A stretch of 64,000 nucleotides of DNA from Acidobacteriota bacterium (lineage in GTDB: Bacteria > Acidobacteriota > Vicinamibacteria > Vicinamibacterales > 2-12-FULL-66-21). The stretch is taken from positions 26 to 64,025 of the forward strand of contig JBKPNQ010000080.1 of NCBI GenBank assembly GCA_046732715.1. Reading direction: 5' to 3'. Position 1 is the stretch's first letter, and each line of letters starts with the position of its first letter. Below, piece by piece: positions 1 to 64,000 of the stretch. Position numbers and translations under genes: made by a program. The notes beneath the pieces are model-generated. The model was not told the DNA's origin and made no database searches. It worked only from the letters and a program-made list of their open reading frames with translations.

Positions 1-383
1 CGGACTCCCCGACACGCTCGCTCGCTCGCCGCTTCGCCGGCTCGCTCCGTTCGCGGGGCTCGCTTCGCGGCGCTCGCTCGCGTCTCCACTCACGAAGCCT
101 TGTCTCGCCGTAGCGGCGTTCACCGCCAAGGCGCGTCGCGTCGGCTCATTCGCGCGCTCGTTCGCCCGGCGGCTGCCGCTGCAATCACTCCGACCGACCT
201 CGCCCCTCGGACTCCCCGACACGCTCGCTCGCTCGCCGCTTCGCCGCCTCGCTCCGTTCGCGGGGCTCGCTTCGCGGCGCTCGCTCGCGTCTTCACTCAC
301 CAAGCCTTGTCCCGCCGTAGCGGCGTTCACCGCCAAGGCGCATCGCGTCGGCTCACTCGCGCGCTCGTTCGCCCGGCGGCTGC
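1..383. repeat. Two tandem copies (period 207 bp: ~175-bp conserved unit plus ~32-bp linker) of a CT-rich dispersed element; unit 1 = 1-175 (possibly truncated by window edge), unit 2 = 208-383
   Basis: By-eye alignment: cggactccccgacacgctcgctcgctcgcc...ttcgcccggcggctgc recurs at 208 with about 6 mismatches; diverged copies at 14994-15167 and 11579-11640, all in the same orientation. Confidence 0.85.
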
Positions 384-1804
384 TGGTTTTGAGACCGCTT
401 GTCAGCACGAGCTTCGAGAGCCGAAAGCAGCTTCTGGTGAATGCCGTCAAACCCGCCATTCGACATCACGATAACGAGATCGCCGTCGCGGGCATCCCTC
501 GCGACCGTGCGGACGATCTCGGGAATTTCCGGAATGTAGCGAGCGTCAACGCCTGAGTCCTGCAGATCGTTGACGATGGCCTCCGGCGACAGACGATCCT
601 CGTCGGGAAGCGTCGAGCGGAAGACCGACGGGAGGACGACGCGATCCGCTTTTGCGAGCGCCTTCGCGAAATCCGCTTGAAACACACGACGACATGAGGT
701 CGCGGATCGTGGTTCGAAGATTGCCCAGATTCGGCGTTTCGGGTACGCCGATCGGACGCCCTGCAGGGTCTCGGCAATCGCGGTCGGATGATGCGCGAAA
801 TCATCGTAGACCGCTACGCCGGCTGCAGTCCCGCGATGCTGAAGCCGGCGGCGGACTCCTTTGAACGCCCTGAGCCCGGCCGCCATCGTGTCGGGGCTGA
901 GCCCCGCCGCGGCACCGACGGCGAGTGCGGCCAGCGCGTTGCGCACGTTGTAAGCACCCAGCAGCGGTATCTCGAACGTGCCGATCGTCGTCCCCGCCCG
1001 GCGAACGCCGAACGTCGTCGACATTTCGGTCAGCTGAAGATCGTGCGCCTGCCAGTCGCAGCCATCCGACAGGCCAAACGTTTCCATCTTCGATCGTGCG
1101 TGTGCCTTGAGCGCGAGCGCATCGGCGTTGTCCGCTCCGAGCAGCAGCAACCCGCGCCGCGGCACGAGATTGACGAACCGTCTGAAGGCGAGGCGGATCG
1201 CCTCGAGATCGCCGTAGATATCGGCGTGGTCGAACTCGATGTTGGTGACGACGGCGATGTCGGGGAGATACTTGAGGAATTTCGCCGTCTTGTCGAAGAA
1301 GGCGCTGTCGTATTCGTCCCCTTCGATGACAAAGTCGCGGCCGCCGCCGGTGCGGTAGCTGCTTTCGAAGTTCTCGGCAATGCCGCCGATGAACACGCTC
1401 GGGTCGGCGCCGCCATGCGTCAGCAACCAGCCGACCAGAGACGTCGTCGTCGTCTTCCCGTGCGTCCCGGCGATCACAATCGAGCGTGACGCCCACAGGA
1501 AATGATCGCGAATCGCTTCCGGCAGAGAGCAGTACCGGATCTTTCGATCGAGCACTTCCTCCAGTTCGGCATTGCCACGCGAGATCGCGTTGCCGACGAC
1601 CACCAGATCGAGATCCGCGGTGATGTGTTCGGCCTTGTAGCCCTGGAGCGTGACAATCCCCTGCTGAACGAGGAAGTCGCTCATCGGAGGATAGACGTTC
1701 TGGTCGGATCCGCGCACGTCGTAGCCACGCCCCTTCAGGAGCGCGGCCAGCGTGGCCATCGCGGTGCCGCAGATGCCAATCAGATGGACTCGCTTCGTGT
1801 TCAC
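353..1804 (-). CDS. mpl: UDP-N-acetylmuramate:L-alanyl-gamma-D-glutamyl-meso-diaminopimelate ligase (murein peptide ligase Mpl)
   Basis: 483-aa ORF; HLIGICGTAMATLAALL, NVYPPMS and GTHGKTTT motifs typical of Mpl/Mur ligases; GTG start overlaps ldcA stop (GTGA); last ~10 codons run into repeat unit 2. Confidence 0.9.
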   Translation of the reverse strand: MNTKRVHLIGICGTAMATLAALLKGRGYDVRGSDQNVYPPMSDFLVQQGIVTLQGYKAEHITADLDLVVVGNAISRGNAELEEVLDRKIRYCSLPEAIRDHFLWASRSIVIAGTHGKTTTTSLVGWLLTHGGADPSVFIGGIAENFESSYRTGGGRDFVIEGDEYDSAFFDKTAKFLKYLPDIAVVTNIEFDHADIYGDLEAIRLAFRRFVNLVPRRGLLLLGADNADALALKAHARSKMETFGLSDGCDWQAHDLQLTEMSTTFGVRRAGTTIGTFEIPLLGAYNVRNALAALAVGAAAGLSPDTMAAGLRAFKGVRRRLQHRGTAAGVAVYDDFAHHPTAIAETLQGVRSAYPKRRIWAIFEPRSATSCRRVFQADFAKALAKADRVVLPSVFRSTLPDEDRLSPEAIVNDLQDSGVDARYIPEIPEIVRTVARDARDGDLVIVMSNGGFDGIHQKLLSALEARADKRSQNQQPPGERARE

Positions 1805-2727
1805 GCCGTGACCGCCGCCTCCTCGATAACGAGCGAGGGCCGCGGTGCCGTGAGCACCCTGGCGCGTACGCCGAACGGAAGCGTCATGGTCGGGCCCGCC
1901 GTGTGCCCGGACGGAAGGCCGTACAGGATTGGCCCCCTGAACCCGCGCGTGAGTTCCTCGACCACTTCGCGAGCGGCGGGCGTACCGCCCGGTTCATCGC
2001 ATCGCGGAAGCTCGCCGAATACCAGCGCTGAGGCACGTGACAGAATTCCGCTCAAATACAACTGGGTCAGCATGCGATCCAGCCGATAGGGGCGCTCACC
2101 GACCTCGTCCAGGAAGAGCACGCAACCCGCTGGCGGATCGAAGGCGTACGGCGTCCCGAGCGACGCGCACAGCTGCGTGAGCGTGCCACCGACCAGAAGT
2201 CCCGCAGCCTCACCTGAGTGCAATACCTCGATCTGCGGGTGCGAAATCTCGTCGGCGGGCTCGGCTGAACACAGGCAGCGGGTGAAGGTGGAGCGGTCGT
2301 ATCCCGCTTCACCGCGCGCGAGACGGCCCTCGAGCATCGGGCCATGAAAGGACACGATGCCGCCGATCAGCGTCAGCCATGAGAGCAAGGACGTATTGTC
2401 GCTGTATCCGATGAACGCTTTCGGTTCACCAAGCAACAACGACTCGCCGAGCAGCGGCAGCAAGTGCACGCTGCCGTAGCCGCCGCGCACCGCGATCAGG
2501 GCCGCGATGTCCGGATCTCGCCAGGCGCGCGCAAAGGCTGCGGCCCGCGTTGCCGCCGATCCAGCCGCGTAGGCGCGGCGCTCGAAAACGCTCTCCTCGT
2601 AAACCGGATTGAATCCCAGCGACCTCAGCTCCGCCACACCCGCGTCGAACTCAACCCGCGCGAAGGCACTGGCTGGAGCGACGACGGCAATGCGATCGCC
2701 GGGCTTGAGCACTCGCGGCTTACGCAT
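1801..2727 (-). CDS. ldcA: LD-carboxypeptidase (muramoyltetrapeptide carboxypeptidase, peptidase S66)
   Basis: 308 aa; S66 pattern with FIGYSDNTSL nucleophile motif; sits between nagZ and mpl. Confidence 0.85.
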   Translation of the reverse strand: MRKPRVLKPGDRIAVVAPASAFARVEFDAGVAELRSLGFNPVYEESVFERRAYAAGSAATRAAAFARAWRDPDIAALIAVRGGYGSVHLLPLLGESLLLGEPKAFIGYSDNTSLLSWLTLIGGIVSFHGPMLEGRLARGEAGYDRSTFTRCLCSAEPADEISHPQIEVLHSGEAAGLLVGGTLTQLCASLGTPYAFDPPAGCVLFLDEVGERPYRLDRMLTQLYLSGILSRASALVFGELPRCDEPGGTPAAREVVEELTRGFRGPILYGLPSGHTAGPTMTLPFGVRARVLTAPRPSLVIEEAAVTA

Positions 2728-2730
2728 GCG

Positions 2731-3822
2731 CTACGCAAACCTCGCCATCTCGGCAGCAATCGCCTGATGCTCATCGCGTCCGAGCAGGGTTCGCAGCGCG
2801 GATCCGGTCAGCGGCAACGGCCTCGGAGAGGCGAGGAAACGTTCCTTGACGCGGCGTTGGCGTGCAAGCGCGTCCTCAACGCGCTTGACCGGCAGCGTGC
2901 CCTGCTCGACCGCGTAGATCAACGCCTCGATTGCCGCGACCTGAGCGCCCTGGTCCGGACCACAGAGGAGCACGGCGTCGCACCCGGCCGCAATCGCGGC
3001 GACGCTGGCTTCGGCGGTGCCATACCGCTTGCTGATCGCCTTCATCTCGAGATCGTCGGTCACGACCATGCCGTGGAAGTTCAGCGACTGCTTCACCATG
3101 CTGATGATACGTGGTGAGAGCGTGGCCGGGTGCTCGTGGTCCAGCGACGGTATCAGGATGTGCGCCGTCATGATGCAGGCGACGTCCGCCTCAATCGCGG
3201 CTCTGAACGGCACCAGTTCCACTCGCTCGATGCGATCGGGCGGATGCTCCACGAGCGGAAGCTCGTGATGTGAGTCGGCACTGGTATCGCCGTGACCGGG
3301 AAAATGCTTGCCGCAGGCGGCGATGCCTTCCGCCTGGAGGGTTCGGATGATGACCGCCCCCAGGCGAGCGACGTCCTCGGCTCGTTCCGCGAGCGCTCGA
3401 TCGCCGATGACCGGGTTCTTGGGATTGGTCAGAATGTCCAGAACCGGAGTGAAATCCAGCGAAATCCCGACTGCGTTCAGTTCAGCGGCGAGGGCGCGCG
3501 CAAAGCGCTCGGCCAGCCGTTCGTCACCGCTGCGCCCGAGCGTCAACATCGGGGGCCACAACGTGAACCCGCTCTTCAGCCGGGCGACCCGGCCGCCCTC
3601 CTGATCGGTGCACACCCAAATCGGCAGCTCGGATGCGAGCGCCTGGGCCTCGCGTGACATCTCGGCGACCTGCTCCGGCGCCTCGACGTTCCTGGCGAAG
3701 TAGACAACCCCGCCGAGGTCGAACTCACGCGCGAGGAGGCGGAGGTCCTGCGGAATCGAGTACCCAGCAAAGCCCGCGATCGCAAGCTGTCCGGCATGAC
3801 GCCGCAAATCCCTGAGGGACAT
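2731..3822 (-). CDS. nagZ: Beta-N-acetylhexosaminidase NagZ (GH3)
   Basis: 363 aa; GH3 N-terminal domain, KHFPGHGDTSADSH motif. Confidence 0.9.
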   Translation of the reverse strand: MSLRDLRRHAGQLAIAGFAGYSIPQDLRLLAREFDLGGVVYFARNVEAPEQVAEMSREAQALASELPIWVCTDQEGGRVARLKSGFTLWPPMLTLGRSGDERLAERFARALAAELNAVGISLDFTPVLDILTNPKNPVIGDRALAERAEDVARLGAVIIRTLQAEGIAACGKHFPGHGDTSADSHHELPLVEHPPDRIERVELVPFRAAIEADVACIMTAHILIPSLDHEHPATLSPRIISMVKQSLNFHGMVVTDDLEMKAISKRYGTAEASVAAIAAGCDAVLLCGPDQGAQVAAIEALIYAVEQGTLPVKRVEDALARQRRVKERFLASPRPLPLTGSALRTLLGRDEHQAIAAEMARFA

Positions 3823-3829
3823 CCGGTCA

Positions 3830-3835
3830 ATTATA
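3830..3835 (-). promoter_or_regulatory. Perfect TATAAT -10 box exactly 7 nt upstream of the nagZ ATG (leaderless-mRNA geometry); embedded in palindrome TCAATT-ATA-AATTGA (3827-3841)
   Basis: Minus strand reads tataat-tgaccgg-ATG; no SD between box and ATG; no convincing -35. Confidence 0.4.
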
Positions 3836-3984
3836 AATTGACGATCGCCATTCTGGTGCGGGAGATAACAGAGGAGGCAATTGTAGCGGAGTCTTGCCTC
3901 ACCACAGAGACGGCAAAGACAACAGAGTCAACCTGTGTTCTCCGTTCACTCTGCTCACGCTGTGGTGCGGACGCGCCAGCTCCG

Positions 3985-4013
3985 CTCACTCAGCCAGCGC
4001 GCTGACTTATAAT
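3985..4013 (+). promoter_or_regulatory. Candidate sigma-70 promoter for polX (CTCACT-17 nt-TATAAT)
   Basis: Perfect TATAAT at 4008-4013, weak -35 at 3985-3990, 17-nt spacer; GGAG SD at 4056-4059 before GTG 4065. Confidence 0.4.
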
Positions 4014-4064
4014 GGCGGCCGTGTCTATCGTCGCCTCGGCACCGGCCGTCTAAGCGGAGTCGAC

Positions 4065-5783
4065 GTGGACAATCCGGCGATCGCACGCGTCCTCGGCGAG
4101 ATCGGCGATCTCCTCGAAATCAAGAACGAGAATCCGTTCAAGATCCGCGCCTACCGCAACGCCGCCGACACCATCCTTCATCTCGCCGATCAGGTCGCCG
4201 CCCTTACGCCAGCCGATCGCATGAACCTGCCCGGTATCGGCAAGGACCTCGCCGGCAAGATTGCCGAGCTCGTCGACACTGGAACATGCGCCTACCATCG
4301 CGACCTGCTGCAGGAGTTTCCGCCGACGATCCTCGATCTGCTGCGTCTCCAGGGCGTCGGCCCGAAAACCGTGGCGCTGCTGTATCGGCAGCTGGAGATT
4401 CGATCGCTTGACGACCTGGAGCGGGCCGGACGCGAGGGCCGTATTCGCGCTCTGAAAGGCATGGGCGCCAAAAAAGAGGCGCAAATCCTCAAGGCGCTCG
4501 AAGATCGGCAGCGCTTCACCGGCCGCCGGCTCATCGCCGAAGCGTGGGATACAGGCGCCGCCCTCGTTTCAGACCTGCGGGCGCACGCGCCAGACGCAGA
4601 AATCGTCATGGTGGGAAGTCTCCGCCGTGGATGCGAGACCTGTGGCGATCTCGACGTGCTCGCCGCCGGGGCGCCGCCGTTGATTATGGATGCCTTCACG
4701 AACTACAGACTCGTGCAACGCGTGCTGGCGCACGGCGAAACCAAGTCGAGCGTGCAGCTCGCCGAAGGATTTCAAGCCGACCTCCGGCTGGTGCCGCGTG
4801 AAAGCCTCGGCGCTGCCGAGCAATACTTTACCGGCTCGAAGGCCCACAACATCGCGCTCCGCGACCGGGCCATTCAGCGCGGTCTCAAGCTGAACGAGTA
4901 CGGACTGTATCGCGTCGCCGATGACGTCAAGATCGCTGGCGAGGCCGAAGAGAGCATCTACGGAGCACTGGGACTGGCGTTCGTTCCGCCCGAGCTCCGC
5001 GAGAATCGCGGTGAGATCGCCGCCGCCGAGCAGCGGACCCTGCCCAGACTGATCGCGCTGCAGGATCTGAGAGGCGATCTTCACATGCACACGACCGCCA
5101 CCGACGGCCGCGCAGACGCCGAAGCCATGGCGGTGGCGGCGCGCGCGGCTGGCCTCGAATACATCGCCATCACCGATCACAGCCGGGCGATCGCCATGGC
5201 CGGCGGCCTGGACGAGGCCGGTGCGCTCACTCACGCGCGCGCGGTCCGACAGCTGAACGACCGACTGGACGGCATCACCGTCCTTGCCGGCATCGAGTGC
5301 GACATTCGCGCCGACGGCACCATGGATCTCGCCGAGGACTGCCTCGCCCAACTCGACCTCGTCATTGCCTCTGTGCACTCCGCGATGAATCAGGAACCGG
5401 ATCGGATGACCGATCGACTGCTTCAAGCGATGTCCTGCCGCTGGGTGGATGTCCTGGCTCACCCGACGGGTCGGCTGATCCTCAAGCGCGAGCCTTATCG
5501 CTTCGATACCGACCGCGTGTTCGCTGCCGCAGCTGGCGCCGGTATCGCCATCGAGATCAACAGCCAAATCGACCGCCTGGATCTCGACGACGTGCTGGCC
5601 AGGAGCGCACGTGATCGAGGCGTCACGATCGTCATTGATTCCGACGCGCACTCGCCCGCCGGCCTGGCAAACCTGCGCTGGGGTGTGTCGGTCGCGCGCC
5701 GAGCCTGGCTTCAAGCAGAGGACGTGCTGAACACTCGACCGCTCGAGGCCTTTCGCGCGATGCTAAGGCGCCACCGACATTGA
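4065..5783 (+). CDS. polX: Family X DNA polymerase with C-terminal PHP domain (PolX)
   Basis: HhH N-terminus (FKIRAYRNAADTI), polymerase core (GSLRRGCETCGDLD), PHP (LHMHTTATDGR, HS..); track ORF start 3894 trimmed to in-frame GTG 4065 preceded by GGAG. Confidence 0.88.
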   Translation: MDNPAIARVLGEIGDLLEIKNENPFKIRAYRNAADTILHLADQVAALTPADRMNLPGIGKDLAGKIAELVDTGTCAYHRDLLQEFPPTILDLLRLQGVGPKTVALLYRQLEIRSLDDLERAGREGRIRALKGMGAKKEAQILKALEDRQRFTGRRLIAEAWDTGAALVSDLRAHAPDAEIVMVGSLRRGCETCGDLDVLAAGAPPLIMDAFTNYRLVQRVLAHGETKSSVQLAEGFQADLRLVPRESLGAAEQYFTGSKAHNIALRDRAIQRGLKLNEYGLYRVADDVKIAGEAEESIYGALGLAFVPPELRENRGEIAAAEQRTLPRLIALQDLRGDLHMHTTATDGRADAEAMAVAARAAGLEYIAITDHSRAIAMAGGLDEAGALTHARAVRQLNDRLDGITVLAGIECDIRADGTMDLAEDCLAQLDLVIASVHSAMNQEPDRMTDRLLQAMSCRWVDVLAHPTGRLILKREPYRFDTDRVFAAAAGAGIAIEINSQIDRLDLDDVLARSARDRGVTIVIDSDAHSPAGLANLRWGVSVARRAWLQAEDVLNTRPLEAFRAMLRRHRH

Positions 5784-6034
5784 CAAAGGACAACGCCCCC
5801 GCGAGCAGTGAGAAAAGCGGACGAGGAACAGACGTGCCAGACTCAGTTGGAGAGGCGCTCAAGGAAATCAGGCGCCTCTATTTCAAGACAACGAAGGCCA
5901 CGATCGACCGCGACTTTGACCGGGCGGTCGATCTCTTGAAGGCGATGCCGGCAGCAGAACGCGAGCGGGCCACGGTCTTCATGCAAGGGCTGGCAGAGAT
6001 GCGAAAGGAATTTCAGAAAAAACAATCAGACTAA
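5780..6034 (+). CDS. Hypothetical 84-aa helical protein, translationally coupled to polX
   Basis: ATGA start/stop overlap with polX; K/E/R-rich helical sequence; no family recognised. Confidence 0.5.
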   Translation: MTKDNAPASSEKSGRGTDVPDSVGEALKEIRRLYFKTTKATIDRDFDRAVDLLKAMPAAERERATVFMQGLAEMRKEFQKKQSD

Positions 6035-6804
6035 GACGCATCCTTGGGGCCTTTCCGAAGGAATTTTTTAGCCGCCAGCCTGACTGCCTCGGGAACATTG
6101 CGATCAGTCAGCAGCATCTTGAGATCGCGTTCGTTGAGCCGCTGGACCAGGTGCATCGAGATGCCGGGGGGCGTTTTCGGGTTGCGAGTGAGACCCACGA
6201 CGACGCCGTAGTTCTTCATCCAGGCACGATTCATAGAGATGGTGCGCAGCACTTCCTCCGTGACGTTGGCCATCTTCGAGAACGCCTCGACTTCCGTTTC
6301 CGTCAGCTTCGGGCTGCTCAGCACGGCAGCGGCGACGATCTTGTTGGAGTCACGAATCAGCTGAGCGCGCTGCGAGCGTGTGCCCTTCATCGCCAGCTTC
6401 ATTCGCTCGACGATCGGCAGCGAAGAGAGCGCCTGACGGTCGTCCTCGTCTTCTCCTCCCTCCTCGGCTTCCCCATCGTCGCCATTGTCCGAACCGCTAT
6501 CGGCTGCAGACGCGGGGCGGTCGGCCGGCAAGACACTTCGGGAGGCAAAGAATCCCCGAATCTCGGAAGGCACGTCAGCGCGTGCGAGAAACGCGCGAAG
6601 CGGGTCAAGCGGCAGCTTGTCGAGCGTCTCCCTCGCGCTGGCCGATACTTCCGCATCCGTGTCGTCCGAGAGCAGCACGAGCAGTGCGACCTGATCGAGC
6701 TCGCTGGGTGAAAGTGCGCCCTGTGCGGCGAGGAGGCGAACGTCACGTGCCGCTTCCCCTCGACGAAACAGATCGATGAGTGGTGAACGGATACCCGGAT
6801 CCAT
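6031..6804 (-). CDS. Hypothetical helical-repeat protein with acidic linker
   Basis: 257 aa; two helical halves split by DSGSDNGDDGEAEEGGEDEDD; C-terminal half has HEAT/LRV-like NPKTP...VP.AVR elements; family not confidently recognised. Confidence 0.55.
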   Translation of the reverse strand: MDPGIRSPLIDLFRRGEAARDVRLLAAQGALSPSELDQVALLVLLSDDTDAEVSASARETLDKLPLDPLRAFLARADVPSEIRGFFASRSVLPADRPASAADSGSDNGDDGEAEEGGEDEDDRQALSSLPIVERMKLAMKGTRSQRAQLIRDSNKIVAAAVLSSPKLTETEVEAFSKMANVTEEVLRTISMNRAWMKNYGVVVGLTRNPKTPPGISMHLVQRLNERDLKMLLTDRNVPEAVRLAAKKFLRKGPKDAS

Positions 6805-6815
6805 GAAAAGGGAAT

Positions 6816-7655
6816 CTACTGGAGGAACTCGGCGACCGTATCTTTCGTGATGTTGAGTGTTCGAACCCTGCCGGCCTCGCCGAGCGGCTTGCCCGGACGA
6901 CCGTTGATCGACAATGCCAGTCCACCGGCGTTACCGACTTCAACCATCATCCTATCCTGGCCCTCCACTGTTTCTTTTTCCCCCGGTTTCATCACGCGAG
7001 ACAGAGCTCGCTTGCCATCGGCCGTGACTCTGACCCAGCACTCTGCCGTCGCCTGCAGCTCCAGTTTCATCCCGGTCGCGCTCGCTCCCGCCGTTGCGAC
7101 CGCGGTAGCCGTTGGAGACGTGCCGATCGGCACTGCAGTTGGAACGGGCTCGCTCGTGACGGGTTTGCTGTTGACTGCGACGCTCGCCGTTGGCGTAGGA
7201 GCGGCGCTCGATAGAGGAACGCGAGTGCGCATCGTGAAATAGAGCGCGAGCACGACGAGCGGAATGCTGATGAGCAAGAGCTTCAAGACCACGCCAGCGA
7301 TTCGTTGCCGGCTCTCGAATGCGCTCTCTTCTTCCGGATTGGTCGCGTGGATGGTTCCGACCTGGCTCGGAGCCGGAGGCGGCGGCGTCGCCTGAAAACG
7401 GTCGAGGAACTCGTGCACGGTCTCATCCGGGTCGAGGCCGACCGCCTGTGCGTACGAACGAACGAACGAGCGGCTAAAAATACCCCCTGGCAGTTTCGAG
7501 ATGTCGTTACGTTCGAGCGCTTCGAGCGCAGCGATCGAGATCTTCGTGGTGGCGGAGATTTGTTGAAGGGAGGTTCCGCGCCGTTCCCGCGCAAGGCGCA
7601 GCTTCCCGCCAAAATCGCTCATGACCGAGGGACCGGTTTCAGGTGAACTTGCCAA
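6816..7655 (-). CDS. rodZ: RodZ-like cytoskeleton protein (HTH + TM + DUF4115-like C-terminal domain)
   Basis: HTH LQQISATTKISIAALEALE, single TM VVLKLLLISIPLVVLALYF, C-terminal ECWVRVTADGK...VEVGNAGGLALSINGRP; start either TTG 7655 or ATG 7622. Confidence 0.72.
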   Translation of the reverse strand: MASSPETGPSVMSDFGGKLRLARERRGTSLQQISATTKISIAALEALERNDISKLPGGIFSRSFVRSYAQAVGLDPDETVHEFLDRFQATPPPPAPSQVGTIHATNPEEESAFESRQRIAGVVLKLLLISIPLVVLALYFTMRTRVPLSSAAPTPTASVAVNSKPVTSEPVPTAVPIGTSPTATAVATAGASATGMKLELQATAECWVRVTADGKRALSRVMKPGEKETVEGQDRMMVEVGNAGGLALSINGRPGKPLGEAGRVRTLNITKDTVAEFLQ

Positions 7656-7684
7656 CCTTTACCGCTATTTTGACGCCCTCGCGA

Positions 7685-8299
7685 TCAGGTGTCAAACGAC
7701 CGTCGCAGTGTGGAAACCGTTGACGTCACCGGTACGCCGCTCCGAAACAGGCCGATGCCAGCGACACCGGCGGCCCCGGCATTGATGGCCTCGACCGCGT
7801 TTTCCGTGGAAATCCCGCCAATCGCGAGCACCGGAATCCGAACCGCCGTCGCAATTTCGCTGAGGTGTCCCAGCCCGGCCACGGGGTGGCCGGGAGGTTT
7901 GTTTCGGGATGGAAAGACGGTACCAAAGATGAGGTAATCGCACCCGCTCGCCGCAGCGGCGATGGCCTGATCGACGTCGTGAACCGAGCGACCGATGAGA
8001 AACCCCGGCGGCACGATCGGCCGCAGCCGCGCCGCCGAAAAGGACTCACCGCGTAGATGAACCCCTGACGCGCTGGCCGCGAGCGCAATGTCGAGGCGGT
8101 CGTTGACGACAACCCGGGCAGCGGTCTGACGGACGGTCTCGATGGCGTCGCGCGTGAGCGTCAAGAGCGCGCGGTCATCGAGCGATGGTTCGCGAATCTG
8201 GATCAGATCCACACCGGCGGCCGCCGCCTCGCGGACCAGGCTGACAAGTGCGCGGTGCGTGTCGCCCCCGGTGACGAGGCAGATGAGTGGCGACGGCAC
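7685..8299 (-). CDS. thiE: Thiamine-phosphate synthase
   Basis: 204 aa; TMP-TENI pattern (VDLIQIRE, DYLIFGTVFPS, VLAIGGI); GTG start. Confidence 0.85.
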   Translation of the reverse strand: MPSPLICLVTGGDTHRALVSLVREAAAAGVDLIQIREPSLDDRALLTLTRDAIETVRQTAARVVVNDRLDIALAASASGVHLRGESFSAARLRPIVPPGFLIGRSVHDVDQAIAAAASGCDYLIFGTVFPSRNKPPGHPVAGLGHLSEIATAVRIPVLAIGGISTENAVEAINAGAAGVAGIGLFRSGVPVTSTVSTLRRSFDT

Positions 8300-8315
8300 C
8301 TTGGACTCTTACGCT

Positions 8316-8591
8316 TTACTCTTCACTTTTCAGCGGCTCTTCGGTGGTCCGGTGTCGCGCGGCGAAGATGCCGGCGAGCTCTGCCAACCCGGCGAGTGTG
8401 GTCAGCCCGCCGATGCCCGACACCGCACCGCGCACGAACACGTTTGACAACAGGGACTCGAGCACCGGCAGCCGCTCGAGGAAAAAATTCCGGTCCCAGA
8501 ACGCGGACTTCCACGGCGCAACGATCAGCACGAACCCCGCCTCGAGAAAGTAGGCGGCGAACAGGAGGCGCGAAATAATCGAGATGATCAA
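8316..8591 (-). CDS. Hypothetical small membrane protein
   Basis: 91 aa, two hydrophobic helices; start overlaps stop of upstream TPR gene by 4 nt. Confidence 0.5.
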   Translation of the reverse strand: MIISIISRLLFAAYFLEAGFVLIVAPWKSAFWDRNFFLERLPVLESLLSNVFVRGAVSGIGGLTTLAGLAELAGIFAARHRTTEEPLKSEE

Positions 8592-10495
8592 CCTCCGGTC
8601 TGCACGCGCGCGAGCCGATCGGCTCGATCGGACACGTCGCGGTACTCACCGGCATTCGACTGCAGCTCCAGAAACACCGCCAGCGCCCGCGCGGTCTCGC
8701 CGGCGTCCTCGAGTGCGAGGCCGAGATCATACAGCAGCGCATGCCCCTCCTCAGGAGTGGGCACGGTCGCTTCAGCAGCGCGTTCGAACCACTCGATTGC
8801 ATCGTTGATCTCACCGTGTTCCCGGTAAAGCCGGCCAAGCAGTGCCGCGGCCTCGAAGCGGCGGCGTGGCGAACGCGCAGCGGTTTTGAGGGAGCTGGTC
8901 GCTTCCTGGAGCATTCCCATCTCGAGATAGGTCCGCGCCAGCTTCATGTGCTGCGCCGATTGATCGCCGGCGTCTCCTTGCGAGGCCGTGCCTTTGCGCA
9001 GGCCCTTGAAGACGGCACCAAGGCCGGACGAGCCAGACGTCGCCGCCGCCTCGCCGTCTTCCAGATCTCCAAGCGCGCCCGACAGATCGATCTCGGTCCC
9101 TTTGCGTCCGGCGGAGGCAGCCGCGCCGGCTGTGGCGGGACGCGCCGGCGCCGCTTCCGCGGCCGGGGACGCGGCCACATCCTGCTCACGAGCGGGCGAC
9201 GTCACCTCTGGTGTCGGCGGAATCGCTGGAGCCTCGACTGCGCCCGAAAAGTGATCGCGAGCGACAAAGGGCGTCGATCCACTCAGGCGTTCCGCGATCA
9301 CCGTATCCGGATCCGAGATGCGCAGCATCACCAGCGCGCGGCGGAATCGCTCGATATGAGCACCCTCCCACGGTTCGCGCGCGACCAGGTCTTCGGCAAT
9401 GGCGCGAGCTTCCGCCGCTTGGCCGGACGTCAGGTAGGCGTCCGCGAGCTGCGTCTGAGCCTCGTACATCGCCGCTTCGAGTCCGCCGTCCACACAGACT
9501 TCGACGAGCTTCATGAGGGCATGAACGTGGGCCGGACGCCGAGCGATGAACGCCTGGAGGATTGCGGCCGCTTCATCGAACTCGCTGGCCGCGATCGACG
9601 CATCGACGGCCGCATCGACGCAGCTAAACGCGGCATCTGGCGCCGACCCGACAAGGTTCCACGCGAGCTCGACGATCTTCTCGCGCGCCTCCCGGCCGAG
9701 CGATGCGAGCCCCGGCAGAATGTCGCGCACCTGATCGAGGCGGCCGCTCCGGAGCTCGAGGTCAGCCAGCGCGAGCAGAAGCGCGGAATCCTTTCCCGCG
9801 CTCGTGCGATCGAGATAGGTGCGCGCCGTTTCGATGTCTCCCTGGGACAGTGCGCGCTTGGCGAGGATGCTGCGCCCCTCGATGTCGGCGGGGTTGATCC
9901 GCACCGCCTCGCGCAGCATCTCGAGCGCCTCCGGCTCACGATCCTTTCCGAGCAAGTCTGCGTGCAGCTCGCGAAAACTTGATGCCGCCCGCTTCTCATC
10001 GCCGGCGAGGGCCAGCACGCGTGCTGCGGCGACGCGAGCCTGGATATCGGCCGGGTCGACGGCGCCGAGGCGGACGGTGATCTGGTCGGCACCTTTTCGA
10101 TCGCCACGCGAGCGCCGCCGCGCGGCGACGGCGTTGAAGTACGACTTCGCGTCCACGAGGAGGCCCTGCTTGACCGAGATTTCTGCCAGAAACAGTTGCG
10201 CCTGCTCGTCGCCGGGAACGATCTTCAGGATCTTCTTGTAGAGGGCAGCCGCCCTTGGATAAAAGCCGTCCTGCACGAAGTGCTCGGCGATGCGTGCGTA
10301 CTGTTCGACCGCCTTGGACGGCTGGTTGGCGCGGACGTAGAGATCGCCGAGCGTGTTCGCGGTGTTCCAGTCGCGCGGCTGATCCTCGGTCACGCGAACG
10401 TATTCCGCGATTGCAGCGTCGAGACGCCCCTGGCGCAGCAGTTTTTCCGCCTTTTTCAGTGTGTCTTCGCGATCGAGAGGCAACCGTTTCTCCAC
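8588..10495 (-). CDS. TPR-repeat protein
   Basis: Multiple TPR-like units (AEKLLRQGRLDAAIAEYVRV..., ARTYLEMGMLQEA...); track ORF (to 10633) overlaps rnhB, trimmed to in-frame GTG 10495; start uncertain. Confidence 0.65.
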   Translation of the reverse strand: MEKRLPLDREDTLKKAEKLLRQGRLDAAIAEYVRVTEDQPRDWNTANTLGDLYVRANQPSKAVEQYARIAEHFVQDGFYPRAAALYKKILKIVPGDEQAQLFLAEISVKQGLLVDAKSYFNAVAARRRSRGDRKGADQITVRLGAVDPADIQARVAAARVLALAGDEKRAASSFRELHADLLGKDREPEALEMLREAVRINPADIEGRSILAKRALSQGDIETARTYLDRTSAGKDSALLLALADLELRSGRLDQVRDILPGLASLGREAREKIVELAWNLVGSAPDAAFSCVDAAVDASIAASEFDEAAAILQAFIARRPAHVHALMKLVEVCVDGGLEAAMYEAQTQLADAYLTSGQAAEARAIAEDLVAREPWEGAHIERFRRALVMLRISDPDTVIAERLSGSTPFVARDHFSGAVEAPAIPPTPEVTSPAREQDVAASPAAEAAPARPATAGAAASAGRKGTEIDLSGALGDLEDGEAAATSGSSGLGAVFKGLRKGTASQGDAGDQSAQHMKLARTYLEMGMLQEATSSLKTAARSPRRRFEAAALLGRLYREHGEINDAIEWFERAAEATVPTPEEGHALLYDLGLALEDAGETARALAVFLELQSNAGEYRDVSDRADRLARVQTGG

Positions 10496-10511
10496 ATCGA
10501 AACGCGGGGGC

Positions 10512-11162
10512 TCAGGCGTCTCCGGTGTCTGACCGGTCAATCGTATCAAACAGCGACGGCGGCCGGAACGACCGGCGGTGAATCGGCGAGTATCCGAAAC
10601 GCGAAACCGCGTCGAGATGATCCCGCGTGGCATACCCTTTGTGGCGATCGAACCCGTACCGGGGGTCCTGGGCGTGGAGCTCGAGCATCATCCGGTCGCG
10701 GGTCACCTTCGCGACAATCGAGGCGGCCGCAATCGCGGTGCAGCGGGCGTCGCCGTGCACCACGGCGCGCTGCGCGATCATCAGATCCGGCACCCGGAAG
10801 GCATCGACCAGAACGAAATCGGGCAGCGGGATGAGTTTGAGGATGGCGCGCTGCATGGCGCGCAGCGACGCCTGGTGGATGTTGATCGTGTCGATCTCGA
10901 CGGGATCCGCCGAGGCCACGCCCCACGCGATCGCATCGTGGACGATCTTCTCGTAAAGGCGCGCCCGTTCGAGCGCAGTGACGGTCTTCGAATCGCAGAT
11001 GCGCGGAATGTATCGGTGCGGATCGAGGGCGACGGCCGCCGCCACGACGGGGCCGGCCAGGCAGCCGCGCCCGACCTCGTCGACACCGGCGACCAGGTTG
11101 AATCCCAGCCGCCGGATCGTGTTTTCCAGCGTCCTGAAAGCGCGGACTTTGACCACAGGCAA
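10512..11162 (-). CDS. rnhB: Ribonuclease HII
   Basis: 216 aa; GVDEVGRGCLAGPVV catalytic motif. Confidence 0.92.
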   Translation of the reverse strand: MPVVKVRAFRTLENTIRRLGFNLVAGVDEVGRGCLAGPVVAAAVALDPHRYIPRICDSKTVTALERARLYEKIVHDAIAWGVASADPVEIDTINIHQASLRAMQRAILKLIPLPDFVLVDAFRVPDLMIAQRAVVHGDARCTAIAAASIVAKVTRDRMMLELHAQDPRYGFDRHKGYATRDHLDAVSRFGYSPIHRRSFRPPSLFDTIDRSDTGDA

Positions 11163-11175
11163 GTGGCCCGAACGA

Positions 11176-11529
11176 TCAGGCGGTTTGCTTCTTGGCCGCG
11201 TCCTTCATCCGCGCCGCCTTGCCCTTCAGCTCGCGCAGGAAGTACAGCTTGGCGCGGCGCACACGCGCCGTCCGCACGACGTCGATCTTGTCGATGATTG
11301 GCGAGTGCAGCGGGAAGATTCGCTCGACGCCCTGGCCGAACGACACCTTGCGCACGGTAAACGTCGCGCGTGCGCCGCCCCGGTGCATCCCGATCACCAT
11401 GCCTTCGAACACCTGAATGCGTTCTTTGTCTCCCTCACGAACCTTCACGTGAACGCGAACCGTGTCACCCGGCTTGATCGCCGGGCGCTTGACCATATTC
11501 CCGCGCTCGACGGTCTCTACGGCAGTCAT
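11176..11529 (-). CDS. rplS: 50S ribosomal protein L19
   Basis: 117 aa; L19 signature region ([23 protein letters not shown]); AAGGAGAGAGAG SD. Confidence 0.95.
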
Positions 11530-11555
11530 CTCTCTCTCCTTGTCTTTTCTTGATC

Positions 11556-11640
11556 GGCGGGGTCCCCTGCACCCCGCCTAGCTCGCTCCGCTACGCTCGC
11601 GCTTCGCCGCTCGCTCCGCTCCACTCGCGCTCCAGACGCC
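11556..11640. repeat. 8-bp perfect hairpin (GGCGGGGT-7 nt-ACCCCGCC, 11556-11578) followed by a partial copy of the CT-rich dispersed element (11579-11640)
   Basis: gcttcgccgctcgctccgct...ccactc matches the core of units at 1-383; lies between trmD stop and rplS start. Confidence 0.6.
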
Positions 11641-11641
11641 T

Positions 11642-12388
11642 CTATTTGCGCCTGTCTCGCTCGAGCATCAGCGCGGTCAACAACGCTGCGTCATCGGCCT
11701 CGAGCGAGACGCGCTCGAGCAGGTCTGGCCGGCGCTCCAACGTCCGGGCCAACGCTTCCCGGCGCCGCCATCGCTCGATGTCCGCGTGATGCCCCGACAG
11801 CAGCACGGGCGGCACGCTCATCCCGCGGAACTCCGCCGGCCTCGTGTACTGCGGGTAATCGAGCAAGCCGTGCGCAAACGTGTCGCGCGCCACCGATTCC
11901 GCATCGCCGACGACGCCCGGCACGAGCCGGGCGACAACATCGACGATGACCAGGGCTGGCAACTCACCGCCGGAAAGCACGTAATCGCCAATCGACAGCG
12001 TCTCGGTCGCCAGTCCGGTCCGCACACGCTCGTCGACCCCTTCGTACCGCCCGCACAACACGACGACGTGCTCGACGGTACTCAACCGCACGGCCGCGGC
12101 GTGACTGAAGCGCTCTCCGTCGGGAGAAGTCATTATGACCGCACCCGGGGTCCCACGCTCATCACGAATCGCGTCCACCGCGGCAAACAGCGGCTCGGGT
12201 TTGAGCACCATCCCCGGTCCGCCACCAAACGGCATGTCGTCTACCGTCCGGTGTCGATCGGTCGCGTGATCGCGAAGATCGTGCACCCGGACGTCGAGAC
12301 GGCCGGCAGCAATCGCCCGCCCGACAACGCCTTCGGCGAGCGCGCTCTGGACCATCCCGGGGAAGATCGTCACGATGTCGATCTTCAC
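11642..12388 (-). CDS. trmD: tRNA (guanine37-N1)-methyltransferase
   Basis: 248 aa; TrmD pattern ([23 protein letters not shown]). Confidence 0.94.
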
Positions 12389-12927
12389 CGCGACCGTCCG
12401 GCCGGACGATTCACATCGATCAGCCCCTCAGGGGGATCGACCGTGACCCGCCGCGTGGCGATGTCGACGGCGACGCAGATGTCGGCGACGAGTGGAATCA
12501 TCACGTCCTCGTCCACGACAAGATAGCTGCGATCGATCGAGCCCTCGACGGCGGTCACCCGTCCGAGCACTTCGCCGTCCTTCTTCCTGACTTCACAGCC
12601 GACCAGATCGTGCCGGTAAAACGTTCCCGCCGGCAGCGGTTCGAGCTCGGCTTCCCTCAGCCACAACTCCGACCCCGAAAACGTTTCCGCCTCGGTCATG
12701 GTGGCGACTCCGGCAAATCGAACGACCGGACGCCCTTGATGAAACCGGACTTCTTCGATCTCGTACTCGCGAGGGTGCGCGGCAGCGCCGACGAGCAGCC
12801 GCTGCCCGATCCGAAACCGGTCCTCCATGAAGTCCGTTTCCGGATTCACGATGACGTGGCCCTTGATGCCATGGGCGCGCGCCACACGGCCAACGAGCAG
12901 CAGCCCGTCGGTCAAATCAGGACTCAC
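12385..12927 (-). CDS. rimM: 16S rRNA processing protein RimM
   Basis: 180 aa; RimM N-terminal ([11 protein letters not shown]) and PRC-barrel; 4-nt overlap with trmD. Confidence 0.9.
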
Positions 12928-12996
12928 AAGTCACCTCGCCGGAGACTTGGGCGCAGGCGCACACTCGTTCGCCACTGTGGACTCGGGTGAAAGCTT

Positions 12997-13242
12997 CTAC
13001 TGGTCGTCGCGAAACTCCAGCGTCGCCCTGGTCCCTTCAAGCTCGGCGGTCGCACTCACCAGCGTGCGCATCGCTGCCGCGGTGCGACCCTGACGCCCGA
13101 TCACGCGGCCCAGTTCTCCCGGGGCCATGAACAGTTCGACCAGCGTCTGTCCTTTGTGCTGCCGTTCGGTCACCCGAACGGCGTCAGGACGATCCGCGAG
13201 CGCCTTGGCCACGACCTCGACGACGTCGCGGCAGCGGCTCAC
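12997..13242 (-). CDS. KH-domain RNA-binding protein (UPF0109/YlqC family)
   Basis: 81 aa; VIGRQGRTAAAMRTL KH GXXG motif; conserved position between rpsP and rimM. Confidence 0.85.
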   Translation of the reverse strand: MSRCRDVVEVVAKALADRPDAVRVTERQHKGQTLVELFMAPGELGRVIGRQGRTAAAMRTLVSATAELEGTRATLEFRDDQ

Positions 13243-13508
13243 GATGCTGGTTGCACCGCGGCTGGATCGGCCGCCGGCGGCATGCGGGCCACGAGCGTTC
13301 GCACGGTGTCCGATGGAACGGCGCCGGCCTTGATCCAGTGCTCGAGTCGATCCCGCTTCAGATCGAGCGTCTCCGGCTTCGTGCGCGGGTTGTAGTGCCC
13401 GAGCACTTCCACGAAACTGCTGTCGCGCGCCGTGCGCGAGTCGGTCACCACCACACGGTAGAATGGTCGCTTCTTCGAACCCGTACGTCTCAAACGAATT
13501 GCTAGCAT
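13239..13508 (-). CDS. rpsP: 30S ribosomal protein S16
   Basis: 89 aa; MLAIRLRRTGSKKRPFYRVVV N-terminus. Confidence 0.95.
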   Translation of the reverse strand: MLAIRLRRTGSKKRPFYRVVVTDSRTARDSSFVEVLGHYNPRTKPETLDLKRDRLEHWIKAGAVPSDTVRTLVARMPPAADPAAVQPAS

Positions 13509-13519
13509 CTCGCTTCGCT

Positions 13520-13598
13520 CCAGTTACCAGTTACCAGTTGCCAGTTACCAGTGGCCAGTTCACAGTGCTGGAAACTGGGAACTCGAAACTGGCAACTC
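13520..13598. repeat. Heptad array family A (CCAGTTN), inverted arms forming a long imperfect hairpin
   Basis: Left arm ccagtta ccagtta ccagttg ccagtta ccagtgg ccagttc; right arm ctggaaa ctgggaa ctcgaaa ctggcaa; fills the ffh-rpsP spacer. Confidence 0.9.
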
Positions 13599-13602
13599 AC
13601 AC

Positions 13603-14961
13603 TCACCGGTTCATCAACGACTTCATTGCCCCGAGGCCGCCCTTCTTCTTGCCGAGTCCGGCCATCCCGCCAATCGCCTTGAGCATCTTCTTCATCTGCA
13701 CGAACTGCTTCAGCAGGCGATTGATTTCCTCGACTGACGTGCCGCTCCCCTTCGCAATCCGTTTACGGCGGCTGCCGTTGATCACCTGGTGATTGCGTCG
13801 TTCGTGCGGTGTCATCGAGTTGATCATCGCCTCGATTCGATCCAGCTGTTTGTCGTCGACCTTCTCGCGATTGGCCGCGAGCTCCTTCATGCCGCTCATC
13901 CCGGGCAGCATGCCGAGGATCTGCTCGAGCGGTCCCATCTTCTTGATCGTCCGCAGCTGGTCGCGGAAATCCTCCAGCGTAAAGTCGTCCTGACGGAGTT
14001 TCTTTTCGAGCTTCTGCGCGTCCTCGATGGACACCGCTTCTTCGGCTTTCTCAATCAGCGACAGCACGTCGCCCATGCCGAGGACACGCGACACGACCCG
14101 GTCGGGATGAAACGGCTCCAGGTCCTGCAGGCGCTCGCCGCTGCCGACGAACGCAATCGGAACGCCGACGACGCCGACGACCGACAGCGCCGCGCCGCCG
14201 CGGGCATCGCCGTCCATCTTCGAGAGCACGACACCGCTGATCCCGATGCGCCGGTTGAATTCGCCGGCGCTCTTGATCGCATCCTGGCCGGTCATCGCGT
14301 CGGCCACGAAGAGCCGATCGGTCGGCTCGACGGCCGCCTGGATCGCCTGCAGCTCGTTCATCAACTCATCGTCGATGTGAAGCCGTCCGGCGGTGTCGAC
14401 AATGACGGTATCGAAGCCGCTGTTCCGGGCTTCGGCCATCGCGCCGCGCGCCCGCCGTACCGGATCGAGATCCCCGGACGGATCGTGAACGCGAACGCCG
14501 GCCTGTTTTCCAACAACGTTGAGCTGCTCGATGGCGGCTGGGCGTCGAACGTCAGTCGAGACCAGAATCGGATGCTTTCCCTGCTTGGCCAGCCATCGCC
14601 CGAGTTTTCCGGCGGTGGTCGTCTTACCAGAACCCTGCAGTCCGAGCAGCAGGACGACCCGCGGGTGGGCCTGCGAAGCCGGCAACCCGCCGGTGGTCTC
14701 CCCGAACAATGCGAGCATCTCGTCCCGGACGATACGCACGACCTGTTGTGCGGGCGTCAGGCTCTTCAGCACTTCCTGATCGACGGCGCGATCGCGGACG
14801 CGGTCGATGAATGCCTTGACGACCTTGAAGTTGACGTCCGCTTCGAGCAGCGCCATGCGGATCTCGCGAAGCGCCGCCTCGACGGTCGTCTCGGTCAACC
14901 GGGCTTCGCCGCGGAGCGAGCGAAATACTCCCTGCAGTCGGTCGCTGAGCGATTCAAACAT
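13603..14961 (-). CDS. ffh: Signal recognition particle protein Ffh
   Basis: 452 aa; GLQGSGKTTT, DTAGRL, Met-rich M domain. Confidence 0.96.
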   Translation of the reverse strand: MFESLSDRLQGVFRSLRGEARLTETTVEAALREIRMALLEADVNFKVVKAFIDRVRDRAVDQEVLKSLTPAQQVVRIVRDEMLALFGETTGGLPASQAHPRVVLLLGLQGSGKTTTAGKLGRWLAKQGKHPILVSTDVRRPAAIEQLNVVGKQAGVRVHDPSGDLDPVRRARGAMAEARNSGFDTVIVDTAGRLHIDDELMNELQAIQAAVEPTDRLFVADAMTGQDAIKSAGEFNRRIGISGVVLSKMDGDARGGAALSVVGVVGVPIAFVGSGERLQDLEPFHPDRVVSRVLGMGDVLSLIEKAEEAVSIEDAQKLEKKLRQDDFTLEDFRDQLRTIKKMGPLEQILGMLPGMSGMKELAANREKVDDKQLDRIEAMINSMTPHERRNHQVINGSRRKRIAKGSGTSVEEINRLLKQFVQMKKMLKAIGGMAGLGKKKGGLGAMKSLMNR

Positions 14962-14975
14962 GTCGGTCCATCACT

Positions 14976-14996
14976 CCGAGGGGCTTCGCCCCTCGG
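14976..14996 (-). promoter_or_regulatory. Perfect 9-bp stem / 3-nt loop hairpin abutting the ffh Shine-Dalgarno
   Basis: Minus strand: ccgaggggc-gaa-gcccctcgg followed directly by agtgatggaccgacATG; the GGAG SD overlaps the 3' end of the stem. Confidence 0.6.
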
Positions 14997-15167
14997 ACTC
15001 CTCTACACGCTCTCTCGCGAGCCGCTCCGCCGGCTCGCTCCGTTCGCGTGGCTCGCTTCGGTGCGCTCGCTCGCGTTTTCTCTCGCGCAGCGTTGTCTCG
15101 CCATAGCACCGGTTGATCTGGCGGGTGCGGAGACGGGTCGCGTGGATCACTCGCGCGCTCGTTCGCC
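14994..15167. repeat. Diverged third copy of the CT-rich ~175-bp dispersed element
   Basis: cggactcctctacacgctctctcgc...gctcgctccgttcgcgtggctcgcttcgg...tcgcgcgctcgttcgcc aligns end to end with units at 1-383 (ends well conserved, middle diverged). Confidence 0.75.
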
Positions 15168-15298
15168 AAGTCTCCCGAATCGATTTCGAAACCGCTTCGA
15201 GTCCTCGCACGCCGCCATGGGAACGGCAGGCGGGGTCTAAAGAACCCACGCAGCACGAAACCGCCGGATTGCGTGCGAGGAGGTCGTCTAGACGCCTA

Positions 15299-15337
15299 AG
15301 CGCTTCAGACGCAAACGTTTATCGTAACTGAAGCGCT
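15299..15337 (-). terminator. 10-bp perfect inverted repeat 9 nt downstream of ribBA stop (possible terminator or processing hairpin)
   Basis: AGCGCTTCAG-19 nt-CTGAAGCGCT; no U-tract afterwards, hence low confidence. Confidence 0.3.
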
Positions 15338-15345
15338 GTTCGGTG

Positions 15346-16575
15346 TCAAACGGAAGTGAGCTTGTGGCCGAGTTTGGTTTTCTTGGTGGTCAGGTATCGC
15401 CGCGTGCTGTCGGATGCCGGAATCTCGAGCGGGAGCCACTCCTTGACCGACAGCTGATAACCCTCGATTCCAACCAGTTTTCGGGGGTTGTTCGAGAGGA
15501 GCCGCATGGAGCGAACGCCAAGGTCCTTCAAAATCTGAACCCCAATGCCATAGTCCCGCTGATCCGCCTTGAAACCGAGCCGCTCGTTTGCCTCGACCGT
15601 GTCGAGTCCCTGGTCCTGAAGTTCGTAGGCGCGAATCTTGTTCGAGAGCCCAATTCCGCGCCCCTCCTGATTCAAGTACAACAGCACCCCTCTGCCCTCG
15701 GTCGCAATCCGGTGCATCGCCGCGTCCAGTTGTGGACCGCAATCGCACCGCGCGGAGTGGAAGACGTCGCCGGTCAGGCAGCGCGAGTGCACGCGCACCA
15801 GCACATTTTCACCATCGCCGAGATCGCCCTTGACCAGCGCGACATGGGTTTCACGATCGATCACGCTTTCGAACGCAAACACCTTGAAGTCGCCGTGCTC
15901 GGTCGGGAGACTCGCGGTCGCGACTCGATGCACCAGCCCCTCGGTACGCAGCCGATACTGAATCAGGTCGGCCACGGTAATCATCAGCAGCTTATGGCGG
16001 CGGGCAAACTTCGTCAGCTCCGGCACCCGCGACATCGTCCCATCGTCGTTCATGATTTCGCAGATGACGCCGGCCGGATAAAGTCCGGCGATGCGGGCGA
16101 GGTCGACCGCCGCCTCGGTTTGGCCGGCACGCACGAGCACGCCGCCGTTGCGCGCCTTGAGTGGGAACATGTGGCCGGGACGCGCAAGATCGGACGGCCT
16201 CGTGCGGGGGTCGATGGCCGCAAGCACCGTGGCCGCGCGATCGCTTGCTGAAACACCAGTGCTCGTGACCGCTTTCGCATCGATCGACACGCTGAAGGCC
16301 GTACCAAGTCGCGCCGTATTGGGCCCCACCATCTGCGGCAGATCCAGCTCGGTGAGCCGATCTTCGGTCATCGGAATGCAGATCAAGCCGCAGCCATGTC
16401 TGGCCATGAAATTGACCGCCTCCGGCGTGATCTTCTCCGCAGCGATCGTCAGGTCTCCCTCGTTCTCGCGATCTTCATCATCAACGACGATGATCATCTG
16501 TCCATTGCGAATCGCCTCGACCGCGGCTTCAATCGGGGCGAAGGGTGACTTCTTCTTACGAGTTTTCGTAGCCAT
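15346..16575 (-). CDS. ribBA: Bifunctional 3,4-dihydroxy-2-butanone-4-phosphate synthase / GTP cyclohydrolase II
   Basis: 409 aa; DHBPS half (VVDDEDRENEGDL) and GCHII half (RCLTGDVFHSARCDCG). Confidence 0.95.
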   Translation of the reverse strand: MATKTRKKKSPFAPIEAAVEAIRNGQMIIVVDDEDRENEGDLTIAAEKITPEAVNFMARHGCGLICIPMTEDRLTELDLPQMVGPNTARLGTAFSVSIDAKAVTSTGVSASDRAATVLAAIDPRTRPSDLARPGHMFPLKARNGGVLVRAGQTEAAVDLARIAGLYPAGVICEIMNDDGTMSRVPELTKFARRHKLLMITVADLIQYRLRTEGLVHRVATASLPTEHGDFKVFAFESVIDRETHVALVKGDLGDGENVLVRVHSRCLTGDVFHSARCDCGPQLDAAMHRIATEGRGVLLYLNQEGRGIGLSNKIRAYELQDQGLDTVEANERLGFKADQRDYGIGVQILKDLGVRSMRLLSNNPRKLVGIEGYQLSVKEWLPLEIPASDSTRRYLTTKKTKLGHKLTSV

Positions 16576-16577
16576 GG

Positions 16578-16651
16578 CAAATCAACAATCTGCAATCACA
16601 ATCGACAATCCGCGATCGATAAAATCGCCAATCAGCAATCAATTATCGATC
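16578..16651. repeat. Heptad array family B (CAATCNN), single-armed, about 10 heptads
   Basis: caaatca acaatct gcaatca caatcga caatccg ... gccaatc agcaatc aattatc; spans the ribE-ribBA spacer and contains the ribE stop. Confidence 0.85.
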
Positions 16652-17257
16652 TACCGGCTTGGTCGAGAAGCCGGCCAGCTCGGCGACCCGGACGACGTAC
16701 TTACCGAGAATGTCACATTCAATGTTGACGAGATCGTCGGGCTTCGCGCTGTGCAGGTTCGTGTGTTGCCAGGTGTAGGGAATGATCTGCACGTCGAAAC
16801 GGCGATCGTCGAGTCCCGCAATCGTGAGGCTGATGCCGTTCACCGCGATCGAGCCTTTCCTGACCAGATACGGCGCGAGCAACGCCGGATACTTGATCGT
16901 CACCCAATATGAATCGCCATCCTGACGGATGTCCTCGATCGTCCCAGTCGCATCAACGTGGCCCTGTACGAAGTGGCCCCCGAGGCGCGCATCGGCACGA
17001 AGCGGACGTTCGAGATTGACGACTGCGCCACGCCGAAGCGCACCCAGCGCGCTGACCCGGGCGGTTTCTGGCGAGATATCGGCGTGAATGTCGGCCGCAT
17101 CGCACGACACGGCGGTCAGGCAGACGCCGTTCACTGACAGGCTGTCGCCTGGCGTGATTTCCGCAGCCAGCGTCGTCGTCAACCGGAGCCGGAACCCCGC
17201 CGGTGTCGGCTTGACCTCCGCCACTTCCCCAAGTGCCTCAATCAGCCCTGTGAACAT
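16643..17257 (-). CDS. ribE: Riboflavin synthase alpha subunit
   Basis: 204 aa; MFTGLIE N-terminus, two lumazine-binding repeats (GDSLSVNGVCLT / GSIAVNGISLT). Confidence 0.93.
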   Translation of the reverse strand: MFTGLIEALGEVAEVKPTPAGFRLRLTTTLAAEITPGDSLSVNGVCLTAVSCDAADIHADISPETARVSALGALRRGAVVNLERPLRADARLGGHFVQGHVDATGTIEDIRQDGDSYWVTIKYPALLAPYLVRKGSIAVNGISLTIAGLDDRRFDVQIIPYTWQHTNLHSAKPDDLVNIECDILGKYVVRVAELAGFSTKPVDR

Positions 17258-18311
17258 ACCCTTCTATCAGGATATCGGCCCCGAGACGCTTTCGTGTGAC
17301 CGGGCCGAGCCCCGGAAGGGGCAGCGAAAGCCACTCCAGGCCGTCCCTCCCCAAACGGTGCGGGGTCATGTACATCTGGACGCGATCGACGAACCCGCCG
17401 TCCCAGAACGCGCGATGCAGTGTCGTCCCGCCCTCGACGATCATGGACGAAATGCCGCCGGCGGCCAGCTGCTCCAGCGTCTCGCCCAGGGTCCCTGCGA
17501 CCAGAATGCCGGCACCGGCCGCGGCCAGCACGTCGCCTCGTTTCTCATCCCGCTCGGACGTCGGCCTGCTACTGACAATTATCACCGGGCCACTGCTCAG
17601 CGTCGAGAACAGCCTGGCGCCGGGAGGGGTGCGGAGCCGCGAGTCAAACACGACGCGGACGAGCGGCCGGTAGCGAAACGCCCCACGAGGGGTCAGCGCA
17701 GGATCGTCGGCCAGCACCGTCGAGGAGCCAACGGCAATCGCGTCGACCTCCGCCCGGTCCCTATGAATGAGCCGAAATGCGGAAGCACCGGTCAACGGCG
17801 TTCGTACGCCCGGACGGAGCGCGATCCGATGATCGGCGCTCATGGCGACCTTGATCGTGATGAAGGGGCGCCTCCGCGTCATCACGCAGAAGAACGGCGC
17901 ATTGAGCGCGCGTGACTCGGATTCCAGCACCCCGGTGGACACGGCGATACCGCGGGAGCGCAGGATCTCGAGGCCGCGTCCGTTCACGCGCGGATTCGGA
18001 TCGCCTGTTGCAGCCACGACCCGGGCCACGCCTGAATCAGCAACGACCGGTGCGCACGCACCGGTTCGCCCGACGTGGCTGCATGGCTCGAGGGTGCAGT
18101 AAAGCGTCGCTCCCCTGGCGCGCGTCCCGGCATCACGCAGCGCGTGGACTTCGGCGTGCGCTCCTCCGGCCTGTTCATGGAACCCGCGGCCGACGACAAC
18201 TCCGTCAGCGTCGACGAGTACCGCGCCGACCATGGGATTGGGGCTTGTGCGGCCGCGGCCGCGCTCAGCCAGCGCCAGCGCACGGGCCATGTAATCAGAG
18301 TCGGTGAACAC
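17238..18311 (-). CDS. ribD: Bifunctional diaminohydroxyphosphoribosylaminopyrimidine deaminase / 5-amino-6-(5-phosphoribosylamino)uracil reductase
   Basis: Deaminase zinc motifs HAEVHAL and LEPCSHVGRTGAC; reductase C-half; track start 18395 translates the heptad array, trimmed to GTG 18311 (alternative ATG 18290). Confidence 0.92.
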   Translation of the reverse strand: MFTDSDYMARALALAERGRGRTSPNPMVGAVLVDADGVVVGRGFHEQAGGAHAEVHALRDAGTRARGATLYCTLEPCSHVGRTGACAPVVADSGVARVVAATGDPNPRVNGRGLEILRSRGIAVSTGVLESESRALNAPFFCVMTRRRPFITIKVAMSADHRIALRPGVRTPLTGASAFRLIHRDRAEVDAIAVGSSTVLADDPALTPRGAFRYRPLVRVVFDSRLRTPPGARLFSTLSSGPVIIVSSRPTSERDEKRGDVLAAAGAGILVAGTLGETLEQLAAGGISSMIVEGGTTLHRAFWDGGFVDRVQMYMTPHRLGRDGLEWLSLPLPGLGPVTRKRLGADILIEGYVHRAD

Positions 18312-18323
18312 AGGCGATCGGGT

Positions 18324-18387
18324 AGTTCCCAGTTTCCAGTCTCCAGTTACCAGTTTCTCAACACTGGAAACTGGGAACTGGCAACTG
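18324..18387. repeat. Heptad array family A hairpin
   Basis: agttccc agtttcc agtctcc agttacc agtttc - tcaaca - ctggaaa ctgggaa ctggcaa ctg; fills the ftsY-ribD spacer. Confidence 0.9.
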
Positions 18388-18388
18388 A

Positions 18389-19312
18389 TCACCACTTCTC
18401 CTCGAACAATGCATCCACGTATTCGTCCGGCGAGAACGGTATGAGATCGTCAATCGCTTCGCCGACGCCGACGTATCTGATCGGCAGTTTGAGGTCGTGC
18501 GCGATGGCGACGGCGATGCCGCCCTTTGCGGTTCCGTCGAGCTTGGTCAGCACGATCCCATTCACGCCGGCAACGCTCATGAACTCGCGCGCCTGCGTCA
18601 AGCCGTTCTGGCCGACGGTCGCGTCGAGAACGAGCAGCACCTCGTGCGGCGCGCCTTCAATCTCGCGCGCAGCTACACGTCGAATCTTGTCCAGCTCTTG
18701 CATCAGGTTGGCGCGCGTGTGCAGCCGGCCTGCGGTGTCGACGAGGACGACGTCCCGCTGACGGGACTTCCCCGCCGCGATCGCGTCGTAGACGACCGCC
18801 GCAGGATCGGCACCCGTCCTCGCTCTGATGATGTCGACGCCGGCACGTTTGGCCCAGATCTCGAGCTGTTCGACGGCGGCCGCTCTGAACGTATCCGCCG
18901 CGCAAATCAGGGGCGCCTGACCCGACTCCTTGATGAGGCGTGCGAGCTTTCCAACGGTGGTGGTTTTTCCGGTGCCGTTGACACCGACAATGAGCACGAC
19001 ATGCGGCCGGTGGCCGTTGCCCACTGGCGGATTCGCGCCGCGCAGGATGCCGCGGATCTCCTCTTTCACCAGCCCGCGGAGCGAGGCGCCGCCGGCGCGT
19101 TTTGCGCGTACGGCCTCAACGATCTGCTCCGTTGCGGCAACGCCGACGTCGGCCGAGATCAGCGCTTCCTCCAGCGCGTCGATGGTCTCGACGTCAATCG
19201 GTTGGCTTCGCTTCGCTGGTTCGTCCGCCCGCCTGACGACTTCCTCAAATCGCTCGACGAACTGTTCCTTCGTGCGCGTCAGCGACTCTTTGATCTTGTC
19301 GAAAAAACCCAT
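18389..19312 (-). CDS. ftsY: Signal recognition particle receptor FtsY
   Basis: GVNGTGKTTT, DTAGRLH, LTKLDGTAKGG; track start 19396 trimmed to MGFFDKIK (ATG 19312). Confidence 0.94.
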   Translation of the reverse strand: MGFFDKIKESLTRTKEQFVERFEEVVRRADEPAKRSQPIDVETIDALEEALISADVGVAATEQIVEAVRAKRAGGASLRGLVKEEIRGILRGANPPVGNGHRPHVVLIVGVNGTGKTTTVGKLARLIKESGQAPLICAADTFRAAAVEQLEIWAKRAGVDIIRARTGADPAAVVYDAIAAGKSRQRDVVLVDTAGRLHTRANLMQELDKIRRVAAREIEGAPHEVLLVLDATVGQNGLTQAREFMSVAGVNGIVLTKLDGTAKGGIAVAIAHDLKLPIRYVGVGEAIDDLIPFSPDEYVDALFEEKW

Positions 19313-19318
19313 TGATCT

Positions 19319-19349
19319 CAGTTTCCAGTTCCCAGTTTCCTGTTTCCAG
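19319..19349. repeat. Heptad array family A, single-armed
   Basis: cagtttc cagttcc cagtttc ctgtttc cag, starts 7 nt upstream of the ftsY ATG. Confidence 0.85.
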
Positions 19350-19354
19350 CCATC

Positions 19355-19422
19355 GTCAATCGGCAATCTCGATCCCGCAATCGGCACCCGCCACAATCAG
19401 CAATCAACAATCGCCAATCGAT
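19355..19422. repeat. Heptad array family B, single-armed, directly abutting the family A array
   Basis: gtcaatc ggcaatc tcgatcc cgcaatc ... agcaatc aacaatc gccaatc gatc; ends at the gpsA stop. Confidence 0.85.
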
Positions 19423-20421
19423 CTATTCCACCTCGGCCCTTTGCCTGCGTCCCATCAATGTCTCGACCGCTTCGAGCGCTGACGACCGCTCCTCGAGTAC
19501 GGCGGACATTTGCGCGGCGATCGGCAACTCGATCCCGTGACGTGCCCCGAGTGCGAGCGCTGCGCCAGTCGTCCGTACACCCTCGGCGACCATGTGCATG
19601 TCGCTGAGAATCTGCGAAAGCTTGCGCCCCTTGCCAAGCTCCAGGCCGACGTGGCGATTGCGGCTGAGATCCCCAGTACAGGTCACGACGAGATCGCCAA
19701 GGCCGCTCAGGCCTGCCAACGTGTCGCGACGTGCCCCTTCCGCGCACGCGACACGCGTGATCTCCGCGAGGCCGCGGGTGATCAGCGCGGCCATCGCGTT
19801 GTGTCCGAGACCGAGCCCTTCGACGACGCCGGCGGCGATCGCAATAACGTTCTTCAGCGCACCGCCGATCTCCACGCCGGCGACGTCATCGCTGGCATAG
19901 AGCCGGAGCCCGGGGCCTCGAAACTGTTCCTGCACTCGAGACGCCGCGCGGTCGTCGGCAGACGCGACGAGGACCGCGGCCGGCAGTCCGCGCGCGACTT
20001 CCGTCGCGAAGCTCGGGCCGGAGAGCACGACCACTGGAAATCCCGCGGCGGTTTCCGCCTCGATGACTTGTGACATCCGCTGATGTGACTCGCCTTCAAG
20101 CCCCTTGGCCGCGCTCACGATCAACGCGTCCGGCGGAATGCTCGAGAGAGCCCTTCGGACAACACCGCGAAGCCCGTGTGAAGGGACCGCGACGACAACA
20201 ATCTGCGAGTCCGCCAATGCCGTCTCGATCGAAGCGGTCGGACGAACATCCGTCGGCAAATCGATTCCGGGCAAATACGACGCGTTGACCCGCGAGGCGA
20301 TCAGGCGATCCGCCAGCGCTTCGTCCCGCGCCCACAGGCGGACAACATGGCCGGCGCGAGCGAGGTGGATCGCAAGAGCCGTCCCCCAGCTGCCGGCCCC
20401 AAGCACGGCGATTCGGGTCAT
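19423..20421 (-). CDS. gpsA: NAD(P)H-dependent glycerol-3-phosphate dehydrogenase
   Basis: MTRIAVLGAGSWGTALA Rossmann N-terminus; trimmed from 20550 to ATG 20421, which overlaps the plsY stop (ATGA). Confidence 0.92.
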   Translation of the reverse strand: MTRIAVLGAGSWGTALAIHLARAGHVVRLWARDEALADRLIASRVNASYLPGIDLPTDVRPTASIETALADSQIVVVAVPSHGLRGVVRRALSSIPPDALIVSAAKGLEGESHQRMSQVIEAETAAGFPVVVLSGPSFATEVARGLPAAVLVASADDRAASRVQEQFRGPGLRLYASDDVAGVEIGGALKNVIAIAAGVVEGLGLGHNAMAALITRGLAEITRVACAEGARRDTLAGLSGLGDLVVTCTGDLSRNRHVGLELGKGRKLSQILSDMHMVAEGVRTTGAALALGARHGIELPIAAQMSAVLEERSSALEAVETLMGRRQRAEVE

Positions 20422-20996
20422 GCGGCGGCCCCCATTCTGCGTTCGGTCCCCGAATACAGCCTTCGCACGTTGGCGCGATGTCGAAACAGAATCAGCGCGC
20501 CGGCGCCGAACGCAGAAGCGACGACCGCGTCGGGCGCACCAGCCCACCACGCGACCGGAGGCAACGCCAGGGTGGCGGCGATGGAACCCAGCGAGACGTA
20601 GCGCGTGAGCCAGACAGTGGTGATGAACAATACCGCTGACACGCCGGTCGCGACCGGAGACAGGATACTGAACACGCCCGCAGCCACGGCGACTCCCTTG
20701 CCGCCATGAAACCTCAGCCAGACCGGATAAATATGGCCGACGATCGCCGCCGCGCCGGTGAGCGCCGCGATCGAAGCTCCGCCGGCCGCGAGGTTGACGA
20801 TCAGCACGGCCGCCGCTCCCTTTGCCACGTCAAGCAGCATGACCGTGACAGCTCGCCCTGTGCCGGTCGTGCGAAGCACGTTCGCTGCTCCAACGTTGCC
20901 GCTGCCGGCAACGCGAACATCGATACCCGCGCGCCGGGCCAGCAGAAACGCAAACGGCACCGACCCAGCCAGATAACCGAACAACACTGGAAACAT
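20418..20996 (-). CDS. plsY: Glycerol-3-phosphate acyltransferase PlsY
   Basis: 192 aa polytopic membrane protein; GSGNVGAANV and HGGKGVA motifs. Confidence 0.9.
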   Translation of the reverse strand: MFPVLFGYLAGSVPFAFLLARRAGIDVRVAGSGNVGAANVLRTTGTGRAVTVMLLDVAKGAAAVLIVNLAAGGASIAALTGAAAIVGHIYPVWLRFHGGKGVAVAAGVFSILSPVATGVSAVLFITTVWLTRYVSLGSIAATLALPPVAWWAGAPDAVVASAFGAGALILFRHRANVRRLYSGTERRMGAAA

Positions 20997-21015
20997 AGTT
21001 CACGAATACTCAGTC

Positions 21016-21071
21016 GGTTTGGGTTTTGGGTTTTTTGGGGTTTCGTTCTTCAAAACCTAAAACCTAAAACG
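21016..21071. repeat. Heptad array family F (GGGTTTT / AAAACCT) hairpin
   Basis: ggtttgggttttgggttttttggggttt - cgttcttc - aaaacctaaaacctaaaacgg; thpR-plsY spacer. Confidence 0.85.
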
Positions 21072-21086
21072 GACAAGCGTTAGCAC

Positions 21087-21656
21087 CTACTCTAATGGTA
21101 TCCGCAGGAGGGGTTCGTAGTTGGCGCCTTTGGGCGAGAGGCGGCTTTGAAACACGGTGACGTGGGTCGTTCGGCAACGTCCCGCGACCGCTGACCACGT
21201 TTGCAGCATCTCGCGAAGCGCGCGATTTGGGATCGCGCGGGAGACGCTCTTCACGCGAGCGATCGTCACGTGCGCGGAGTAGGCGCGCCGTTCCGGCTCA
21301 AACCCAAGCGGCCCCAGCCTGATTGCCAGTTCCGAGTGTATGCGACGGAGCGACGCCAGACCCGCAGCGACGCCCAACCAGAACACTCGGGGCGGGCCCG
21401 ACGGCGGGAACGCGCCCAGGCCGCCGATCTCGAGATCGAAGGCAGGGACTTCGTATGGACGTTCCAGCACTTGTCGCAGCTCTTCACTGCGAGCGTCGCC
21501 GATCTCGCCGATAAACCATAACGTGATATGCAAGTTGGACGCGGCAATCCATCTCGCGTCGACACGCTCTGAGAGCTGACGCCTCAGGGATTCGGATATG
21601 CGCGCGGCGGCCTCTCTGACGCGATCGTCCAGTTCGATACCAACAAAGAGGCGCAC
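21087..21656 (-). CDS. thpR: RNA 2',3'-cyclic phosphodiesterase (2H family, ThpR/LigT)
   Basis: 189 aa; two HxT/Sx motifs (HITLWF, HVTIARV). Confidence 0.88.
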   Translation of the reverse strand: MRLFVGIELDDRVREAAARISESLRRQLSERVDARWIAASNLHITLWFIGEIGDARSEELRQVLERPYEVPAFDLEIGGLGAFPPSGPPRVFWLGVAAGLASLRRIHSELAIRLGPLGFEPERRAYSAHVTIARVKSVSRAIPNRALREMLQTWSAVAGRCRTTHVTVFQSRLSPKGANYEPLLRIPLE

Positions 21657-21668
21657 GGGAATCTCAGG

Positions 21669-21753
21669 AATTGCTGGTTTTCGATTGTTGATTGCTGGTC
21701 GATTGGATCACTTCATTCAACAATCAACAATCAACGATCAGCGATCGGCAATT
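21669..21753. repeat. Heptad array family B hairpin
   Basis: aattgctggttttcgattgttgattgctggtcgattg - 12 nt - caacaatcaacaatcaacgatcagcgatcggcaatt; cinA-thpR spacer, contains the cinA stop. Confidence 0.88.
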
Positions 21754-23050
21754 ATTCAATCTTCTTCTGTAACGTCCTTCTGACCATGTCCAGCGCCGAC
21801 TGAGTCGCCTGGAACCTGATCTGCGGTCGGCCGCCAATGAACCAGAACGTTCGCACCTGCGCCGGCAGCTGGTCACCGGTCAGGGCGATCGCGACCGTGC
21901 CGACCGGCTTCTCGGCGGTCGCTCCTCCGGGACCGGCGATGCCGGTGATTCCAACACCGAGCGACGCGCCGGTTCGCGAGCGAATGCCATCGGCCAGGGC
22001 CACCGCCACTGGTTCACTGACCGCTCCGTGCGTGGCGATCAAATCCGCCGGCACGTCGGCAAGAATCGTCTTCAGCTCGTTGCTGTAGGTCACCGCGCCG
22101 CCGAGAACGTAGGCGGAACTGCCCGGCACGTCGGTCAACCGCGTCATCAAGAGTCCGCCGGTGCAGGATTCGGCAGCGCTGATCGTGAGACGGCGGTCGC
22201 GCAGCATCGCGCCAACCACTTCTTCCATCGGGCGGCCATCGGTGCTGAAGACGTCGATGCCAAGCGCATTCATCAGCTCGTTCCGGGCATCACGCAGCCG
22301 CGTTCGGCCGGCATCGGTGCGCGAGCGGAGCGTGAGATGAAGCTCCACCTGGCCTGGCATAGCCAGGATTGTCGTGTCGATCGGTGGAGTCTCCGTCGTC
22401 CAGCGCGAATAAATCGGCTGCGCGATTTCCTCGACATGCGACTCTCCACGGCCCGCAACGAACAGCGTCTCGCGATGAATCGTCCATTTCCCGGTCCGAC
22501 CCGCCAGCTGCGATGCGCAGAGCGCCTCGAACATCGGTTGCAGCTCACGCGGAGGACCGGGAAGCAGAACAATGACCTGCGTGCCATGTTCGATCATCAA
22601 CCCGGGCGCCGTGCCATTTGGATTGTCGAGAACCTGCGCGCCGTCGGGAACCATGGCCTGCCGCCGGTTCACGTCTGGCATCCGCAGTCCGCGCCTGGCA
22701 AACCGGGCCTGGATGTGCGCCACGATATCGGCATGCTCCGTCATCGGTCGCTCGAGGGCGGCCGACACGACCTCTCGCGTCAGGTCGTCATCCGTGGGAC
22801 CGAGGCCGCCAGTCAGGATGACGAGGTCGGCGCGGGACAATGCCGCAAGAAAGATGTCGCGCAGCCTGACACGATCGTCGCCGACGACACTCTTCGCCCG
22901 GAGTTCGACGCCGAGATTGCCGAGGCGTCCAGCGAGAAACAGCGAGTTCGTGTCGAGCCGGGTGGTGCCGAGAAGCTCGCTGCCCACGGCAATCACTTCC
23001 GCCGTGGCCAGCGGCGGATGGTCTATCGGATCCATGTTGGCAGGAGCCAC
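21752..23050 (-). CDS. cinA: CinA-family competence/damage-inducible protein (MoCF-binding + nicotinamide-nucleotide amidase domains)
   Basis: 432 aa; N-terminal VIAVGSELL...TN, C-terminal ESCTGGLL; start GTG 23050 or ATG 23035, both overlapping the pgpA 3' end. Confidence 0.9.
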   Translation of the reverse strand: MAPANMDPIDHPPLATAEVIAVGSELLGTTRLDTNSLFLAGRLGNLGVELRAKSVVGDDRVRLRDIFLAALSRADLVILTGGLGPTDDDLTREVVSAALERPMTEHADIVAHIQARFARRGLRMPDVNRRQAMVPDGAQVLDNPNGTAPGLMIEHGTQVIVLLPGPPRELQPMFEALCASQLAGRTGKWTIHRETLFVAGRGESHVEEIAQPIYSRWTTETPPIDTTILAMPGQVELHLTLRSRTDAGRTRLRDARNELMNALGIDVFSTDGRPMEEVVGAMLRDRRLTISAAESCTGGLLMTRLTDVPGSSAYVLGGAVTYSNELKTILADVPADLIATHGAVSEPVAVALADGIRSRTGASLGVGITGIAGPGGATAEKPVGTVAIALTGDQLPAQVRTFWFIGGRPQIRFQATQSALDMVRRTLQKKIE

Positions 23051-23487
23051 ATCAGAATGCGCAAACAGATGTTCGCATACACCGCCGCCATCGCATCGTC
23101 GGCCATCACGCCAAGCCCACCGTGCAGCTGTTCGAATCGACCCGCGGGATATGGCTTGAAGACGTCAAACACGCGAAAGAGGAAGAACCCCGCCAATGCC
23201 GCGGACCAACCAACCGGAATGAAGGCGAGCGTGATCAGCATGCCCACGACTTCGTCGATGACCACGGGCCCCGGATCGATTCCGCCGAAATACTGCTCGG
23301 CAGTGGTCCCGGCCCAGACGCCGGCCACAAACAGACCGGCGATGAGCGCGACTTCGACGATCGGCGACTGCGTCCACCAGACAATCGCGTAGACGACGAG
23401 CCCGGCGGCCGATCCAACCGTCCCCGGCGCTACGGGAAAGTACCCGCAATACGCCGCAGTGGCGATGAACACCGCGAGTCGAGTCAC
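23023..23487 (-). CDS. pgpA: Phosphatidylglycerophosphatase A
   Basis: C-terminal 155 aa of track ORF 23023-23832 match PgpA (GYFPVAPGTVGS, VVIDEVVGM, FRVFDVFKPYP, GGLGVMADD); GTG 23487 overlaps upstream stop (GTGA). Confidence 0.88.
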   Translation of the reverse strand: MTRLAVFIATAAYCGYFPVAPGTVGSAAGLVVYAIVWWTQSPIVEVALIAGLFVAGVWAGTTAEQYFGGIDPGPVVIDEVVGMLITLAFIPVGWSAALAGFFLFRVFDVFKPYPAGRFEQLHGGLGVMADDAMAAVYANICLRILMWLLPTWIR

Positions 23488-24377
23488 GCTTTGACGACGC
23501 GGGTGTCGGCGAGGCGGTCGTGGATTGCGCGCCGGTCGGCGCCCACCAATGCCGGAAGGAAGCCGAGGCCGACAGGCACTGCCGACACGAAGTAGGCTGC
23601 CGCTCGCACAATCGCGCGCCCCAACGGGACGCGCACCAGATCCGGATCCATCGACACGACGCGAATGCCGGTGGCCATCTTGCCGATGGTCTGTCCGCCG
23701 GCCGCCGTGAACAACGTCAGATATCCTCCCGCGATCAACAACAGAAACGACGCAAACGGCACCGCCGGAATAACCGCGATCCTGGAGAACGGCAAGCCGC
23801 AGATCCTCAGCGTCAAGTACAGCACAATCCATCCGATTGTGAGGAGGATAGTGGTATCAAGCAGCGCCGCCACGCAACGAGGGCCCAACAACGCGACGAC
23901 CCCGCCATCTTGGTTGACGGCCGTCGTTGCCGGAATCATCGGCGGGCGGCTGGCCTCCTCGGGTACTGAATCCGGCGGGCCGAGATCGAGCGACGGTTCG
24001 TCGACCGGCGCGCGAGTCGACGGTTTGGGCGTCGGCGTCGACCGACGCACGGTCAGTGGCGCCCGAGGGGGCGCGGCAGGAGTGACGAGCGGCGGCGTGT
24101 GGTCGGACGGCCGCCGCTCTTTGAACAGTGGCAAATCGAAAGAGCTGGCAATCGGTTTCGAAGGCTGGGAACTGATCGCGTCGGCGACCGGCGCCGCATG
24201 ATCAGTTCGCCGGGAGTCGAGGGCAAAGTCTCCCAGCGGACCGATCGGCTCGTCACTGGTATGAATCGGAAGGTCGAGCCCGCGGGCGGCGTCCGGTGTC
24301 AGGGAAAACTCATATCCGCAGTTACGACAGCGTTCGCCACTGTCGAAGCTGATGTACTGACACTTCGGACATCTCAT
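23484..24377 (-). CDS. Zinc-ribbon + RDD-domain membrane protein
   Basis: N-terminal MRCPKCQY...CRNCGY zinc ribbon, Pro-rich linker, C-terminal RDD-family TM domain (...GQTIGKMATGIRVV...AIHDRLADTRVV); trimmed to ATG 24377 overlapping upstream stop (ATGA). Confidence 0.78.
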   Translation of the reverse strand: MRCPKCQYISFDSGERCRNCGYEFSLTPDAARGLDLPIHTSDEPIGPLGDFALDSRRTDHAAPVADAISSQPSKPIASSFDLPLFKERRPSDHTPPLVTPAAPPRAPLTVRRSTPTPKPSTRAPVDEPSLDLGPPDSVPEEASRPPMIPATTAVNQDGGVVALLGPRCVAALLDTTILLTIGWIVLYLTLRICGLPFSRIAVIPAVPFASFLLLIAGGYLTLFTAAGGQTIGKMATGIRVVSMDPDLVRVPLGRAIVRAAAYFVSAVPVGLGFLPALVGADRRAIHDRLADTRVVKA

Positions 24378-25213
24378 CGGCGCGGGCGATCCGCGACGGG
24401 TGCGGCTGCAGACCGATCGCTTCTCGCCGCCTCCAGCAGCTTGAGCTGAATCGTGGCCTTCAGGTGATCCGCCTCCGCGCTGAGCGGATCGCCTGGACCG
24501 ATGGCGTCGAGGGCGAGCAACGCCTCGTGGAGATGCCCTCGATCGAATTGCGCCTGCGCACGGGCGATCGATACGTCTGACGCGGAGGGAATGGGCAACG
24601 GTTCGTCGCGGACGCGTGCGCCCGACCCCGCCGTCGAACCGGGAACGAGAGGCAGCCATTGCTGCCCTCGGGTCCAGAGGATTCCGATCGCCACGGCCGC
24701 CACGGCCAACCCCAAAACGACGCCGGCGGCGACCCAGCCGAGCCACGATCGATCGCTTCGACCAGACTCGGACTCAACGGTAGGCAGTCGTGGCGCCTCG
24801 CGGCGCAGCAGACGCGTGTCCTGCGGTCCGCTGGCGGTTTCCAACCGGTCGAGTCGCTCGAGCAGCGCGAGCGCCTCGTCCGTGGCAGCGCCACGATCGA
24901 CCGCCGATCTGAGCAGTCGGCGCGCGGTTTCAGGTTCCCCGCGTTGAAACGCCGCGGCGCCAGTGTGAATCAGTTCCTCTGCCTCGCGCTGACGCTCCGC
25001 GATGGCACCACGGGCCCGCTCGATGTAGGCCCGGGCTCGCGCGTGACCACGATCGATGAACAGCGCACGCGTCCAGACGTTGATGGCGAGTTCGTGTTGA
25101 CCGGCGAAGTAGTGGTCGAGGCCGCTCAGCAGCAGCCCTTCCAGACGCGCTTCACGGTCCCGCTCGGATTCGGGCGAGGAGGATGCGAGGCCGATGGTCG
25201 GATCAGACGTCAC
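24374..25213 (-). CDS. Hypothetical single-pass membrane protein with TPR-like helical segments
   Basis: 279 aa; TM WLGWVAAGVVLGLAVAAVAIGILW flanked by helical repeats; GTG start. Confidence 0.6.
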   Translation of the reverse strand: MTSDPTIGLASSSPESERDREARLEGLLLSGLDHYFAGQHELAINVWTRALFIDRGHARARAYIERARGAIAERQREAEELIHTGAAAFQRGEPETARRLLRSAVDRGAATDEALALLERLDRLETASGPQDTRLLRREAPRLPTVESESGRSDRSWLGWVAAGVVLGLAVAAVAIGILWTRGQQWLPLVPGSTAGSGARVRDEPLPIPSASDVSIARAQAQFDRGHLHEALLALDAIGPGDPLSAEADHLKATIQLKLLEAARSDRSAAAPVADRPRR

Positions 25214-25293
25214 GAATTTTTAGGTTCCCACGCAGAACCGCAGCGATTATGAGGCCGAATGGTCGACGGACACAACTCAAAAGCTTCGGCTAT

Positions 25294-25378
25294 CAGCTTC
25301 CAGCTTCCAGCGAGTTCAGTTTCCAGTTTCCAGTTTCCAGTTGCCAGTTTCGCGAATCGCGAATCGCGAATCGCGATT
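25294..25378. repeat. Composite single-armed heptad arrays: family A (25294-25350) abutting family D CGCGAAT x4 (25351-25378)
   Basis: cagcttc cagcttc cagcgag ttcagtt tccagtt tccagtt tccagtt gccagtt t | cgcgaat cgcgaat cgcgaat cgcgatt; divergent spacer. Confidence 0.9.
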
Positions 25379-25413
25379 GCAGATCGCCACCGCCTCCGTG
25401 ATAGAAAATCCTC

Positions 25414-26304
25414 ATGCCAATTGTCGAGTCCATCCCCAACGTCAGCGAGGGGCGACGCCCCGAAGTTGTCGAGCGACTGGCCGCGGCCATTCGGGCCGTG
25501 CCGGGAGCACGGTTGCTCGACTACTCGTCCGATCCATCTCACAACCGATCGGTGTTCACGCTCGTCGGCGATGCGGACGCGGTCAAGGCGGCGACGCTCG
25601 CGTTGTTCGCGGCGGTGCTCCCGGTCATTGATCTGCGCACTCATCGAGGCGAGCATCCCCGACTGGGTGCGATAGACGTGGTGCCATTCGTCCCCATCGA
25701 GGGAATCACGATGGAACAGTGTGTGGCGCTGGCCAAGGATGTGGGCGCTTCGATCGCAGAACAGTTCCGTGTCCCTGTTTACCTGTATGAGGAGGCATCC
25801 ACTAACCCTGCGCGCAAGAACCTCGAAGACATCCGTCGTGGCGAATTCGAGGGGCTGACCGAGAAGATGCGTGGCGACGGCTGGATCCCGGACTTCGGTC
25901 CGCGAAATCCTCACCCGTCTGCTGGAGCGAGCGTGGTTGGGGCGCGAATGCCACTGATTGCCTACAACATCAACCTCGCCACCAACCGACTCGATGTGGC
26001 GAAGAAAATCGCGGCGGCGATTCGATACAGCAGCGGTGGGCTGCGGTACGTCAAGGCGGCCGGCTTCATGCTCGAGGATCGTCAAATCGTCCAGGTGTCG
26101 ATGAACCTGACGAACTACCAGAAGACCCCGATCTTCAGAGTGTTCGAGATGGTGAAGCGTGAGGCCGAGCGGTACGGGGTGTCGATTCTCGAGAGTGAAA
26201 TCGTGGGTCTCGTCCCGTCGGCCGCGCTGACGTCAGCGGCCGAGTTCTATTTGCAGCTTGAAAGGTTTGGGCCAGAACAAATACTGGAAAACAAGTTGAA
26301 ATGA
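25414..26304 (+). CDS. Glutamate formimidoyltransferase (formiminotransferase domain protein)
   Basis: 296 aa; MPIVESIPNVSEGRR N-terminus and overall FtcD N/C-subdomain pattern. Confidence 0.85.
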   Translation: MPIVESIPNVSEGRRPEVVERLAAAIRAVPGARLLDYSSDPSHNRSVFTLVGDADAVKAATLALFAAVLPVIDLRTHRGEHPRLGAIDVVPFVPIEGITMEQCVALAKDVGASIAEQFRVPVYLYEEASTNPARKNLEDIRRGEFEGLTEKMRGDGWIPDFGPRNPHPSAGASVVGARMPLIAYNINLATNRLDVAKKIAAAIRYSSGGLRYVKAAGFMLEDRQIVQVSMNLTNYQKTPIFRVFEMVKREAERYGVSILESEIVGLVPSAALTSAAEFYLQLERFGPEQILENKLK

Positions 26305-26346
26305 GTTGCGAGCTTCCCGCGACTCGCGAACTAGCGACTTGCGACA
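26305..26346. repeat. Heptad array family D variant (GCGACTN), 6 heptads
   Basis: gttgcga gcttccc gcgactc gcgaact agcgact tgcgaca; fills the convergent spacer. Confidence 0.75.
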
Positions 26347-26349
26347 AGG

Positions 26350-27726
<1,377 letters not shown>

Positions 27727-27742
27727 CGGTGTTGTCGCAAGT

Positions 27743-27814
27743 AGTTGCCAGTTGCCAGTTGCCAGTTACCAGTTGGACGAAAAGACACACCGCTGGAAAC
27801 TGGTTACTGGAAAC
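27743..27814. repeat. Heptad array family A hairpin
   Basis: agttgcc x3 agttacc agttgg - 16 nt - ctggaaa ctggtta ctggaaa c; between kinase stop and regulator start. Confidence 0.9.
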
Positions 27815-27822
27815 ATCCAGAG

Positions 27823-30114
27823 TCACAGAGGCAATTCAACCGTAAACACCGTGCCAGTTGGCGTGTTATCGGCTGCCTCGATATTGCCGCCATGTTCGGC
27901 AATGATGCGGCGCACGATCGCGAGGCCAAGTCCGCTGCCACGACGCTTGGTTGAATAGTACGGCATGAACAGCTTGTCGCGGTCTGCGAGAGGAATGCCG
28001 GGGCCGTTGTCCGAGATCGTGAGCAGGACGACACCGTTGCCGGAGTCGTGTCGGGTCTCCACGACGATCAGCGGTTGATCGCCGTTGGGCCGTGGCGATG
28101 CGCTTGGCCCGCCCAGGGCCTCCACCGCATTGTCGACGAGGTTGATGACGACGCGACGGATCTGCTCGATGTCGAGTCGAACCGCGGGCAGGTTCTCATC
28201 GAGCCGCCGTTCGATGCGGATCTCGCGGAAGAGGCCGTTGTACAACGCCAGCGTGTCGGTCAGGAGCGCGGTCAGGTCCGAGGGTATCGCCCGTGGCGTC
28301 GGCATGCGGGCAAACTGCGCGAACTCGTCCACGAGCCCCTTGAGCGATTCCACTTCGCCGACGATCGTCGTGGTGCACTCTTCGACCAGCGCGCGCGCCG
28401 GGGCGGGAGCGCCACTGAACTGGCGGCGCATCCGTTCCGCACACAGCTGGATCGGCGTCAGTGGGTTCTTGATCTCGTGGGCAAGCCGGCGCGCGACGTC
28501 CCGCCACGCCGCGACCCGCTGCGTTCGAATCAGCGGCGTCACGTCGTCGAATACGAGGACGGCACCGGTAGACGAGCCATCCTCAGCTTGCAGCGGTGTC
28601 GCCGCCGCCGCCAGGTGCAGCTCCCGCCCCTGGCGAACGAGGGCAATTTCCTGAGCAGCCGCTTCGCTGGAGCCCGTTTGCGTCCGCGTCAGGAGCGCCT
28701 GGAGCGGTTTGAGATCCTCGCGGTCGAAGACCTCGGTGGCTGACCGTCCGATGATGTCGGCATCGAGGTCGAGCAGGCGGAGCGCGGCGGTATTAATGGT
28801 CTCGATCCTCGAGTCAGCGCCGACTGATACAACGCCTGTGGCGATGCGCTCCAGGACCGTCTCGATATAGCGGCGACGCTCGTCCAACTGGAGGTTCTTC
28901 CGCTCGAGATCGAGCCGCGAGCGTTCGAGCTTCCTCTGGCTTGCGGCGAGCTCCCCGGCCATCGCATTAAAGGCCTCGACGAGCGATCCGAACTCATCGC
29001 GCGTCTCGGGCTCGATGCGATGGTCGAGGCGCCCGGCGCCGATTTCGCGCGCGCCAGCCGCCAGCAGCTGCACCGGGCGGGTGATGCGTTTGGCGAGATA
29101 TAGCCCCGTCCAGGTGGCGCTGACGAGAATCATCAACGTCATCATGAGAAAGAGCGACAAATACACGCCTTGAAGCGGACGACGCAGCGCGTGTAACTGA
29201 CTGTAGTTCTCGTAGTTCTCGGTGATGCGCCTCGCGTGCATCGCCAGGTCACCCGAGAGAAAACCGCTGGCGATCACGACGCCGACGGCCCGATTGGTTG
29301 CCGGCTCCCGAATGAGGGAGCCCGCTCGCACGAGCTCTCCGCCGCCGTCGATCTGATCGAGCGCCCGGGTGTCGGCGCTGCCGGCTGCAACCCGCGCCGC
29401 CAGCCGATCGGCAACCCCTCTGGTCTGTCCGCGAGGTATAGACGGCGACTCGACCGCCACGAGTGCCGACGGCGTGCTGGACGATCCCAGCCGATACACC
29501 TCTACCAGCCCCAGCTTGCCGCGCGTAACCTCCGACGCGATCGCGGCGCGAACAGCCTCGACGTTGCCCGACGACACGGCCGTGGCAGGAATCCCGCCCG
29601 CAATCCGCTGAGCGTGATCGGCCATGAGTCCTTCCTGCTCGCGGTAGTAGTCGCCGCCGATTTCATTGGCCGAGCGCAGGACTTCGTCAAGCGGCTGGCT
29701 GAACCACAACTGCGTGACGCTGCGAATGAGTTCTCCGCCGACCGCGAGGACGAGGAGGGACGGAACGATCGTCAGGCCGAGCAGCGCCAAAACGAGCTTG
29801 GCGCGGAACCTGGAAAATGGCAGACCACGACGGCGCTCGACGAGCAGCTTGACCAGGTTGCGCGCCAGGACAAACACCAGCGCGATGACCATCGTCAGGT
29901 CGGCGGCCGAGAGCGCGTAGAGGACGACCTCGCTGAGAAAATCCGGATTGAGCTGTGCCGACTTGTCGGCCAGGAAGATCATGGCCGCCAGCGCCGCGAA
30001 CAACAGCACGATGCCGAGCAGGATCAGGCGAGGATTGTCACGGAACGGCCGGCGTTCAGCCGGCGCATTTCGCGCCAACGGTGTGGGACGCCGCACGTCG
30101 CGAACGCTGGTCAT
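27823..30114 (-). CDS. Sensor histidine kinase (multi-TM N-terminus, HAMP, PAS, HisKA, HATPase; NtrY-like)
   Basis: 763 aa; H-box HEIKNPLTPIQL, DNGPGI, GSGLGLAIV. Confidence 0.9.
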   Translation of the reverse strand: MTSVRDVRRPTPLARNAPAERRPFRDNPRLILLGIVLLFAALAAMIFLADKSAQLNPDFLSEVVLYALSAADLTMVIALVFVLARNLVKLLVERRRGLPFSRFRAKLVLALLGLTIVPSLLVLAVGGELIRSVTQLWFSQPLDEVLRSANEIGGDYYREQEGLMADHAQRIAGGIPATAVSSGNVEAVRAAIASEVTRGKLGLVEVYRLGSSSTPSALVAVESPSIPRGQTRGVADRLAARVAAGSADTRALDQIDGGGELVRAGSLIREPATNRAVGVVIASGFLSGDLAMHARRITENYENYSQLHALRRPLQGVYLSLFLMMTLMILVSATWTGLYLAKRITRPVQLLAAGAREIGAGRLDHRIEPETRDEFGSLVEAFNAMAGELAASQRKLERSRLDLERKNLQLDERRRYIETVLERIATGVVSVGADSRIETINTAALRLLDLDADIIGRSATEVFDREDLKPLQALLTRTQTGSSEAAAQEIALVRQGRELHLAAAATPLQAEDGSSTGAVLVFDDVTPLIRTQRVAAWRDVARRLAHEIKNPLTPIQLCAERMRRQFSGAPAPARALVEECTTTIVGEVESLKGLVDEFAQFARMPTPRAIPSDLTALLTDTLALYNGLFREIRIERRLDENLPAVRLDIEQIRRVVINLVDNAVEALGGPSASPRPNGDQPLIVVETRHDSGNGVVLLTISDNGPGIPLADRDKLFMPYYSTKRRGSGLGLAIVRRIIAEHGGNIEAADNTPTGTVFTVELPL

Positions 30115-30126
30115 GATCCCGGCGGA

Positions 30127-30585
30127 TCACCCTTTTGATTTCTGCAGTTCGTCGACCTCGCGCTTGAACTGGCCGACGTCACGGAATTGCCGGTACACGG
30201 AGGCGAACCGGACGTACGCGATCTGATCGAGCTGCTTCAGTTCCTGCATCAAGCGGGCGCCGATTTCCTCGGTTGTCATTTCCCGTTCCGGCCGCTCCTG
30301 CAGTTCAGCCTCAATCCGATCGGCAATCGCCTCGAGTTGCTGAATGCTCACCGGCCGCTTCTCGGATGCGGTCAACAATCCGGCGATCAGTTTCTGACGC
30401 TGAAACGCCTCACGATTGCCGTCTTTCTTGATGACACGGTACTCGATGTCCTCGAGGCGCTCGCGGCTGGTGAAACGCTTCCCGCAGCTCAGGCACTGAC
30501 GGCGGCGGCGGATGACATCGCCTTCCTTGCTCTCGCGAGAATCGACGACCTTGTCGCCGAGATGACCGCAGTAGGGGCACTTCAT
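30127..30585 (-). CDS. nrdR: Transcriptional repressor NrdR
   Basis: 152 aa; MKCPYCG...CLSCGKRFT zinc ribbon plus ATP-cone; trimmed from track ORF 30127-31116; ATG overlaps upstream stop (ATGA). Confidence 0.95.
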   Translation of the reverse strand: MKCPYCGHLGDKVVDSRESKEGDVIRRRRQCLSCGKRFTSRERLEDIEYRVIKKDGNREAFQRQKLIAGLLTASEKRPVSIQQLEAIADRIEAELQERPEREMTTEEIGARLMQELKQLDQIAYVRFASVYRQFRDVGQFKREVDELQKSKG

Positions 30586-31811
30586 CGCGCCCCCTTCTCC
30601 AGCCGTCGTGGCATCGGCACCGTGTCGACGTCCTCGGCAGTACTCGCACTCGTGCCACCGCTGGACTCCGCCCCACGGGACGTCGCTCGTGGCAGGCCCG
30701 TCGGCTCTTGTCGAGTGTCCTGACCCTTCGACGGGCCCAGGGTCATCCCGAGCGAAGTCGAGGGATGAGCGAGCGGTTCCGTCGCACCAGTCGAAGGACC
30801 GCTGGCACCAACGATCGCCCTCGCACTTCCGAACGTCAGCCCTTCGCGGGTCATGAAAAGCAGGCCGAGAAGCGTCACGGGCACAAACGAAACGGCGTGC
30901 AACACGATGGCGGCGCCGACGGCGCGATCGATGGGCGCCGCAAAAAATGTCGTCACCGCAAACTGGTAGGCCGCGTGGAATGCGCCCACGCCTCCAGGGG
31001 TAGGAGCCGCAACCCCCACGACCAGGATGGTCATCACGAGGAACGAACCAGTGTACGGGAACGTAATGTGAAATGCCCGTGAGGCCAGCCAGATGCCGAT
31101 CGCTATCGATATCCACATCGGGAACGACAACGCCAGCGACGTCACCAGCCGTACTGGATCCCGCATGACCGCCAGCCCTTGTGCAAACGTTTCAAGCAGT
31201 CCCGCCAGCGCCGAGGCCAGCTTCGGCGGAAGGATCCGTTCGACGCGCAATGCGGCGCGCCCGAGCCGCTCAGGATGACCGGCCAGCGCAAACAGCACGA
31301 TCAACCCGGCGACCGCGGACCCGGCGGCGACCGCGCCGCCAAACTTCACGAGCGCCAACTGGGACGGGTCGCCAGCGATGGCGCCTGGCGCGGAGCCGAA
31401 CACGAACACCGCAAACAGCATCAGCACGGTGGCGAGATCCAGGGCCCGTTCGAGAATGATCGTCGCGAACGCCGAAGTGGCATTGAGCGACTCGCGCCGC
31501 GCCAGCAGATACGGCCGCAACACCTCCCCCACCCGTCCCGGAATGAGCGAGTTCGCCGCGAAGCCAATCACCGTGGTTTCGAACGCGACCCAGTAGCGCG
31601 TGCGGCCGATCGGAGCCAGCAGGATCTGCCAGCGCAAGGCGCGAATCAGGTAGGTCACGGCGGTGACCACGACGGAGAGAATCAGCAGACCTGGATCGGC
31701 GCGGCGCGTTTCGGCCCATACGGCCGCCGGGTCGGCCTTGCGAAAGAAGTACGCAAGCAATCCGAGCGTGAGCAGAAAAATGACGATCGTGCGGAGTCGT
31801 GGACGCATCAA
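30582..31811 (-). CDS. UPF0104 / lysylphosphatidylglycerol-synthase-TM-region-like (flippase-like) membrane protein with low-complexity C-terminal tail
   Basis: 409 aa; polytopic; LRALRWQILL, GFAANSLIPGRVGEVLRPYL pattern; last ~90 aa S/T/G/P-rich. Confidence 0.7.
   Translation of the reverse strand: MMRPRLRTIVIFLLTLGLLAYFFRKADPAAVWAETRRADPGLLILSVVVTAVTYLIRALRWQILLAPIGRTRYWVAFETTVIGFAANSLIPGRVGEVLRPYLLARRESLNATSAFATIILERALDLATVLMLFAVFVFGSAPGAIAGDPSQLALVKFGGAVAAGSAVAGLIVLFALAGHPERLGRAALRVERILPPKLASALAGLLETFAQGLAVMRDPVRLVTSLALSFPMWISIAIGIWLASRAFHITFPYTGSFLVMTILVVGVAAPTPGGVGAFHAAYQFAVTTFFAAPIDRAVGAAIVLHAVSFVPVTLLGLLFMTREGLTFGSARAIVGASGPSTGATEPLAHPSTSLGMTLGPSKGQDTRQEPTGLPRATSRGAESSGGTSASTAEDVDTVPMPRRLEKGAR
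30721..30767. repeat. Nested palindromic element inside the 3' tail of the membrane-protein CDS
   Basis: TGACCCT-11 nt-AGGGTCA (30721-30745) immediately followed by CATCCC-12 nt-GGGATG (30744-30767). Confidence 0.6.
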
Positions 31812-31977
31812 GGCCAGTCAGTGGTCGACGAACGATCGCGCGGGACGACGGGCAACGGTTGGCTGAACGAAGCCAGCCGAATGGCGAATACTCAAAGTTG
31901 GATACCCGATCAGAGACGATACGTGAATTGTGACACGCCGGGCGAACGTTCAACGCGTCAGGCTGGATTTCGCAGCC

Positions 31978-31986
31978 TGTTAGAAT
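31978..31986 (+). promoter_or_regulatory. Candidate extended -10 promoter (TGT-TAGAAT)
   Basis: tgttagaat about 90 nt upstream of the 32077 start; overlaps 7-bp hairpin caggctg-gatttcg-cagcctg; no good -35. Confidence 0.3.
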
Positions 31987-32076
31987 CCCGGGAGTGTTCG
32001 GCAGGGAGGCGGCTGAGCGCGCCGGCCCGGGCGGCCAACCCTCGCGAACTCTACTACAGGATCTCGCTCCAAGTCT

Positions 32077-33189
32077 ATGGGGAAACGTGAGTTACTGCTT
32101 GTCGTAGCGTTCGTCATCGCCGGGGCGATCGTTTACCAGTTTACGGCCCCCCCGCCGGCCCCGGGCGAGCGCAGCTTTGCGCCCGGACAGATTCTGGACC
32201 ACATCCGCCGCGCCATGCGCGGCAATCAGGCATCAGCCGAGGTCGTCACGAGGAGTACCCACGCCGTAGACGCAGGGGTCTCAGAGCTGCGGTTCGAGGA
32301 TCTTCGCTCCGCAAGCCTCACCATCTCCGGCGAAGACCGCCCGAACATCGAAGCCGAACTGCTTATTCATTCAAACGGCTTCGACGAAGACGAGGCACAG
32401 CGCCTTGCGAAACAAACTGAGTTGCGCGTCGATCACGCGGGCGCGCGACTCACGATCTCCGTCAAGTATCCCAATCCCGGCGTTCAGCGCGCGACGATGA
32501 CGCTGAGGGTGCCCGCTCGGCTTGCCATCAAGCTTCAGGGAGGCGGCCGTGAGCTCAACATCACACACGTCGCCGCGGTGGAGCTGAGCGGCTCTCGAGG
32601 TACGGTGGCCCTCCGAGACGTGTCCGGTCTCGTATCAGGCAGTCACCGGGGCGGCGAGCTGCATGTGTCGAACGCCGGATCGATAAAGCTATCCACGAAT
32701 GGAACCGACACGCGACTCGAACAGATCCGCGGTGAGGTGTCGATCACGATGCGCGGCGGCGAGCTCAAGTGCAAAGACCTTGGTGGCTCAATCGATCTCG
32801 ACACGCAGGGCGTTGACATCACGCTGGAGAAGCTCGAGAAGGCAACCGGGATCGTTCGCGTCAACGCGGTCGGCGAATCGCTCAAGGTCAACGGGCTACG
32901 GACTGAAGGACGCTTCGATCTCCGCTCGGTTGACGTCGAGGTCGGGTTCGATCGCGCCGCGGCGCTGTCCATTTACAGCCAGGGCGGCGAGTCGATAGAA
33001 GTTACCGCGCCGCCCGGCGGATATCAGCTCGACGCGGTCACGAAGAACGGCGAGATCACGGTGCCAGAAGGAACCGTCGAAGTCACATCCAGCGGCGACG
33101 AGCATCGAGCGGCCGGCCCAATTCGCGGCGGAGGTCCAACCATCACCCTCCGGAGCGATCACGGAAACATCACGGTAAAGGAACGATAA
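32077..33189 (+). CDS. DUF4097-like beta-repeat protein (putative adhesin) with N-terminal TM anchor
   Basis: 370 aa; N-terminal LLLVVAFVIAGAIVY, repeated short beta units (..G.I.V......V...T..G.I.V..). Confidence 0.6.
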   Translation: MGKRELLLVVAFVIAGAIVYQFTAPPPAPGERSFAPGQILDHIRRAMRGNQASAEVVTRSTHAVDAGVSELRFEDLRSASLTISGEDRPNIEAELLIHSNGFDEDEAQRLAKQTELRVDHAGARLTISVKYPNPGVQRATMTLRVPARLAIKLQGGGRELNITHVAAVELSGSRGTVALRDVSGLVSGSHRGGELHVSNAGSIKLSTNGTDTRLEQIRGEVSITMRGGELKCKDLGGSIDLDTQGVDITLEKLEKATGIVRVNAVGESLKVNGLRTEGRFDLRSVDVEVGFDRAAALSIYSQGGESIEVTAPPGGYQLDAVTKNGEITVPEGTVEVTSSGDEHRAAGPIRGGGPTITLRSDHGNITVKER

Positions 33190-33294
33190 GAATTGCTGAT
33201 TGTTGATTGTTGATTGAGGATCCGGCAGGTCGTTTACCCAAACGAGCGATCGGCATTTCACCAATCAGCATGAGCAATCGTCAATCAGCAATTC
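33190..33294. repeat. Heptad array family B hairpin with 13-bp perfect outer stem
   Basis: gaattgctgattgttgattgttgattga - 43 nt - ccaatcagcatgagcaatcgtcaatcagcaattc; starts 1 nt after the stop codon. Confidence 0.88.
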
Positions 33295-33320
33295 CCTGAT
33301 CTCTCATTCCCTGATCTCTC
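33291..33320. repeat. Perfect tandem duplication of a 15-mer (attccctgatctctc x2)
   Basis: 33291-33305 and 33306-33320 identical; ends 2 nt before the purC -35 box. Confidence 0.9.
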
Positions 33321-33322
33321 AG

Positions 33323-33351
33323 TTGACGTCGCCTCGCGTGTGCCGTAAGCT
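33323..33351 (+). promoter_or_regulatory. Candidate sigma-70 promoter for purC (TTGACG-17 nt-TAAGCT)
   Basis: -35 33323-33328, 17-nt spacer, -10 33346-33351; the track ORF start (TTG 33323) is the -35 box itself. Confidence 0.5.
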
Positions 33352-33373
33352 TTGCCGTCTCGCGAGGTCACCT

Positions 33374-34285
33374 GTGCTCTCCACTGCGCCCCTGCTCGAA
33401 ACCACACTCGAAGGCCTGACGCTCAATCGCCGCGGCAAGGTCCGTGACGTCTACGACGTCACGCTTCGCTCCGGCAAGCCCGGTCTTCTCATCGTCGCCA
33501 CCGATCGCATCTCTGCGTTCGACTACGTACTCGGCTCTGGCATTCCTGACAAAGGCAAAGTGCTCACCCAGTTGTCGGGCTTCTGGTTCGAGCGGATGGG
33601 CGATCTCGTGCCGCATCATCTCTTATCGCTCGAGGTCGACGAATTCCCGGAGGCTGCTCGCCGACACGGTGACGTGCTCCGCGGACGGACGATGCTCGCG
33701 CGACTCACCGAGCCGGTCCCGGTCGAGTGCGTCGCGCGCGGCTATCTGTCGGGATCAGGGTGGAAGGAATACCAGCAGAGCGGCAGCGTATGCGGCGTGA
33801 AGTTGCCGGCTGGCCTTCGCGAATCGGATCGATTGCCGGCGCCGATTTTCACGCCGGCGACCAAGGCGGAAACGGGTCACGACATCAACATCAGCGAAGA
33901 GGAAGCCGGCCGCCTGGTCGGCGTCGATCTCATTCGCCGGCTGAAGGCGCTGACCTTGGAGATCTACCGGCGCGGTTGCGAGCATGCGGAGTCGAAAGGG
34001 ATCATCATCGCCGACACCAAGTTCGAGTTTGGCTTGGATGGCGAAGAGATCATCCTCATTGACGAAGTCCTGACACCTGACTCGTCGCGCTTCTGGCCGG
34101 CGGCGCAGTACGAAGCCGGGCACGGTCAACCGAGCTTCGACAAACAGTTCGTCCGCGACTACCTCGAGGCGATCCGCTGGAATAAGCAACCGCCAGTGCC
34201 ATCGCTTCCGGAGGACGTGATCCGGCGCACCCGCGAGAAATACGTCGACGCTTTCCGCCTGCTTTCGGGACGAGAGCTGCGCTGA
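33374..34285 (+). CDS. purC: Phosphoribosylaminoimidazole-succinocarboxamide synthase
   Basis: RGKVRDVYD, LIVATDRISAFD SAICAR synthetase motifs; start moved to GTG 33374 (GAGG SD 7 nt upstream). Confidence 0.92.
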   Translation: MLSTAPLLETTLEGLTLNRRGKVRDVYDVTLRSGKPGLLIVATDRISAFDYVLGSGIPDKGKVLTQLSGFWFERMGDLVPHHLLSLEVDEFPEAARRHGDVLRGRTMLARLTEPVPVECVARGYLSGSGWKEYQQSGSVCGVKLPAGLRESDRLPAPIFTPATKAETGHDINISEEEAGRLVGVDLIRRLKALTLEIYRRGCEHAESKGIIIADTKFEFGLDGEEIILIDEVLTPDSSRFWPAAQYEAGHGQPSFDKQFVRDYLEAIRWNKQPPVPSLPEDVIRRTREKYVDAFRLLSGRELR

Positions 34286-34287
34286 CC

Positions 34288-34497
34288 GTGCGCGATCAAC
34301 TCGAGAAGCTCGTCCAGGAACTCCTCGAAAAGGGAGTGCTCTACGACGAGGCGCGCCGGGAATTCGAGAAGATGTTCATCGCCCGCGCGCTCCAGCGCTC
34401 GAAAGGCAACGTCGGCAACGCCGCGGAGATGCTGGGGCTTCACCGCAACACGATCGCCAGGAAGATTTCGGAGTACCGGATCAAGCGAGTCAGCTAA
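34288..34497 (+). CDS. Small Fis-family helix-turn-helix DNA-binding protein
   Basis: 69 aa; C-terminal GNVGNAAEMLGLHRNTIARKI Fis-type HTH. Confidence 0.72.
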   Translation: MRDQLEKLVQELLEKGVLYDEARREFEKMFIARALQRSKGNVGNAAEMLGLHRNTIARKISEYRIKRVS

Positions 34498-34500
34498 ATC

Positions 34501-34602
34501 GGTGCATTGGTGAATTGGTGACTTGGTGAAATTGCCGTCGCACGCGCTACCGCGCGTGCTTTGAAAGCGCGGCGGTAGCCGCGCGGTGCGAATTCACCAA
34601 TT
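34501..34602. repeat. Heptad array family E (TTGGTGA) with matching distal arm (gaattcaccaatt) enclosing a GC-rich inner hairpin
   Basis: ggtgcat tggtgaa ttggtga cttggtg aaattg ... cgcacgcgctaccgcgcg-11 nt-cgcggcggtagccgcgcggtgcg ... gaattcaccaatt. Confidence 0.75.
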
Positions 34603-34627
34603 AGCAGTCTGCTCCCCTGACTGCTTG
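34601..34627 (+). promoter_or_regulatory. Imperfect CIRCE-like operator (TTAGCAGTC-N9-GACTGCTTG)
   Basis: Matches the CIRCE architecture TTAGCACTC-N9-GAGTGCTAA at most positions; overlaps the groES -35. Confidence 0.55.
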
Positions 34628-34653
34628 ACACGCCGGGTCGCCCTCCATAGAAT
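34625..34653 (+). promoter_or_regulatory. Sigma-70 promoter of groES-groEL (TTGACA-17 nt-TAGAAT)
   Basis: Consensus -35 at 34625-34630, 17-nt spacer, TAGAAT at 34648-34653. Confidence 0.8.
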
Positions 34654-34679
34654 TAGCAGTCGGCCAGGCTGATTGCTAA
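34653..34679 (+). promoter_or_regulatory. CIRCE operator (TTAGCAGTC-N9-GATTGCTAA), HrcA-type heat-shock control
   Basis: Near-consensus CIRCE inverted repeat immediately downstream of the -10. Confidence 0.8.
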
Positions 34680-34800
34680 GCCGCAGGGCCACACAGCTCA
34701 TTTATCGAAGGATTCAGGCCTCATAACAGCAGGGCTGGGCTCCCTCCCCGCCGAACTCGAGCGGACCAGGCGCCCCCCACAACCCGGAGTGAAGAGCACC

Positions 34801-36814
<2,014 letters not shown>

Positions 36815-36816
36815 AA

Positions 36817-36846
36817 CGCTCGCGGCTCGCGATTCGCGGCTCGCAG
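36817..36846. repeat. Heptad array family D variant (CTCGCGG/CTCGCGA/TTCGCGG), 4 heptads
   Basis: ctcgcgg ctcgcga ttcgcgg ctcgcag between the groEL stop and the terminator. Confidence 0.7.
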
Positions 36847-36880
36847 GCCGGCTGGGAGAGAATCTCAGCCGGCCTTTTTT
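36846..36880 (+). terminator. Rho-independent terminator of groEL
   Basis: 12-bp stem ggccggctggga / tctcagccggcc (one G-U), 5-nt loop, then TTTTTT. Confidence 0.85.
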
Positions 36881-36911
36881 CATTAACGAAAAAAGACGAC
36901 GGCCCTCGTCG

Positions 36912-37271
36912 TTACTTGAGCGAGAAGCTCATCTCGACGGAAATCCGAACATCGACGGGCTTACCATCCCGGGTTCCCGGTTTGAATTGCCATTGCTTCA
37001 TCGCCTTGACGGCCTGATCGTCGAGACCGTGTTCTTTATCCAGCGATTGGGCCACCGCGACGTCGCCGACCGTACCGTCCGTCAGCACGACGGCGTCCAG
37101 ACGTACGACTCCTTGAATCCGTGCGGCCTTTGCTTCAGCCGTGTACTGCGGCTTTACGTCCTTGACGAGAACCGGCATGGTTGTCGCCGTTGTTTCCTGC
37201 GCAGCTGCACCAGATGCGAGTAACGAGGCCGTCACAGCGCCGAGCACGATGACTCTGAAGATTGACATCAC
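36912..37271 (-). CDS. Secreted TonB C-terminal-domain-only protein
   Basis: 119 aa; signal peptide MMSIFRVIVLGAVTASLLASGAAAQE then a TonB_C fold pattern (P.YT.EA...IQG.V.L..VV..DG.V.DV.V..S....GLD..A..A..QW.F.P). Confidence 0.72.
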   Translation of the reverse strand: MMSIFRVIVLGAVTASLLASGAAAQETTATTMPVLVKDVKPQYTAEAKAARIQGVVRLDAVVLTDGTVGDVAVAQSLDKEHGLDDQAVKAMKQWQFKPGTRDGKPVDVRISVEMSFSLK

Positions 37272-37326
37272 TTCACCCCTCGAATCTCTTTAGACCAAGG
37301 CGCATGGAGTTTGGCCGCCGGACCGA

Positions 37327-37361
37327 CTGGGAGCTGGAGGCCGGCAGCGGGAAGCTGGGAG
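37327..37361. repeat. Heptad array family G (CTGGGAG), 5 heptads
   Basis: ctgggag ctggagg ccggcag cgggaag ctgggag; spacer between the two TonB-type genes. Confidence 0.75.
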
Positions 37362-37365
37362 CTTT

Positions 37366-38313
37366 TTACCGCAGCGTGAACGAAATCTCGACGAGGATCA
37401 GCACCGGCACAGGCTGACCGAGGCGCATGCCGGGCTTGAAACGCCATTGCCTCAGCGTCCGGATAGCCTCTTTGTCGAGACCAAACTGTTGATCGAGCGA
37501 GTGAACAACCCGAACGTCGCCGACGCTGCCGTCGGGCATGACGATGGCTTCCAGCTTGACCAGACCCTGGATCCGGGCACGCATGGCCTCGCCGGTGTAG
37601 TTCGGCTTGGTTTCATGGATCAGCACGGGTGAACTGACGCCATTGCCTTCGCGGTAGGCGCCGCCGCCAAATCCGCCACCGTAGCCCTCGCCGTAACCGG
37701 AGCCTGTTCCGGGACCCACGCCGCTGCCCGTACCGGTTCCGCCGCCTCCACCGGTCGACGGGCCTTGTGCGATGGTCGCGTCAGGTGTCGACGTCGCCGC
37801 GCCGGGCAATTCGGTGACCGCGGTAACAGCCGGGATGTTCGCCTGCGGAATCTTCGGCGGCTCGACCGGAGGCTTTGGGGGGGCCTCCATCTTAGGCGGT
37901 TTAGGAGGCGTGATTTCGGCCTTCCGCGGCGGTTCCGGCATCTTGTTGCCACCGCCGCCACCACCGCCGCCGGGACCCGGCTGTGCAATCCACGTAATGT
38001 CTGGAGTGTTGATGACTTTCTTGAACTGATCGATCGCGGCCGGCCTCGTGACGACGTAGAGAAACAGGCTCAAGCCTACGATGTGGAGGACAGCAGACCA
38101 CCCCGACTTGAGCAGGTAGCTCTTCCAGGACTCCTCGTTCTTCGCGAGCGTGCCCGCGAGAAACCGCGCGTTGGGGCTGGCGCCCGGAAAGCTATCGGCC
38201 ATTTGGACTTCAGAAAGTGCTTGTGCAGCCATTGTCGCCGAGTCAGTCGAGAACCGCAAGTTGCAATAAAGATGCCTCGACCAAATCGACGAATCTTCAA
38301 TTGGCGTCAGCAC
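37366..38313 (-). CDS. tonB: Energy transducer TonB (TM anchor, Pro-rich and Gly-rich spacers, TonB_C)
   Basis: TM SAVLHIVGLSLFLYVV, PPKPPKMEAPPKPPVEPPKIP, G-rich tract, C-terminal TonB_C; true start probably an internal Met (MAAQAL or MADSFPG). Confidence 0.8.
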   Translation of the reverse strand: MLTPIEDSSIWSRHLYCNLRFSTDSATMAAQALSEVQMADSFPGASPNARFLAGTLAKNEESWKSYLLKSGWSAVLHIVGLSLFLYVVTRPAAIDQFKKVINTPDITWIAQPGPGGGGGGGGNKMPEPPRKAEITPPKPPKMEAPPKPPVEPPKIPQANIPAVTAVTELPGAATSTPDATIAQGPSTGGGGGTGTGSGVGPGTGSGYGEGYGGGFGGGAYREGNGVSSPVLIHETKPNYTGEAMRARIQGLVKLEAIVMPDGSVGDVRVVHSLDQQFGLDKEAIRTLRQWRFKPGMRLGQPVPVLILVEISFTLR

Positions 38314-38412
38314 CTACGGCCACTACCGTCACTACGTTTGGACGCTCAATAGCCTCAGGTGGACGAACTCCGAAATTGGGGGCTCCACAAGGCTCGGGGA
38401 ACCTCCAGCCCC

Positions 38413-38919
38413 TCATTCGGTCCATTGCGTCGTTTCGACGTCCGTGGCCCCGGCAGCGCGGAGGACGGAGCGGACGACTTCGACCTGTGAGTCGACGGTG
38501 TGGACACCGAGCAGGATCGCACCAGTCTCAACCGCCTTTTCGAGCGCGTCCGCCCGCTCGGGCGCCAAACCTGCCCCGGTCAGCGCCGATGCCACACCTC
38601 CCGCGGCGTGCCCGGCGGCCTCACCGAGGCCCGCGGCCAGCGGCCCGGCCGCAACGATCGGCCCAATTCCCGGCAGGACGAGCGCGATGGTGGCGAAGAG
38701 ATATCCCGAAAGCTCCCCCAACCGACCCGCGGGGCGCGAATCTTCAATCTCGACGCCCGGCGTGCCGTCAACGTCCTCGGCGAAAGTCGACTCTTCGTCG
38801 TGGTTGCGGCAGATGACCGAAAGGTGGTCGCGGGTAACGCCCGCGGCGTGCAGTTCGCGCGCTGCGGCGGCCGCAGCGGCGGGGGCGGGAAAAAGGGCGA
38901 CAACGAGTGGATGTGACAT
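38413..38919 (-). CDS. Hypothetical stress-protein-like protein with central glycine-zipper membrane segment
   Basis: 168 aa; N-terminal segment resembles YflT/general-stress fold, central GYLFATIALVLPGIGPIVAAGPLAAGLGEAAG; weak call. Confidence 0.45.
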   Translation of the reverse strand: MSHPLVVALFPAPAAAAAAARELHAAGVTRDHLSVICRNHDEESTFAEDVDGTPGVEIEDSRPAGRLGELSGYLFATIALVLPGIGPIVAAGPLAAGLGEAAGHAAGGVASALTGAGLAPERADALEKAVETGAILLGVHTVDSQVEVVRSVLRAAGATDVETTQWTE

Positions 38920-38941
38920 CGTGTTGAAATATTAACGTAGC

Positions 38942-40105
38942 GTGGGAACGATGGACGCCATCGACGTCGCGATCATCGGCGGCGGGCCCGCCGGCTGCCG
39001 CGCCGCGTGGCGCCTTGCGCGCGCCGGAACGCGCGTGGCGCTGTTCGACGGAAGCCATCCGCGCGAGAAGCCGTGCGGTGGCGGTGTCACCGGGCGAGCG
39101 CTCGATCTCGTCCGCGACGCGATCGACGTCGCTTCGCTCCGTGCGGTGGCCATCGACGACGTCGCCTTTGAGCATGGCTCACGCCGGGCACGCGTCCAGC
39201 TCGGCGCCGGAACCGGACCAACTCCACAACTCACCGTCGCATCCCGCACGGCCTTTGATGGGACACTGCTCGCTGCTGCGGTCGGAGCGGGCGCGACGTT
39301 TCACGCCGAACGAGTGACGAGCATCGTCCCCGAGCGCGATGGCTGGATTATCGCGACAGCGCAAACCGTGACGCGCGCCGACTGGCTGCTCGGCGCCGAC
39401 GGGCCGAACAGCTTCGTTCGTCGACGAGTCGGTCAGCCGTTCGCACGGGCCGACCTGTCAATCGCGACCGGGTTTTTCGTTCATGGTATCGAATCGCGCA
39501 GCGTCGCCATCGCGTTCGAAGACGAGCCCCCTGGATACCTCTGGTCGTTTCCACGCCCCGACCACCTGGCGGTTGGTGTGTGCGCGCAGGCCGATGCGTC
39601 ACACGCCGCACCACTGCAGGCCGCAGCCTCCAAGTGGATTGCGCAACACGTCCAAGGATCCTTCACGCTGGAGCGATACAGCTGGCCCATCCCTTCACTG
39701 CGCGAATCGACCATCGAACGGGAACGACCGTTCGGCGAGCGCTGGATGCTGCTCGGCGACGCCGGCGGCATGGTCGATCCGATCACGCGCGAAGGGATTT
39801 TCTTCGCTCTGCTGTCCGGCGATGCTGCTGCCGACAGCCTCCTCGACGCAGTCAGGCCCGGCGTTCGATATGGCGACCGGATCCGGGCGTCGGTGTACGA
39901 CGAACTCCTCCGTGCGGCGCGCCTCAAGGCGCGCTTTTTCAATCCACGCTTTACCGCGCTTCTCGTGCGCGCCCTCCAGCAGAGCGCGTCCATCCGCGAG
40001 ATCATGGCGGACCTCGTCGCCGGCCGACAGACGTATCGCGGATTACGGCGGCGTCTGCTCGGGACACTGCAGGTGAGGTTGTTGGTGGAGATGATGAAGA
40101 GTTGA
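38942..40105 (+). CDS. FAD-dependent oxidoreductase, geranylgeranyl-reductase-like
   Basis: VAIIGGGPAGCRAA dinucleotide fold, KPCGGGV motif. Confidence 0.8.
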   Translation: MGTMDAIDVAIIGGGPAGCRAAWRLARAGTRVALFDGSHPREKPCGGGVTGRALDLVRDAIDVASLRAVAIDDVAFEHGSRRARVQLGAGTGPTPQLTVASRTAFDGTLLAAAVGAGATFHAERVTSIVPERDGWIIATAQTVTRADWLLGADGPNSFVRRRVGQPFARADLSIATGFFVHGIESRSVAIAFEDEPPGYLWSFPRPDHLAVGVCAQADASHAAPLQAAASKWIAQHVQGSFTLERYSWPIPSLRESTIERERPFGERWMLLGDAGGMVDPITREGIFFALLSGDAAADSLLDAVRPGVRYGDRIRASVYDELLRAARLKARFFNPRFTALLVRALQQSASIREIMADLVAGRQTYRGLRRRLLGTLQVRLLVEMMKS

Positions 40106-40189
40106 AAGTGAAAAGTGAAAAGTTAAAAGTGTTGGCTGCTCATATTTGAGCTTTGCACTTTTAACTTTTAACTTTTCACTCTCACTTCA
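40100..40189. repeat. Heptad array family C (AAAGTGA/AAAGTTA) hairpin between convergent genes
   Basis: agttgaaagtgaaaagtgaaaagttaaaagtg - 24 nt - cacttttaacttttaacttttcactctcacttca; both flanking stop codons lie inside the arms. Confidence 0.9.
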
Positions 40190-41129
40190 CGAGATACCCA
40201 TCCCGCGCCCTTACATGCGCGCCAGGGCGTTTCAGCGTGACCGAAATCGACCGCCACTCGTTGGACCCGGCCAGCGGTGGCCGGAGCGGCGTGTATCCGA
40301 GGAGATACTGTTGCCGCAGTTCGCGCGCAATGCCGCGCAGCGTTTCGGCAAGCGCGGAGCCGTCGCGGGTATGGAAGGATCGGCCGCCCGTAAGCGTCGC
40401 CAGTTCAGCGAACAGCGCAGGCCTCGCGGCGCCGATTGAAACCGGAAACACCATGACGTCGGACCGCCTCGCCCGTTCGAGCGCATCGTCGGCCGATGCT
40501 TCGCTGTATCGATCGTTGCCGTCCGACAGGATGATTAGCGCCCGTCGTCCTTTTGCCGGCTGGACGTCGTCGATTGCATCGATAATCGCGTCGTAGAGAC
40601 CGGTCGTGCCGAACGCGTCGAGCCGGTTGACCGCGTCGCGTTGCACCGATCGATCGGTCGACAGCGGAGCCACTACTTCCACCTGACTGCCGACCGCGAG
40701 GATCATCGCTTCGTCCGAGGAACGGAGCTCGCCGAGAAAGGCCTGGGCGGCGGACTTGGCCAGCGACAGCCGTGTGCCGGCGACGCTGAAACTTCGATCG
40801 ATTGCAAGGGCGGCAGACAGCGGGACGTTCCCGGCCGCGAAATTCGACACGGTCTGCAGCACGCCGTCCTCGTGCAGCTCGAAGTCCCCCTGGCTCAGGC
40901 CAGTGATCGGGTTGCCCCGCTCATCGGTGACGCTGGCGTAGACCTCGACAAGGTTGACGCCGGAGGTGAACTGGCGTGGGGATGCGCCGACGACGTGCCC
41001 CAGCGCTGCCACCAGCAGCGCGGCGCCGTAACTGGCGCGCCGGATAACGGTGATACAATCGAGCCGTTCTCCTCGAAATTTCCAAGGAGCTGCTCCGATG
41101 GGTAGTTTAGGTTTTCCAGAGCTGGTGGT
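40182..41129 (-). CDS. Secreted VWA-domain protein (recalled as the VWFA-related acidobacterial type)
   Basis: VWA pattern ([10 protein letters not shown]..., [18 protein letters not shown]); start unresolved: ATG 41129 overlaps tatA antisense, GTG 41012 truncates the signal peptide [15 protein letters not shown]. Confidence 0.7.
41051..41059 (+). promoter_or_regulatory. Candidate extended -10 promoter for tatA (TGA-TACAAT)
   Basis: tgatacaat 39 nt upstream of the tatA ATG; AAGGAG SD at 41083-41088. Confidence 0.45.
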
Positions 41130-41253
41130 CATTCTGATCATCATCATCATGATTTTCGGAGCAAATCGGCTGCCGGAAATCGGACGTGGAATTGGAAAGG
41201 GCATCCGGAACTTCAAGGACGCCACCAAGGAAGGCATTAGACGCGACGATTAA
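41098..41253 (+). CDS. tatA: Twin-arginine translocase protein TatA/E
   Basis: 51 aa; [40 protein letters not shown]; strong SD. Confidence 0.92.
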
Positions 41254-41286
41254 CTCCCGCGCCCGCCGGTCGCCCGACCGACGCGG

Positions 41287-43200
41287 TTACAGGACGATCC
41301 TGGAATCCCCCACCCGCCGGGTGACCCGCTCCCGATCGAGATACTCCAGCAGTGGAATCGCGTATTTCCGCGTAATGCCATAGCGTTCCTTGAACGCCGA
41401 GACATCCACGCGCGCCTGGCCCTTCATCCCGCGCACGTCGGCCTTCAGCCCGGCGAGCGCGTCGGCATGAAAGAACAGTGTATCCAGCTTGACGAGCCTC
41501 TTCTGACGAACGAGCAACGCGGCAATTCGATCGACGACGGCCGCGGGGACGTGGGCCGCGGCCTGCACCGCGGTCGGGTCCGGCGGCGCGAGGCCGGCTT
41601 GTTTGAAGAGATGTTCGATCGCGTCGCGGGCCTGGGATTCCTCTGCCGAGAGCGAGACCTGATGCCCGGCGAGTGCGAGCCGGTCGCGAGCAACGATCTT
41701 GCGCTCGGCAGCCAGTGTCGACAGGACATGCTCGAAGATGTGCGGTGAGGCTCGTCCGAAGATGCGCTCCCGCGCTTCCTCCCGTGGGAGACCTTCCGAC
41801 AGAGGCTGCGACTCGTGGTGGACTTTCAACGTTGCGAGCAACTGTTCCGACAACTCCTTCAGCACAGGCGGTGCCACCAGCAGATCGGCGACGCGGACGA
41901 CGAGTCGCTGTTGCTCGAGGCGCTCGATCGTCGCGCCGGCGGCAAGCACGGACAGACCGACTCGACTGAGCAGCGCCGACGACGCGAGCCCCGCTCGCCC
42001 GCGCTCCGCGACAAACGTCAACACGGCGTTGTCGACACCATCGGGATCATCGCCGCCGTCGAGGCGTCGAAATCGACCGAGCGCCGTCGTCGTTCTGATA
42101 CCGGCGCGCGGCGGATGCGGATCGAGCACGCGGCCGCCGCCGATCGTAATCGACGGCGAGTACGCACGAATGATGAACCGATCGCCGCGGGTCAGCACTG
42201 CCGGACGTTCCAGGCGAATCCGAACGAACGCGGAGCCTCCAGGCGGCACTTCCACGATCGAGGTGCCATCGGAGCGCTGCGCGGCCACGGCAATACGACC
42301 GAGGAGTTCGGTCGTGCCCTGGTGGAAGCGAACCCGCGATCCATGCCGGAGAGGCCGGCCGCCGGCGACAAGCTCGACCACCGCGTCCACACGCTGCGTC
42401 GGCACGAACGCGCCCGGCGCGCAGAGCGTATCGCCGCGCGAGAGTTCGGCAACCTCTACGCCGCCAAGATTCACGGCGACGCGACGGCCCGGACCAGCCC
42501 CGGGTTCACGACGCCCGTGAACCTGAAGTCCGCGCACTTTCACCACGCGCTCGCTCGGCAGCACGACAAGCTCACCGTCTTCCCGGAGTGTGCCCGCCAC
42601 CAGCGTTCCCGTCACAACGGTCCCGAAGCCCTTGATGGAAAAGACGCGATCGATTGGCAGACGCGCTGGCCCTTCGCGGTCGCGCGCACGGACAACCGAA
42701 CTGACATCAATCAGTGCGCGCCGCAATTCGTCCAGGCCACTGCCGTTCCTGGACGAAACCACGACGACGGGGGCGTCTTGCATGAACGATCCTGTCGTCA
42801 GCTCTCGCACTTCCAGGCGGGCGAGCTCGATGGTGTCGCGGTCGGCCAGATCGGATTTCGTCAACGCCACCACACCGGCGGGAATCTGAAGGAGCCGGCA
42901 GATTTCGAAGTGCTCTCGCGTCTGCGGCATCACCGACTCGTCGGCCGCCACGACCAGCAGCGCCACGTCGACGCCACCGGCGCCGGCAAGCATGTTCTTC
43001 ACGAAGCGTTCATGGCCGGGCACGTCGACGAATGCCAGGTTGACGCCGTCGGTCTCGAGGTGCGCGAACCCGAGGTCAATCGTGATGCCTCGTGCCTGTT
43101 CTTCCTTGAGCCGGTCCGGATCGGTGCCGGTCAGGGCGCGGACGAGCGCGCTCTTGCCGTGATCGATGTGTCCGGCGGTGCCGACGACTATTGATCGCAT
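41287..43200 (-). CDS. selB: Selenocysteine-specific translation elongation factor SelB
   Basis: 637 aa; [19 protein letters not shown]-domain closely parallel to E. coli SelB; C-terminal winged-helix modules ([15 protein letters not shown]). Confidence 0.9.
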
Positions 43201-43203
43201 CCT

Positions 43204-43224
43204 GACTTTTAACTTTTAACTTTC
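43204..43224. repeat. Heptad array family C, single-armed (3 heptads)
   Basis: gactttt aactttt aactttc; encodes the last residues KVKS and the stop of rnr; 3 nt from the selB start. Confidence 0.8.
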
Positions 43225-45530
43225 TTCTTCGCCCGCTCGCGCTTGCCGAGCCGGAGCGCACGGCGCCGGTCCGACTTCGTCTTCACCTTGGCCGTTTTTT
43301 CCTGACCTCGCATCGCGTCCCGGCCTGGTCCTCGGAATTCGCCGTCGGTTGCGCGCGACGTGCGCGGTCCGCGGTTTCGTTCGGACGCGCGCACGCGATC
43401 GAGGATCTCCGTCAGTCCAAGATCGACCTGCCGTCGTTCCATGTCGACCTTGATCACCTGCACCGACACTTTGTCGCCGAGCCGGTAGACGCGACCGGTG
43501 TTTTCGCCTCGCAGAATGTGAGCACGCTCGACGAATCGATAGTAGTCATCGGCCATGGTCGAGACGTGAACGAGACCTTCCACGAAGTGCTCGATTAACT
43601 CGATGAACAGCCCGAACGCGGTCACACCGGTGATGTAGCCTTCGAACTCGTCGCCGACCTTGTCGGCCATGAACCGGACCTTCTTCCACTGCACCAGCTC
43701 ACGCTCCGCATCGTCGGCGCGGCGTTCGCGTTCGGAGGTGTGGCGCGCCATCTCGGGCAGATCGTCGATGAGCTCGTCCTTCCGATCGGCGTTCATCCGA
43801 TCGTGGCGTGACTCGCGCAAGGTGCGGTGCACGATGAGGTCGGGATACCGCCGAATCGGCGAGGTGAAGTGGGTATAGCTCTTCGCCGCGAGGCCGAAAT
43901 GTCCGCGGTTCTGTTCGTCGTACCGCGCTTTTTGCATGGTGCGCAGCATCAGGAACGCGATCGGCTTCTCTTCCGGCGTGCCCCGCATCTTCTCGACGAG
44001 TTTCTGGAAGTGACGCGGCTTCACGTCGTTCGGCGGTGCGCCCAGGCTGTATCCAAGTGTCGAGACGAATTCCTCGAACTCTTCGACTTTCAGCGGATCG
44101 GGATCCTCATGAACGCGATACACGGTGGGGACATCGCGATCGGAGAGATGTTGGGCAACCGTTTCGTTGGCGAGGAGCATGAACTCCTCGATGATCCGGT
44201 GTGCGATGTTCCGCTCGGCAGCGATGATCGCCTCCACCATACCCTGGTCGTCCAGAACGATTTCCGGCTCCTTCAGATCAAAGTCGATGGAGCCGCGCCG
44301 ATGGCGACGCTTGTTCAGGATCTCGAAGAGTTCATGCATCGATTCGAACAACGGCACGAGCGCCTGATACTGGGCAGTCGTCTCCGGATCACGCACGGTC
44401 AAGATCGCGTTGACCTCGGTGTAAGTCATGCGGGCAGCGCTGTGAATCACGCCGTCGTGCAGCTCGTACCGAACGACCGCACCGCGCCGATCCACTTCCA
44501 TCAGGCAGGACTGAACGAGGCGATCCACAGCGGGATTCAGGCTGCAAAGGCCGGTCGCCAGTTCAGACGGAAACATGTGGACGGCACGGTCCGGGAAATA
44601 GACCGAGGTGGCGCGATCGTATGCTTCCTCGTCGAGAACGGAGCCTTCTTGTACGTAATGGGCGACGTCAGCGATATGGACGCCGAGCCAGTAGTTTCCG
44701 TTCGGAAGCCTCTCCAGGCTGATCGCGTCGTCAAAGTCGCGGGCGTGCTCGCCGTCGATGGTGACGATGGTCAGTGGCCGAAAGTCGGTGCGGCCTCGAA
44801 TGTCCTTATCCTGGACCGATGTGCCGATCCGGCGCGCTTCTTCAACCGCCTCGGGGCTGTGCGCGTCCGGGATCCCGTACTTCCTGATGATGATTTCGTT
44901 ATCGACGCCGGGCTCGTCGATGTCCCCGAGTACTTCGATGATTCGGCCGAGTGGCCCGCGCGTCGGCGTCGGCCAACGCGTGATTTCCACCACCACCATG
45001 TCGCCGGGGTCCGCGTCCATGCGTTCGTCCGACGGAATCTGCACGTCCATGATGAGGCGACGATCGAACGGCACCACGAATCCCAGGCCGGACGCGTCGA
45101 TATCAAACCGGCCGACGACGGAGGCCGATCCGCGCTCGAGAATGCGGACGATTCGCCCTTCGACACGGCCGTCGCTGGCCCGCTCGATCCGCGCAACCAC
45201 ACGGTCGCCGTGCATCGCCTGATTCAGGTTGCTGCCGGCGATGAAAATGTCTCCCTTGGCATCCTCGAGTGGACGGTCGGGGACAACGAATCCAAAGCCG
45301 CGCGGGTTCGTCGTCACCTTCCCGACGACCAGGTTCATTCGATCCGGAACCCCGAACCGGTTCCCACGCGTTTGAACGAGCGCGCCGCTCTCGACCAGCT
45401 CCGAAAGGAGCTTCTTGAAGGTCGGCCGCTCGTGCCGAGGTAGTTTGAGTTTTTGCAGCAGCTCGCGAGGAGTCGCCGGATGATCCAGCTTGTCGCGAAT
45501 CAGCGTCAGGAGCTGCTCGTGATTCAGCAT
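43209..45530 (-). CDS. rnr: Ribonuclease R
   Basis: N-terminal HTH/CSD (NPRGFGFV), RNB catalytic domain, S1 domain, basic C-terminal tail; trimmed from 45779 to MLNHEQLL (ATG 45530). Confidence 0.93.
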   Translation of the reverse strand: MLNHEQLLTLIRDKLDHPATPRELLQKLKLPRHERPTFKKLLSELVESGALVQTRGNRFGVPDRMNLVVGKVTTNPRGFGFVVPDRPLEDAKGDIFIAGSNLNQAMHGDRVVARIERASDGRVEGRIVRILERGSASVVGRFDIDASGLGFVVPFDRRLIMDVQIPSDERMDADPGDMVVVEITRWPTPTRGPLGRIIEVLGDIDEPGVDNEIIIRKYGIPDAHSPEAVEEARRIGTSVQDKDIRGRTDFRPLTIVTIDGEHARDFDDAISLERLPNGNYWLGVHIADVAHYVQEGSVLDEEAYDRATSVYFPDRAVHMFPSELATGLCSLNPAVDRLVQSCLMEVDRRGAVVRYELHDGVIHSAARMTYTEVNAILTVRDPETTAQYQALVPLFESMHELFEILNKRRHRRGSIDFDLKEPEIVLDDQGMVEAIIAAERNIAHRIIEEFMLLANETVAQHLSDRDVPTVYRVHEDPDPLKVEEFEEFVSTLGYSLGAPPNDVKPRHFQKLVEKMRGTPEEKPIAFLMLRTMQKARYDEQNRGHFGLAAKSYTHFTSPIRRYPDLIVHRTLRESRHDRMNADRKDELIDDLPEMARHTSERERRADDAERELVQWKKVRFMADKVGDEFEGYITGVTAFGLFIELIEHFVEGLVHVSTMADDYYRFVERAHILRGENTGRVYRLGDKVSVQVIKVDMERRQVDLGLTEILDRVRASERNRGPRTSRATDGEFRGPGRDAMRGQEKTAKVKTKSDRRRALRLGKRERAKKKVKS

Positions 45531-45537
45531 TCTGTCG

Positions 45538-45543
45538 ATTCTA
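45538..45543 (-). promoter_or_regulatory. TAGAAT -10 box exactly 7 nt upstream of the rnr ATG (leaderless-mRNA geometry)
   Basis: Minus strand reads tagaat-cgacaga-ATG, preceded by a T7 tract; no SD; weak -35. Confidence 0.35.
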
Positions 45544-45628
45544 AGTTCTGAGGAAAAAAACAGCCATAATTTGGCAGAGAACCTTTTCTTCGTTTTGTGT
45601 TCGCTTTTTATTTCCAACCGCCCCTGCT

Positions 45629-46258
45629 GTGGCTCAGTCTCAAGACTGTGTGACCGGAACCGAGCCTTCCGCCGCGACCGACCTGGACCTCGTCCGTCTG
45701 GCGCAGGCGGGTGACGTCGATGCCTTCGGCGAACTGGTTGAACGGAACCGGCGCGCGGTCTTCCGCGCCGCGCTGGCATGCGTACGCTCCCCCGCCGAAG
45801 CCGACGACGTGGCGCAAGAAGCGTTCGTGACCGCGTACCGCAAGCTCGGAACCTTCAGGGGCGAAGCACAGTTCCGCACCTGGCTCCTGTCCATCACCTG
45901 GCGCAAAGCCATCGATCGCCGTAAGAGCGTCTCCAGGTGGCTGCGTACAGCGGTCATGCCGTCGTCGACAGACAGCGGAGAGGACGCGTTCGATCAAATG
46001 GAAAGACTCCCCTCGTCGGGCCGATCGCAGGAAGAGACATTCGTTGATGAGGAGTTGCAGCGCAACGTGACCAGGTTGATCGGCACGCTGCCGAAAAAGC
46101 TTCGCGACGCGCTGCTCCTGGCCGGCACCGGCGAGCACACTTACGAAGAAATCGGTCAAATGCTTGGGGCGCCGCTCGGGACGGTCAAGTGGCGCGTGTC
46201 GGAGGCCCGGCGTGTCCTGAAGCGGAAATTGGCCGCGCTTGGTTATGCCTATGAGTAA
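45629..46258 (+). CDS. ECF-type RNA polymerase sigma factor
   Basis: 209 aa; region 2 (FGELVERNRRAVFRAAL...AQEAFV.AY) and region 4 (YEEIGQMLGAPLGTVKWRVSEAR). Confidence 0.87.
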   Translation: MAQSQDCVTGTEPSAATDLDLVRLAQAGDVDAFGELVERNRRAVFRAALACVRSPAEADDVAQEAFVTAYRKLGTFRGEAQFRTWLLSITWRKAIDRRKSVSRWLRTAVMPSSTDSGEDAFDQMERLPSSGRSQEETFVDEELQRNVTRLIGTLPKKLRDALLLAGTGEHTYEEIGQMLGAPLGTVKWRVSEARRVLKRKLAALGYAYE

Positions 46259-46811
46259 TCAACCCTCTTTGAACGACGTCCGGCTCGATCGGGCAATCGA
46301 TCGCGCGGTGCGTGAACTGATGCAGATCGATCCGGCACCCGGCATGCGTCGCCGAGTGCTGTCGCGCATCAACGCGCCAGTCGAACGCCACCTATTCTTG
46401 TCAGTGCGTTACGCATTCGCCGCGGCGGCACTCATCGTCGCGGTGTCGATCAGTCTTATTCCTCGCCAGGTGGAACCGCCGACGCCACCGAAAGCGCCTT
46501 CGCCGATTGTGTCCGCTGGGGCGCCGCCCATTGATCTGGAGGCGGTGCTGTCCACGTCCACAGTGAGCGCCACGGCGGTCTCCATTCCAACGAAGTCACC
46601 AGGGATCTCGAAGGAACCAATCCCCATGCCGCGGATTACCAACGTGTTCGGCCCACGGCGAGATGGCGTTTCCGCAACCGCCGTGCGCGAGCCTGCGGTT
46701 ATTCGAGTCGCTCCCGAAACGCTCGTGCCGCTGACGATCGTGCCGCTCTCGGCGCGCCCACTCCTGATTGAGCCGCTTGTGCTGGGCACGCCGCCGAAAG
46801 GCGGACGCTGA
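46251..46811 (+). CDS. Putative anti-sigma factor (single-pass membrane protein)
   Basis: ATG overlaps sigma-gene stop (ATGAGTAA); TM YAFAAAALIVAVSISLI; Pro-rich extracytoplasmic part. Confidence 0.5.
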   Translation: MSNQPSLNDVRLDRAIDRAVRELMQIDPAPGMRRRVLSRINAPVERHLFLSVRYAFAAAALIVAVSISLIPRQVEPPTPPKAPSPIVSAGAPPIDLEAVLSTSTVSATAVSIPTKSPGISKEPIPMPRITNVFGPRRDGVSATAVREPAVIRVAPETLVPLTIVPLSARPLLIEPLVLGTPPKGGR

Positions 46812-48122
46812 TCATCGCTGCAGGAGGGCGATGTGAAGATCGCCGACGTTGGTTCCGGTCGGACCCCATTTGATCAAGTCGCCGAGCGGCCCGAAAAAAT
46901 CGTAAGCGGCGTTTGCCGCGAGCGCCGCCTGCGCCCTGACGTCATGACGCGCCGCCCGCTCTGTCGTCGTCCGATCGACGATCGCGCCGGCGGCGTCTGT
47001 CGGTCCGTCGATGCCGTCAGTTCCCGCGCTCGCCAGCACCATGACAATTCCGCGTGGTGCCTCGTCGATCGCCGGCAGCGCGCCGAGCGCAAACTCCTGA
47101 TTGCGACCGCCGCGCCCGCGACCGCGAACATGCACGGTCGTTTCGCCGGAACCGATGACACACAGGCGCGACTGGCCAACCAGACGCAGCGACTCGGCGG
47201 CAAAAACGGCTCCGGCGTCTCGTGCCTCGCCTCCGGTGGCGGCGGGAAAAACGTGGACGGCGTAGCCAAGACGCTCAGCGACGCGTGCGGCTCCTTCAAC
47301 CGCCATCCGCCGGTTGCCAATGACCTCGTAGTAACCGTCACGGAGCCGAGGATCGCCGGGCTTCGGCGTCTCCCCCGCGCCTCGTTCGAGATGCTCGAGC
47401 GCATGGCGTGGAATCGCGTCCATCACACCGACGCGTTCCACGATGCCGAGGGCGTCGGCATAGGTCGTTGGATCGGCGACAGTGGGACCCGAACCGATCA
47501 CGGCAGGATCATCCGGGATTGGTCCGTGCACGTCCGAGATGGCGAGCGTCACCGTTCGACCTGCGGCCGCGGCAAGCCGCCCACCCTTGATCGCCGACAG
47601 ATGTTTGCGTACGCAGTTGAGGTCGGCAATTGGCGCCCCAGCGTTCATGAGCACACGCGCCGTCAGCATCTTGTCGGCGAGCGACAGCCCGTCGGCTGGC
47701 ACCGCCATCAGCGCCGACGCGCCGCCCGAAAGCAGCACGAGCAGCCCGCCGCGCGACTGGCTCTCGGCCGCCAGGGTCAGGGCACGCCGGCCGGCGGCTT
47801 CACTCGTGGCGTCCGGCGACGGATGTGATGCATCGAACCATTCGAACGAGCCTGACAGCACCGCCGAGCCCACGCGTGGACCCGCGACGACGCCAACGAG
47901 GTCCTGTCCGATCAGACCAGCTGACTTCGCGTCAGCTAACGCCATCGCCATCCGCCACGCCGCCTTGCCGGCGGCGACCACCGCTATCGACTCCGTCGGG
48001 AAACGCTTCAAGACACTGCCCGACAGAGCGGCGCGGACGAGCTGATATGGATCGATACTGCTGACACCACCAGCCAGGATTTCGTGCAGGTCAGTGCGAA
48101 TGGTCTGGAGAGAATCGGTCAG
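46812..48122 (-). CDS. Glycerate 2-kinase / hydroxypyruvate reductase family (DUF4147 + MOFRL)
   Basis: SGGASAL, SGETTVHVRGRGRGGRNQEFAL, GTDGIDGPTDAAGA motifs; no ATG/GTG upstream of the conserved DPYQLV segment except ATG 48221, which overlaps the upstream gene by 103 nt; CTG 48122 overlaps that gene's TGA. Confidence 0.78.
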   Translation of the reverse strand: MTDSLQTIRTDLHEILAGGVSSIDPYQLVRAALSGSVLKRFPTESIAVVAAGKAAWRMAMALADAKSAGLIGQDLVGVVAGPRVGSAVLSGSFEWFDASHPSPDATSEAAGRRALTLAAESQSRGGLLVLLSGGASALMAVPADGLSLADKMLTARVLMNAGAPIADLNCVRKHLSAIKGGRLAAAAGRTVTLAISDVHGPIPDDPAVIGSGPTVADPTTYADALGIVERVGVMDAIPRHALEHLERGAGETPKPGDPRLRDGYYEVIGNRRMAVEGAARVAERLGYAVHVFPAATGGEARDAGAVFAAESLRLVGQSRLCVIGSGETTVHVRGRGRGGRNQEFALGALPAIDEAPRGIVMVLASAGTDGIDGPTDAAGAIVDRTTTERAARHDVRAQAALAANAAYDFFGPLGDLIKWGPTGTNVGDLHIALLQR

Positions 48123-48406
48123 TGAAGCTTCGTGGGATCCGACCAGCCCGAGAGGCCGGTCACGGCATTGAACTTTTTGAGGAGCTCGCACAACAACTGG
48201 TCCGCATCGTCTTTCGCGCACAGTTGTTCGAGATGTCCGAGCACGAGAGCCAATGCATGGTCGGCATCGGTGATCGCGCGCTCAGAGAAGTACTCGCGTT
48301 GTTGCTGAAGACACTCTCGATGTTTGATGAATTCTTGACGGTAGAAGTCGTAAGGAAAACTGACAGGGGCGTTCAAAACCCGATCCGGGCTGACGACGCG
48401 TGCCAT
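48119..48406 (-). CDS. Hypothetical small protein with atypical codon usage
   Basis: 95 aa from ATG 48406 (AGGAG SD 4 nt upstream; alternative ATG 48427); balanced composition with Cys/Phe/Tyr/Lys; GC3 about 67% by hand count versus clearly higher in neighbours. Confidence 0.55.
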   Translation of the reverse strand: MARVVSPDRVLNAPVSFPYDFYRQEFIKHRECLQQQREYFSERAITDADHALALVLGHLEQLCAKDDADQLLCELLKKFNAVTGLSGWSDPTKLH

Positions 48407-48442
48407 GCGACTCCTCGCGTAGGGCATGTAAACGGTAAAACC

Positions 48443-48471
48443 AGTGTAAGCGTATACCGATGGCCTGTCAA
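48443..48471 (-). promoter_or_regulatory. Near-consensus sigma-70 promoter (TTGACA-17 nt-TACACT)
   Basis: Minus strand ttgaca-ggccatcggtatacgct-tacact, 15 nt upstream of ATG 48427. Confidence 0.55.
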
Positions 48472-48493
48472 ACGCGACAGTATGCCGTAACCG

Positions 48494-49384
48494 TCACCGA
48501 ACCGCGCGCGCGACGATCAGCCCGCCCAAACAGCCAAGCACCATTCCGCCGACAACAAGAAACAGGCTCAGCCACAATGGCAAAAATGTAATCGCGCCCA
48601 GGCCGACCGCCTGTGCCGCAACCACCCCGAATCTGGCCTTCGCGGCGGTGAACACGAGCCAGAGAAAGATTATAGCGACCACGGCCCCCACGCCGCCCTG
48701 CAATATCCCTTCGACGACGAACGGTCCGCGAACGTACGTCAGCGGGGCGCCGACGAGGGTCATGATCTCAATCTCGTCTTCCCGGGCCGATGCCGCGAGG
48801 CGGACAACGCTCGCGACGGTGAGGGCCGAGGCAAAGGCCAGCAGCGCGATGATTCCGATTCCGAGCCCGCGCAGCAGCCGAACCACCGCATTCAGCCGGG
48901 TCAGCCAGCGACGGTCGTAGCGGACGTCGGCCACTCCGTTGAGGCCCGCCATGGTGGTCGACAGGTTGTCGACCGCCCCGCCGGCATCTCGAACCTCTGG
49001 CTTGAGCCGAATTTCAAACGACGCCGGAAACGGATTACCTTCGAGCCGGTCTGTCGCGCTCGCCAGGTCGGGGAAATCCTGTTTGAAGCGCGCGGCGGCC
49101 TGACTCTTGGACACATACTCACGTTCGCTGGCCAACCCGCTTCCCGCAATCAGCTCGTCCACGATCCGAAGCTGGTCGGCGGTCGCATCGTCTTTCAAGT
49201 AGACCGACAGTTCAGCCGACTCGGTCCAACGGCCGACCAGGCGCTGAAGGTTCGCGTTGAGGACGAGGAAGAATCCCAAAACGAACAGGCCACCCGCGAT
49301 GGTGATCACGGAGAAGAGCGCTGCTTTACGGCCACGCCACAGGCTTGCCGCCGCTTCGGACACGAAGTAATTGAACGCTCGCAC
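48494..49384 (-). CDS. ftsX: Cell division permease-like protein FtsX
   Basis: 296 aa; 4 TM with large periplasmic loop; follows ftsE. Confidence 0.87.
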   Translation of the reverse strand: MRAFNYFVSEAAASLWRGRKAALFSVITIAGGLFVLGFFLVLNANLQRLVGRWTESAELSVYLKDDATADQLRIVDELIAGSGLASEREYVSKSQAAARFKQDFPDLASATDRLEGNPFPASFEIRLKPEVRDAGGAVDNLSTTMAGLNGVADVRYDRRWLTRLNAVVRLLRGLGIGIIALLAFASALTVASVVRLAASAREDEIEIMTLVGAPLTYVRGPFVVEGILQGGVGAVVAIIFLWLVFTAAKARFGVVAAQAVGLGAITFLPLWLSLFLVVGGMVLGCLGGLIVARAVR

Positions 49385-49387
49385 GTC

Positions 49388-50047
49388 CTACATCACCTCG
49401 ACGATGTTGCCGTGATCGAGCGTTACCGCACGACGCCCGACCCGCCGAATCAATTCGCGATCGTGCGTGGCGACGACCACGGTCGTGCCGCGCGCGTTGA
49501 TCTCGCGAAACAGATTCATGATTTCCAGCGAGAGATCGGGATCGAGATTGCCCGTTGGTTCGTCGGCCAGGATGATGGCTGGATCGTTGACGAGCGCGCG
49601 TGCGATGGCAATCCGCTGTTGCTCGCCGCCGGACAGTTCGAGGGGATAGGCGCTCATCCGGTGCTGGAGACCGACCCACTTCAGCACCTGGAATGTGCGG
49701 CGCTGCTGTTGCGCGTCTCCCATGCCAAGCACGCGCGGCACGAACGAAACATTTTCAAGCACCGTTTTTGCCGACAGCAGCTTGAAGTCCTGGAACACGA
49801 ACCCGAGCGATCGCCGGTACGACTGGACCTGACGAGTTGTCAGCGTCGCGAGATTGCGGCCACCGACGATCAATTGCCCTTCGCTGGGCACGTCCTGGCG
49901 AAGTAGCAGGCGCAAGAGCGTGGATTTTCCGGCGCCGCTCGGGCCAGTCAGAAAAACGAAGTCTCCCTTTTCAACGCGAAGGGAAAGATCGCGCAGCGCG
50001 AAGACACCGCGCGCGTACGTTTTCGAGACGTGGTACGCCTCGATCAC
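49388..50047 (-). CDS. ftsE: Cell division ATP-binding protein FtsE
   Basis: 219 aa; GPSGAGKST, LSGGEQQR, ILADEPTGNLD. Confidence 0.93.
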   Translation of the reverse strand: MIEAYHVSKTYARGVFALRDLSLRVEKGDFVFLTGPSGAGKSTLLRLLLRQDVPSEGQLIVGGRNLATLTTRQVQSYRRSLGFVFQDFKLLSAKTVLENVSFVPRVLGMGDAQQQRRTFQVLKWVGLQHRMSAYPLELSGGEQQRIAIARALVNDPAIILADEPTGNLDPDLSLEIMNLFREINARGTTVVVATHDRELIRRVGRRAVTLDHGNIVEVM

Positions 50048-51489
50048 GCGGGAGTCTTCTCCAGTTCGCGCCGGACGAGTGAGTTCACTAGCGCCGGATT
50101 CGCCTTACCACCCATGGATTTGATGACCTGTCCGACGAGAAATCCGTAAGTCTGCTTCTTCCCAGCTCGATACTGCTTGACGGCGTCGGCGTGTGCGGCG
50201 AGCACCTTCTGCACAGCCGCCTCGACCGACGCTTCATCGTCAATCCGAGCAAGTCCTTCGGCTTCGACGATAGCGGCGGCGGATAGGCCGGAGCCGTACA
50301 TCTTTTCGAAGACCTCTTTGGCCGTGGGGCCGCTTATCGTGCCGGCGTCCACGAGCCGGATCAGTCCCGCCAAAGCCTCGGGCGTCAGCGCCACGGCCTC
50401 TATATCGGCGCCAAGCTCGTTCAACTTGCGGGTGAGCTCTCCCATGATCCAGTTGCTGGCTGACTTCGCGTTGCCCGCCGCGGCGGCCGTGTGTTCGAAA
50501 TAGGTCGCCAGCGCCTGCGATTGCGTCAGCACCCCGGCGTCGTAGTCGGGCAAGGCGTACTGCTCGACAAACCGTCGCCGACGCGCGTCGGGTAGCTCCG
50601 GAAGCGTTCGCTTCGCCTCTTCAATCGTGGCGGCCGCAATCCGCAGCGGCGGGAGATCCGGCTCGGGGAAGTACCGGTAATCGTGCGCTTCTTCTTTACT
50701 CCGCATCGACAACGTGCGGCCGGCGGCGGTGTCCCATAACCGGGTCTCGTGTTCAACGGTTCCGCCTGATTCGATCACAGCGATCTGACGCTCGATCTCG
50801 TGGTCGAGCGCGCGCTGCACGTGACGGAAGGAATTGAGATTCTTGATCTCGGTCTTGACGCCAAATGGCTGCCCGGGGCGCCGCACCGAGATGTTGGCGT
50901 CGCAACGAAGGCTGCCCTCCTCCATGTTGCCGTCGGTCACCCCCGTCGCCACCAGCACCGCACGCATGCGGCTGAAATACTCGGCCGCTTCCGCGGCCGA
51001 TCGGACGTCCGGGTGGCTGACGATTTCAATGAGCGGCACGCCGCTGCGATTGAAATCGAGCGCGGTCATGCGGTCCGAGTCGGGCAAACCCTCGTGCAGG
51101 GATTTGCCGGCGTCCTCTTCGAGGTGAACGCGAATGATCCCGACGCGGCGCGACTCGCCGCGCGACTCGAATTCGAGCGCGCCATCAGTCGCGAGCGGCA
51201 GGTCGTACTGGGAGATCTGATAGCCCTTCGGCAGGTCAGGATAGAAGTAGTTCTTCCGCGCAAAGATCGACGTCTGATGGACCGTGCAGCCGAGCGCGAG
51301 AGCGGCCTTGATCGCCAGTTCCACCGCACGCCGATTGAGCACCGGCAGGGCGCCTGGCAGCCCGAGGCATACCGGACAGGTGTTGACGTTGGGCGGCGCA
51401 CCGAACCGCGTGCTGCAACCGCAGAACAGTTTGCTCTCGGTCTGAAGCTGTGTATGGATCTCGAGACCGATGACAGGCTCAAAGGGCAT
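50044..51489 (-). CDS. gatB: Aspartyl/glutamyl-tRNA amidotransferase subunit B
   Basis: PVIGLEIHTQL, NRSGVPLIEIV; trimmed from 51543 (heptad-array translation) to ATG 51489. Confidence 0.95.
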   Translation of the reverse strand: MPFEPVIGLEIHTQLQTESKLFCGCSTRFGAPPNVNTCPVCLGLPGALPVLNRRAVELAIKAALALGCTVHQTSIFARKNYFYPDLPKGYQISQYDLPLATDGALEFESRGESRRVGIIRVHLEEDAGKSLHEGLPDSDRMTALDFNRSGVPLIEIVSHPDVRSAAEAAEYFSRMRAVLVATGVTDGNMEEGSLRCDANISVRRPGQPFGVKTEIKNLNSFRHVQRALDHEIERQIAVIESGGTVEHETRLWDTAAGRTLSMRSKEEAHDYRYFPEPDLPPLRIAAATIEEAKRTLPELPDARRRRFVEQYALPDYDAGVLTQSQALATYFEHTAAAAGNAKSASNWIMGELTRKLNELGADIEAVALTPEALAGLIRLVDAGTISGPTAKEVFEKMYGSGLSAAAIVEAEGLARIDDEASVEAAVQKVLAAHADAVKQYRAGKKQTYGFLVGQVIKSMGGKANPALVNSLVRRELEKTPA

Positions 51490-51574
51490 TGCTGATGGTC
51501 GATTGCTGATGTTCGATTGTTGATTGTAGTCGGCATTCAACAATCAGCAATCGAAAATCAGCAATTGCAATCAG
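51488..51574. repeat. Heptad array family B hairpin
   Basis: attgctgatggtcgattgctgatgttcgattgttgattg - 11 nt - caacaatcagcaatcgaaaatcagcaattgcaatcag; spans from the gatB start codon to the upstream stop codon. Confidence 0.9.
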
Positions 51575-52638
51575 CGCTTCTGAAGCGCGGTGACCATTCG
51601 GCTGAAGGCCTCGACGACCAGCGGATCGAACTGAGTGCCGCTGCAGCGTTCGAGTTCCAGCAGCGCCTCGTCCTGGCCAATCGCGTCACGGAACACTCGA
51701 GGCCGCGTCATGGTGTCGTAGGCGTCGGCGACACAGACGATGCGGGCGCCAATCGAGATCTCGGAGCCTCGCACGCCGCGGGGATATCCCAGTCCATCAA
51801 CCCGCTCGTGTGATTGCCGGACGATGGCTGCGGCCCGCTCCAAATACGGCACCGCCGCGATGATGTCGCTGCCGATCGCCGGATGGCGCCGGACGAGCAT
51901 CACCTCTTCCACCGTGAGCGCCGCTGGTTTGCGCAGCACAGCTTCCGGTACGGCAAGTTTGCCGATATCGTGCAGCAGCGCGCCGTGCCCGATCGTCGAC
52001 AGCGCCTCATCGGGCAGCCCGAGCATCCGCGCCACGTTGACCGCCAGCGCCGCCACGCGATAGCCGTGCGCATACGCGTCGCGATCGGTCAGCGTCAGCA
52101 TCGCGATCATCGAATCGAGCGTCTCGTCGTCGTGAATCTTGACTGCCGCGATCGCATCGCTGATTCGCGTTCGGCGGATCATCATCTCCTGCTCGAGCGA
52201 TTCCCGCCAGCGGCGGGCGTCCCACGCCGATTCGTGCCACTCGAGACCGCGAGTCACCGCCTCGCGTAATCGGTCGCGGCCGAAGGGCTTGGTGAGATAG
52301 TCGATCACTCCCTGCCGCAGCGACGCGACCGCGGGACCGACGTCATGCACCCCCGTGGCCATAATCACGGCGGTCTCCGGGTACTGATGTCGAATTTGCT
52401 CGGCGAGCCAGATGCCGTCATGTCCCGGCATCCTGATGTCGCAGAGCGCGACCGCTGGCGGCGTCGTCTCGAACTGACCGAGCGCTTCCTCGGCGCTACC
52501 CGCGGTCGTCACGTCGTAGCCACCTGATTCGAGCCATCTCGCCATCAGGTTCCGCACGCAGTGTTCATCGTCAACAACGAGCACGCTGTTGGCGCGCGCG
52601 TCGTCGCGAAGCGCATGCTTCGAATCTTTCAATGTCAT
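51571..52638 (-). CDS. Response regulator with HD-GYP domain (probable c-di-GMP phosphodiesterase)
   Basis: REC (VLVVDDE...CDIRMPG...) plus HDIGKLAV and HERVDGLGYP; trimmed to MTLKDSK (ATG 52638). Confidence 0.88.
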   Translation of the reverse strand: MTLKDSKHALRDDARANSVLVVDDEHCVRNLMARWLESGGYDVTTAGSAEEALGQFETTPPAVALCDIRMPGHDGIWLAEQIRHQYPETAVIMATGVHDVGPAVASLRQGVIDYLTKPFGRDRLREAVTRGLEWHESAWDARRWRESLEQEMMIRRTRISDAIAAVKIHDDETLDSMIAMLTLTDRDAYAHGYRVAALAVNVARMLGLPDEALSTIGHGALLHDIGKLAVPEAVLRKPAALTVEEVMLVRRHPAIGSDIIAAVPYLERAAAIVRQSHERVDGLGYPRGVRGSEISIGARIVCVADAYDTMTRPRVFRDAIGQDEALLELERCSGTQFDPLVVEAFSRMVTALQKR

Positions 52639-52656
52639 AACCCGTGGTTTCCCCTT

Positions 52657-52677
52657 GCTTTTAACTTTTAACTTTTT
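52657..52677. repeat. Heptad array family C, single-armed (3 heptads)
   Basis: gctttta actttta acttttt, immediately after the upstream stop codon. Confidence 0.8.
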
Positions 52678-54112
52678 ACGCCTCCGCCATCTCGGCGTTC
52701 TCACGACGGCGCGTAATGGTGTCGGAGAGATCGAGGCGCTCGAGTCTCCGGTAGAGCGCGCGGCGGCTCAGACCGAGCATCTTTGCGGCCGCCTTCTTGT
52801 TTCCGCCTGCCCTGACCAGTGCGCGCTGAATGTGTTCGCGCTCCACCGTCGCAAGTAGCTCCTTGCCGGTGGCATCGTCCGGCGCGCCTCGAGAGGCGGA
52901 ATCGGCGCCGGCGCGGCCGGCGTGCGTAGACACCGGCGGCATGCTGATCGCCAGTTCACGTTCGGAAATGAACTCGCCTTCAACGAGGATGCATGCGCGC
53001 TCGATGACGTTCCGAAGCTCGCGCACGTTGCCTTCCCAATAGCCGGCAGCGAGCAGTCGCTCAGCACCAGGGGTCAGGCCGGCCACGGGTTTCTGCAGTC
53101 GCTCGCTGGTTTCCCTCACGAATGCTGCGGTCAAGTAGGGAATATCTTCGCGCCGCTCGCGCAGCGGCGGTAGCTTCACTTCGACGACATTCAACCGGTA
53201 AAACAGATCGCTGCGGAAGCGCCCAGCGGCAATTTCGGCGCGAAGGTCACGGTTCGAGGCGGCGATCACGTGCACGTTGACGCGGCGTCCGTCGAGCGAT
53301 CCGACGCGGTGCATTTCGCCAAGCTCGAGAACGCGCAGCAGTTTGGCCTGAAGCGCCGGTGGCAGCTCGCCGATCTCGTCGAGAAACAACGTGCCACCGT
53401 CGGCCAGTTCCAGCAGGCCCGGCTTGTGCTCCGTGGCACCGGCAAAGGCGCCGCGCACGTGCCCGAACAGCTCGCTTTCGAACAGCGTGTCGACGACAGA
53501 CGAACAGCTGACGGTCACGAAGCGTCGATCGCGGCGCGGGCCGATCTGATGGAGTGCACGCGCCACCAGCTCCTTGCCGGTGCCGGTCTCTCCCGTGATC
53601 AGCGCCGCCCGTACGTGCGGCGCGAGCCGGCGGATCATGCTGAAGAGCTCCTGCATGATCGGTCCGCGACCGACCATGCCGCAGAACTCCAGCCGTCGCG
53701 CAACGTCCCCCTCCATCGCGAGCAGACTGCGGCGGCGCTCCGTCTCTTCACGAATCGTCGTCAACAGCTGGTCGAGCCGGCCGAAGTCGAGCGGCTTGCT
53801 CAGGTAATCCATCGCACCCAGCTTGACGGCTTCGACCGCGGTCTCGACCGCCGCGTAGCCGGTCATGAGCACGGTCTGACACCGCGGATCCATGTCACGA
53901 ATCGCGCGAATCACGTCCAGGCCACCGAGATCCGGCATTCGCAAGTCGACCAGCGCGACATCGGCGTGTCGCGCACCAAGCTCGGCGATCGCCTGTCGCC
54001 CACCAGAGCACGCAATCACCTCGAATCCGGCGCGGCGTGCGAAGCGATCGACAACGTCTCGAATTCCCTGTTCGTCATCCACGACGACGAGGACCGGAGG
54101 CTGAGCGGTCAT
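52676..54112 (-). CDS. Sigma-54-dependent response regulator (REC + AAA+ + HTH) with a GAFAGA loop
   Basis: VLVVVDDE..., [22 protein letters not shown] (Thr to Ala in the GAFTGA loop), C-terminal HTH; ATG 54112 overlaps the kinase stop (ATGA). Confidence 0.9.
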
Positions 54113-56514
54113 ACACACTCCTTGACGATGGCACGGACCGCGGAGCGAAGGGCGCGGAGTTGAAATGGCGGCGCCAGCACGGCACTGGCATGATCGTGTC
54201 CGAAGCTCTCGAGTTCGCCGTCGTCTGCCGACATCGAAATCAGCACCATCGGCAGCGCCGACTCGCTGCACGCGATCCGCCATCCGGGCAGGTCGGCCGC
54301 GACGATGCCGCGATCGACGAATGCAGCATGGAGCCGGCCCCGGCCGCAGGCCTCGAGCGCTTCCGCACTCGACGCCGCGGTCACAACATCACAGCCCCAT
54401 CCGCCGAGCGCGGCGGCCAGATAGTCGCGTTCCCCCTGCTCGGCGTGCGCGACGAGAATCGACTCGCCACGCCGCCTCTCGTCAATCCGCGCCGGCAACA
54501 ACAGCGAGAACATCGTGCCGGCGTTGACGACACTCTCGACGGTGATCTGCCCGCCATGATCCCGGACGATCCCGTAGCAGATGCTGAGACCGAGCCCGGT
54601 GCCCTCCCCAACGTCGCGCGTCGTGAAGAAGGGATCGAAGATCCGCGACAGGTTTGCGCGATCGATCCCGTGGCCGGTGTCTTTGATGAAGAGTTCAACC
54701 GCTGCTGCTGACTCGTCGAAGCGAGCGCCGACGTGCAGGCGCTTCGTCGGACGGCCGCGCATCGCCTGCTCGGCGTTCAACACCAGGTTCAGCAGCGCCT
54801 GCTGCAATTGACTGCCATCGCCGACCACCTGAGGCAGCCCGGGTTCGAAGTTGGTCACGAGGTCGATCCCGTTCAGTCGCAGCTCGTAGGAACGGAGCGC
54901 CATGACTCGACTGAAGAGATCGGCGACGTCCTGAGGCGCGCGCGCCGCCGCCTGGCGGCGGGCGAACGCGAGCAGATTGCGGACGATCCGCGCAGCGCGT
55001 TCCGACTCCTGCGCGATGCGCCGCATGTCCTGAGCGAGCTCGGTAGCGGATCGCATGTCGCCCGGAGTATCGAATTCGTCCTCGAGCAATTGCGCGTAGC
55101 CGATGACGCTGGTCAGCGGGTTGTTGAGTTCGTGCGCCACCCCCGCAACCAGCTGGCCGATCGCGGACAGCTTCTCCGACTGAAGCAGCTGGGCCTGTGT
55201 CGACTTCAAGCGATCGAGTGCCGCCATCGATCGATCGTTCGCCAGCGTCAGCTCGTCGCTCATCTGCTGCAGGCGGCGCTTACTCCGAATGTCCTCGGTG
55301 ACATTCTTGGCAACCTGGACGACCGACGCGCCGTCGGGGCCGCCCTCAACCGGAAAGGTCGTCACGCTGAAGATCTGCCCATCGGGCAGCGTGATCTCGG
55401 TGTGGCTGCCATCGTTGGCCACGGCGCGCGCAATCACACACTTGTTGCCGCTCGCGGCGCAGAAGCCGACGTCGGCGCAGGTGGCACCGCGAAGGGCCCG
55501 GACATCACGGCTGAGATGCTGCGCCAGGGCGCGGTTCCCTCGAAGCAGCGCGCCGTTGCGATCGAAAACGGCTATGGGATCGGCGATCGCGTCGAACGTC
55601 TGTTCCCATTCGCGCTTGCCGCGGCTGACGAAATCATGCAGACGCGCGTTCTGGACCGCGACACCGATCTGGCCGGCAATCACCCCGAGGAGCCGCTGGT
55701 CTGCCGGCTCGAACCTTCCGGGAATCTCCGCACCGACGGTCATGGTGCCGAGGAGCTCATCGCCCGCGAGGATCGGTACGGTCAACGTGCTGAGCGCTGG
55801 AATGAGTTCCGTCCCGGTGTGTGGCACCAGCGTCCGCAGGTCGTCCACGAGCAGCGGCGTGCGGGTGGTGATCACCCTGTCGTCCGGCCGCAGGCCGAGA
55901 GACTTCAGTCGCGTCCACAGTTCCTGCATCGCCAGGGGACCGATGAAGGCGTTGTCGACAAACGCACCGGTGGACTCTTCTTTGAGATAGATCGAGCCGC
56001 CGGCCACCCCAAGGGCGCGGACGCTGCACTGGAGCGCGCCCGCCAGAACTTCATCGAGCTGCTGCGATCGTGCGATCCCGTCGGCAATTTGATTGATCGT
56101 CTGAAGCTCCCAGACCAGCCGGCGGTTATCCAGGTTCATCCGCCGCCGCTCGAGTGCCCGCTCAATCGTCGCGAAGAGCTGATCGATGTCGAACGGCTTC
56201 TGAACGAAGGCGAAGGCGGAAAGCTCGTAGGAGTGGATCGCCGACGCCAGCGACGTCGTCGCCGACAGTACGACGATTTCCGAATCGCGCGTCTCCTCCT
56301 TCACGCGACGGATGACCTCGAAGCCAGACTCGGCGCCGAGACCAAGGTCCACCAGCGCAACGTCGAACGCGCCACGGTTGAGCGCGGCATTCACCGCCGC
56401 CAGCGATGTCGCGTACTCAGCACGAAAGCCACGCGCCAGCGCCGCCTCGCCGAGCATACGCGCGAGCGGTTCGTCATCGTCGACGATGAGAAGCGAAACG
56501 GGACGAATGGTCAT
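54109..56514 (-). CDS. Hybrid sensor histidine kinase: REC-GAF-PAS-HisKA-HATPase plus degenerate C-terminal receiver
   Basis: N-terminal LLIVDDDE...VALVDLG...QKPF; H-box HELNNPLT; DTGHGI, GTGLGLS; C-terminal ILVAHAEQ...FVDRG...PPF receiver-like; trimmed to MTIRPVS (ATG 56514). Confidence 0.9.
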   Translation of the reverse strand: MTIRPVSLLIVDDDEPLARMLGEAALARGFRAEYATSLAAVNAALNRGAFDVALVDLGLGAESGFEVIRRVKEETRDSEIVVLSATTSLASAIHSYELSAFAFVQKPFDIDQLFATIERALERRRMNLDNRRLVWELQTINQIADGIARSQQLDEVLAGALQCSVRALGVAGGSIYLKEESTGAFVDNAFIGPLAMQELWTRLKSLGLRPDDRVITTRTPLLVDDLRTLVPHTGTELIPALSTLTVPILAGDELLGTMTVGAEIPGRFEPADQRLLGVIAGQIGVAVQNARLHDFVSRGKREWEQTFDAIADPIAVFDRNGALLRGNRALAQHLSRDVRALRGATCADVGFCAASGNKCVIARAVANDGSHTEITLPDGQIFSVTTFPVEGGPDGASVVQVAKNVTEDIRSKRRLQQMSDELTLANDRSMAALDRLKSTQAQLLQSEKLSAIGQLVAGVAHELNNPLTSVIGYAQLLEDEFDTPGDMRSATELAQDMRRIAQESERAARIVRNLLAFARRQAAARAPQDVADLFSRVMALRSYELRLNGIDLVTNFEPGLPQVVGDGSQLQQALLNLVLNAEQAMRGRPTKRLHVGARFDESAAAVELFIKDTGHGIDRANLSRIFDPFFTTRDVGEGTGLGLSICYGIVRDHGGQITVESVVNAGTMFSLLLPARIDERRRGESILVAHAEQGERDYLAAALGGWGCDVVTAASSAEALEACGRGRLHAAFVDRGIVAADLPGWRIACSESALPMVLISMSADDGELESFGHDHASAVLAPPFQLRALRSAVRAIVKECV

Positions 56515-56686
56515 GGGTGTCTGTCCTTCAGCGGGCTTGCGCGTCAGGGTCGCGCTGCCCGGGAGGACACATGAGGCAAGAGCCGCGCCGCAGCCGCTCA
56601 CCCTGTGCGGCACGACTCAAGCCGCTGAGCACGCGTCACTTCTGGCTGATTGAAAAGGTGTGAAGCGGCGCTCGTGTTGCACGATT

Positions 56687-56716
56687 GAAACACGAAGATG
56701 TTTCGTCGGTGAAACA
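56687..56716. promoter_or_regulatory. Interlocked palindromes GAAACA-N6-TGTTTC-N6-GAAACA (candidate activator binding site)
   Basis: gaaaca 56687-92, tgtttc 56699-704, gaaaca 56711-16; 170-200 nt upstream of the hybrid kinase start. Confidence 0.4.
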
Positions 56717-56720
56717 TGAC

Positions 56721-56783
56721 TCGCAATTCGCAATTCGCGGTTCGCAATTCGCGGTTCGCAATTCGCGGCCCGCAATTCGCGTT
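56721..56783. repeat. Heptad array family D (TCGCAAT/TCGCGGT), 9 heptads with 14-nt super-period
   Basis: tcgcaat tcgcaat tcgcggt tcgcaat tcgcggt tcgcaat tcgcggc ccgcaat tcgcgtt. Confidence 0.92.
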
Positions 56784-56804
56784 CAAAGCGGGGAGCTGGA
56801 AGCT

Positions 56805-58151
56805 TTACGGATTTGGAATCCCGTACTTCTTCATCAGCCGCCACATCGTCGTGCGGCTGATCTGGAGCTCACGGGCAGCCGCACCGATTTCGCCGGCATG
56901 CCGTGCGAGGGTGGAAACGATCGTCTCCCGATCGGCGCGTTCGCGCGCCGCGGCAACGGTGCTTTCGCGCGGTTGCGCGACCGGCGGCGGCGCGACGACC
57001 TCGTCAGGCAAGTCATCGGGGCCAAGCTCGGGGCTGCGCGCAATCGCAACCGCCCGTTGAACAATGTGTTCGAGCTGACGAACATTTCCCGGGAACGAGT
57101 ACGCCGCAAGCAGGGCCCACGCCGCATCGCCGCACCGCTCGACGCCGCTCGCCGCGCCGTACTTCGTCACGAAATGATCGACGAGAAGACGCAGATCGCC
57201 GGCGCGGTCGCGCAGGGGCGGCATGTGGATCCGATGGACGTTGAGGCGGTAGTACAAGTCGCTGCGAAACTCACCCACGTCAACCGCTGTCTTTAAATCA
57301 ATGTTTGTTGCCGCGACGAAGCGCACATCAACCTTCCGCGGTTCGTTCTCACCAATCCGGCGAACCTCCCCGGCCTCGACGGCGCGCAGTAACTTGGCCT
57401 GCAGCGTCGTCGACATCGTCCCGACTTCGTCGAGGAAAAGCGTGCCGCCCGACGCGTGCTCGATCAGTCCCGGCCGCACCCCTTCTGCTCCGGTGAACGC
57501 GCCTCTGCCGTGCCCGAACAACTCGTTTTCGAGAAGTGATTCGGTCAGCGCGGCGCAATTGAAGGCGACGAAGGGCCCACCGGCGCGAGCGCTTGCCGCA
57601 TGGAGGGCGCGTGCGGCGAGTTCCTTTCCGGTCCCGGTTTCGCCGGTCACGAGCACCGTTCCCGGCGCGGGTGCCGCGCGCTGAATGAGAGCCTTCACCT
57701 GCTGCATCGGTGCGCTCTCGCCGATGAGGTGGTCCAACGGTCCGCCGGCGCGAAGGCGGCGCTGCAGCAAGTCGACCTGCCGCGCGAGCTGACGACGATC
57801 CGCGGCGGCGCGGACGCGCATCAGCAGTTCATCGCGGAAGAATGGCTTCTGGACGAAATCCACCGCGCCAAGCTTCATCGCCTCTACCGCTGTCTCGATC
57901 GTGCCAAAGCCCGTCATGATGATGAAGACGGAGTCGACGCGGTGCTCACGAAGCTTTCGCAAGACGTCAAGTCCGGAAATGCCTGGCATGCGCATGTCGG
58001 ACAGGATCACATCGAACGTACCATCGCGCGCCAGGACGAACCCGTCTTCTCCGCTCGCCGCGGAGCGCACGGTGTGGCCTCCCGAGCGCAGCATACGCTC
58101 CATGCTCTCCCGGACGGCGGTGTCGTCGTCTATGACCAGAATGCGCGGCAT
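56805..58151 (-). CDS. Sigma-54-dependent response regulator (REC + AAA+ + HTH)
   Basis: MPRILVIDDD..., [22 protein letters not shown]-terminal HTH; alternative GTG start at 58169. Confidence 0.9.
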   Translation of the reverse strand: MPRILVIDDDTAVRESMERMLRSGGHTVRSAASGEDGFVLARDGTFDVILSDMRMPGISGLDVLRKLREHRVDSVFIIMTGFGTIETAVEAMKLGAVDFVQKPFFRDELLMRVRAAADRRQLARQVDLLQRRLRAGGPLDHLIGESAPMQQVKALIQRAAPAPGTVLVTGETGTGKELAARALHAASARAGGPFVAFNCAALTESLLENELFGHGRGAFTGAEGVRPGLIEHASGGTLFLDEVGTMSTTLQAKLLRAVEAGEVRRIGENEPRKVDVRFVAATNIDLKTAVDVGEFRSDLYYRLNVHRIHMPPLRDRAGDLRLLVDHFVTKYGAASGVERCGDAAWALLAAYSFPGNVRQLEHIVQRAVAIARSPELGPDDLPDEVVAPPPVAQPRESTVAAARERADRETIVSTLARHAGEIGAAARELQISRTTMWRLMKKYGIPNP

Positions 58152-58223
58152 CAGGATTGGCGGCGCCACGGCTGGGGTTGTGGCGCGCTAAGTGTATACC
58201 GGGGTTGAACCGATAAAGCGTAC

Positions 58224-59216
58224 ATGAAAAGGTTGGCGTGTCTTTTGGCGCTTCTCATCGCCGCCCCAGCGTGGCTCATGAGCTGCTCCGCCCCGGCGAC
58301 GCGCGCGACGCTCCCTTCATCGAGGCCAGCGGCTCCTCCGACAATCCGAGTAGGCCTCCGCGACGGAAACCGGGTCACGATCCGAAAGGTGCCCTTCGAG
58401 ACGTATGTGCAGGCGGCGATCCTATCGGAGTTTGCGCCGCCGGCCGGCGATCCCGACGTTGTCGAGCACATGCTCGAGGTCCAGGCTGTTATCGGCAGGA
58501 CCTATGCCCTCGCACATCTCGGACGACATGAATCGGAAGGCTTCGACGTCTGCTCGACGACACACTGCCAGCTGTTCGAGCCGTCGCGGCTCACCAGGTC
58601 GAAGTGGGCTCCACAGTCCGCCGAAGCGGTCCGCCGAACCACCGCAACAGTCCTTTGGTTTGGCAGTTCCCCGGCCGATGCGCTTTACCACTCTGACTGC
58701 GGCGGCAGGACAAGCCGGGCTGACGATGTGTGGCGCGGATTGGGACGTCCGTACCTGGTTTCAGTCCCCGACGATGGACCCGCCGAAAAAGCGCATGCGG
58801 CTGTGTGGCGGTATGAGGCGGCCGACGCGGCCCTCATCGCCGCTCTCAACAAGGACTCGCGAACGCGCATCGGTGCTCGCCTCACCGGGATTCAGGTACT
58901 CGATCGAGATCAAACAGGCCGCGCCGAACAGATCGCGCTACACGGCTCTCAGGAACGAGTCGTCAGAGGCGAAGACCTGCGCGAGGTTCTGGGACAGAGC
59001 TTCGGCAGTCGATCGATCAAGAGCACCTGGTTTACCGTCGAGCACACCGGCGGCGCGTATCTTTTTGAAGGCCGGGGATTCGGGCACGGCGTCGGACTCT
59101 GTCAGGCGGGAGCGCTTGCCCGCATCCGCGCAGGGGCTAAATTGCCAGCCGTGCTGGACGTCTATTTTCCGGGTACCAAGCTCGTGACGCTACGCCAACC
59201 CAGGACAAACCCCTAA
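58224..59216 (+). CDS. SpoIID/LytB-domain protein (amidase enhancer family)
   Basis: 330 aa; signal peptide, YHSDCGGRT and GHGVGLCQ.GA motifs. Confidence 0.85.
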   Translation: MKRLACLLALLIAAPAWLMSCSAPATRATLPSSRPAAPPTIRVGLRDGNRVTIRKVPFETYVQAAILSEFAPPAGDPDVVEHMLEVQAVIGRTYALAHLGRHESEGFDVCSTTHCQLFEPSRLTRSKWAPQSAEAVRRTTATVLWFGSSPADALYHSDCGGRTSRADDVWRGLGRPYLVSVPDDGPAEKAHAAVWRYEAADAALIAALNKDSRTRIGARLTGIQVLDRDQTGRAEQIALHGSQERVVRGEDLREVLGQSFGSRSIKSTWFTVEHTGGAYLFEGRGFGHGVGLCQAGALARIRAGAKLPAVLDVYFPGTKLVTLRQPRTNP

Positions 59217-59405
59217 GCCTGTCCCGCCGAAGCGCCACGCGCGTAAAGACGGACGAACCGCCACGCGCGAACGCGATCCCCTGCCGTCCCTGATTTCTGC
59301 CTCACCTGTGACGGTTTCCCTCTATATAATTAGGCTTGGAGTCGCTTACACTTTCGCCCGTATCTTCACCCTCTAGTAAACGGCCCCTGGTTCGAGGCGT
59401 ATTTC

Positions 59406-60071
59406 ATGACAGGAGCTCAGGCAGCGGGCTTTAGCGGCCGCGAGGCGGACAGCGGTGCCGCGTCCGCGGTCAAGGCCCTGCAGGCCGAAGGGCGGCTCGC
59501 CGAAGCGCGCGAACGGTACGCGGAACTGGTGGCCAGGCACCAGCGCCGGGCGTCGCGAATCGCGTTTCATTACATGCGCGATGTCGCCGAGGCGGACGAG
59601 GCGGTTCAGGATGCCTTCGTCAAGGCGTATTCCCACCTCTCCTCGTTCCGTGAAGAGCTCCCGTTCGAAGTCTGGTTCACGCGCATCCTTATCAACGGGT
59701 GCCTGGATCGAATCAAGGCGCGGACTCGCCGCGAGCGGTGGATCGCGCCGATGCCGGACGGGCCGGCTGGAGAAAGGGATTTCGGTGAGCGTGTCGCCGG
59801 CAGCGACCCCTCTCCCGAAGATCAGTTGCTCGCACGCGAACGCCGTGAGCGGCTCGCTCAGGCTCTGGCAAAACTCCCCGAGCGTCAGCGCTCGGTGTTC
59901 ATGCTGAGCCACTACGAGGGATGCACGTCGCGGGAAGTAAGCGCGCTGACCGGGCTGAACGAGTCGACCGTGCGTGTGCACCTCTTCCGCGCGATTCGCA
60001 AGCTGCGAACGCTGCTGGTCGACCCGCGCGCGGGCGAGGCGAAAGTGGAGAAACGCCGTGTCCATTCTTAA
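59406..60071 (+). CDS. ECF-type RNA polymerase sigma factor
   Basis: 221 aa; region 2 (ADEAVQDAFVKAY...FEVWFTRILIN) and region 4 (REVSALTGLNESTVRVHLFRA). Confidence 0.87.
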   Translation: MTGAQAAGFSGREADSGAASAVKALQAEGRLAEARERYAELVARHQRRASRIAFHYMRDVAEADEAVQDAFVKAYSHLSSFREELPFEVWFTRILINGCLDRIKARTRRERWIAPMPDGPAGERDFGERVAGSDPSPEDQLLARERRERLAQALAKLPERQRSVFMLSHYEGCTSREVSALTGLNESTVRVHLFRAIRKLRTLLVDPRAGEAKVEKRRVHS

Positions 60072-60678
60072 TCGATTGAGGCTCAGTGCCCATCTCGACG
60101 ACGACGCGCTTGTCGCGATCTGGACCGATGAAGCGACCAGCGGCGTTCGACAGGCACATCCTCATCTCGAGAGTTGCCCGCCGTGCCGGGCTCGGTTCGT
60201 CGATCTCTCTTCCTGGCTGCAAGGCGTGCAGGTCGACGCCACTGCTGAAGCGGACGAGCACTTTTCCCCCGAGCGCCTGGCCGCCCAACACGCCCTGATC
60301 TTCCGGCGGCTCGAAGCGGCCGAGCGGCCGGCACGTGTGATCGCGTTTCCGCGTTTCGCACAGCCGCTGACGTCGCGAACCTCTCACGCCTCCCGCTGGA
60401 TCGCCGCCGCGGCAGCCGCAGGGCTCATCGTCGGGGTCGGCGTGGGGCAACTGATGGATCTTCGTCACCCGTTCACGGCCCAGCCGGCGACGACAACTCA
60501 GGCCCGTATCAGCACGGCGAGAGGTCCAATCGGACGCGATCGTTTCGTCCAGCCGGTAAGCGACACCCGCGACGAGACGTTTCTCTCGGAACTCGACGCC
60601 TCGCTCTCCCGCGCCGGTGTCCCCGAGCTTCGCGCACTCGACGCGTTCACCCCGCGCGCCGACGATCAATCCAGGTAG
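60058..60678 (+). CDS. Anti-sigma factor with zf-HC2 motif
   Basis: GTG 60058 overlaps the sigma gene's 3' end; HLESCPPC (H-x3-C-x2-C), TM WIAAAAAAGLIVGVGVG. Confidence 0.62.
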   Translation: MSILNRLRLSAHLDDDALVAIWTDEATSGVRQAHPHLESCPPCRARFVDLSSWLQGVQVDATAEADEHFSPERLAAQHALIFRRLEAAERPARVIAFPRFAQPLTSRTSHASRWIAAAAAAGLIVGVGVGQLMDLRHPFTAQPATTTQARISTARGPIGRDRFVQPVSDTRDETFLSELDASLSRAGVPELRALDAFTPRADDQSR

Positions 60679-60683
60679 GTTAG

Positions 60684-61904
60684 GTGAGCGCCCCGCAGCC
60701 CTTGATTTTTCGCAAGGGCCTCGACATGAAGGAAGCCGTCGCGGGCGAGCTCGCAGCGGCCTACGATAGCGCGCTCGTCGATCGCGTCCGCGCGAGCGAC
60801 TTCCAATTCACAAGCGGCCGCCTGATCGTCCATCTCGCCCGCGAATTCGGGTTCTGCTACGGCGTCGATCGCGCCGTGGATTATGCCTACCAGGCGCGGC
60901 GGCGGTTTCCAGGCCGGAACGTCTTTCTGACCGGCGAGATCATCCACAATCCGTACGTCAACGATCGGCTGCGGAGTGAAGGCATCCGCTTCCTGACGGA
61001 TCCGGGCGAACATGCCGACCGCCTCGGAAAAGACGACGTCGTGATTCTTCCGGCGTTTGGCGTGACCGTTCGTGAAATGGCCCGCCTGTCAAACCAGGGA
61101 TGCACGCTCGTCGACACGACCTGTGGATCGGTCTTGAACGTCTGGAAGAACGTCGTCCGCTACGCGCAGGACGGATACACCGCAATCATTCACGGAAAAG
61201 TCAAACACGAAGAGACACGGGCGACCGCATCGCAGGCACTCAAGTATCCGCAGGGCCGCTACCTTGTCGTCCTCGATCGCGTCGAGGCGGCGATTGTCTG
61301 CGACTACATCCGGCATGACGGCGATCCGGCGGCATTGCTGGAGCGATTCGCGGGAGCCTTCTCGCCCGGATTCGACCCGGACGTCGATCTCCAGCGCGTC
61401 GGGTGCGCCAATCAGACGACGATGCTGATGACGGAGTCGCTGGAAATTGGTGAGATGTTTCGGGCCGCCATGCGCGACCGCTACGGCGAGGAGGCGCTCG
61501 CGTCGCGCTTCCGCGCATTCGACACCATCTGCAGTGCGACGCAGGAACGACAGGACGCGGTGATTGCGCTGCTCGAGCACCAGACACCCGATTTGATGCT
61601 CGTGATCGGGGGCTATAACAGCAGCAACACCTGTAATCTTGCGAGAATCTGCGCGGCCAAGGTGCGGACGTATCACATCGCCGACCCCGGCTGTCTTCTG
61701 TCAGGGGACGAGATCCGCCACCGGCCGGTGGGGGCGCCGTCAACCACGTCCGGTCTCGAGGAAACGTCCCGTGGATGGCTACCGCCGACCGGCACCCTGG
61801 TCGTGGGCCTGACGGCCGGCGCCTCGACGCCCAACAACATCGTCGGTGAAGTGATTCGAAAGCTGGAAGGCTTCTGTGCTGACACACAGAAAGTTAAAAG
61901 TTAG
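60684..61904 (+). CDS. ispH: 4-hydroxy-3-methylbut-2-enyl diphosphate reductase (long form)
   Basis: 406 aa; FGFCYGVDRAV, TGEIIHNP, CATQERQDA-type Cys motifs (ICSATQERQ), GGYNSSNT; last residues KVKS and stop lie in a heptad array. Confidence 0.9.
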   Translation: MSAPQPLIFRKGLDMKEAVAGELAAAYDSALVDRVRASDFQFTSGRLIVHLAREFGFCYGVDRAVDYAYQARRRFPGRNVFLTGEIIHNPYVNDRLRSEGIRFLTDPGEHADRLGKDDVVILPAFGVTVREMARLSNQGCTLVDTTCGSVLNVWKNVVRYAQDGYTAIIHGKVKHEETRATASQALKYPQGRYLVVLDRVEAAIVCDYIRHDGDPAALLERFAGAFSPGFDPDVDLQRVGCANQTTMLMTESLEIGEMFRAAMRDRYGEEALASRFRAFDTICSATQERQDAVIALLEHQTPDLMLVIGGYNSSNTCNLARICAAKVRTYHIADPGCLLSGDEIRHRPVGAPSTTSGLEETSRGWLPPTGTLVVGLTAGASTPNNIVGEVIRKLEGFCADTQKVKS

Positions 61905-61968
61905 GAAAGAGGCTGGGGGCGATCCTGTCTTATTACTTCTAACTTCTGACTTCTAACTTTTAACTTTC
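61888..61968. repeat. Heptad array family C, asymmetric hairpin between convergent genes
   Basis: agaaagttaaaagttagg - 29 nt - acttcta acttctg acttcta actttta actttc. Confidence 0.85.
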
Positions 61969-61969
61969 A

Positions 61970-62386
61970 TCATTCGCGGTCTCTGTCCAACCGCGAAAGC
62001 TCCGGCCCTGTCGATTCCTGGAGCACGATCTTGACCTTGTGGCCGCGTTGACGGGTGAGGAATCTGAAAAGGTCGGTCCCCGGCTTGGCCACCAGGGTCG
62101 CGTTCTCGCCGAGTGAAAAATAGCCCTCTTCCTGCTCGTGGTCGGCCGACGTCACTTGCGCGGTCAAGCTGGTTTCATCGTGGGTGGATGCCCGTCCGAG
62201 GCTGAATCCGATGAACAACAGGACCAAGGTCAACCACGCCGCAACCGCAACCCGCACGACACGCTCCCGTCTGCCGGTGCACTCGCCGGCGGCTTCCTGT
62301 AGTGCAAGGACACGGCCATCCGGCATCTCCTCCTGAATCAGTGACTTAAGTATGACAAACGGAGGCAATCGGGCATGTCGGTGCAC
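61970..62386 (-). CDS. Hypothetical single-pass membrane protein
   Basis: 138-aa ORF (probable start at internal MPDGRVL); TM VAVAAWLTLVLLFIGFSL; no family recognised. Confidence 0.45.
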   Translation of the reverse strand: MHRHARLPPFVILKSLIQEEMPDGRVLALQEAAGECTGRRERVVRVAVAAWLTLVLLFIGFSLGRASTHDETSLTAQVTSADHEQEEGYFSLGENATLVAKPGTDLFRFLTRQRGHKVKIVLQESTGPELSRLDRDRE

Positions 62387-62458
62387 AATAGAGGGTAAAC
62401 GGCCTGCCGCACTGAGGCGTAATACACCGCGTAACCATCCCGGAGAAAGTCAGACAGT

Positions 62459-62995
62459 ATGGCAAGCCGAACAGCCTGGATTTTTGCAGCCGCGCTCGCG
62501 TGTGCGATGCCGGCGTCCGCCTCGTCGTTGTGCGATCAGGGTCCCGGCCAGAAGCCCGAACAGGCCGCCCGCGGAACCGACGGTCGTTCCCAGGACGGGA
62601 AGAGTGACGGACGCGGTGGAAAAGATGAGCGCCGGATGCCGTGGTGGAAAGCCCCGGAGACCCGCGCGGAACTGGGAATTACGGACAAGCAATCGAAAGA
62701 CATTGACGATATTTTTCAGGCGACCTTCCCCGCCCTCAAGGCGGCAAAGGAGGATCTCGACAAGCTGGACGACGGCGTGGCGAAGCTCATCAAGGAAGGT
62801 ACAGCGGACATCGCGGTCATCAGCCAAAAGGTTGGACAAGCGGAAAACGCGCGAGCCAGCCTCACCACCCAGCGCACGGTGATGTTGTACCGGATGCACC
62901 GATTGTTGACACCCGAACAGCGCGCCAAACTGGACGCGATGTTCGCGCAGCGCGAGGCGGAACGTCGCAAAAATGATCCCAACGGCCGTCGGTAG
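62459..62995 (+). CDS. Periplasmic Spy/CpxP-family (LTXXQ) protein
   Basis: Signal peptide MASRTAWIFAAALACAMPASA; helical body with LTPEQRAKLDAMF motif. Confidence 0.65.
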   Translation: MASRTAWIFAAALACAMPASASSLCDQGPGQKPEQAARGTDGRSQDGKSDGRGGKDERRMPWWKAPETRAELGITDKQSKDIDDIFQATFPALKAAKEDLDKLDDGVAKLIKEGTADIAVISQKVGQAENARASLTTQRTVMLYRMHRLLTPEQRAKLDAMFAQREAERRKNDPNGRR

Positions 62996-63038
62996 GGCGG
63001 CATCTCTCTAGTTCGCACCACATTTCTGGAGGCTTTTC

Positions 63039-64000
63039 GTGAGGAAGACCGTACGCATGCTGGCCGCAGCCGGCTTCGTTTTCGCGTCCGCGTGGCCAGC
63101 AGCCGCGCAGGACACCAATCTCGACCGCGCCAAAGCGCTGATCGCGCAGGTGCAAGCGCAACAAGGAGGGACACAGCCTGAGACGCTGCCCAAACTTGCG
63201 CCGGTGCCGCAGACAAGCGCGCCATTCCGGACGCCCGGACCCGTCGTCGATCTCGGCATCGAGGATGCGGTGCAGAAAGCGATGGACAAGAACATCGACA
63301 TCGCGGTCGCGCGCATTACGCCTCGCCTGACGGACTTCTCGATCGCGGGCCTGGAGGCGAACTACCGGGTCAACCTGACGTCGGCGGTCAGCAACAACAG
63401 CACGACCGACCTGCCGCGCGTCACCACCCAGGGTATTTCGGAACCGACCACGAGCGCGCGCGAGGCGTGGTCGGCGGGCATCGCCCAGAACCTCTGGAAG
63501 GGGGGCGGCAACTACAGCATCAACTGGACGAACAGCCGGTTGGCCGCTCAGAGCTCGGTCAACCTTCGCAATCCGCAGTTCCAGTCAGGGATCACCGCGA
63601 ACCTGACCCAGCCGCTGCTGCGCGGCTTCAAGATCGATGCGACCCGCGCGTCGCTGCAGACAAACCGGCTGTCGCAAAGCAACGACGAGATTACGCTGAC
63701 CGCAACGTCGGCGAGCACGGCGGCCAACGTGCGGAACGCCTACTGGGATCTCGTCTACTCGCTCGGCGCCGTCGAAGCGGCGCAGAACTCGTTGGACCTC
63801 GCGAATCGGCTCGTGCAGGACAACCAGAGCCGGGTTGAAATCGGCACGCTCGCGCCGATTGACGTGGTCTCGGCCCAGGCCGAAGCGGCGTCGCGGCGCA
63901 ACACGCTCGTGCAGTCTCAGGCGGCGGTTCGAACCGCGGAACTGGCGCTCAAGCGCCTGATCGTCAGCGGCACCGAAGATCCACTGTGGACGTCGTCGCT
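63039..64000 (+). CDS. TolC-family outer membrane efflux protein (5' partial, continues past window end)
   Basis: Not in the ORF track because it has no stop in the window; hand translation from GTG 63039 (GGAGG SD) is open to 64000: signal peptide, LGIEDAVQKAMDKNIDI, QPLLRGF, VRNAYWDL, VEIGTLAPIDVVSAQAE. Confidence 0.8.
   Translation, partial: MRKTVRMLAAAGFVFASAWPAAAQDTNLDRAKALIAQVQAQQGGTQPETLPKLAPVPQTSAPFRTPGPVVDLGIEDAVQKAMDKNIDIAVARITPRLTDFSIAGLEANYRVNLTSAVSNNSTTDLPRVTTQGISEPTTSAREAWSAGIAQNLWKGGGNYSINWTNSRLAAQSSVNLRNPQFQSGITANLTQPLLRGFKIDATRASLQTNRLSQSNDEITLTATSASTAANVRNAYWDLVYSLGAVEAAQNSLDLANRLVQDNQSRVEIGTLAPIDVVSAQAEAASRRNTLVQSQAAVRTAELALKRLIVSGTEDPLWTSS

Follow-up and report, generated by a model that had tools for sequence, protein, structure and literature searches.

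Heptanucleotide arrays in the intergenic spacers of the window

The window is a 64-kb stretch of DNA from a soil member of the Acidobacteria (Vicinamibacterales), and one syntenic region was compared with it in 20 relatives. Spacers and coding DNA were delimited with a codon-model gene map, and the flanking genes were confirmed with Pfam. The original prediction placed tandem arrays of 7-nt units in most intergenic spacers, and TRF detected a period-7 array at or adjoining each of the coordinates that it listed. Reading of the sequence together with autocorrelation gave an array in about 18 of the 31 spacers that measure 15 nt or more and lie between 13.5 and 62 kb, which agrees with that prediction, and in none of the 8 such spacers of the first 13 kb. 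The array-bearing spacers are co-directional or convergent, and only one of the eight divergent spacers has arrays, also as predicted. In the descriptions below, coordinates are given without strand.

Between ffh and rpsP (spacer 13509–13602), CCAGTTN x6 (13520–13560) and inverted CTGGNAA x4 (13568–13598) form a hairpin (RNA fold z −3.2). These arrays are identical in L081 and L082 and have orthologues in L001, L088, L090 and L094. The ribE|ribBA spacer (16576–16642) holds about eight degenerate CAATCNN units (16578–16640; lag-7 match 0.52), which read GAUUGNN in the transcript and adjoin the ribBA start codon. At ftsY|ribD (18312–18388), CCAGTTN x5 and inverted AACTGGN x3.6 (18324–18387) give a hairpin (z −5.3), and orthologues are present in relatives. 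The gpsA|ftsY spacer (19313–19422) contains CAGTTTC x4.4 (19319–19349) and then about nine CAATCNN units (19355–19419), both direct. Hairpins are found again at ligT|plsY (20997–21086; TTTGGGT x2.4 and inverted AAAACCT x2.7 at 21016–21070; z −2.4), a spacer of 8–10 nt in relatives, and at cinA|ligT (21657–21751; inverted GATTGNN and CAATCNN at 21669–21746; z −4.2). The divergent spacer 25214–25413 carries two to three TTCCAGC, five CAGTTTC and 3.9 TCGCGAA units head to tail in one register (25294–25376), with no excess of structure (z −0.2). A weak GCGACTN x3.7 array (26305–26345) lies in the convergent spacer of FTCD and a sigma-54 regulator, and the histidine kinase|sigma-54 regulator spacer (27727–27822) has a hairpin of AGTTGCC x4.7 and inverted CTGGAAA-type units (27743–27812), whose orthologous hairpins are made of CCAGCTN or TCAGCNN units. 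The predicted flanking pairs ffh|rpsP, ftsY|ribD, ribE|ribBA and kinase|regulator were confirmed, the regulator being of the sigma-54 type.

Downstream, the spacer 5' of purC (33190–33373) holds a hairpin of GATTGNN x3.6 and inverted CAATCNN x5 (33190–33292; z −4.1). Directly 3' of a gene for a Fis-type HTH protein and upstream of the groES promoter, TTGGTGAN is repeated 4.2 times (34497–34530). GCTCGCG x3.9 (36817–36844) adjoins the groEL stop codon, is identical in L083 and is followed immediately by a separate canonical terminator (36845–36875). Five degenerate CTGGGAG units (37327–37362), also identical in L083, lie in the spacer between two TonB_C genes. In the convergent spacer 40106–40181, AAAGTGA x3.9 and inverted ACTTTTA x3.4 (40100–40181; z −9.9) make a hairpin that reaches from one stop codon to the other. 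ACTTTTA x2.7 (43204–43223) overlaps the RNase R stop codon at the RNase R|selB junction. The response regulator|gatB spacer (51490–51570) contains inverted GATTGNN and CAATCNN units (51488–51570) with a 14-nt higher-order repeat and a hairpin (z −6.3), and the sigma-54 activator|response regulator spacer contains CTTTTAA x2.7 (52657–52676). The TCGCRNT x6.6 array at 56721–56781 (z −2.1) is better described as 3.9 copies (95% match) of the nearly self-complementary 14-mer TTCGCAATTCGCGG. Finally, the convergent spacer 3' of ispH has AAAGTTA x2 (61887–61903), which overlaps the upstream stop codon, and inverted ACTTCTA x4.6 (61935–61966). The arrays at 26305, 43204 and 52657 are weak, with 2.7–3.7 copies.

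Period specificity and enrichment in spacers

A lag-match scan of the window gave 12 runs of period 7 and 0–1 for each of periods 3–6 and 8–13. According to the gene map, the 5.05 kb of spacer hold 16 period-7 arrays versus one in the 58.9 kb of coding DNA, an enrichment of about 70-fold, and 200 Markov shuffles of the spacers yielded none. Arrays had been described as absent from the body of coding sequences; those at 43205 and 61888 overlap upstream stop codons. The pooled autocorrelation of the spacers peaked at lags 7 (0.351), 14 (0.334), 21 (0.296) and 28 (0.274) over a background of roughly 0.255. Period 3 was the only one displayed by coding DNA. The strict period-7 signal covered 13% of spacer bases versus 0.19% of coding bases, and lags 5, 6, 8 and 9 covered at most 1.2% of spacer each. 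Period 7 is the sole enriched period in the spacers of the window, although it is not, as had been claimed, the period of every array, since that at 34497–34530 has period 8. Periods 4, 5, 8, 10 and 11 would be equally excluded from coding DNA yet are not enriched; the period-7 excess is thus not mere coding exclusion, and the bias reflects a process of generation or selection specific for this period.

Unit families

Seven unrelated families had been proposed. Several cores are indeed distinct, but CTGGGAG (37327) and TTCCAGC (25294) are both CCAGCTN, one base away from CCAGTTN, and one family is the period-8 array. About five families remain, few and dispersed, the main ones each at four or five separate loci. 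They consist of a fixed core of 5–6 nt plus one or two free positions, the main one being CCAGYT plus one free base. Among 109 CCAGYTN units, CCAG is 93–99% fixed and position 7 is random, with 48 of 91 mismatches between neighbouring units located there (chi-square p 8e-23). This free base is pairable in 46% of cases, versus 47% expected. Higher-order 14-mers gave a better match than 7-mers in TRF. The few cores, each with its free position, recur across spacers and genomes, and therefore sequence matters besides period.

Hairpin structures

It had been predicted that about half of the arrays are inverted pairs forming hairpins, and a strong hairpin (z −3 to −10) was found in about half of the array spacers, the rest showing no excess of structure. 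At position 5, both arms share the same state, T or C, in 16 of 16 hairpins (Fisher p 1.6e-4), and L088 has a double change, TCAG/CTGA; the two arms of these hairpins co-evolve. The hairpins fill the spacer between the stop codon of the gene upstream and the ribosome-binding site of the next one; in 20 operon-internal cases the median distance of the stem feet was 0 nt to the stop codon and 8 nt to the start codon, which is also the trivial result of growth in an ancestrally tiny spacer. The antisense fold is about as stable as the sense one, and consequently there is no RNA-specific fold signal. The array hairpins are not canonical terminators.

Turnover among relatives

Orthologous spacers in the relatives often measure only −10 to 40 nt, frequently 5–30 nt, and are array-free or hold a different array; the cinA|ligT spacer has 95 nt in the window versus 5 nt in L084 and L085. 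In other relatives, the same spacers are occupied by GTAG-headed REP-like hairpins or by simple GC hairpins. Copy number varies among L084, L085 and L086, whose FtsY proteins are identical, for example at gpsA|ftsY: their GATTGNN units number 4, 5 and 6 and their AACTGGN units 6, 3 and 4, respectively. The extra GATTGCT unit of L086 is a copy of its neighbour. These comparisons show that arrays grow, shrink, emerge and vanish in situ and that strains differ in copy number.

Origin and possible role of the arrays

The explanation that we favour, and hold to be somewhat probable, is that these are STRR-like heptanucleotide long SSRs colonising Vicinamibacterales spacers, which grow by slippage, serve as dispensable filler, have post-transcriptional effects and involve a core-specific factor. 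Growth would occur by replication strand slippage in a 7-nt (and 14-nt) register, each array being individually dispensable, like REP/BIME spacer filler. The arrays are nearly absent from promoter-bearing divergent spacers and excluded from coding DNA. Any function is one that we infer from sequence, and the apparent dispensability at all sites examined argues against a strong one. Effects, where there are any, would be post-transcriptional and REP-like. The transcript or single-stranded DNA of inverted arrays can form a long stem of 6-bp blocks across the spacer; an intercistronic or 3' stem-loop could keep 3' exonucleases off the upstream mRNA, and the stem could occlude the ribosome-binding site of the next gene until a terminating upstream ribosome melts the stem foot. 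Against this explanation stands the fact that one half of the arrays consists of direct repeats that lack structure. Slippage plus drift also fails to account for the fixity of the core, the randomness of the seventh base and the way in which one core seeds new spacers. That the core is fixed and the seventh base free hints at a putative sequence-specific factor acting in trans, which could be a binding protein or something that propagation requires.

A purely neutral origin, in which this lineage has a replisome prone to slip in a 7-nt register (Mrázek's polymerase footprint), 7-nt loops escape mismatch repair and arrays pile up wherever harmless, with neither function nor trans factor, seems rather unlikely. 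It would fit the dispensability, fast turnover and copy-number polymorphism of the arrays, as well as the spacers of 66 unrelated loci, where period 7 is the commonest (23 arrays versus 3–7 for other periods). A heptanucleotide excess is cited for most genomes in PMC4679880, and repair efficiency is stated to drop for loops of more than 3 nt in PMC4060949. However, mismatches should then be distributed uniformly across the unit, seeds arising at random would hardly ever yield an equal unit at four or five loci or across genomes, and the arms would not co-vary. Period 8 in several families of the sister lineages L003 and L004, and periods 7 and 8–9 together in Geobacter (PMC2700814), are awkward for a fixed footprint.

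We regard as improbable that the arrays are multi-site platforms for sequence-specific nucleic-acid-binding proteins, such as RNA-bound proteins of the cold-shock-domain, S1 or KH type or DNA-bound nucleoid proteins, whose subunits would each contact about 6 nt in a register of 7 nt, the arrays together forming a genome-wide, mostly post-transcriptional regulatory network. The combination of a fixed core and a free base is what characterises a contacted motif plus its linker, and the core is kept across species while copy number and free base drift. Direct arrays adjoin the ribBA and ftsY start codons, which lack a Shine-Dalgarno sequence, as TAACTGA does in Beggiatoaceae (PMC4679880), a repeat that NAACTGG matches at 6 of 7 positions. 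Geobacter arrays have been interpreted as global-regulator sites (PMC2700814), and deletion of Nostoc heptamer repeats alters expression (bioRxiv 10.1101/2022.06.06.494920). Nevertheless, at least four unrelated cores in one genome would need several binders, transcripts hold both orientations, and close relatives lack arrays in the same spacers. The neighbours are housekeeping genes with no common theme, core motifs in coding DNA are neither depleted nor specially placed, and a candidate protein was not found.

Non-autonomous mobile hairpins (REPIN- or MITE-like), with a transposase in trans and arms made of heptads by chance, are very doubtful. Entire array-hairpins are present or absent among close relatives, the same families spread over many spacers, the inverted arms resemble those of REPINs, and GTAG-headed hairpins replace arrays in the same niches in L085, L086 and L003. 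In Geobacter, IS elements lie at fixed distances from arrays (PMC2700814). However, the arrays lack conserved termini and target-site duplications, loops and flanking sequences are unrelated from one to the next, and the arms vary in length and are unequal (in L090, 5 versus 17 units). Many arrays consist of direct repeats alone, two families run head to tail in one register (25294–25376), host stop codons are incorporated and units change in place. No transposase was found by Pfam among the flanking genes scanned. With period 7 alone enriched, the original preference for a period-specific process over one mobile repeat is sustained.

An assembly or sequencing artefact, suggested only by the general trouble of assembling repeats, was rejected as practically negligible because the same arrays, at equal copy number, are present in the three contigs L081, L082 and L083 of two other metagenomes, and over 10 independent MAGs and metagenome contigs contain homologous ones.

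Comparison with known repeats

The favoured explanation, that of STRR-like long SSRs, matches a kind of repeat known in cyanobacteria, Xanthomonas, Beggiatoaceae (Beggiatoa) and Geobacter. The cyanobacterial analogue that had been proposed is apt, as STRRs are also 7-bp repeats able to form hairpins between operon genes; for those between hupS and hupL, roles in stability or coupling have been proposed (PMC2670836). The period-7 bias itself is already known: Mrázek et al. (2007), as cited in PMC4679880 and PMC4692102, found that in most genomes heptanucleotides are the most abundant class of long SSRs, and put forward polymerase slippage as the mechanism. The arrays had been thought undescribed in high-GC, Acidobacteria-like genomes. 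We found no report in the literature for Acidobacteria, but heptanucleotide repeats occur in high-GC Xanthomonas and Burkholderia (PMC4679880, PMC4692102) and in Geobacter metallireducens. The paired tandem hepta- and octanucleotide arrays of the latter, including those between proB and proA (PMC2700814), are a close match to those of the window, and the Vicinamibacterales arrays are unusually dense for repeats of this kind.

Occurrence of period-7 arrays

Tandem Repeats Finder (TRF) returned about 30 period-7 rows in the window, between 13,520 and 61,966, and one of these rows lay at or beside every array listed in the original prediction. A lag-match scan of the window gave 12 runs of period 7, and 0 or 1 for each of the periods 3–6 and 8–13. 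Simple ORF listing is of no use at a GC content of 64%, so a gene map was built with a codon-model caller and used to split the window into spacer and coding DNA; GC3-based gene calling was dropped as too noisy at this GC content. Thirty array-flanking genes were confirmed by Pfam: those encoding Ffh, S16, RibBA, RibE, RibD, FtsY, GpsA, PlsY, LigT and CinA; FTCD, a histidine kinase and its sigma-54 regulator, PurC, GroES/EL and two TonB_C proteins; and SelB, RNase R, GatB, further two-component proteins and IspH. With this map, 16 period-7 arrays were located in spacer DNA (5.05 kb) and a single one in coding DNA (58.9 kb), and none appeared in 200 Markov shuffles of the spacers, so that both the enrichment and the spacer bias that had been predicted hold against shuffled controls. 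Autocorrelation of the pooled spacers peaked at lags 7, 14, 21 and 28, and that of coding DNA showed period 3 only. Strict period-7 coverage reached 13% of spacer bases versus 0.19% of coding bases, and spacer coverage at lags 5, 6, 8 and 9 was at most 1.2%. Exclusion from coding DNA alone does not explain the bias towards period 7, because periods 4, 5, 8 and 10 are equally unwelcome there.

Approximately 18 of the 31 spacers between 13.5 and 62 kb (~60%) contained an array, and none of the eight spacers in the first 13 kb did. Individual arrays in the window were short (3–10 units) and were found in co-directional and convergent spacers, only one of the eight divergent spacers being occupied. 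The arrays of the ffh|rpsP spacer, downstream of groEL and at tonB were recovered with equal copy number in contigs from two other metagenomes and are not an assembly artefact. The period-7 arrays are a genuine and statistically overwhelming feature. Across the window, Rfam gave no match at or above the gathering score and no tRNA or tmRNA was found by scanning.

Array families and unit anatomy

Seven unrelated families with an invariable period of 7 had been proposed. Period 7 is indeed dominant, but the array at 34497 consists of TTGGTGAN units and has period 8. Moreover, the units CTGGGAG (37327) and TTCCAGC (25294) correspond to CCAGCTN, one base off CCAGTTN. The window therefore holds about five distinct families and not seven, because the CCAGCTN units join CCAGTTN and the array at 34497 has another period. 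The main families occupy seven (CCAGYTN), five (GATTGNN), four (AAAGTTA) and four (TCGCGNN) loci in the window, and the same few cores recur in non-orthologous spacers and in different genomes. The core hexamers, tested for restriction-like targeting, were not avoided in coding DNA.

The anatomy of the main family was studied in 29 arrays comprising 109 units. CCAG was invariant in 93–99%, position 5 was either T or C, position 6 was T in 87% and position 7 was random. Differences between neighbouring units fell on position 7 in 48 of 91 cases (chi-square p = 8e-23). In hairpins, formed by two inverted arrays (arms), the core positions were paired in 94% and the free base was pairable in 46% versus the 47% expected by chance. 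Because its pairability equals chance, the free base is neither selected nor copied between arms, which argues against a simple templated copying from one arm to the other. In all 16 hairpins compared, both arms had the same T/C state at position 5, which had switched independently several times, and in one hairpin CCAG/CTGG had changed to TCAG/CTGA in both arms. As far as can be judged from the sequences, the fixed core with a free base and the co-variation of the arms point to a sequence-specific constraint. These two features and the recurrence of cores in new spacers are not predicted by simple slippage and must be accommodated by any model.

Turnover of the arrays among relatives

The best relatives of the Ffh and FtsY proteins of the window were found in metagenome-assembled genomes (MAGs) of Vicinamibacterales, Acidobacteriota, and the window was placed in this group. 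Comparison was made with 14 Vicinamibacteria loci around ffh (Ffh 59–85% identical), 11 closer syntenic loci (FtsY 89–96% identical) and 66 control loci from other phyla. The window spacers ribE|ribBA, ftsY|ribD, cinA|ligT, ligT|plsY and gpsA|ftsY measure 67–110 nt, and their orthologues in relatives are often array-free with lengths of −10 to 40 nt; the others hold an array of another kind or a hairpin, either a plain GC one or a REP-like one with a GTAG head. These comparisons show that spacers which were ancestrally short have been enlarged by arrays.

Variation in copy number between strains, which had been expected in orthologous spacers, was seen in the relatives L084, L085 and L086, whose FtsY protein is identical. 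Their gpsA|ftsY spacers contain 4, 5 and 6 GATTGNN units and 6, 3 and 4 AACTGGN units, respectively, and the ftsY|ribD spacer holds a heptad hairpin in L084 and a REP-like hairpin in L085 and L086. Among the near-identical contigs L081–L083 from the two other metagenomes, no change in copy number was observed. Exact-protein matches of window genes yielded only nearly or fully identical contigs, with no match at all for two of the look-ups, and variation appeared only through the series of FtsY homologues. In another close relative (L090), one arm had grown to ~17 units. Comparison of filled with empty sites revealed no target-site duplications. The stop codon of the host gene is sometimes supplied by the array (TGA by TGCTGAT, TAG by GGTAGCT), and an array can reach as far as a start codon lacking a Shine-Dalgarno sequence, as at ribBA. 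In addition, TRF matched higher-order 14-mer units better than 7-mers. Spacer inflation, copy-number change between strains, lack of target-site duplications, stop codons inside arrays and the 14-mers together favour slippage in situ over transposition.

Hairpins, position and possible function

Compared with their shuffles, roughly half of the array spacers form much stronger folds (z −3.2 to −9.9), in accordance with the predicted share of inverted, hairpin-forming arrays. Their stems are 6-bp blocks parted by 1x1 mismatches, and their loops span ~10 to 60 nt (~150 nt in L001, a more distant Vicinamibacterales locus). The remaining half are direct arrays with no excess structure, and array-free control spacers were mostly unstructured. 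Among 20 cases inside operons, the median distance was 0 nt between the stop codon and the 5' stem foot and 8 nt between the 3' foot and the start codon, so that the ribosome-binding region is partly within the stem. This geometry fits a stem that would be opened by the terminating ribosome and, equally, growth within a tiny spacer. The sense fold was more stable in 19 cases and the antisense fold in 14 (p 0.08), and the excess of G·U pairs stems from G/U-rich direct arrays. Since both folds are about equally stable, constraints at the RNA and at the DNA level are not separable.

The reading best supported by all these data is that the arrays are slippage-driven, individually dispensable, REP-like spacer fillers which often form intercistronic hairpins. 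A role as phase-variation contingency SSRs was rejected, as the arrays lie outside coding sequence and among housekeeping genes (ffh, rpsP, rib, ftsY, groEL, gatB, ispH). Intrinsic (Rho-independent) terminators were discarded too: the array hairpins have no U-tract, and the number of terminators in the window was not above that of shuffles. The terminator scan flagged only 36845–36875 (+) and 36912–36896 (−), after groEL and tonB and apart from the adjacent arrays; the hairpin at 40106 has U-rich arms and no trailing tract.

The arrays enlarge operon-internal spacers, and the stability of housekeeping mRNAs or the translational coupling of these genes may be altered by them. They are also a source of strain-level length markers, and gene callers can be misled by the long ORFs that cross them. 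With an array in most spacers of a 48-kb stretch, this lineage is a dense case of fast turnover, and its many sequenced relatives at graded divergence make births, losses and changes of unit and copy number directly readable.

Array period in different lineages

In the clade of the window (the window, L084, L087, L088, L090, L092 and L094), spacer arrays numbered 58 of period 7, two of period 8 and none of period 9. Two more distant loci, L003 and L004, together had one array of period 7, seven of period 8 and none of period 9, a difference from the window's clade with Fisher p = 3e-7. L001 gave four, two and three arrays of periods 7, 8 and 9, respectively, and several Vicinamibacteria loci had no arrays. 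In the 66 control loci, period 7 was the commonest spacer period (23 arrays), in keeping with the heptanucleotide SSR excess that has been reported generally; array density per spacer base was ~1/27 of that of the window, which holds ~4 arrays per kb of spacer.

Inverted pairs built from 9-mers (ATTGCCAAG) or 8-mers (AGTGCTGC, GGTCCATR, AATAACCA) were observed in the more distant Vicinamibacterales, at 5666–5823 and 9688–10000 in L001, 9796–9889 and 11350–11397 in L003, and 1432–1548 and 6128–6216 in L004, partly in spacers where the window has heptamers instead. A metagenome scan for the octamer of L004 matched mostly unrelated low-GC contigs, and in high-GC metagenome contigs the AACCAAA core was found with periods 8, 9 and 10, even inside one contig; a period of 8 fixed by lineage was consequently not established.

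The contrast between clades could be explained if the lineage possessed a register-setting machinery that makes or maintains the arrays. Such a candidate protein, or repair or propagation activity, would read a 6-nt core and tolerate exactly one free base, and the period would be an inherited trait of the cell, with a register of 7 in the window's clade and of 8–9 in sister Vicinamibacterales. The counts of L003 and L004 agree with this idea, L001 is mixed for 7, 8 and 9, and the numbers on which it rests are small. It is further weakened by the mixture of periods seen in Geobacter and among the metagenome matches, and we regard it as unlikely. If it were true, the dense and rapidly turning-over arrays of Vicinamibacterales would make the decades-old heptamer puzzle testable. 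Slippage-driven spacer fillers remain the preferred reading.

Other repeats and gene order

Additional repeats were present in the window. At 1–383, there is a tandem duplication of a 207-bp unit (1.9 copies, 96% identical) whose interior abounds in CGCT/GCTCGCTC microrepeats. Repeats of a second type are GC-rich and consist of GCTCGCTC/GAGCGAGC-rich tracts with a period of ~5 or 14, at 11581–11633 in the trmD|rplS spacer and at 15033–15076 in the ribBA|ffh spacer. These tracts are followed, in transcript sense, by a GC hairpin (GGCGGGGTGCAGGGGACCCCGCC at ~11552–11574). The composite of tract and hairpin is kept in L088 (17367–17493) and absent from most relatives, where the spacer is 5–8 nt. 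The heptad hairpin upstream of purC is directly followed, at 33291–33321, by 2.1 perfect direct copies of a 15-nt unit (ATTCCCTGATCTCTC).

On the minus strand, a sigma-70-like promoter (TTGACA-17-TACGAT) at 15321–15349 overlaps the ribBA stop codon. The motif TTACGATAAACGTTTGCG surrounds it and lies within a short inverted repeat (CTTCAG...CTGAAG). Close relatives have retained this motif upstream of ffh, and looser versions of it occur in L001, L003, L004 and L009. This element is probably the ffh promoter or leader.

Gene order also differed among relatives. The ligT/thpR gene (2'-5' RNA ligase family; 21087–21656) is located between cinA and plsY in the window's clade, L004 and L009, and is absent from L001, L003 and L006; in L001 this place is taken by 355 nt of spacer that include inverted octamer arrays. 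In some close relatives, the FTCD (formiminotransferase) gene, at 25414–26304 in the window, has an inverted orientation with respect to its neighbours (FTCD at 3375–4271 in L090 and 3221–4114 in L092), and the array-rich spacers flanking it switch among divergent, convergent and co-directional arrangements.

Comparison with known repeats

Knowledge of heptamer tandem repeats dates back to 1990, and many bacteria have a statistical excess of them. The STRR (short tandemly repeated repetitive) heptamers of heterocystous cyanobacteria, reportedly described by Mazel and colleagues in that year, have the unit consensus strings CCCCAGT, TTGGTCA and CAACAGT. They have in common with the window arrays 7-nt units, several families per genome, an intergenic and partly operon-internal location, hairpin capacity and the placement of some arrays by start codons. 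The window units CCAGYTN, GATTGNN, TCGCGNN and AAAGTTA differ from these STRR strings, and the host is not a heterocystous cyanobacterium but a member of Vicinamibacterales (Acidobacteriota). The analogy with STRRs drawn in the original prediction holds for the kind of repeat (tandem 7-nt units, intergenic, in dispersed families) but not for STRR1–3 as named families, since unit and host differ. GC content is 64% in the window versus ~41% in Nostoc PCC 7120 (PMC4692102). Cyanobacterial STRRs between hupS and hupL are hairpin-capable 7-bp repeats for which a role in stability or translational coupling was proposed (PMC2670836), and in Nostoc several heptad families lie near start codons and their deletion changes expression (bioRxiv 10.1101/2022.06.06.494920).

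Heptanucleotides were the most abundant class of long SSRs in most genomes surveyed by Mrázek et al. (2007), as cited in PMC4679880 and PMC4692102, the richest including Burkholderia, cyanobacteria, actinobacteria and Xanthomonas; these authors proposed that ~7 nt contacts the polymerase and favours slippage. The period-specific process previously suggested for the window was right but, going by these citations, already in the literature. In what is reported there of the survey by Mrázek, Guo and Shah, the long SSRs resemble those of the window in their over-represented period 7, intergenic location, scattered lineage-specific distribution and proposed slippage; the survey, so reported, is statistical and comes without the core and free-base anatomy, the arm co-variation or the density of the window. 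The arrays studied here have at least three head-to-tail 7-nt copies, above-chance intergenic enrichment, dispersed families and copy-number change between strains, as is characteristic of STRR-type repeats and heptanucleotide SSRs.

REP elements of Escherichia coli act as mRNA stabilisers. The REP, BIME and REPIN elements of proteobacteria share the niche of the arrays, namely 3' ends and operon-internal spacers and rarely promoters (PMC2817692, PMC3116915), and the preference of the arrays for co-directional and convergent spacers is REP-like. Both are hairpin-forming, arranged in inverted doublets and individually dispensable. However, each REP is one imperfect palindrome that carries a conserved GTAG head and is mobilised by RAYT (IS200-like Y1) transposases, and identity with them was rejected because the arrays form no GTAG-headed palindrome of 20–40 nt, their arms being built of tandem heptads in which neither head nor loop is conserved. 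A scan of 30 flanking genes, within 64 kb of genome, revealed no transposase. GTAG-headed REP-like GC hairpins (GTAGGGCGGRGTCT...AGACCCYGCCC) occur separately, at 4047–4105 in L085, 6810–6916 in L084 and 11348–11483 in L003, in spacers that hold heptad hairpins in other strains.

The lack of any description in a high-GC genome, which had been assumed, is contradicted by precedents such as the GGGANTN arrays of Xanthomonas, some of them inverted pairs, which vary between species at one spacer (PMC4692102). A literature search found no report of heptamer repeats for Acidobacteria. The GGGAATC/GGGGAYT repeats of Xanthomonas and Nostoc are like those of the window in their conserved and variable positions, intergenic location and change of length or sequence between close species. 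Their units are G-rich and quadruplex-forming, whereas in the window only the small GGGTTTT array at 21016 could be so. This TTTGGGT/GGGGTTT array (21016–21043) has four G3-4 runs, is the only one of its type in the window and could, from its sequence, form a G-quadruplex as the GGGAATC repeats of Xanthomonas do.

The TAACTGA repeats of Beggiatoaceae, in 2–6 copies, are often located just upstream of start codons lacking a Shine-Dalgarno sequence, and direct repeats of this unit are also known in some cyanobacteria and some Bacteroidetes (PMC4679880). TAACTGA, from marine Beggiatoaceae, agrees with the main family, read as NAACTGG, at 6 of its 7 positions and both are intergenic, but it is a single family that is nearly always direct and forward (169 direct sets versus one inverted), and the window has several families with about half in inverted pairs.

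The closest anatomy is that of Geobacter metallireducens, with 24, 21 and 8 pairs of tandem GTTGCTYN x4, TCTCCGTS[Y] x3 and MTYCTGA x5 arrays (classes 1–3), on opposite strands at variable distance, for instance in the proB|proA spacer; the sister species G. sulfurreducens lacks them and has something else in the corresponding spacer, and the authors read them as putative IHF/HU or global-regulator DNA sites (PMC2700814). An array consistent with such elements was observed in a Desulfuromonadales MAG (L054, 8592–8717), where 14 heptamer copies (CAGGAGC/CAGAGGA/TAGAGGA) are followed by AGTGAGG x3. Geobacter elements have 3–5 tandem units of 7–9 nt with degenerate last positions, mostly in opposite-strand pairs and intergenic, including operon-internal sites. 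The window arrays likewise have a degenerate terminal position (CCAGYT+N) and opposite-strand pairs in about half of the array spacers. None of the window units matches the three Geobacter consensus sequences, and periods 7 and 8–9 stand side by side in the Geobacter genome, in contrast with the window's clade, where period 7 prevails by 58:2. The arrays are a new and very dense case of an already known kind of repeat, whose heptamer bias has itself been published before.

Follow-up and report, generated by a model that had tools for sequence, protein, structure and literature searches.

The spacer between ffh and rpsP in this Vicinamibacterales genome is filled by inverted arrays of a heptamer, CCAGTTN, and two further spacers between co-directional genes carry arrays of the same unit. 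This raises the question whether the inverted arrays are RNA devices dedicated to the operons in which they lie or have another origin. A dedicated operon-internal device had been suggested in the preliminary description of the window, by which we mean the whole 64,000-nucleotide stretch of DNA that was analysed. The suggestion is not supported, since the 7th position of the unit is not complementary between the arms, neither strand is favoured and the spacers of relatives are often empty or have unrelated repeat hairpins.

Layout and folding of the Family A hairpins

All five CCAGTTN loci that had been described, which together are called Family A, are present at the coordinates given, and three of them are two-armed and two single-armed as reported. 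The ffh|rpsP hairpin (13515..13602) fills the 94-nt spacer 13509-13602; its arms lie at 13520-13560 (six CCAGTTN units on the plus strand) and 13568-13598 (NAACTGG-type on the plus strand) with a loop at about 13561-13567. The ftsY|ribD hairpin (18324..18388, arms 18324-18357 and 18363-18388) lies in a 98-nt spacer, where it adjoins the stop codon of ftsY (18389-18391); ribD has its ATG at 18290. The third hairpin (27743..27816, arms 27743-27775 and 27794-27816, loop of about 18 nt) lies in a 96-nt spacer between the genes for an NtrY-like kinase and a sigma-54 response regulator. These three, like the arrays below for which no strand is given, are not assigned to a strand. Of the single-armed arrays, the one at 19318..19349 on the minus strand reads (NAACTGG)n on the transcribed strand and stops 5 nt before the ftsY ATG (19312), and the one at 25294..25350 on the plus strand lies in a divergent spacer and has two copies of CAGCTTC followed by five of CCAGTTN. 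Period-7 arrays were found by TRF at 13520-13560, 13568-13597, 18324-18357, 18363-18387, 19319-19349, 25317-25351, and 27743-27775, with 3.6-5.9 copies per Family A arm and period 7 at every arm. Allowing at most one mismatch, CCAGTTNCCAGTT occurs 24 times in the window, as against 0.06 times expected from shuffles. The genes flanking the hairpins, which encode Ffh, S16, FtsY, RibD, the NtrY-like kinase, and the sigma-54 response regulator, had been named correctly and are all on the minus strand, so that the hairpins do lie between co-directional genes. Independent metagenome contigs with 97.3-99.7% identity to the window have the Family A hairpins too, which rules out an artefact of assembly.

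Folding of the transcribed (minus) strand of the ffh|rpsP spacer gave -38.4 kcal/mol (z -3.8) and none of 200 shuffles was as good. This fold has helices of 4-11 bp with single mismatches between them at 7-nt spacing, which bears out the phasing of mismatches that had been noted earlier from pairing the arms by hand. The minus strand of ftsY|ribD folded at -36.9 kcal/mol (z -6.1) and that of kinase|regulator at -27.6 kcal/mol (z -1.9). In the latter case 8 of 200 shuffles were as good and therefore it is the weaker case among the three hairpins, which span -28 to -38 kcal/mol. The mismatches are the degenerate, unconstrained 7th position of the repeat unit. They are phased because this base is near-random and is not kept complementary across the arms: its entropy is 1.86 bits, compared with 0-0.8 bits at positions 1-6 and 0 at G4 and T5, and when arm is set against arm it forms Watson-Crick pairs in 18 of 61 cases where 15.5 ± 3.3 are expected. 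Both complementarity and anti-complementarity of the 7th position were dismissed on these counts, and the covariation that had been proposed as a check is not seen, pairing at this position being at chance level.

It had also been claimed that these hairpins differ from a compact GC-rich terminator stem and are not followed by a U-tract. This is the case, because there is no run of U after any of the three and scans of the Family A spacers for terminators and promoters found nothing. With the covariance models of Rfam 15, no Family A locus gave a match at E ≤ 1; elsewhere there were only two sub-threshold matches, both of which are likely spurious.

The heptamer population of the window and of its relatives

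Family A belongs to a dense population of period-7 arrays with many unit sequences, which in this genome occupies intergenic sites of every kind and only these; the source, a soil acidobacterium, is unusually repeat-rich. There are 16 array loci in the 64-kb window, all of them intergenic, with at least six families of heptamer unit including Family A. By period, 14 of the arrays in the window are at period 7 and 0-3 at any other period from 4 to 12; in all loci examined, 729 arrays have period 7, compared with 82 at period 6 and 41 at period 8. Overlap of arrays with coding sequence is apparent and due only to over-extended ORF starts. The arrays are open in three frames and contain GTG and TTG codons and therefore gene callers extend downstream genes through them, as in the contig L203 where ribD is called from within the hairpin.

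At least six of the unit families form two-armed hairpins of like design. Two-armed hairpins outside Family A are GGTTTTN / AAAACCT at 21018..21073, ATTGYTG / CAATCAG at 33191..33292, which lies upstream of purC and has a loop of about 45 nt, AAAGTKA / TMACTTT at 40100..40182 which fills a convergent spacer, an ATTGCTG-type hairpin at 51488..51575 between the gene for an HD-domain response regulator and gatB, and AAAGTTA / TAACTTY at 61885..61969 between a convergent gene pair. Next to the single-armed Family A array upstream of ftsY, a GATTGNN array (19350..19422, minus strand, GATTG on the transcript) fills the remainder of the gpsA|ftsY spacer, and the one in the divergent spacer is directly adjoined by four copies of the self-complementary unit TCGCGAA (25350..25376). 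The other arrays are TCAACAA in a co-directional spacer (21713..21746), a degenerate GCGA-type array that fills a convergent spacer (26305..26349), ACTTTTA x3 between the RNase R gene and selB (43202..43225), CTTTTAA x3 at the 5' end of the gene for that HD-domain response regulator (52655..52680), and TCGCAAT/TCGCGGT with periods 7 and 14 (56718..56781), which is partly self-complementary. A GCTCGCG-type array (36818..36844) separates the groEL stop codon from a canonical U-tract terminator (36845-36875). Ten hairpin or array regions were folded on both strands and eight of them gave -25 to -46 kcal/mol, the weaker folds being those of the GGTTTTN hairpin and the short TCGCGAA array.

Within the arrays the CAGT core is kept and the flanking positions of the unit drift, and variant units have been amplified in blocks, which results in a superstructure of period 14 or 21 by TRF. 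Two-armed forms account for roughly one third to one half of the arrays. The gaps between arms form a continuum from -4 to 106 nt, and the number of units is from 2 to more than 10. Hairpins often start 0-5 nt past a stop codon, and many ends read GTAG or TAGTT. The arms have a strong polarity. In metagenome contigs, 33 of 39 two-armed loci have the CAGT-type arm on the 5' side (p = 1e-5), and in viral contigs the CCAGTT arm is 5' in 94 of 106 pairs. Fold-back priming through the G.T wobble self-complementarity of the CCAGTT strand was considered as the cause of this polarity and rejected because the AACTGG arm self-folds equally well or better (5' arm better in 19 cases, 3' arm in 32, ties in 19).

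Among relatives the arrays turn over quickly, and the strains are not alike in the unit number and homogeneity of one array. The strain comparison is that of four short contigs found by exact-protein look-ups; a look-up with GroES for further strains found none. The ffh|rpsP hairpin is identical or has one substitution in strains L201 and L202, and the kinase|regulator hairpin is identical in strain L204, which is 97.3% identical to the window. Since unit number at the three Family A hairpins is constant in these 97.3-99.7% identical strains (four short contigs), the hairpins are not hypervariable on that timescale. The array that differs is the degenerate one at 26305-26349, in place of which L204 has a clean (AGCGAAT)x6 that is 19 nt longer. 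At 25294-25350, L204 differs by 8 substitutions and a 2-nt indel, and the 77 nt to the left are identical.

It had been proposed that conservation of arm complementarity in related genomes would bear on the role of the hairpins, and the outcome is mixed. In L001, whose Ffh is 85% identical, there is an orthologous two-armed Family A hairpin; many other spacers are empty or have unrelated repeat hairpins. The ftsY|ribD spacer of L001 has no hairpin, which is a clean presence/absence of the whole hairpin, and that of L004 has a period-8 hairpin instead. In L002, ffh and rpsP overlap (TAATG), and in L163 the spacer orthologous to 40100..40182 has a Family A hairpin instead of AAAGTKA / TMACTTT. 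Overall, orthologous spacers of Vicinamibacterales relatives are empty or have other heptamer, period-8/octamer, or plain GC hairpins, and in about half of the relatives there is some stable hairpin between ffh and rpsP. The hairpins also occur across many taxa and in viral or prophage contigs, the same CCAGTTN-type unit recurring in DNA of 27-70% G+C with viral contigs included. When two stretches of hairpin-rich viral contigs (L207 and L211) were searched by megablast against GenBank phages, there was no match.

Explanations for the hairpins

The explanation that we favour, with a little better than even confidence, is that the loci are hairpin-forming heptanucleotide microsatellites, namely inverted (C)CAGTTN arrays of the STRR/LSSR class that evolve by slippage and, once transcribed, probably serve only as generic REP-like intercistronic stem-loops. 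As in that class, 7-nt units are repeated head to tail in at least three copies, there is an excess of period 7, and several units are dispersed over intergenic loci; copy-number variation between strains was seen at 26305-26349 against L204 and was absent at the three Family A hairpins in the four short contigs. Replication slippage or misalignment in non-coding DNA would create and alter the arrays, and inverted pairs would persist because such insertions are presumably tolerated downstream of a stop codon and ahead of the next ribosome-binding site. The weakest steps of the proposal concern the transcript: read-through operon mRNA would fold into long bulged stem-loops of the REP-type intercistronic kind, and these may be a barrier to 3'-exonucleases or possibly a substrate of RNase III without terminating transcription and would not be locus-specific regulators. 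A role of the Family A hairpins in RNA processing or stability or in protein binding, as proposed earlier, is no more than a possibility.

The rival that stays closest to the operon holds that the hairpins are selected RNA elements (RNase III sites, stabilisers, translational-coupling stems, or U-less terminators) that set the relative expression of the neighbouring genes, their repeat nature being incidental. The very stable folds of eight of the ten regions are consistent with this, and so is the fact that the base of the stem places the ribosome-binding site of the next gene beside the stop codon, the GGAG motif of rpsP being part of the last unit of the ffh|rpsP array. Two-armed arrays are in 116 co-directional, 9 convergent, and 9 divergent spacers, compared with 642, 124, and 102 adjacent gene pairs, respectively (chi-square p = 0.004). 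This modest enrichment in co-directional spacers, along with the hairpin in about half of the relatives' ffh|rpsP spacers, hints at a benefit, and the convergent spacers at 40100 and 61885 are both filled by hairpins. However, optimisation of the fold on the sense strand was looked for and rejected. In 116 hairpins there were 119 G.U pairs on the sense strand as against 136 A.C pairs (41 versus 42 by hairpin), and folding of both strands, which had been proposed as a check, favoured the sense strand by minimum free energy in only four of seven co-directional hairpins and the antisense strand in three. In addition, position 7 has no compensatory changes, the hairpins are dispensable in close relatives as the TAATG overlap of L002 and the bare ftsY|ribD spacer of L001 show, and a canonical U-tract terminator is used elsewhere in the window. 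There is no sign of selection on RNA structure and the hairpins do not behave as conserved cis-regulatory RNAs. We hold selected RNA elements to be rather improbable. Binding of a sequence-specific protein, with one protomer per 7 nt and the inverted layout fixing the geometry, is also unlikely, if less so; the protein could be a nucleoid-associated protein or 'global regulator' on DNA, as conjectured for Geobacter, or an S1, cold-shock-domain, or CsrA-type protein on RNA, as conjectured for TAACTGA. This reading accounts for a CAGT core that is kept while neighbouring positions vary, for unit orientation that is fixed relative to the dyad, and for recurrence of the core in very different genomes. 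Moreover, single-armed arrays that read AACTGG tend to be found within 18 nt of a start codon (7 of 17, as against 1 of 13 of those that read CCAGTT; Fisher p = 0.09), the ftsY leader being an example, a placement also reported for the TAACTGA repeats discussed below, and deletion of a heptamer repeat altered reporter output in Nostoc (bioRxiv 10.1101/2022.06.06.494920). On the other hand, at least six unrelated units behave alike in one 64-kb window, the arm gap and the number of units vary as widely as given above, orthologous sites are empty or have other units, position relative to promoters and start codons is not fixed, and a candidate protein was not identified.

A further possibility, which we consider quite doubtful, is that the hairpins are small non-autonomous mobile elements, REP/REPIN- or MITE-like, that are moved whole by a transposase whose gene lies in another part of the genome, such as a RAYT or an IS200/IS605-type enzyme acting on single-stranded DNA hairpins. 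The presence or absence of a whole hairpin at ftsY|ribD between the window and L001 is what such elements would produce; the strong polarity of the arms resembles that of REPINs and inverted terminal repeats; the intergenic placement close after stop codons, the GTAG or TAGTT ends, and the spread over many taxa, with viral or prophage contigs included, also fit, and in some viral contigs an inner stem AAGAG...CTCTT is common to the copies. Yet a MITE with a TA target duplication was rejected, because 93 aligned outer ends had only degenerate edges at which the repeat decays gradually, with neither a sharp terminus nor a duplication. The distribution of sizes and of arm gaps is continuous, the copies in the window are not alike in their loops or in their pattern at position 7, and the two inverted GATTGAC pairs of L013 have arrays in common and unrelated interiors, so that shared cargo was rejected as well. 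Expansion in place between strains and a tandem-heptamer architecture unlike that of described REPs also speak against it, and a Pfam scan of 47 window genes (64 kb of genome) gave no transposase or RAYT. Of these readings the hairpin-forming microsatellite is the one that we favour. Even so, simple neutral slippage does not explain the polarity of the arms, the CAGT core, and the recurrence at 27-70% G+C and in viruses. Behind these three features there could be a sequence-specific machinery that writes, copies, or binds the arrays, an idea to which we give little credence; it could be a hairpin-acting single-stranded DNA transposase or nuclease, primase- or polymerase-linked templated slippage from CTG/CAG, or a widespread heptamer-register RNA- or DNA-binding protein. 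If this is the case, then heptamer repeats would have to be counted as a separate, as yet unrecognised kind of genetic element and not as passive microsatellites. Any explanation has to account for the strongly preferred orientation of the unit relative to the dyad, for a CAGT core with free flanks, and for the lack of a strand-specific RNA signature despite the preference for operon-internal sites.

Comparison with known repeat systems

The hairpins are like the STRR/LSSR repeats in having tandem 7-nt units, a strong excess of period 7, intergenic placement, many dispersed loci, and several families per genome. The cyanobacterial STRR heptanucleotide repeats were reportedly described by Mazel in 1990, and intergenic heptanucleotide repeats are said to have been noted since then. 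The unit of STRR1, which we take to be CCCCAGT, shares the CAGT core with Family A and is carried by L118. For the STRR/LSSR repeats, too, slippage is a proposed origin. They differ in that they are from another lineage and are not known to occur regularly as inverted pairs of arrays in which one polarity prevails. A REP consists of one palindrome, 20-40 nt in length, in which GTAG is conserved on the 5' side, and has a RAYT as its cognate transposase. Like REPs, REPINs, and BIMEs, the hairpins described here are abundant, species-specific, imperfectly palindromic, and intergenic, common past stop codons and within operons, and they swap at orthologous spacers; they would also resemble them as transcribed stable stem-loops able to protect upstream mRNA. 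Unlike the short, near-identical REP palindromes that start with GTAG, they are heterogeneous tandem heptamers of variable size with fuzzy, graded ends, and no RAYT was found in the 64 kb.

According to the accounts of Mrazek 2007 in PMC4679880 and PMC4692102, heptanucleotide units have the highest over-representation among long SSRs in many bacteria, and these repeats are intergenic. G-rich heptamer repeats of Xanthomonas and Nostoc, GGGAATC / GGGGAYT, were studied for their formation of G-quadruplexes (Rehm 2015, PMC4692102). They too are intergenic arrays that occupy the same spacers in related species with varying length and sequence, and some are inverted pairs able to form stem-loops, whereas Family A cannot form G-quadruplexes. 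In Geobacter metallireducens, paired 'global regulator binding sites' with units GTTGCTYN, TCTCCGTS, and MTYCTGA, one of them between proB and proA, were read as putative IHF/HU binding sites (Aklujkar 2009, PMC2700814). Each consists of two arrays of 3-5 tandem units, 7 to 9 nt long, which face each other on opposite strands at a spacing that varies. There are dozens of such loci, and they are species-specific, being absent from G. sulfurreducens (PMC2700814). Family A has the same paired tandem-repeat form, and the match is one of form only as the unit sequences differ; in addition, IS elements lie at fixed distances from some of the Geobacter sites and this is not seen here.

The closest unit is that of the TAACTGA intergenic direct repeats, which lie just upstream of start codons in marine Beggiatoaceae, cyanobacteria, and Bacteroidetes (MacGregor 2015, PMC4679880). 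Their heptamer is one base apart from that of Family A (TCAGTTA on the other strand, compared with CCAGTTA here), like Family A they lie between genes in sets of 2-6 or more copies and are found in ribosomal-protein operons, and their 'forward' orientation is found directly before start codons, as at ftsY here. AACTGAT-type arrays are in fact found in the same contigs as CCAGTTN arrays. The two differ in that an inverted repeat is present in only 1 of 170 sets in the Beggiatoa genome (PMC4679880), whereas two-armed hairpins account for roughly one third to one half of the arrays here; moreover, Family A leaves the 7th base free, its host is acidobacterial, and many heptamer families co-exist in the same genome. 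Because its unit, NAACTGG, differs by one base, Family A falls outside the TAACTGA family and is, judged by unit sequence, a sister family of these repeats and not a member.

Hairpins of Family A and their phased mismatches

The two-armed hairpins of Family A, the arms of which are arrays of the heptamer CCAGTTN, lie at 13520-13598 between ffh (13603-14961) and rpsP (13239-13508), at 18324-18387 between ftsY (18389-19312) and ribD (17238-18290), and at 27743-27814 between two genes, one for an NtrY-like histidine kinase (27823-30114), the other for a sigma-54 response regulator (26350-27726). All six genes are on the minus strand. Single-armed arrays are at 19319-19349 and 25294-25350. At these five loci the sequence is as the preliminary description gave it, TRF called period-7 arrays at every arm, and CCAGTTNCCAGTT, with at most one mismatch, occurs 24 times in the window against 0.06 expected. 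The hairpins are real because the same hairpins were found in contigs of three other metagenome samples that are 97.3-99.7% identical to the window. Sequence, TRF, folding and these independent contigs together confirm the observation as a whole. The genes that host the arrays are ordinary housekeeping genes, and no transposase was found among the 47 window genes scanned against Pfam.

Stems with phased mismatches had been described at the two-armed loci. On the transcribed strand the ffh/rpsP spacer (94 nt, -38.4 kcal/mol, z -3.8) and the ftsY/ribD spacer (98 nt, -36.9 kcal/mol, z -6.1) do fold in this way, each into one long stem of 4-11 bp helices with single mismatches 7 nt apart, whereas the fold of the kinase/regulator spacer (96 nt, -27.6 kcal/mol, z -1.9) is only slightly more stable than that of shuffled sequence. 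The ffh/rpsP hairpin is also significant as single-stranded DNA (-18.2, z -3.1). The window contains 34 Family A units, in which the entropy at positions 1 to 7 is 0.71, 0.32, 0.19, 0, 0, 0.80 and 1.86 bits, the 'N' of CCAGTTN being nearly random. A mismatch recurs every 7 nt because two independent arrays, whose unit has one free position, are paired, and a designed bulge pattern is ruled out since the phasing follows from this free position 7. Compensatory evolution at position 7 is likewise ruled out because, where it faces the other arm at 18 two-armed loci, the two bases are complementary in 18 of 61 instances, against 15.5 +/- 3.3 upon shuffling.

There is no U-run 3' of any of the three hairpins, as had been noted before, and a scan of the three spacers found neither terminator-like nor promoter-like sites. 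The earlier judgement that simple termination is unlikely was correct, a terminator role being excluded by the anatomy of the hairpins. A canonical intrinsic terminator, GGCCGGCTG...CAGCCGGCC and then TTTTTT, follows groEL at 36845-36875; U-tract terminators are thus in use in this organism.

If a stem is maintained as RNA then its transcribed strand should tolerate G.U but not A.C. This was examined in 116 period-7 hairpins between co-directional genes, from loci of at least 55% G+C in the window, the related loci, the metagenome contigs among the matches listed and the viral contigs, with genes called by an in-house GC3-based heuristic that carries some classification error. The sense strands had 119 G.U and 136 A.C, with more G.U in 41 hairpins and more A.C in 42. 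Of the window hairpins, seven are co-directional; in 4 of these the sense strand was the stabler one and in 3 the antisense strand. Rfam gave no match for the hairpins. An RNA effect is possible, but selection on RNA structure gains no support, and the special RNA device inside operons that had been envisaged was not borne out. In E. coli, REP-type stem-loops are broken down by RNase R; the window has a gene for this enzyme at 43209-45779, with an ACTTTTA array in the 8-nt gap to the downstream selB. A sub-threshold Rfam match to the Vibrio antisense RNA AS9 (41 bits against a gathering score of 50, E = 3e-4) inside the ribBA coding sequence at 16349-16451 (+) is probably a chance match.

Orthologous spacers in relatives and close strains

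The window has a G+C content of 64%, its Ffh is most similar (85%) to that of Acidobacteriota MAGs of the class Vicinamibacteria, and the order gpsA-ftsY-ribD-ribE-ribBA ... ffh-rpsP-khpA-rimM-trmD-rplS is kept across those relatives. In the relative with 85% Ffh identity, L001, the ffh/rpsP spacer holds a Family A two-armed hairpin (-31.4 kcal/mol, z -3.6) that differs from that of the window in unit numbers, 7th bases and loop. In other relatives this spacer carries two-armed hairpins of the unrelated heptamers CTTAAGT and GGCTCTA (L005 and L009), octamer and heptamer arrays with a GC hairpin (L003) or plain GC hairpins (L004 and L006); it is short and repeat-free in L007, L008, L010 and L012, and in L002 it has zero length, stop and start overlapping as TAATG. 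The ftsY/ribD hairpin is wholly absent from L001 and a period-8 two-armed hairpin is found there in L004, while the gpsA/ftsY spacer of L001 has a two-armed array of period 8-9 with a 75-nt loop. The convergent spacer that bears an AAAGTKA hairpin in the window bears a Family A hairpin in the related locus L163. Since orthologous spacers are empty or hold the same family, another repeat or a plain GC hairpin, the hairpins are dispensable and recur at the same spacers without sequence conservation.

Three contigs match the window with 99.7% identity, and their Family A hairpins are unaltered but for one substitution. In L204, a contig of a strain 97.3% identical, the kinase/regulator hairpin is unaltered. 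The array at 25294-25350 has a 2-nt indel and 8 substitutions, with no difference in the 77 nt on its left. At the convergent spacer 26305-26349 L204 has a clean (AGCGAAT)x6, whereas the window version is degenerate and 19 nt shorter. This is direct evidence, from a small sample and at an array outside Family A, that arrays grow, shrink and become more uniform in situ. Divergence from L204 over 25216-27885 is mosaic, about 3.4% in the formiminotransferase gene and 0.3% in the adjacent response-regulator gene, which suggests a recombination boundary near the heptamer-bearing convergent spacer. In the close-strain contig L203 (2218-2571, the window from about 18395 downward) the public ribD call has its start within the hairpin or upstream of it and overlaps with ftsY. 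All reading frames are open through the repeat, which includes GTG and TTG codons, and the relatives indicate that ribD truly starts at the ATG at 18290.

Other heptamer families and the wider distribution

Family A is one instance of a general phenomenon. The window has 14 period-7 arrays against 0-3 for each other period among 4-12, and a looser mask gives 16 array loci, all non-coding after over-extended ORF starts are discounted. Two-armed hairpins are formed by GGTTTTN (21018-21073), ATTGYTG (33191-33292 and 51488-51575) and AAAGTKA (40100-40182 and 61885-61969), and self-complementary TCGCGAA/TCGCAAT arrays are at 25350-25376 and 56718-56781. Fold energies were -25 to -46 kcal/mol on both strands for 8 of the 10 regions tested. 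The two exceptions are the GGTTTTN hairpin, with -27 and -16 on its two strands, and the short TCGCGAA array, with -17 on either strand. A GATTGNN array fills the gpsA/ftsY spacer together with a Family A array, which comes second and stops 5 nt short of the ftsY start codon. A perfect 15-nt direct repeat, ATTCCCTGATCTCTC x2.1 (33291-33321), lies between the ATTGYTG hairpin, which it directly follows, and the start codon of purC, 2 nt further on. The only clear octamer array of the window, AATTGGTG x4.2 (34497-34530), lies after a small Fis-type HTH gene and upstream of groES. The window opens (1-383) with 1.9 copies, 96% identical, of a 207-bp unit that is itself rich in CGCT/GCTCGC short repeats; a Mur-ligase gene lies downstream.

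Three consecutive CCAGTT cores were found at 120 or more loci in metagenome contigs, of 35 to 70% G+C among the matches listed, and at 73 loci of 27-69% G+C in viral contigs, some with many hairpins, both samples being selected on the CCAGTT pattern itself. Four viral contigs (L206, L207, L209 and L213) have several hairpins each; in L207 three copies have in common an inner stem AAGAG...CTCTT between the arrays, and in the others a second heptamer family, AAGGCAA, occupies the loops, such hairpins being nested composite elements. A Desulfuromonadales MAG, L054, met only through Ffh similarity, has an array of about 100 nt drifting from CAGGAGC to ACAGAGG as well as GTGAGGA arrays (8592-8717 and 17508-17529), which shows that heptamer arrays occur in another phylum. 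Two-armed arrays show a modest excess in co-directional spacers: 116 lie there, 9 in convergent and 9 in divergent spacers, where adjacent gene pairs number 642, 124 and 102 respectively (p = 0.004). Their typical start is 0-11 nt past the upstream stop codon, and the start codon that comes next is within about 25 nt of their end, as is expected of any insertion in a compact operon spacer.

Origin of the arrays and comparison with known repeats

On balance the likeliest explanation, with moderate confidence, is that these are hairpin-forming heptanucleotide microsatellites whose origin and turnover in non-coding DNA would be due to slippage, which would be tolerated between stop codons and ribosome-binding sites and whose effect once transcribed, if they have one, would be that of generic REP-like stem-loops. 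Readings with a specific protein or mobility mechanism are, taken jointly, unlikely, and are kept open by the arm polarity, the conserved CAGT core and the spread across taxa and viruses, for which slippage alone does not account. The CAGT-type arm comes 5' in 3 window hairpins and the reverse in 0 (by inspection; a script recovers only one), in 33 against 6 metagenome pairs among the matches listed (p 1e-5) and in 94 against 12 viral pairs (p 6e-17), the last not being independent as they come from 29 loci. Some reverse hairpins are genuine, for example two in the metagenome contig L111 (80-210 and 11920-12060), both with the AACTGGG arm first and a second arm of GTTCCCC or GTTCCC, the period slipping from 7 to 6; their occurrence on one contig suggests a polarity that may depend on the genome. 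When units of the ascertained seed are set aside, deviations from the modal base of the array make up fractions of 0.26, 0.18, 0.11, 0.03, 0.08, 0.23 and 0.31 at positions 1 to 7, a gradient about a conserved (C)AGT core.

The conserved core and the polarity would be explained most simply by a single sequence-specific binding protein, but six or more unit families that behave alike in one window are hard to reconcile with it. A wobble-mediated fold-back origin of the polarity failed its test. A MITE-like element with defined ends and target duplication was rejected because 93 aligned outer ends show only decaying repeat, and against it are also the continuous arm gap, from -4 to 106 nt, and the inverted GATTGAC pairs of the related locus L013 (2149-2431 and 5500-5818). 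These enclose stretches of 215-260 nt with no common interior sequence and so are not copies of one element.

The core of Family A is common to the cyanobacterial STRR1, of which the unit is CCCCAGT, a unit also present in the metagenome contig L118. It is common as well to the published TAACTGA (= TCAGTTA) repeats, and AACTGAT-type and CCAGTTN arrays were found together in the same contigs. The TAACTGA repeats of Beggiatoaceae, cyanobacteria and Bacteroidetes lie just upstream of start codons, those of ribosomal-protein operons included, and S1, Csp or CsrA-type binders have been suggested for them (PMC4679880). According to the summaries of Mrazek 2007 in PMC4679880 and PMC4692102, heptanucleotide repeats are the most over-represented long SSRs in many bacteria, are mostly intergenic and were proposed to stem from polymerase slippage. 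Geobacter metallireducens has dozens of paired tandem hepta- to nonanucleotide arrays on opposite strands, one between proB and proA, which were guessed to be IHF/HU sites (PMC2700814), the GGGAATC repeats of Xanthomonas occasionally form inverted pairs (PMC4692102), and in Nostoc deletion of a heptamer repeat altered reporter output (bioRxiv 10.1101/2022.06.06.494920). The literature searched contained no description of such arrays in Acidobacteriota or of a preferred arm polarity in heptamer hairpins. The Family A loci lack defining features of REP and MITE elements, of intrinsic terminators and of curated RNA families, and show the tandem 7-nt unit, the surplus of period 7 and the many dispersed intergenic sites of the heptanucleotide-repeat class, in which Family A is a sister family of the TAACTGA repeats rather than a member, and it adds to a known but poorly understood kind of repeat.
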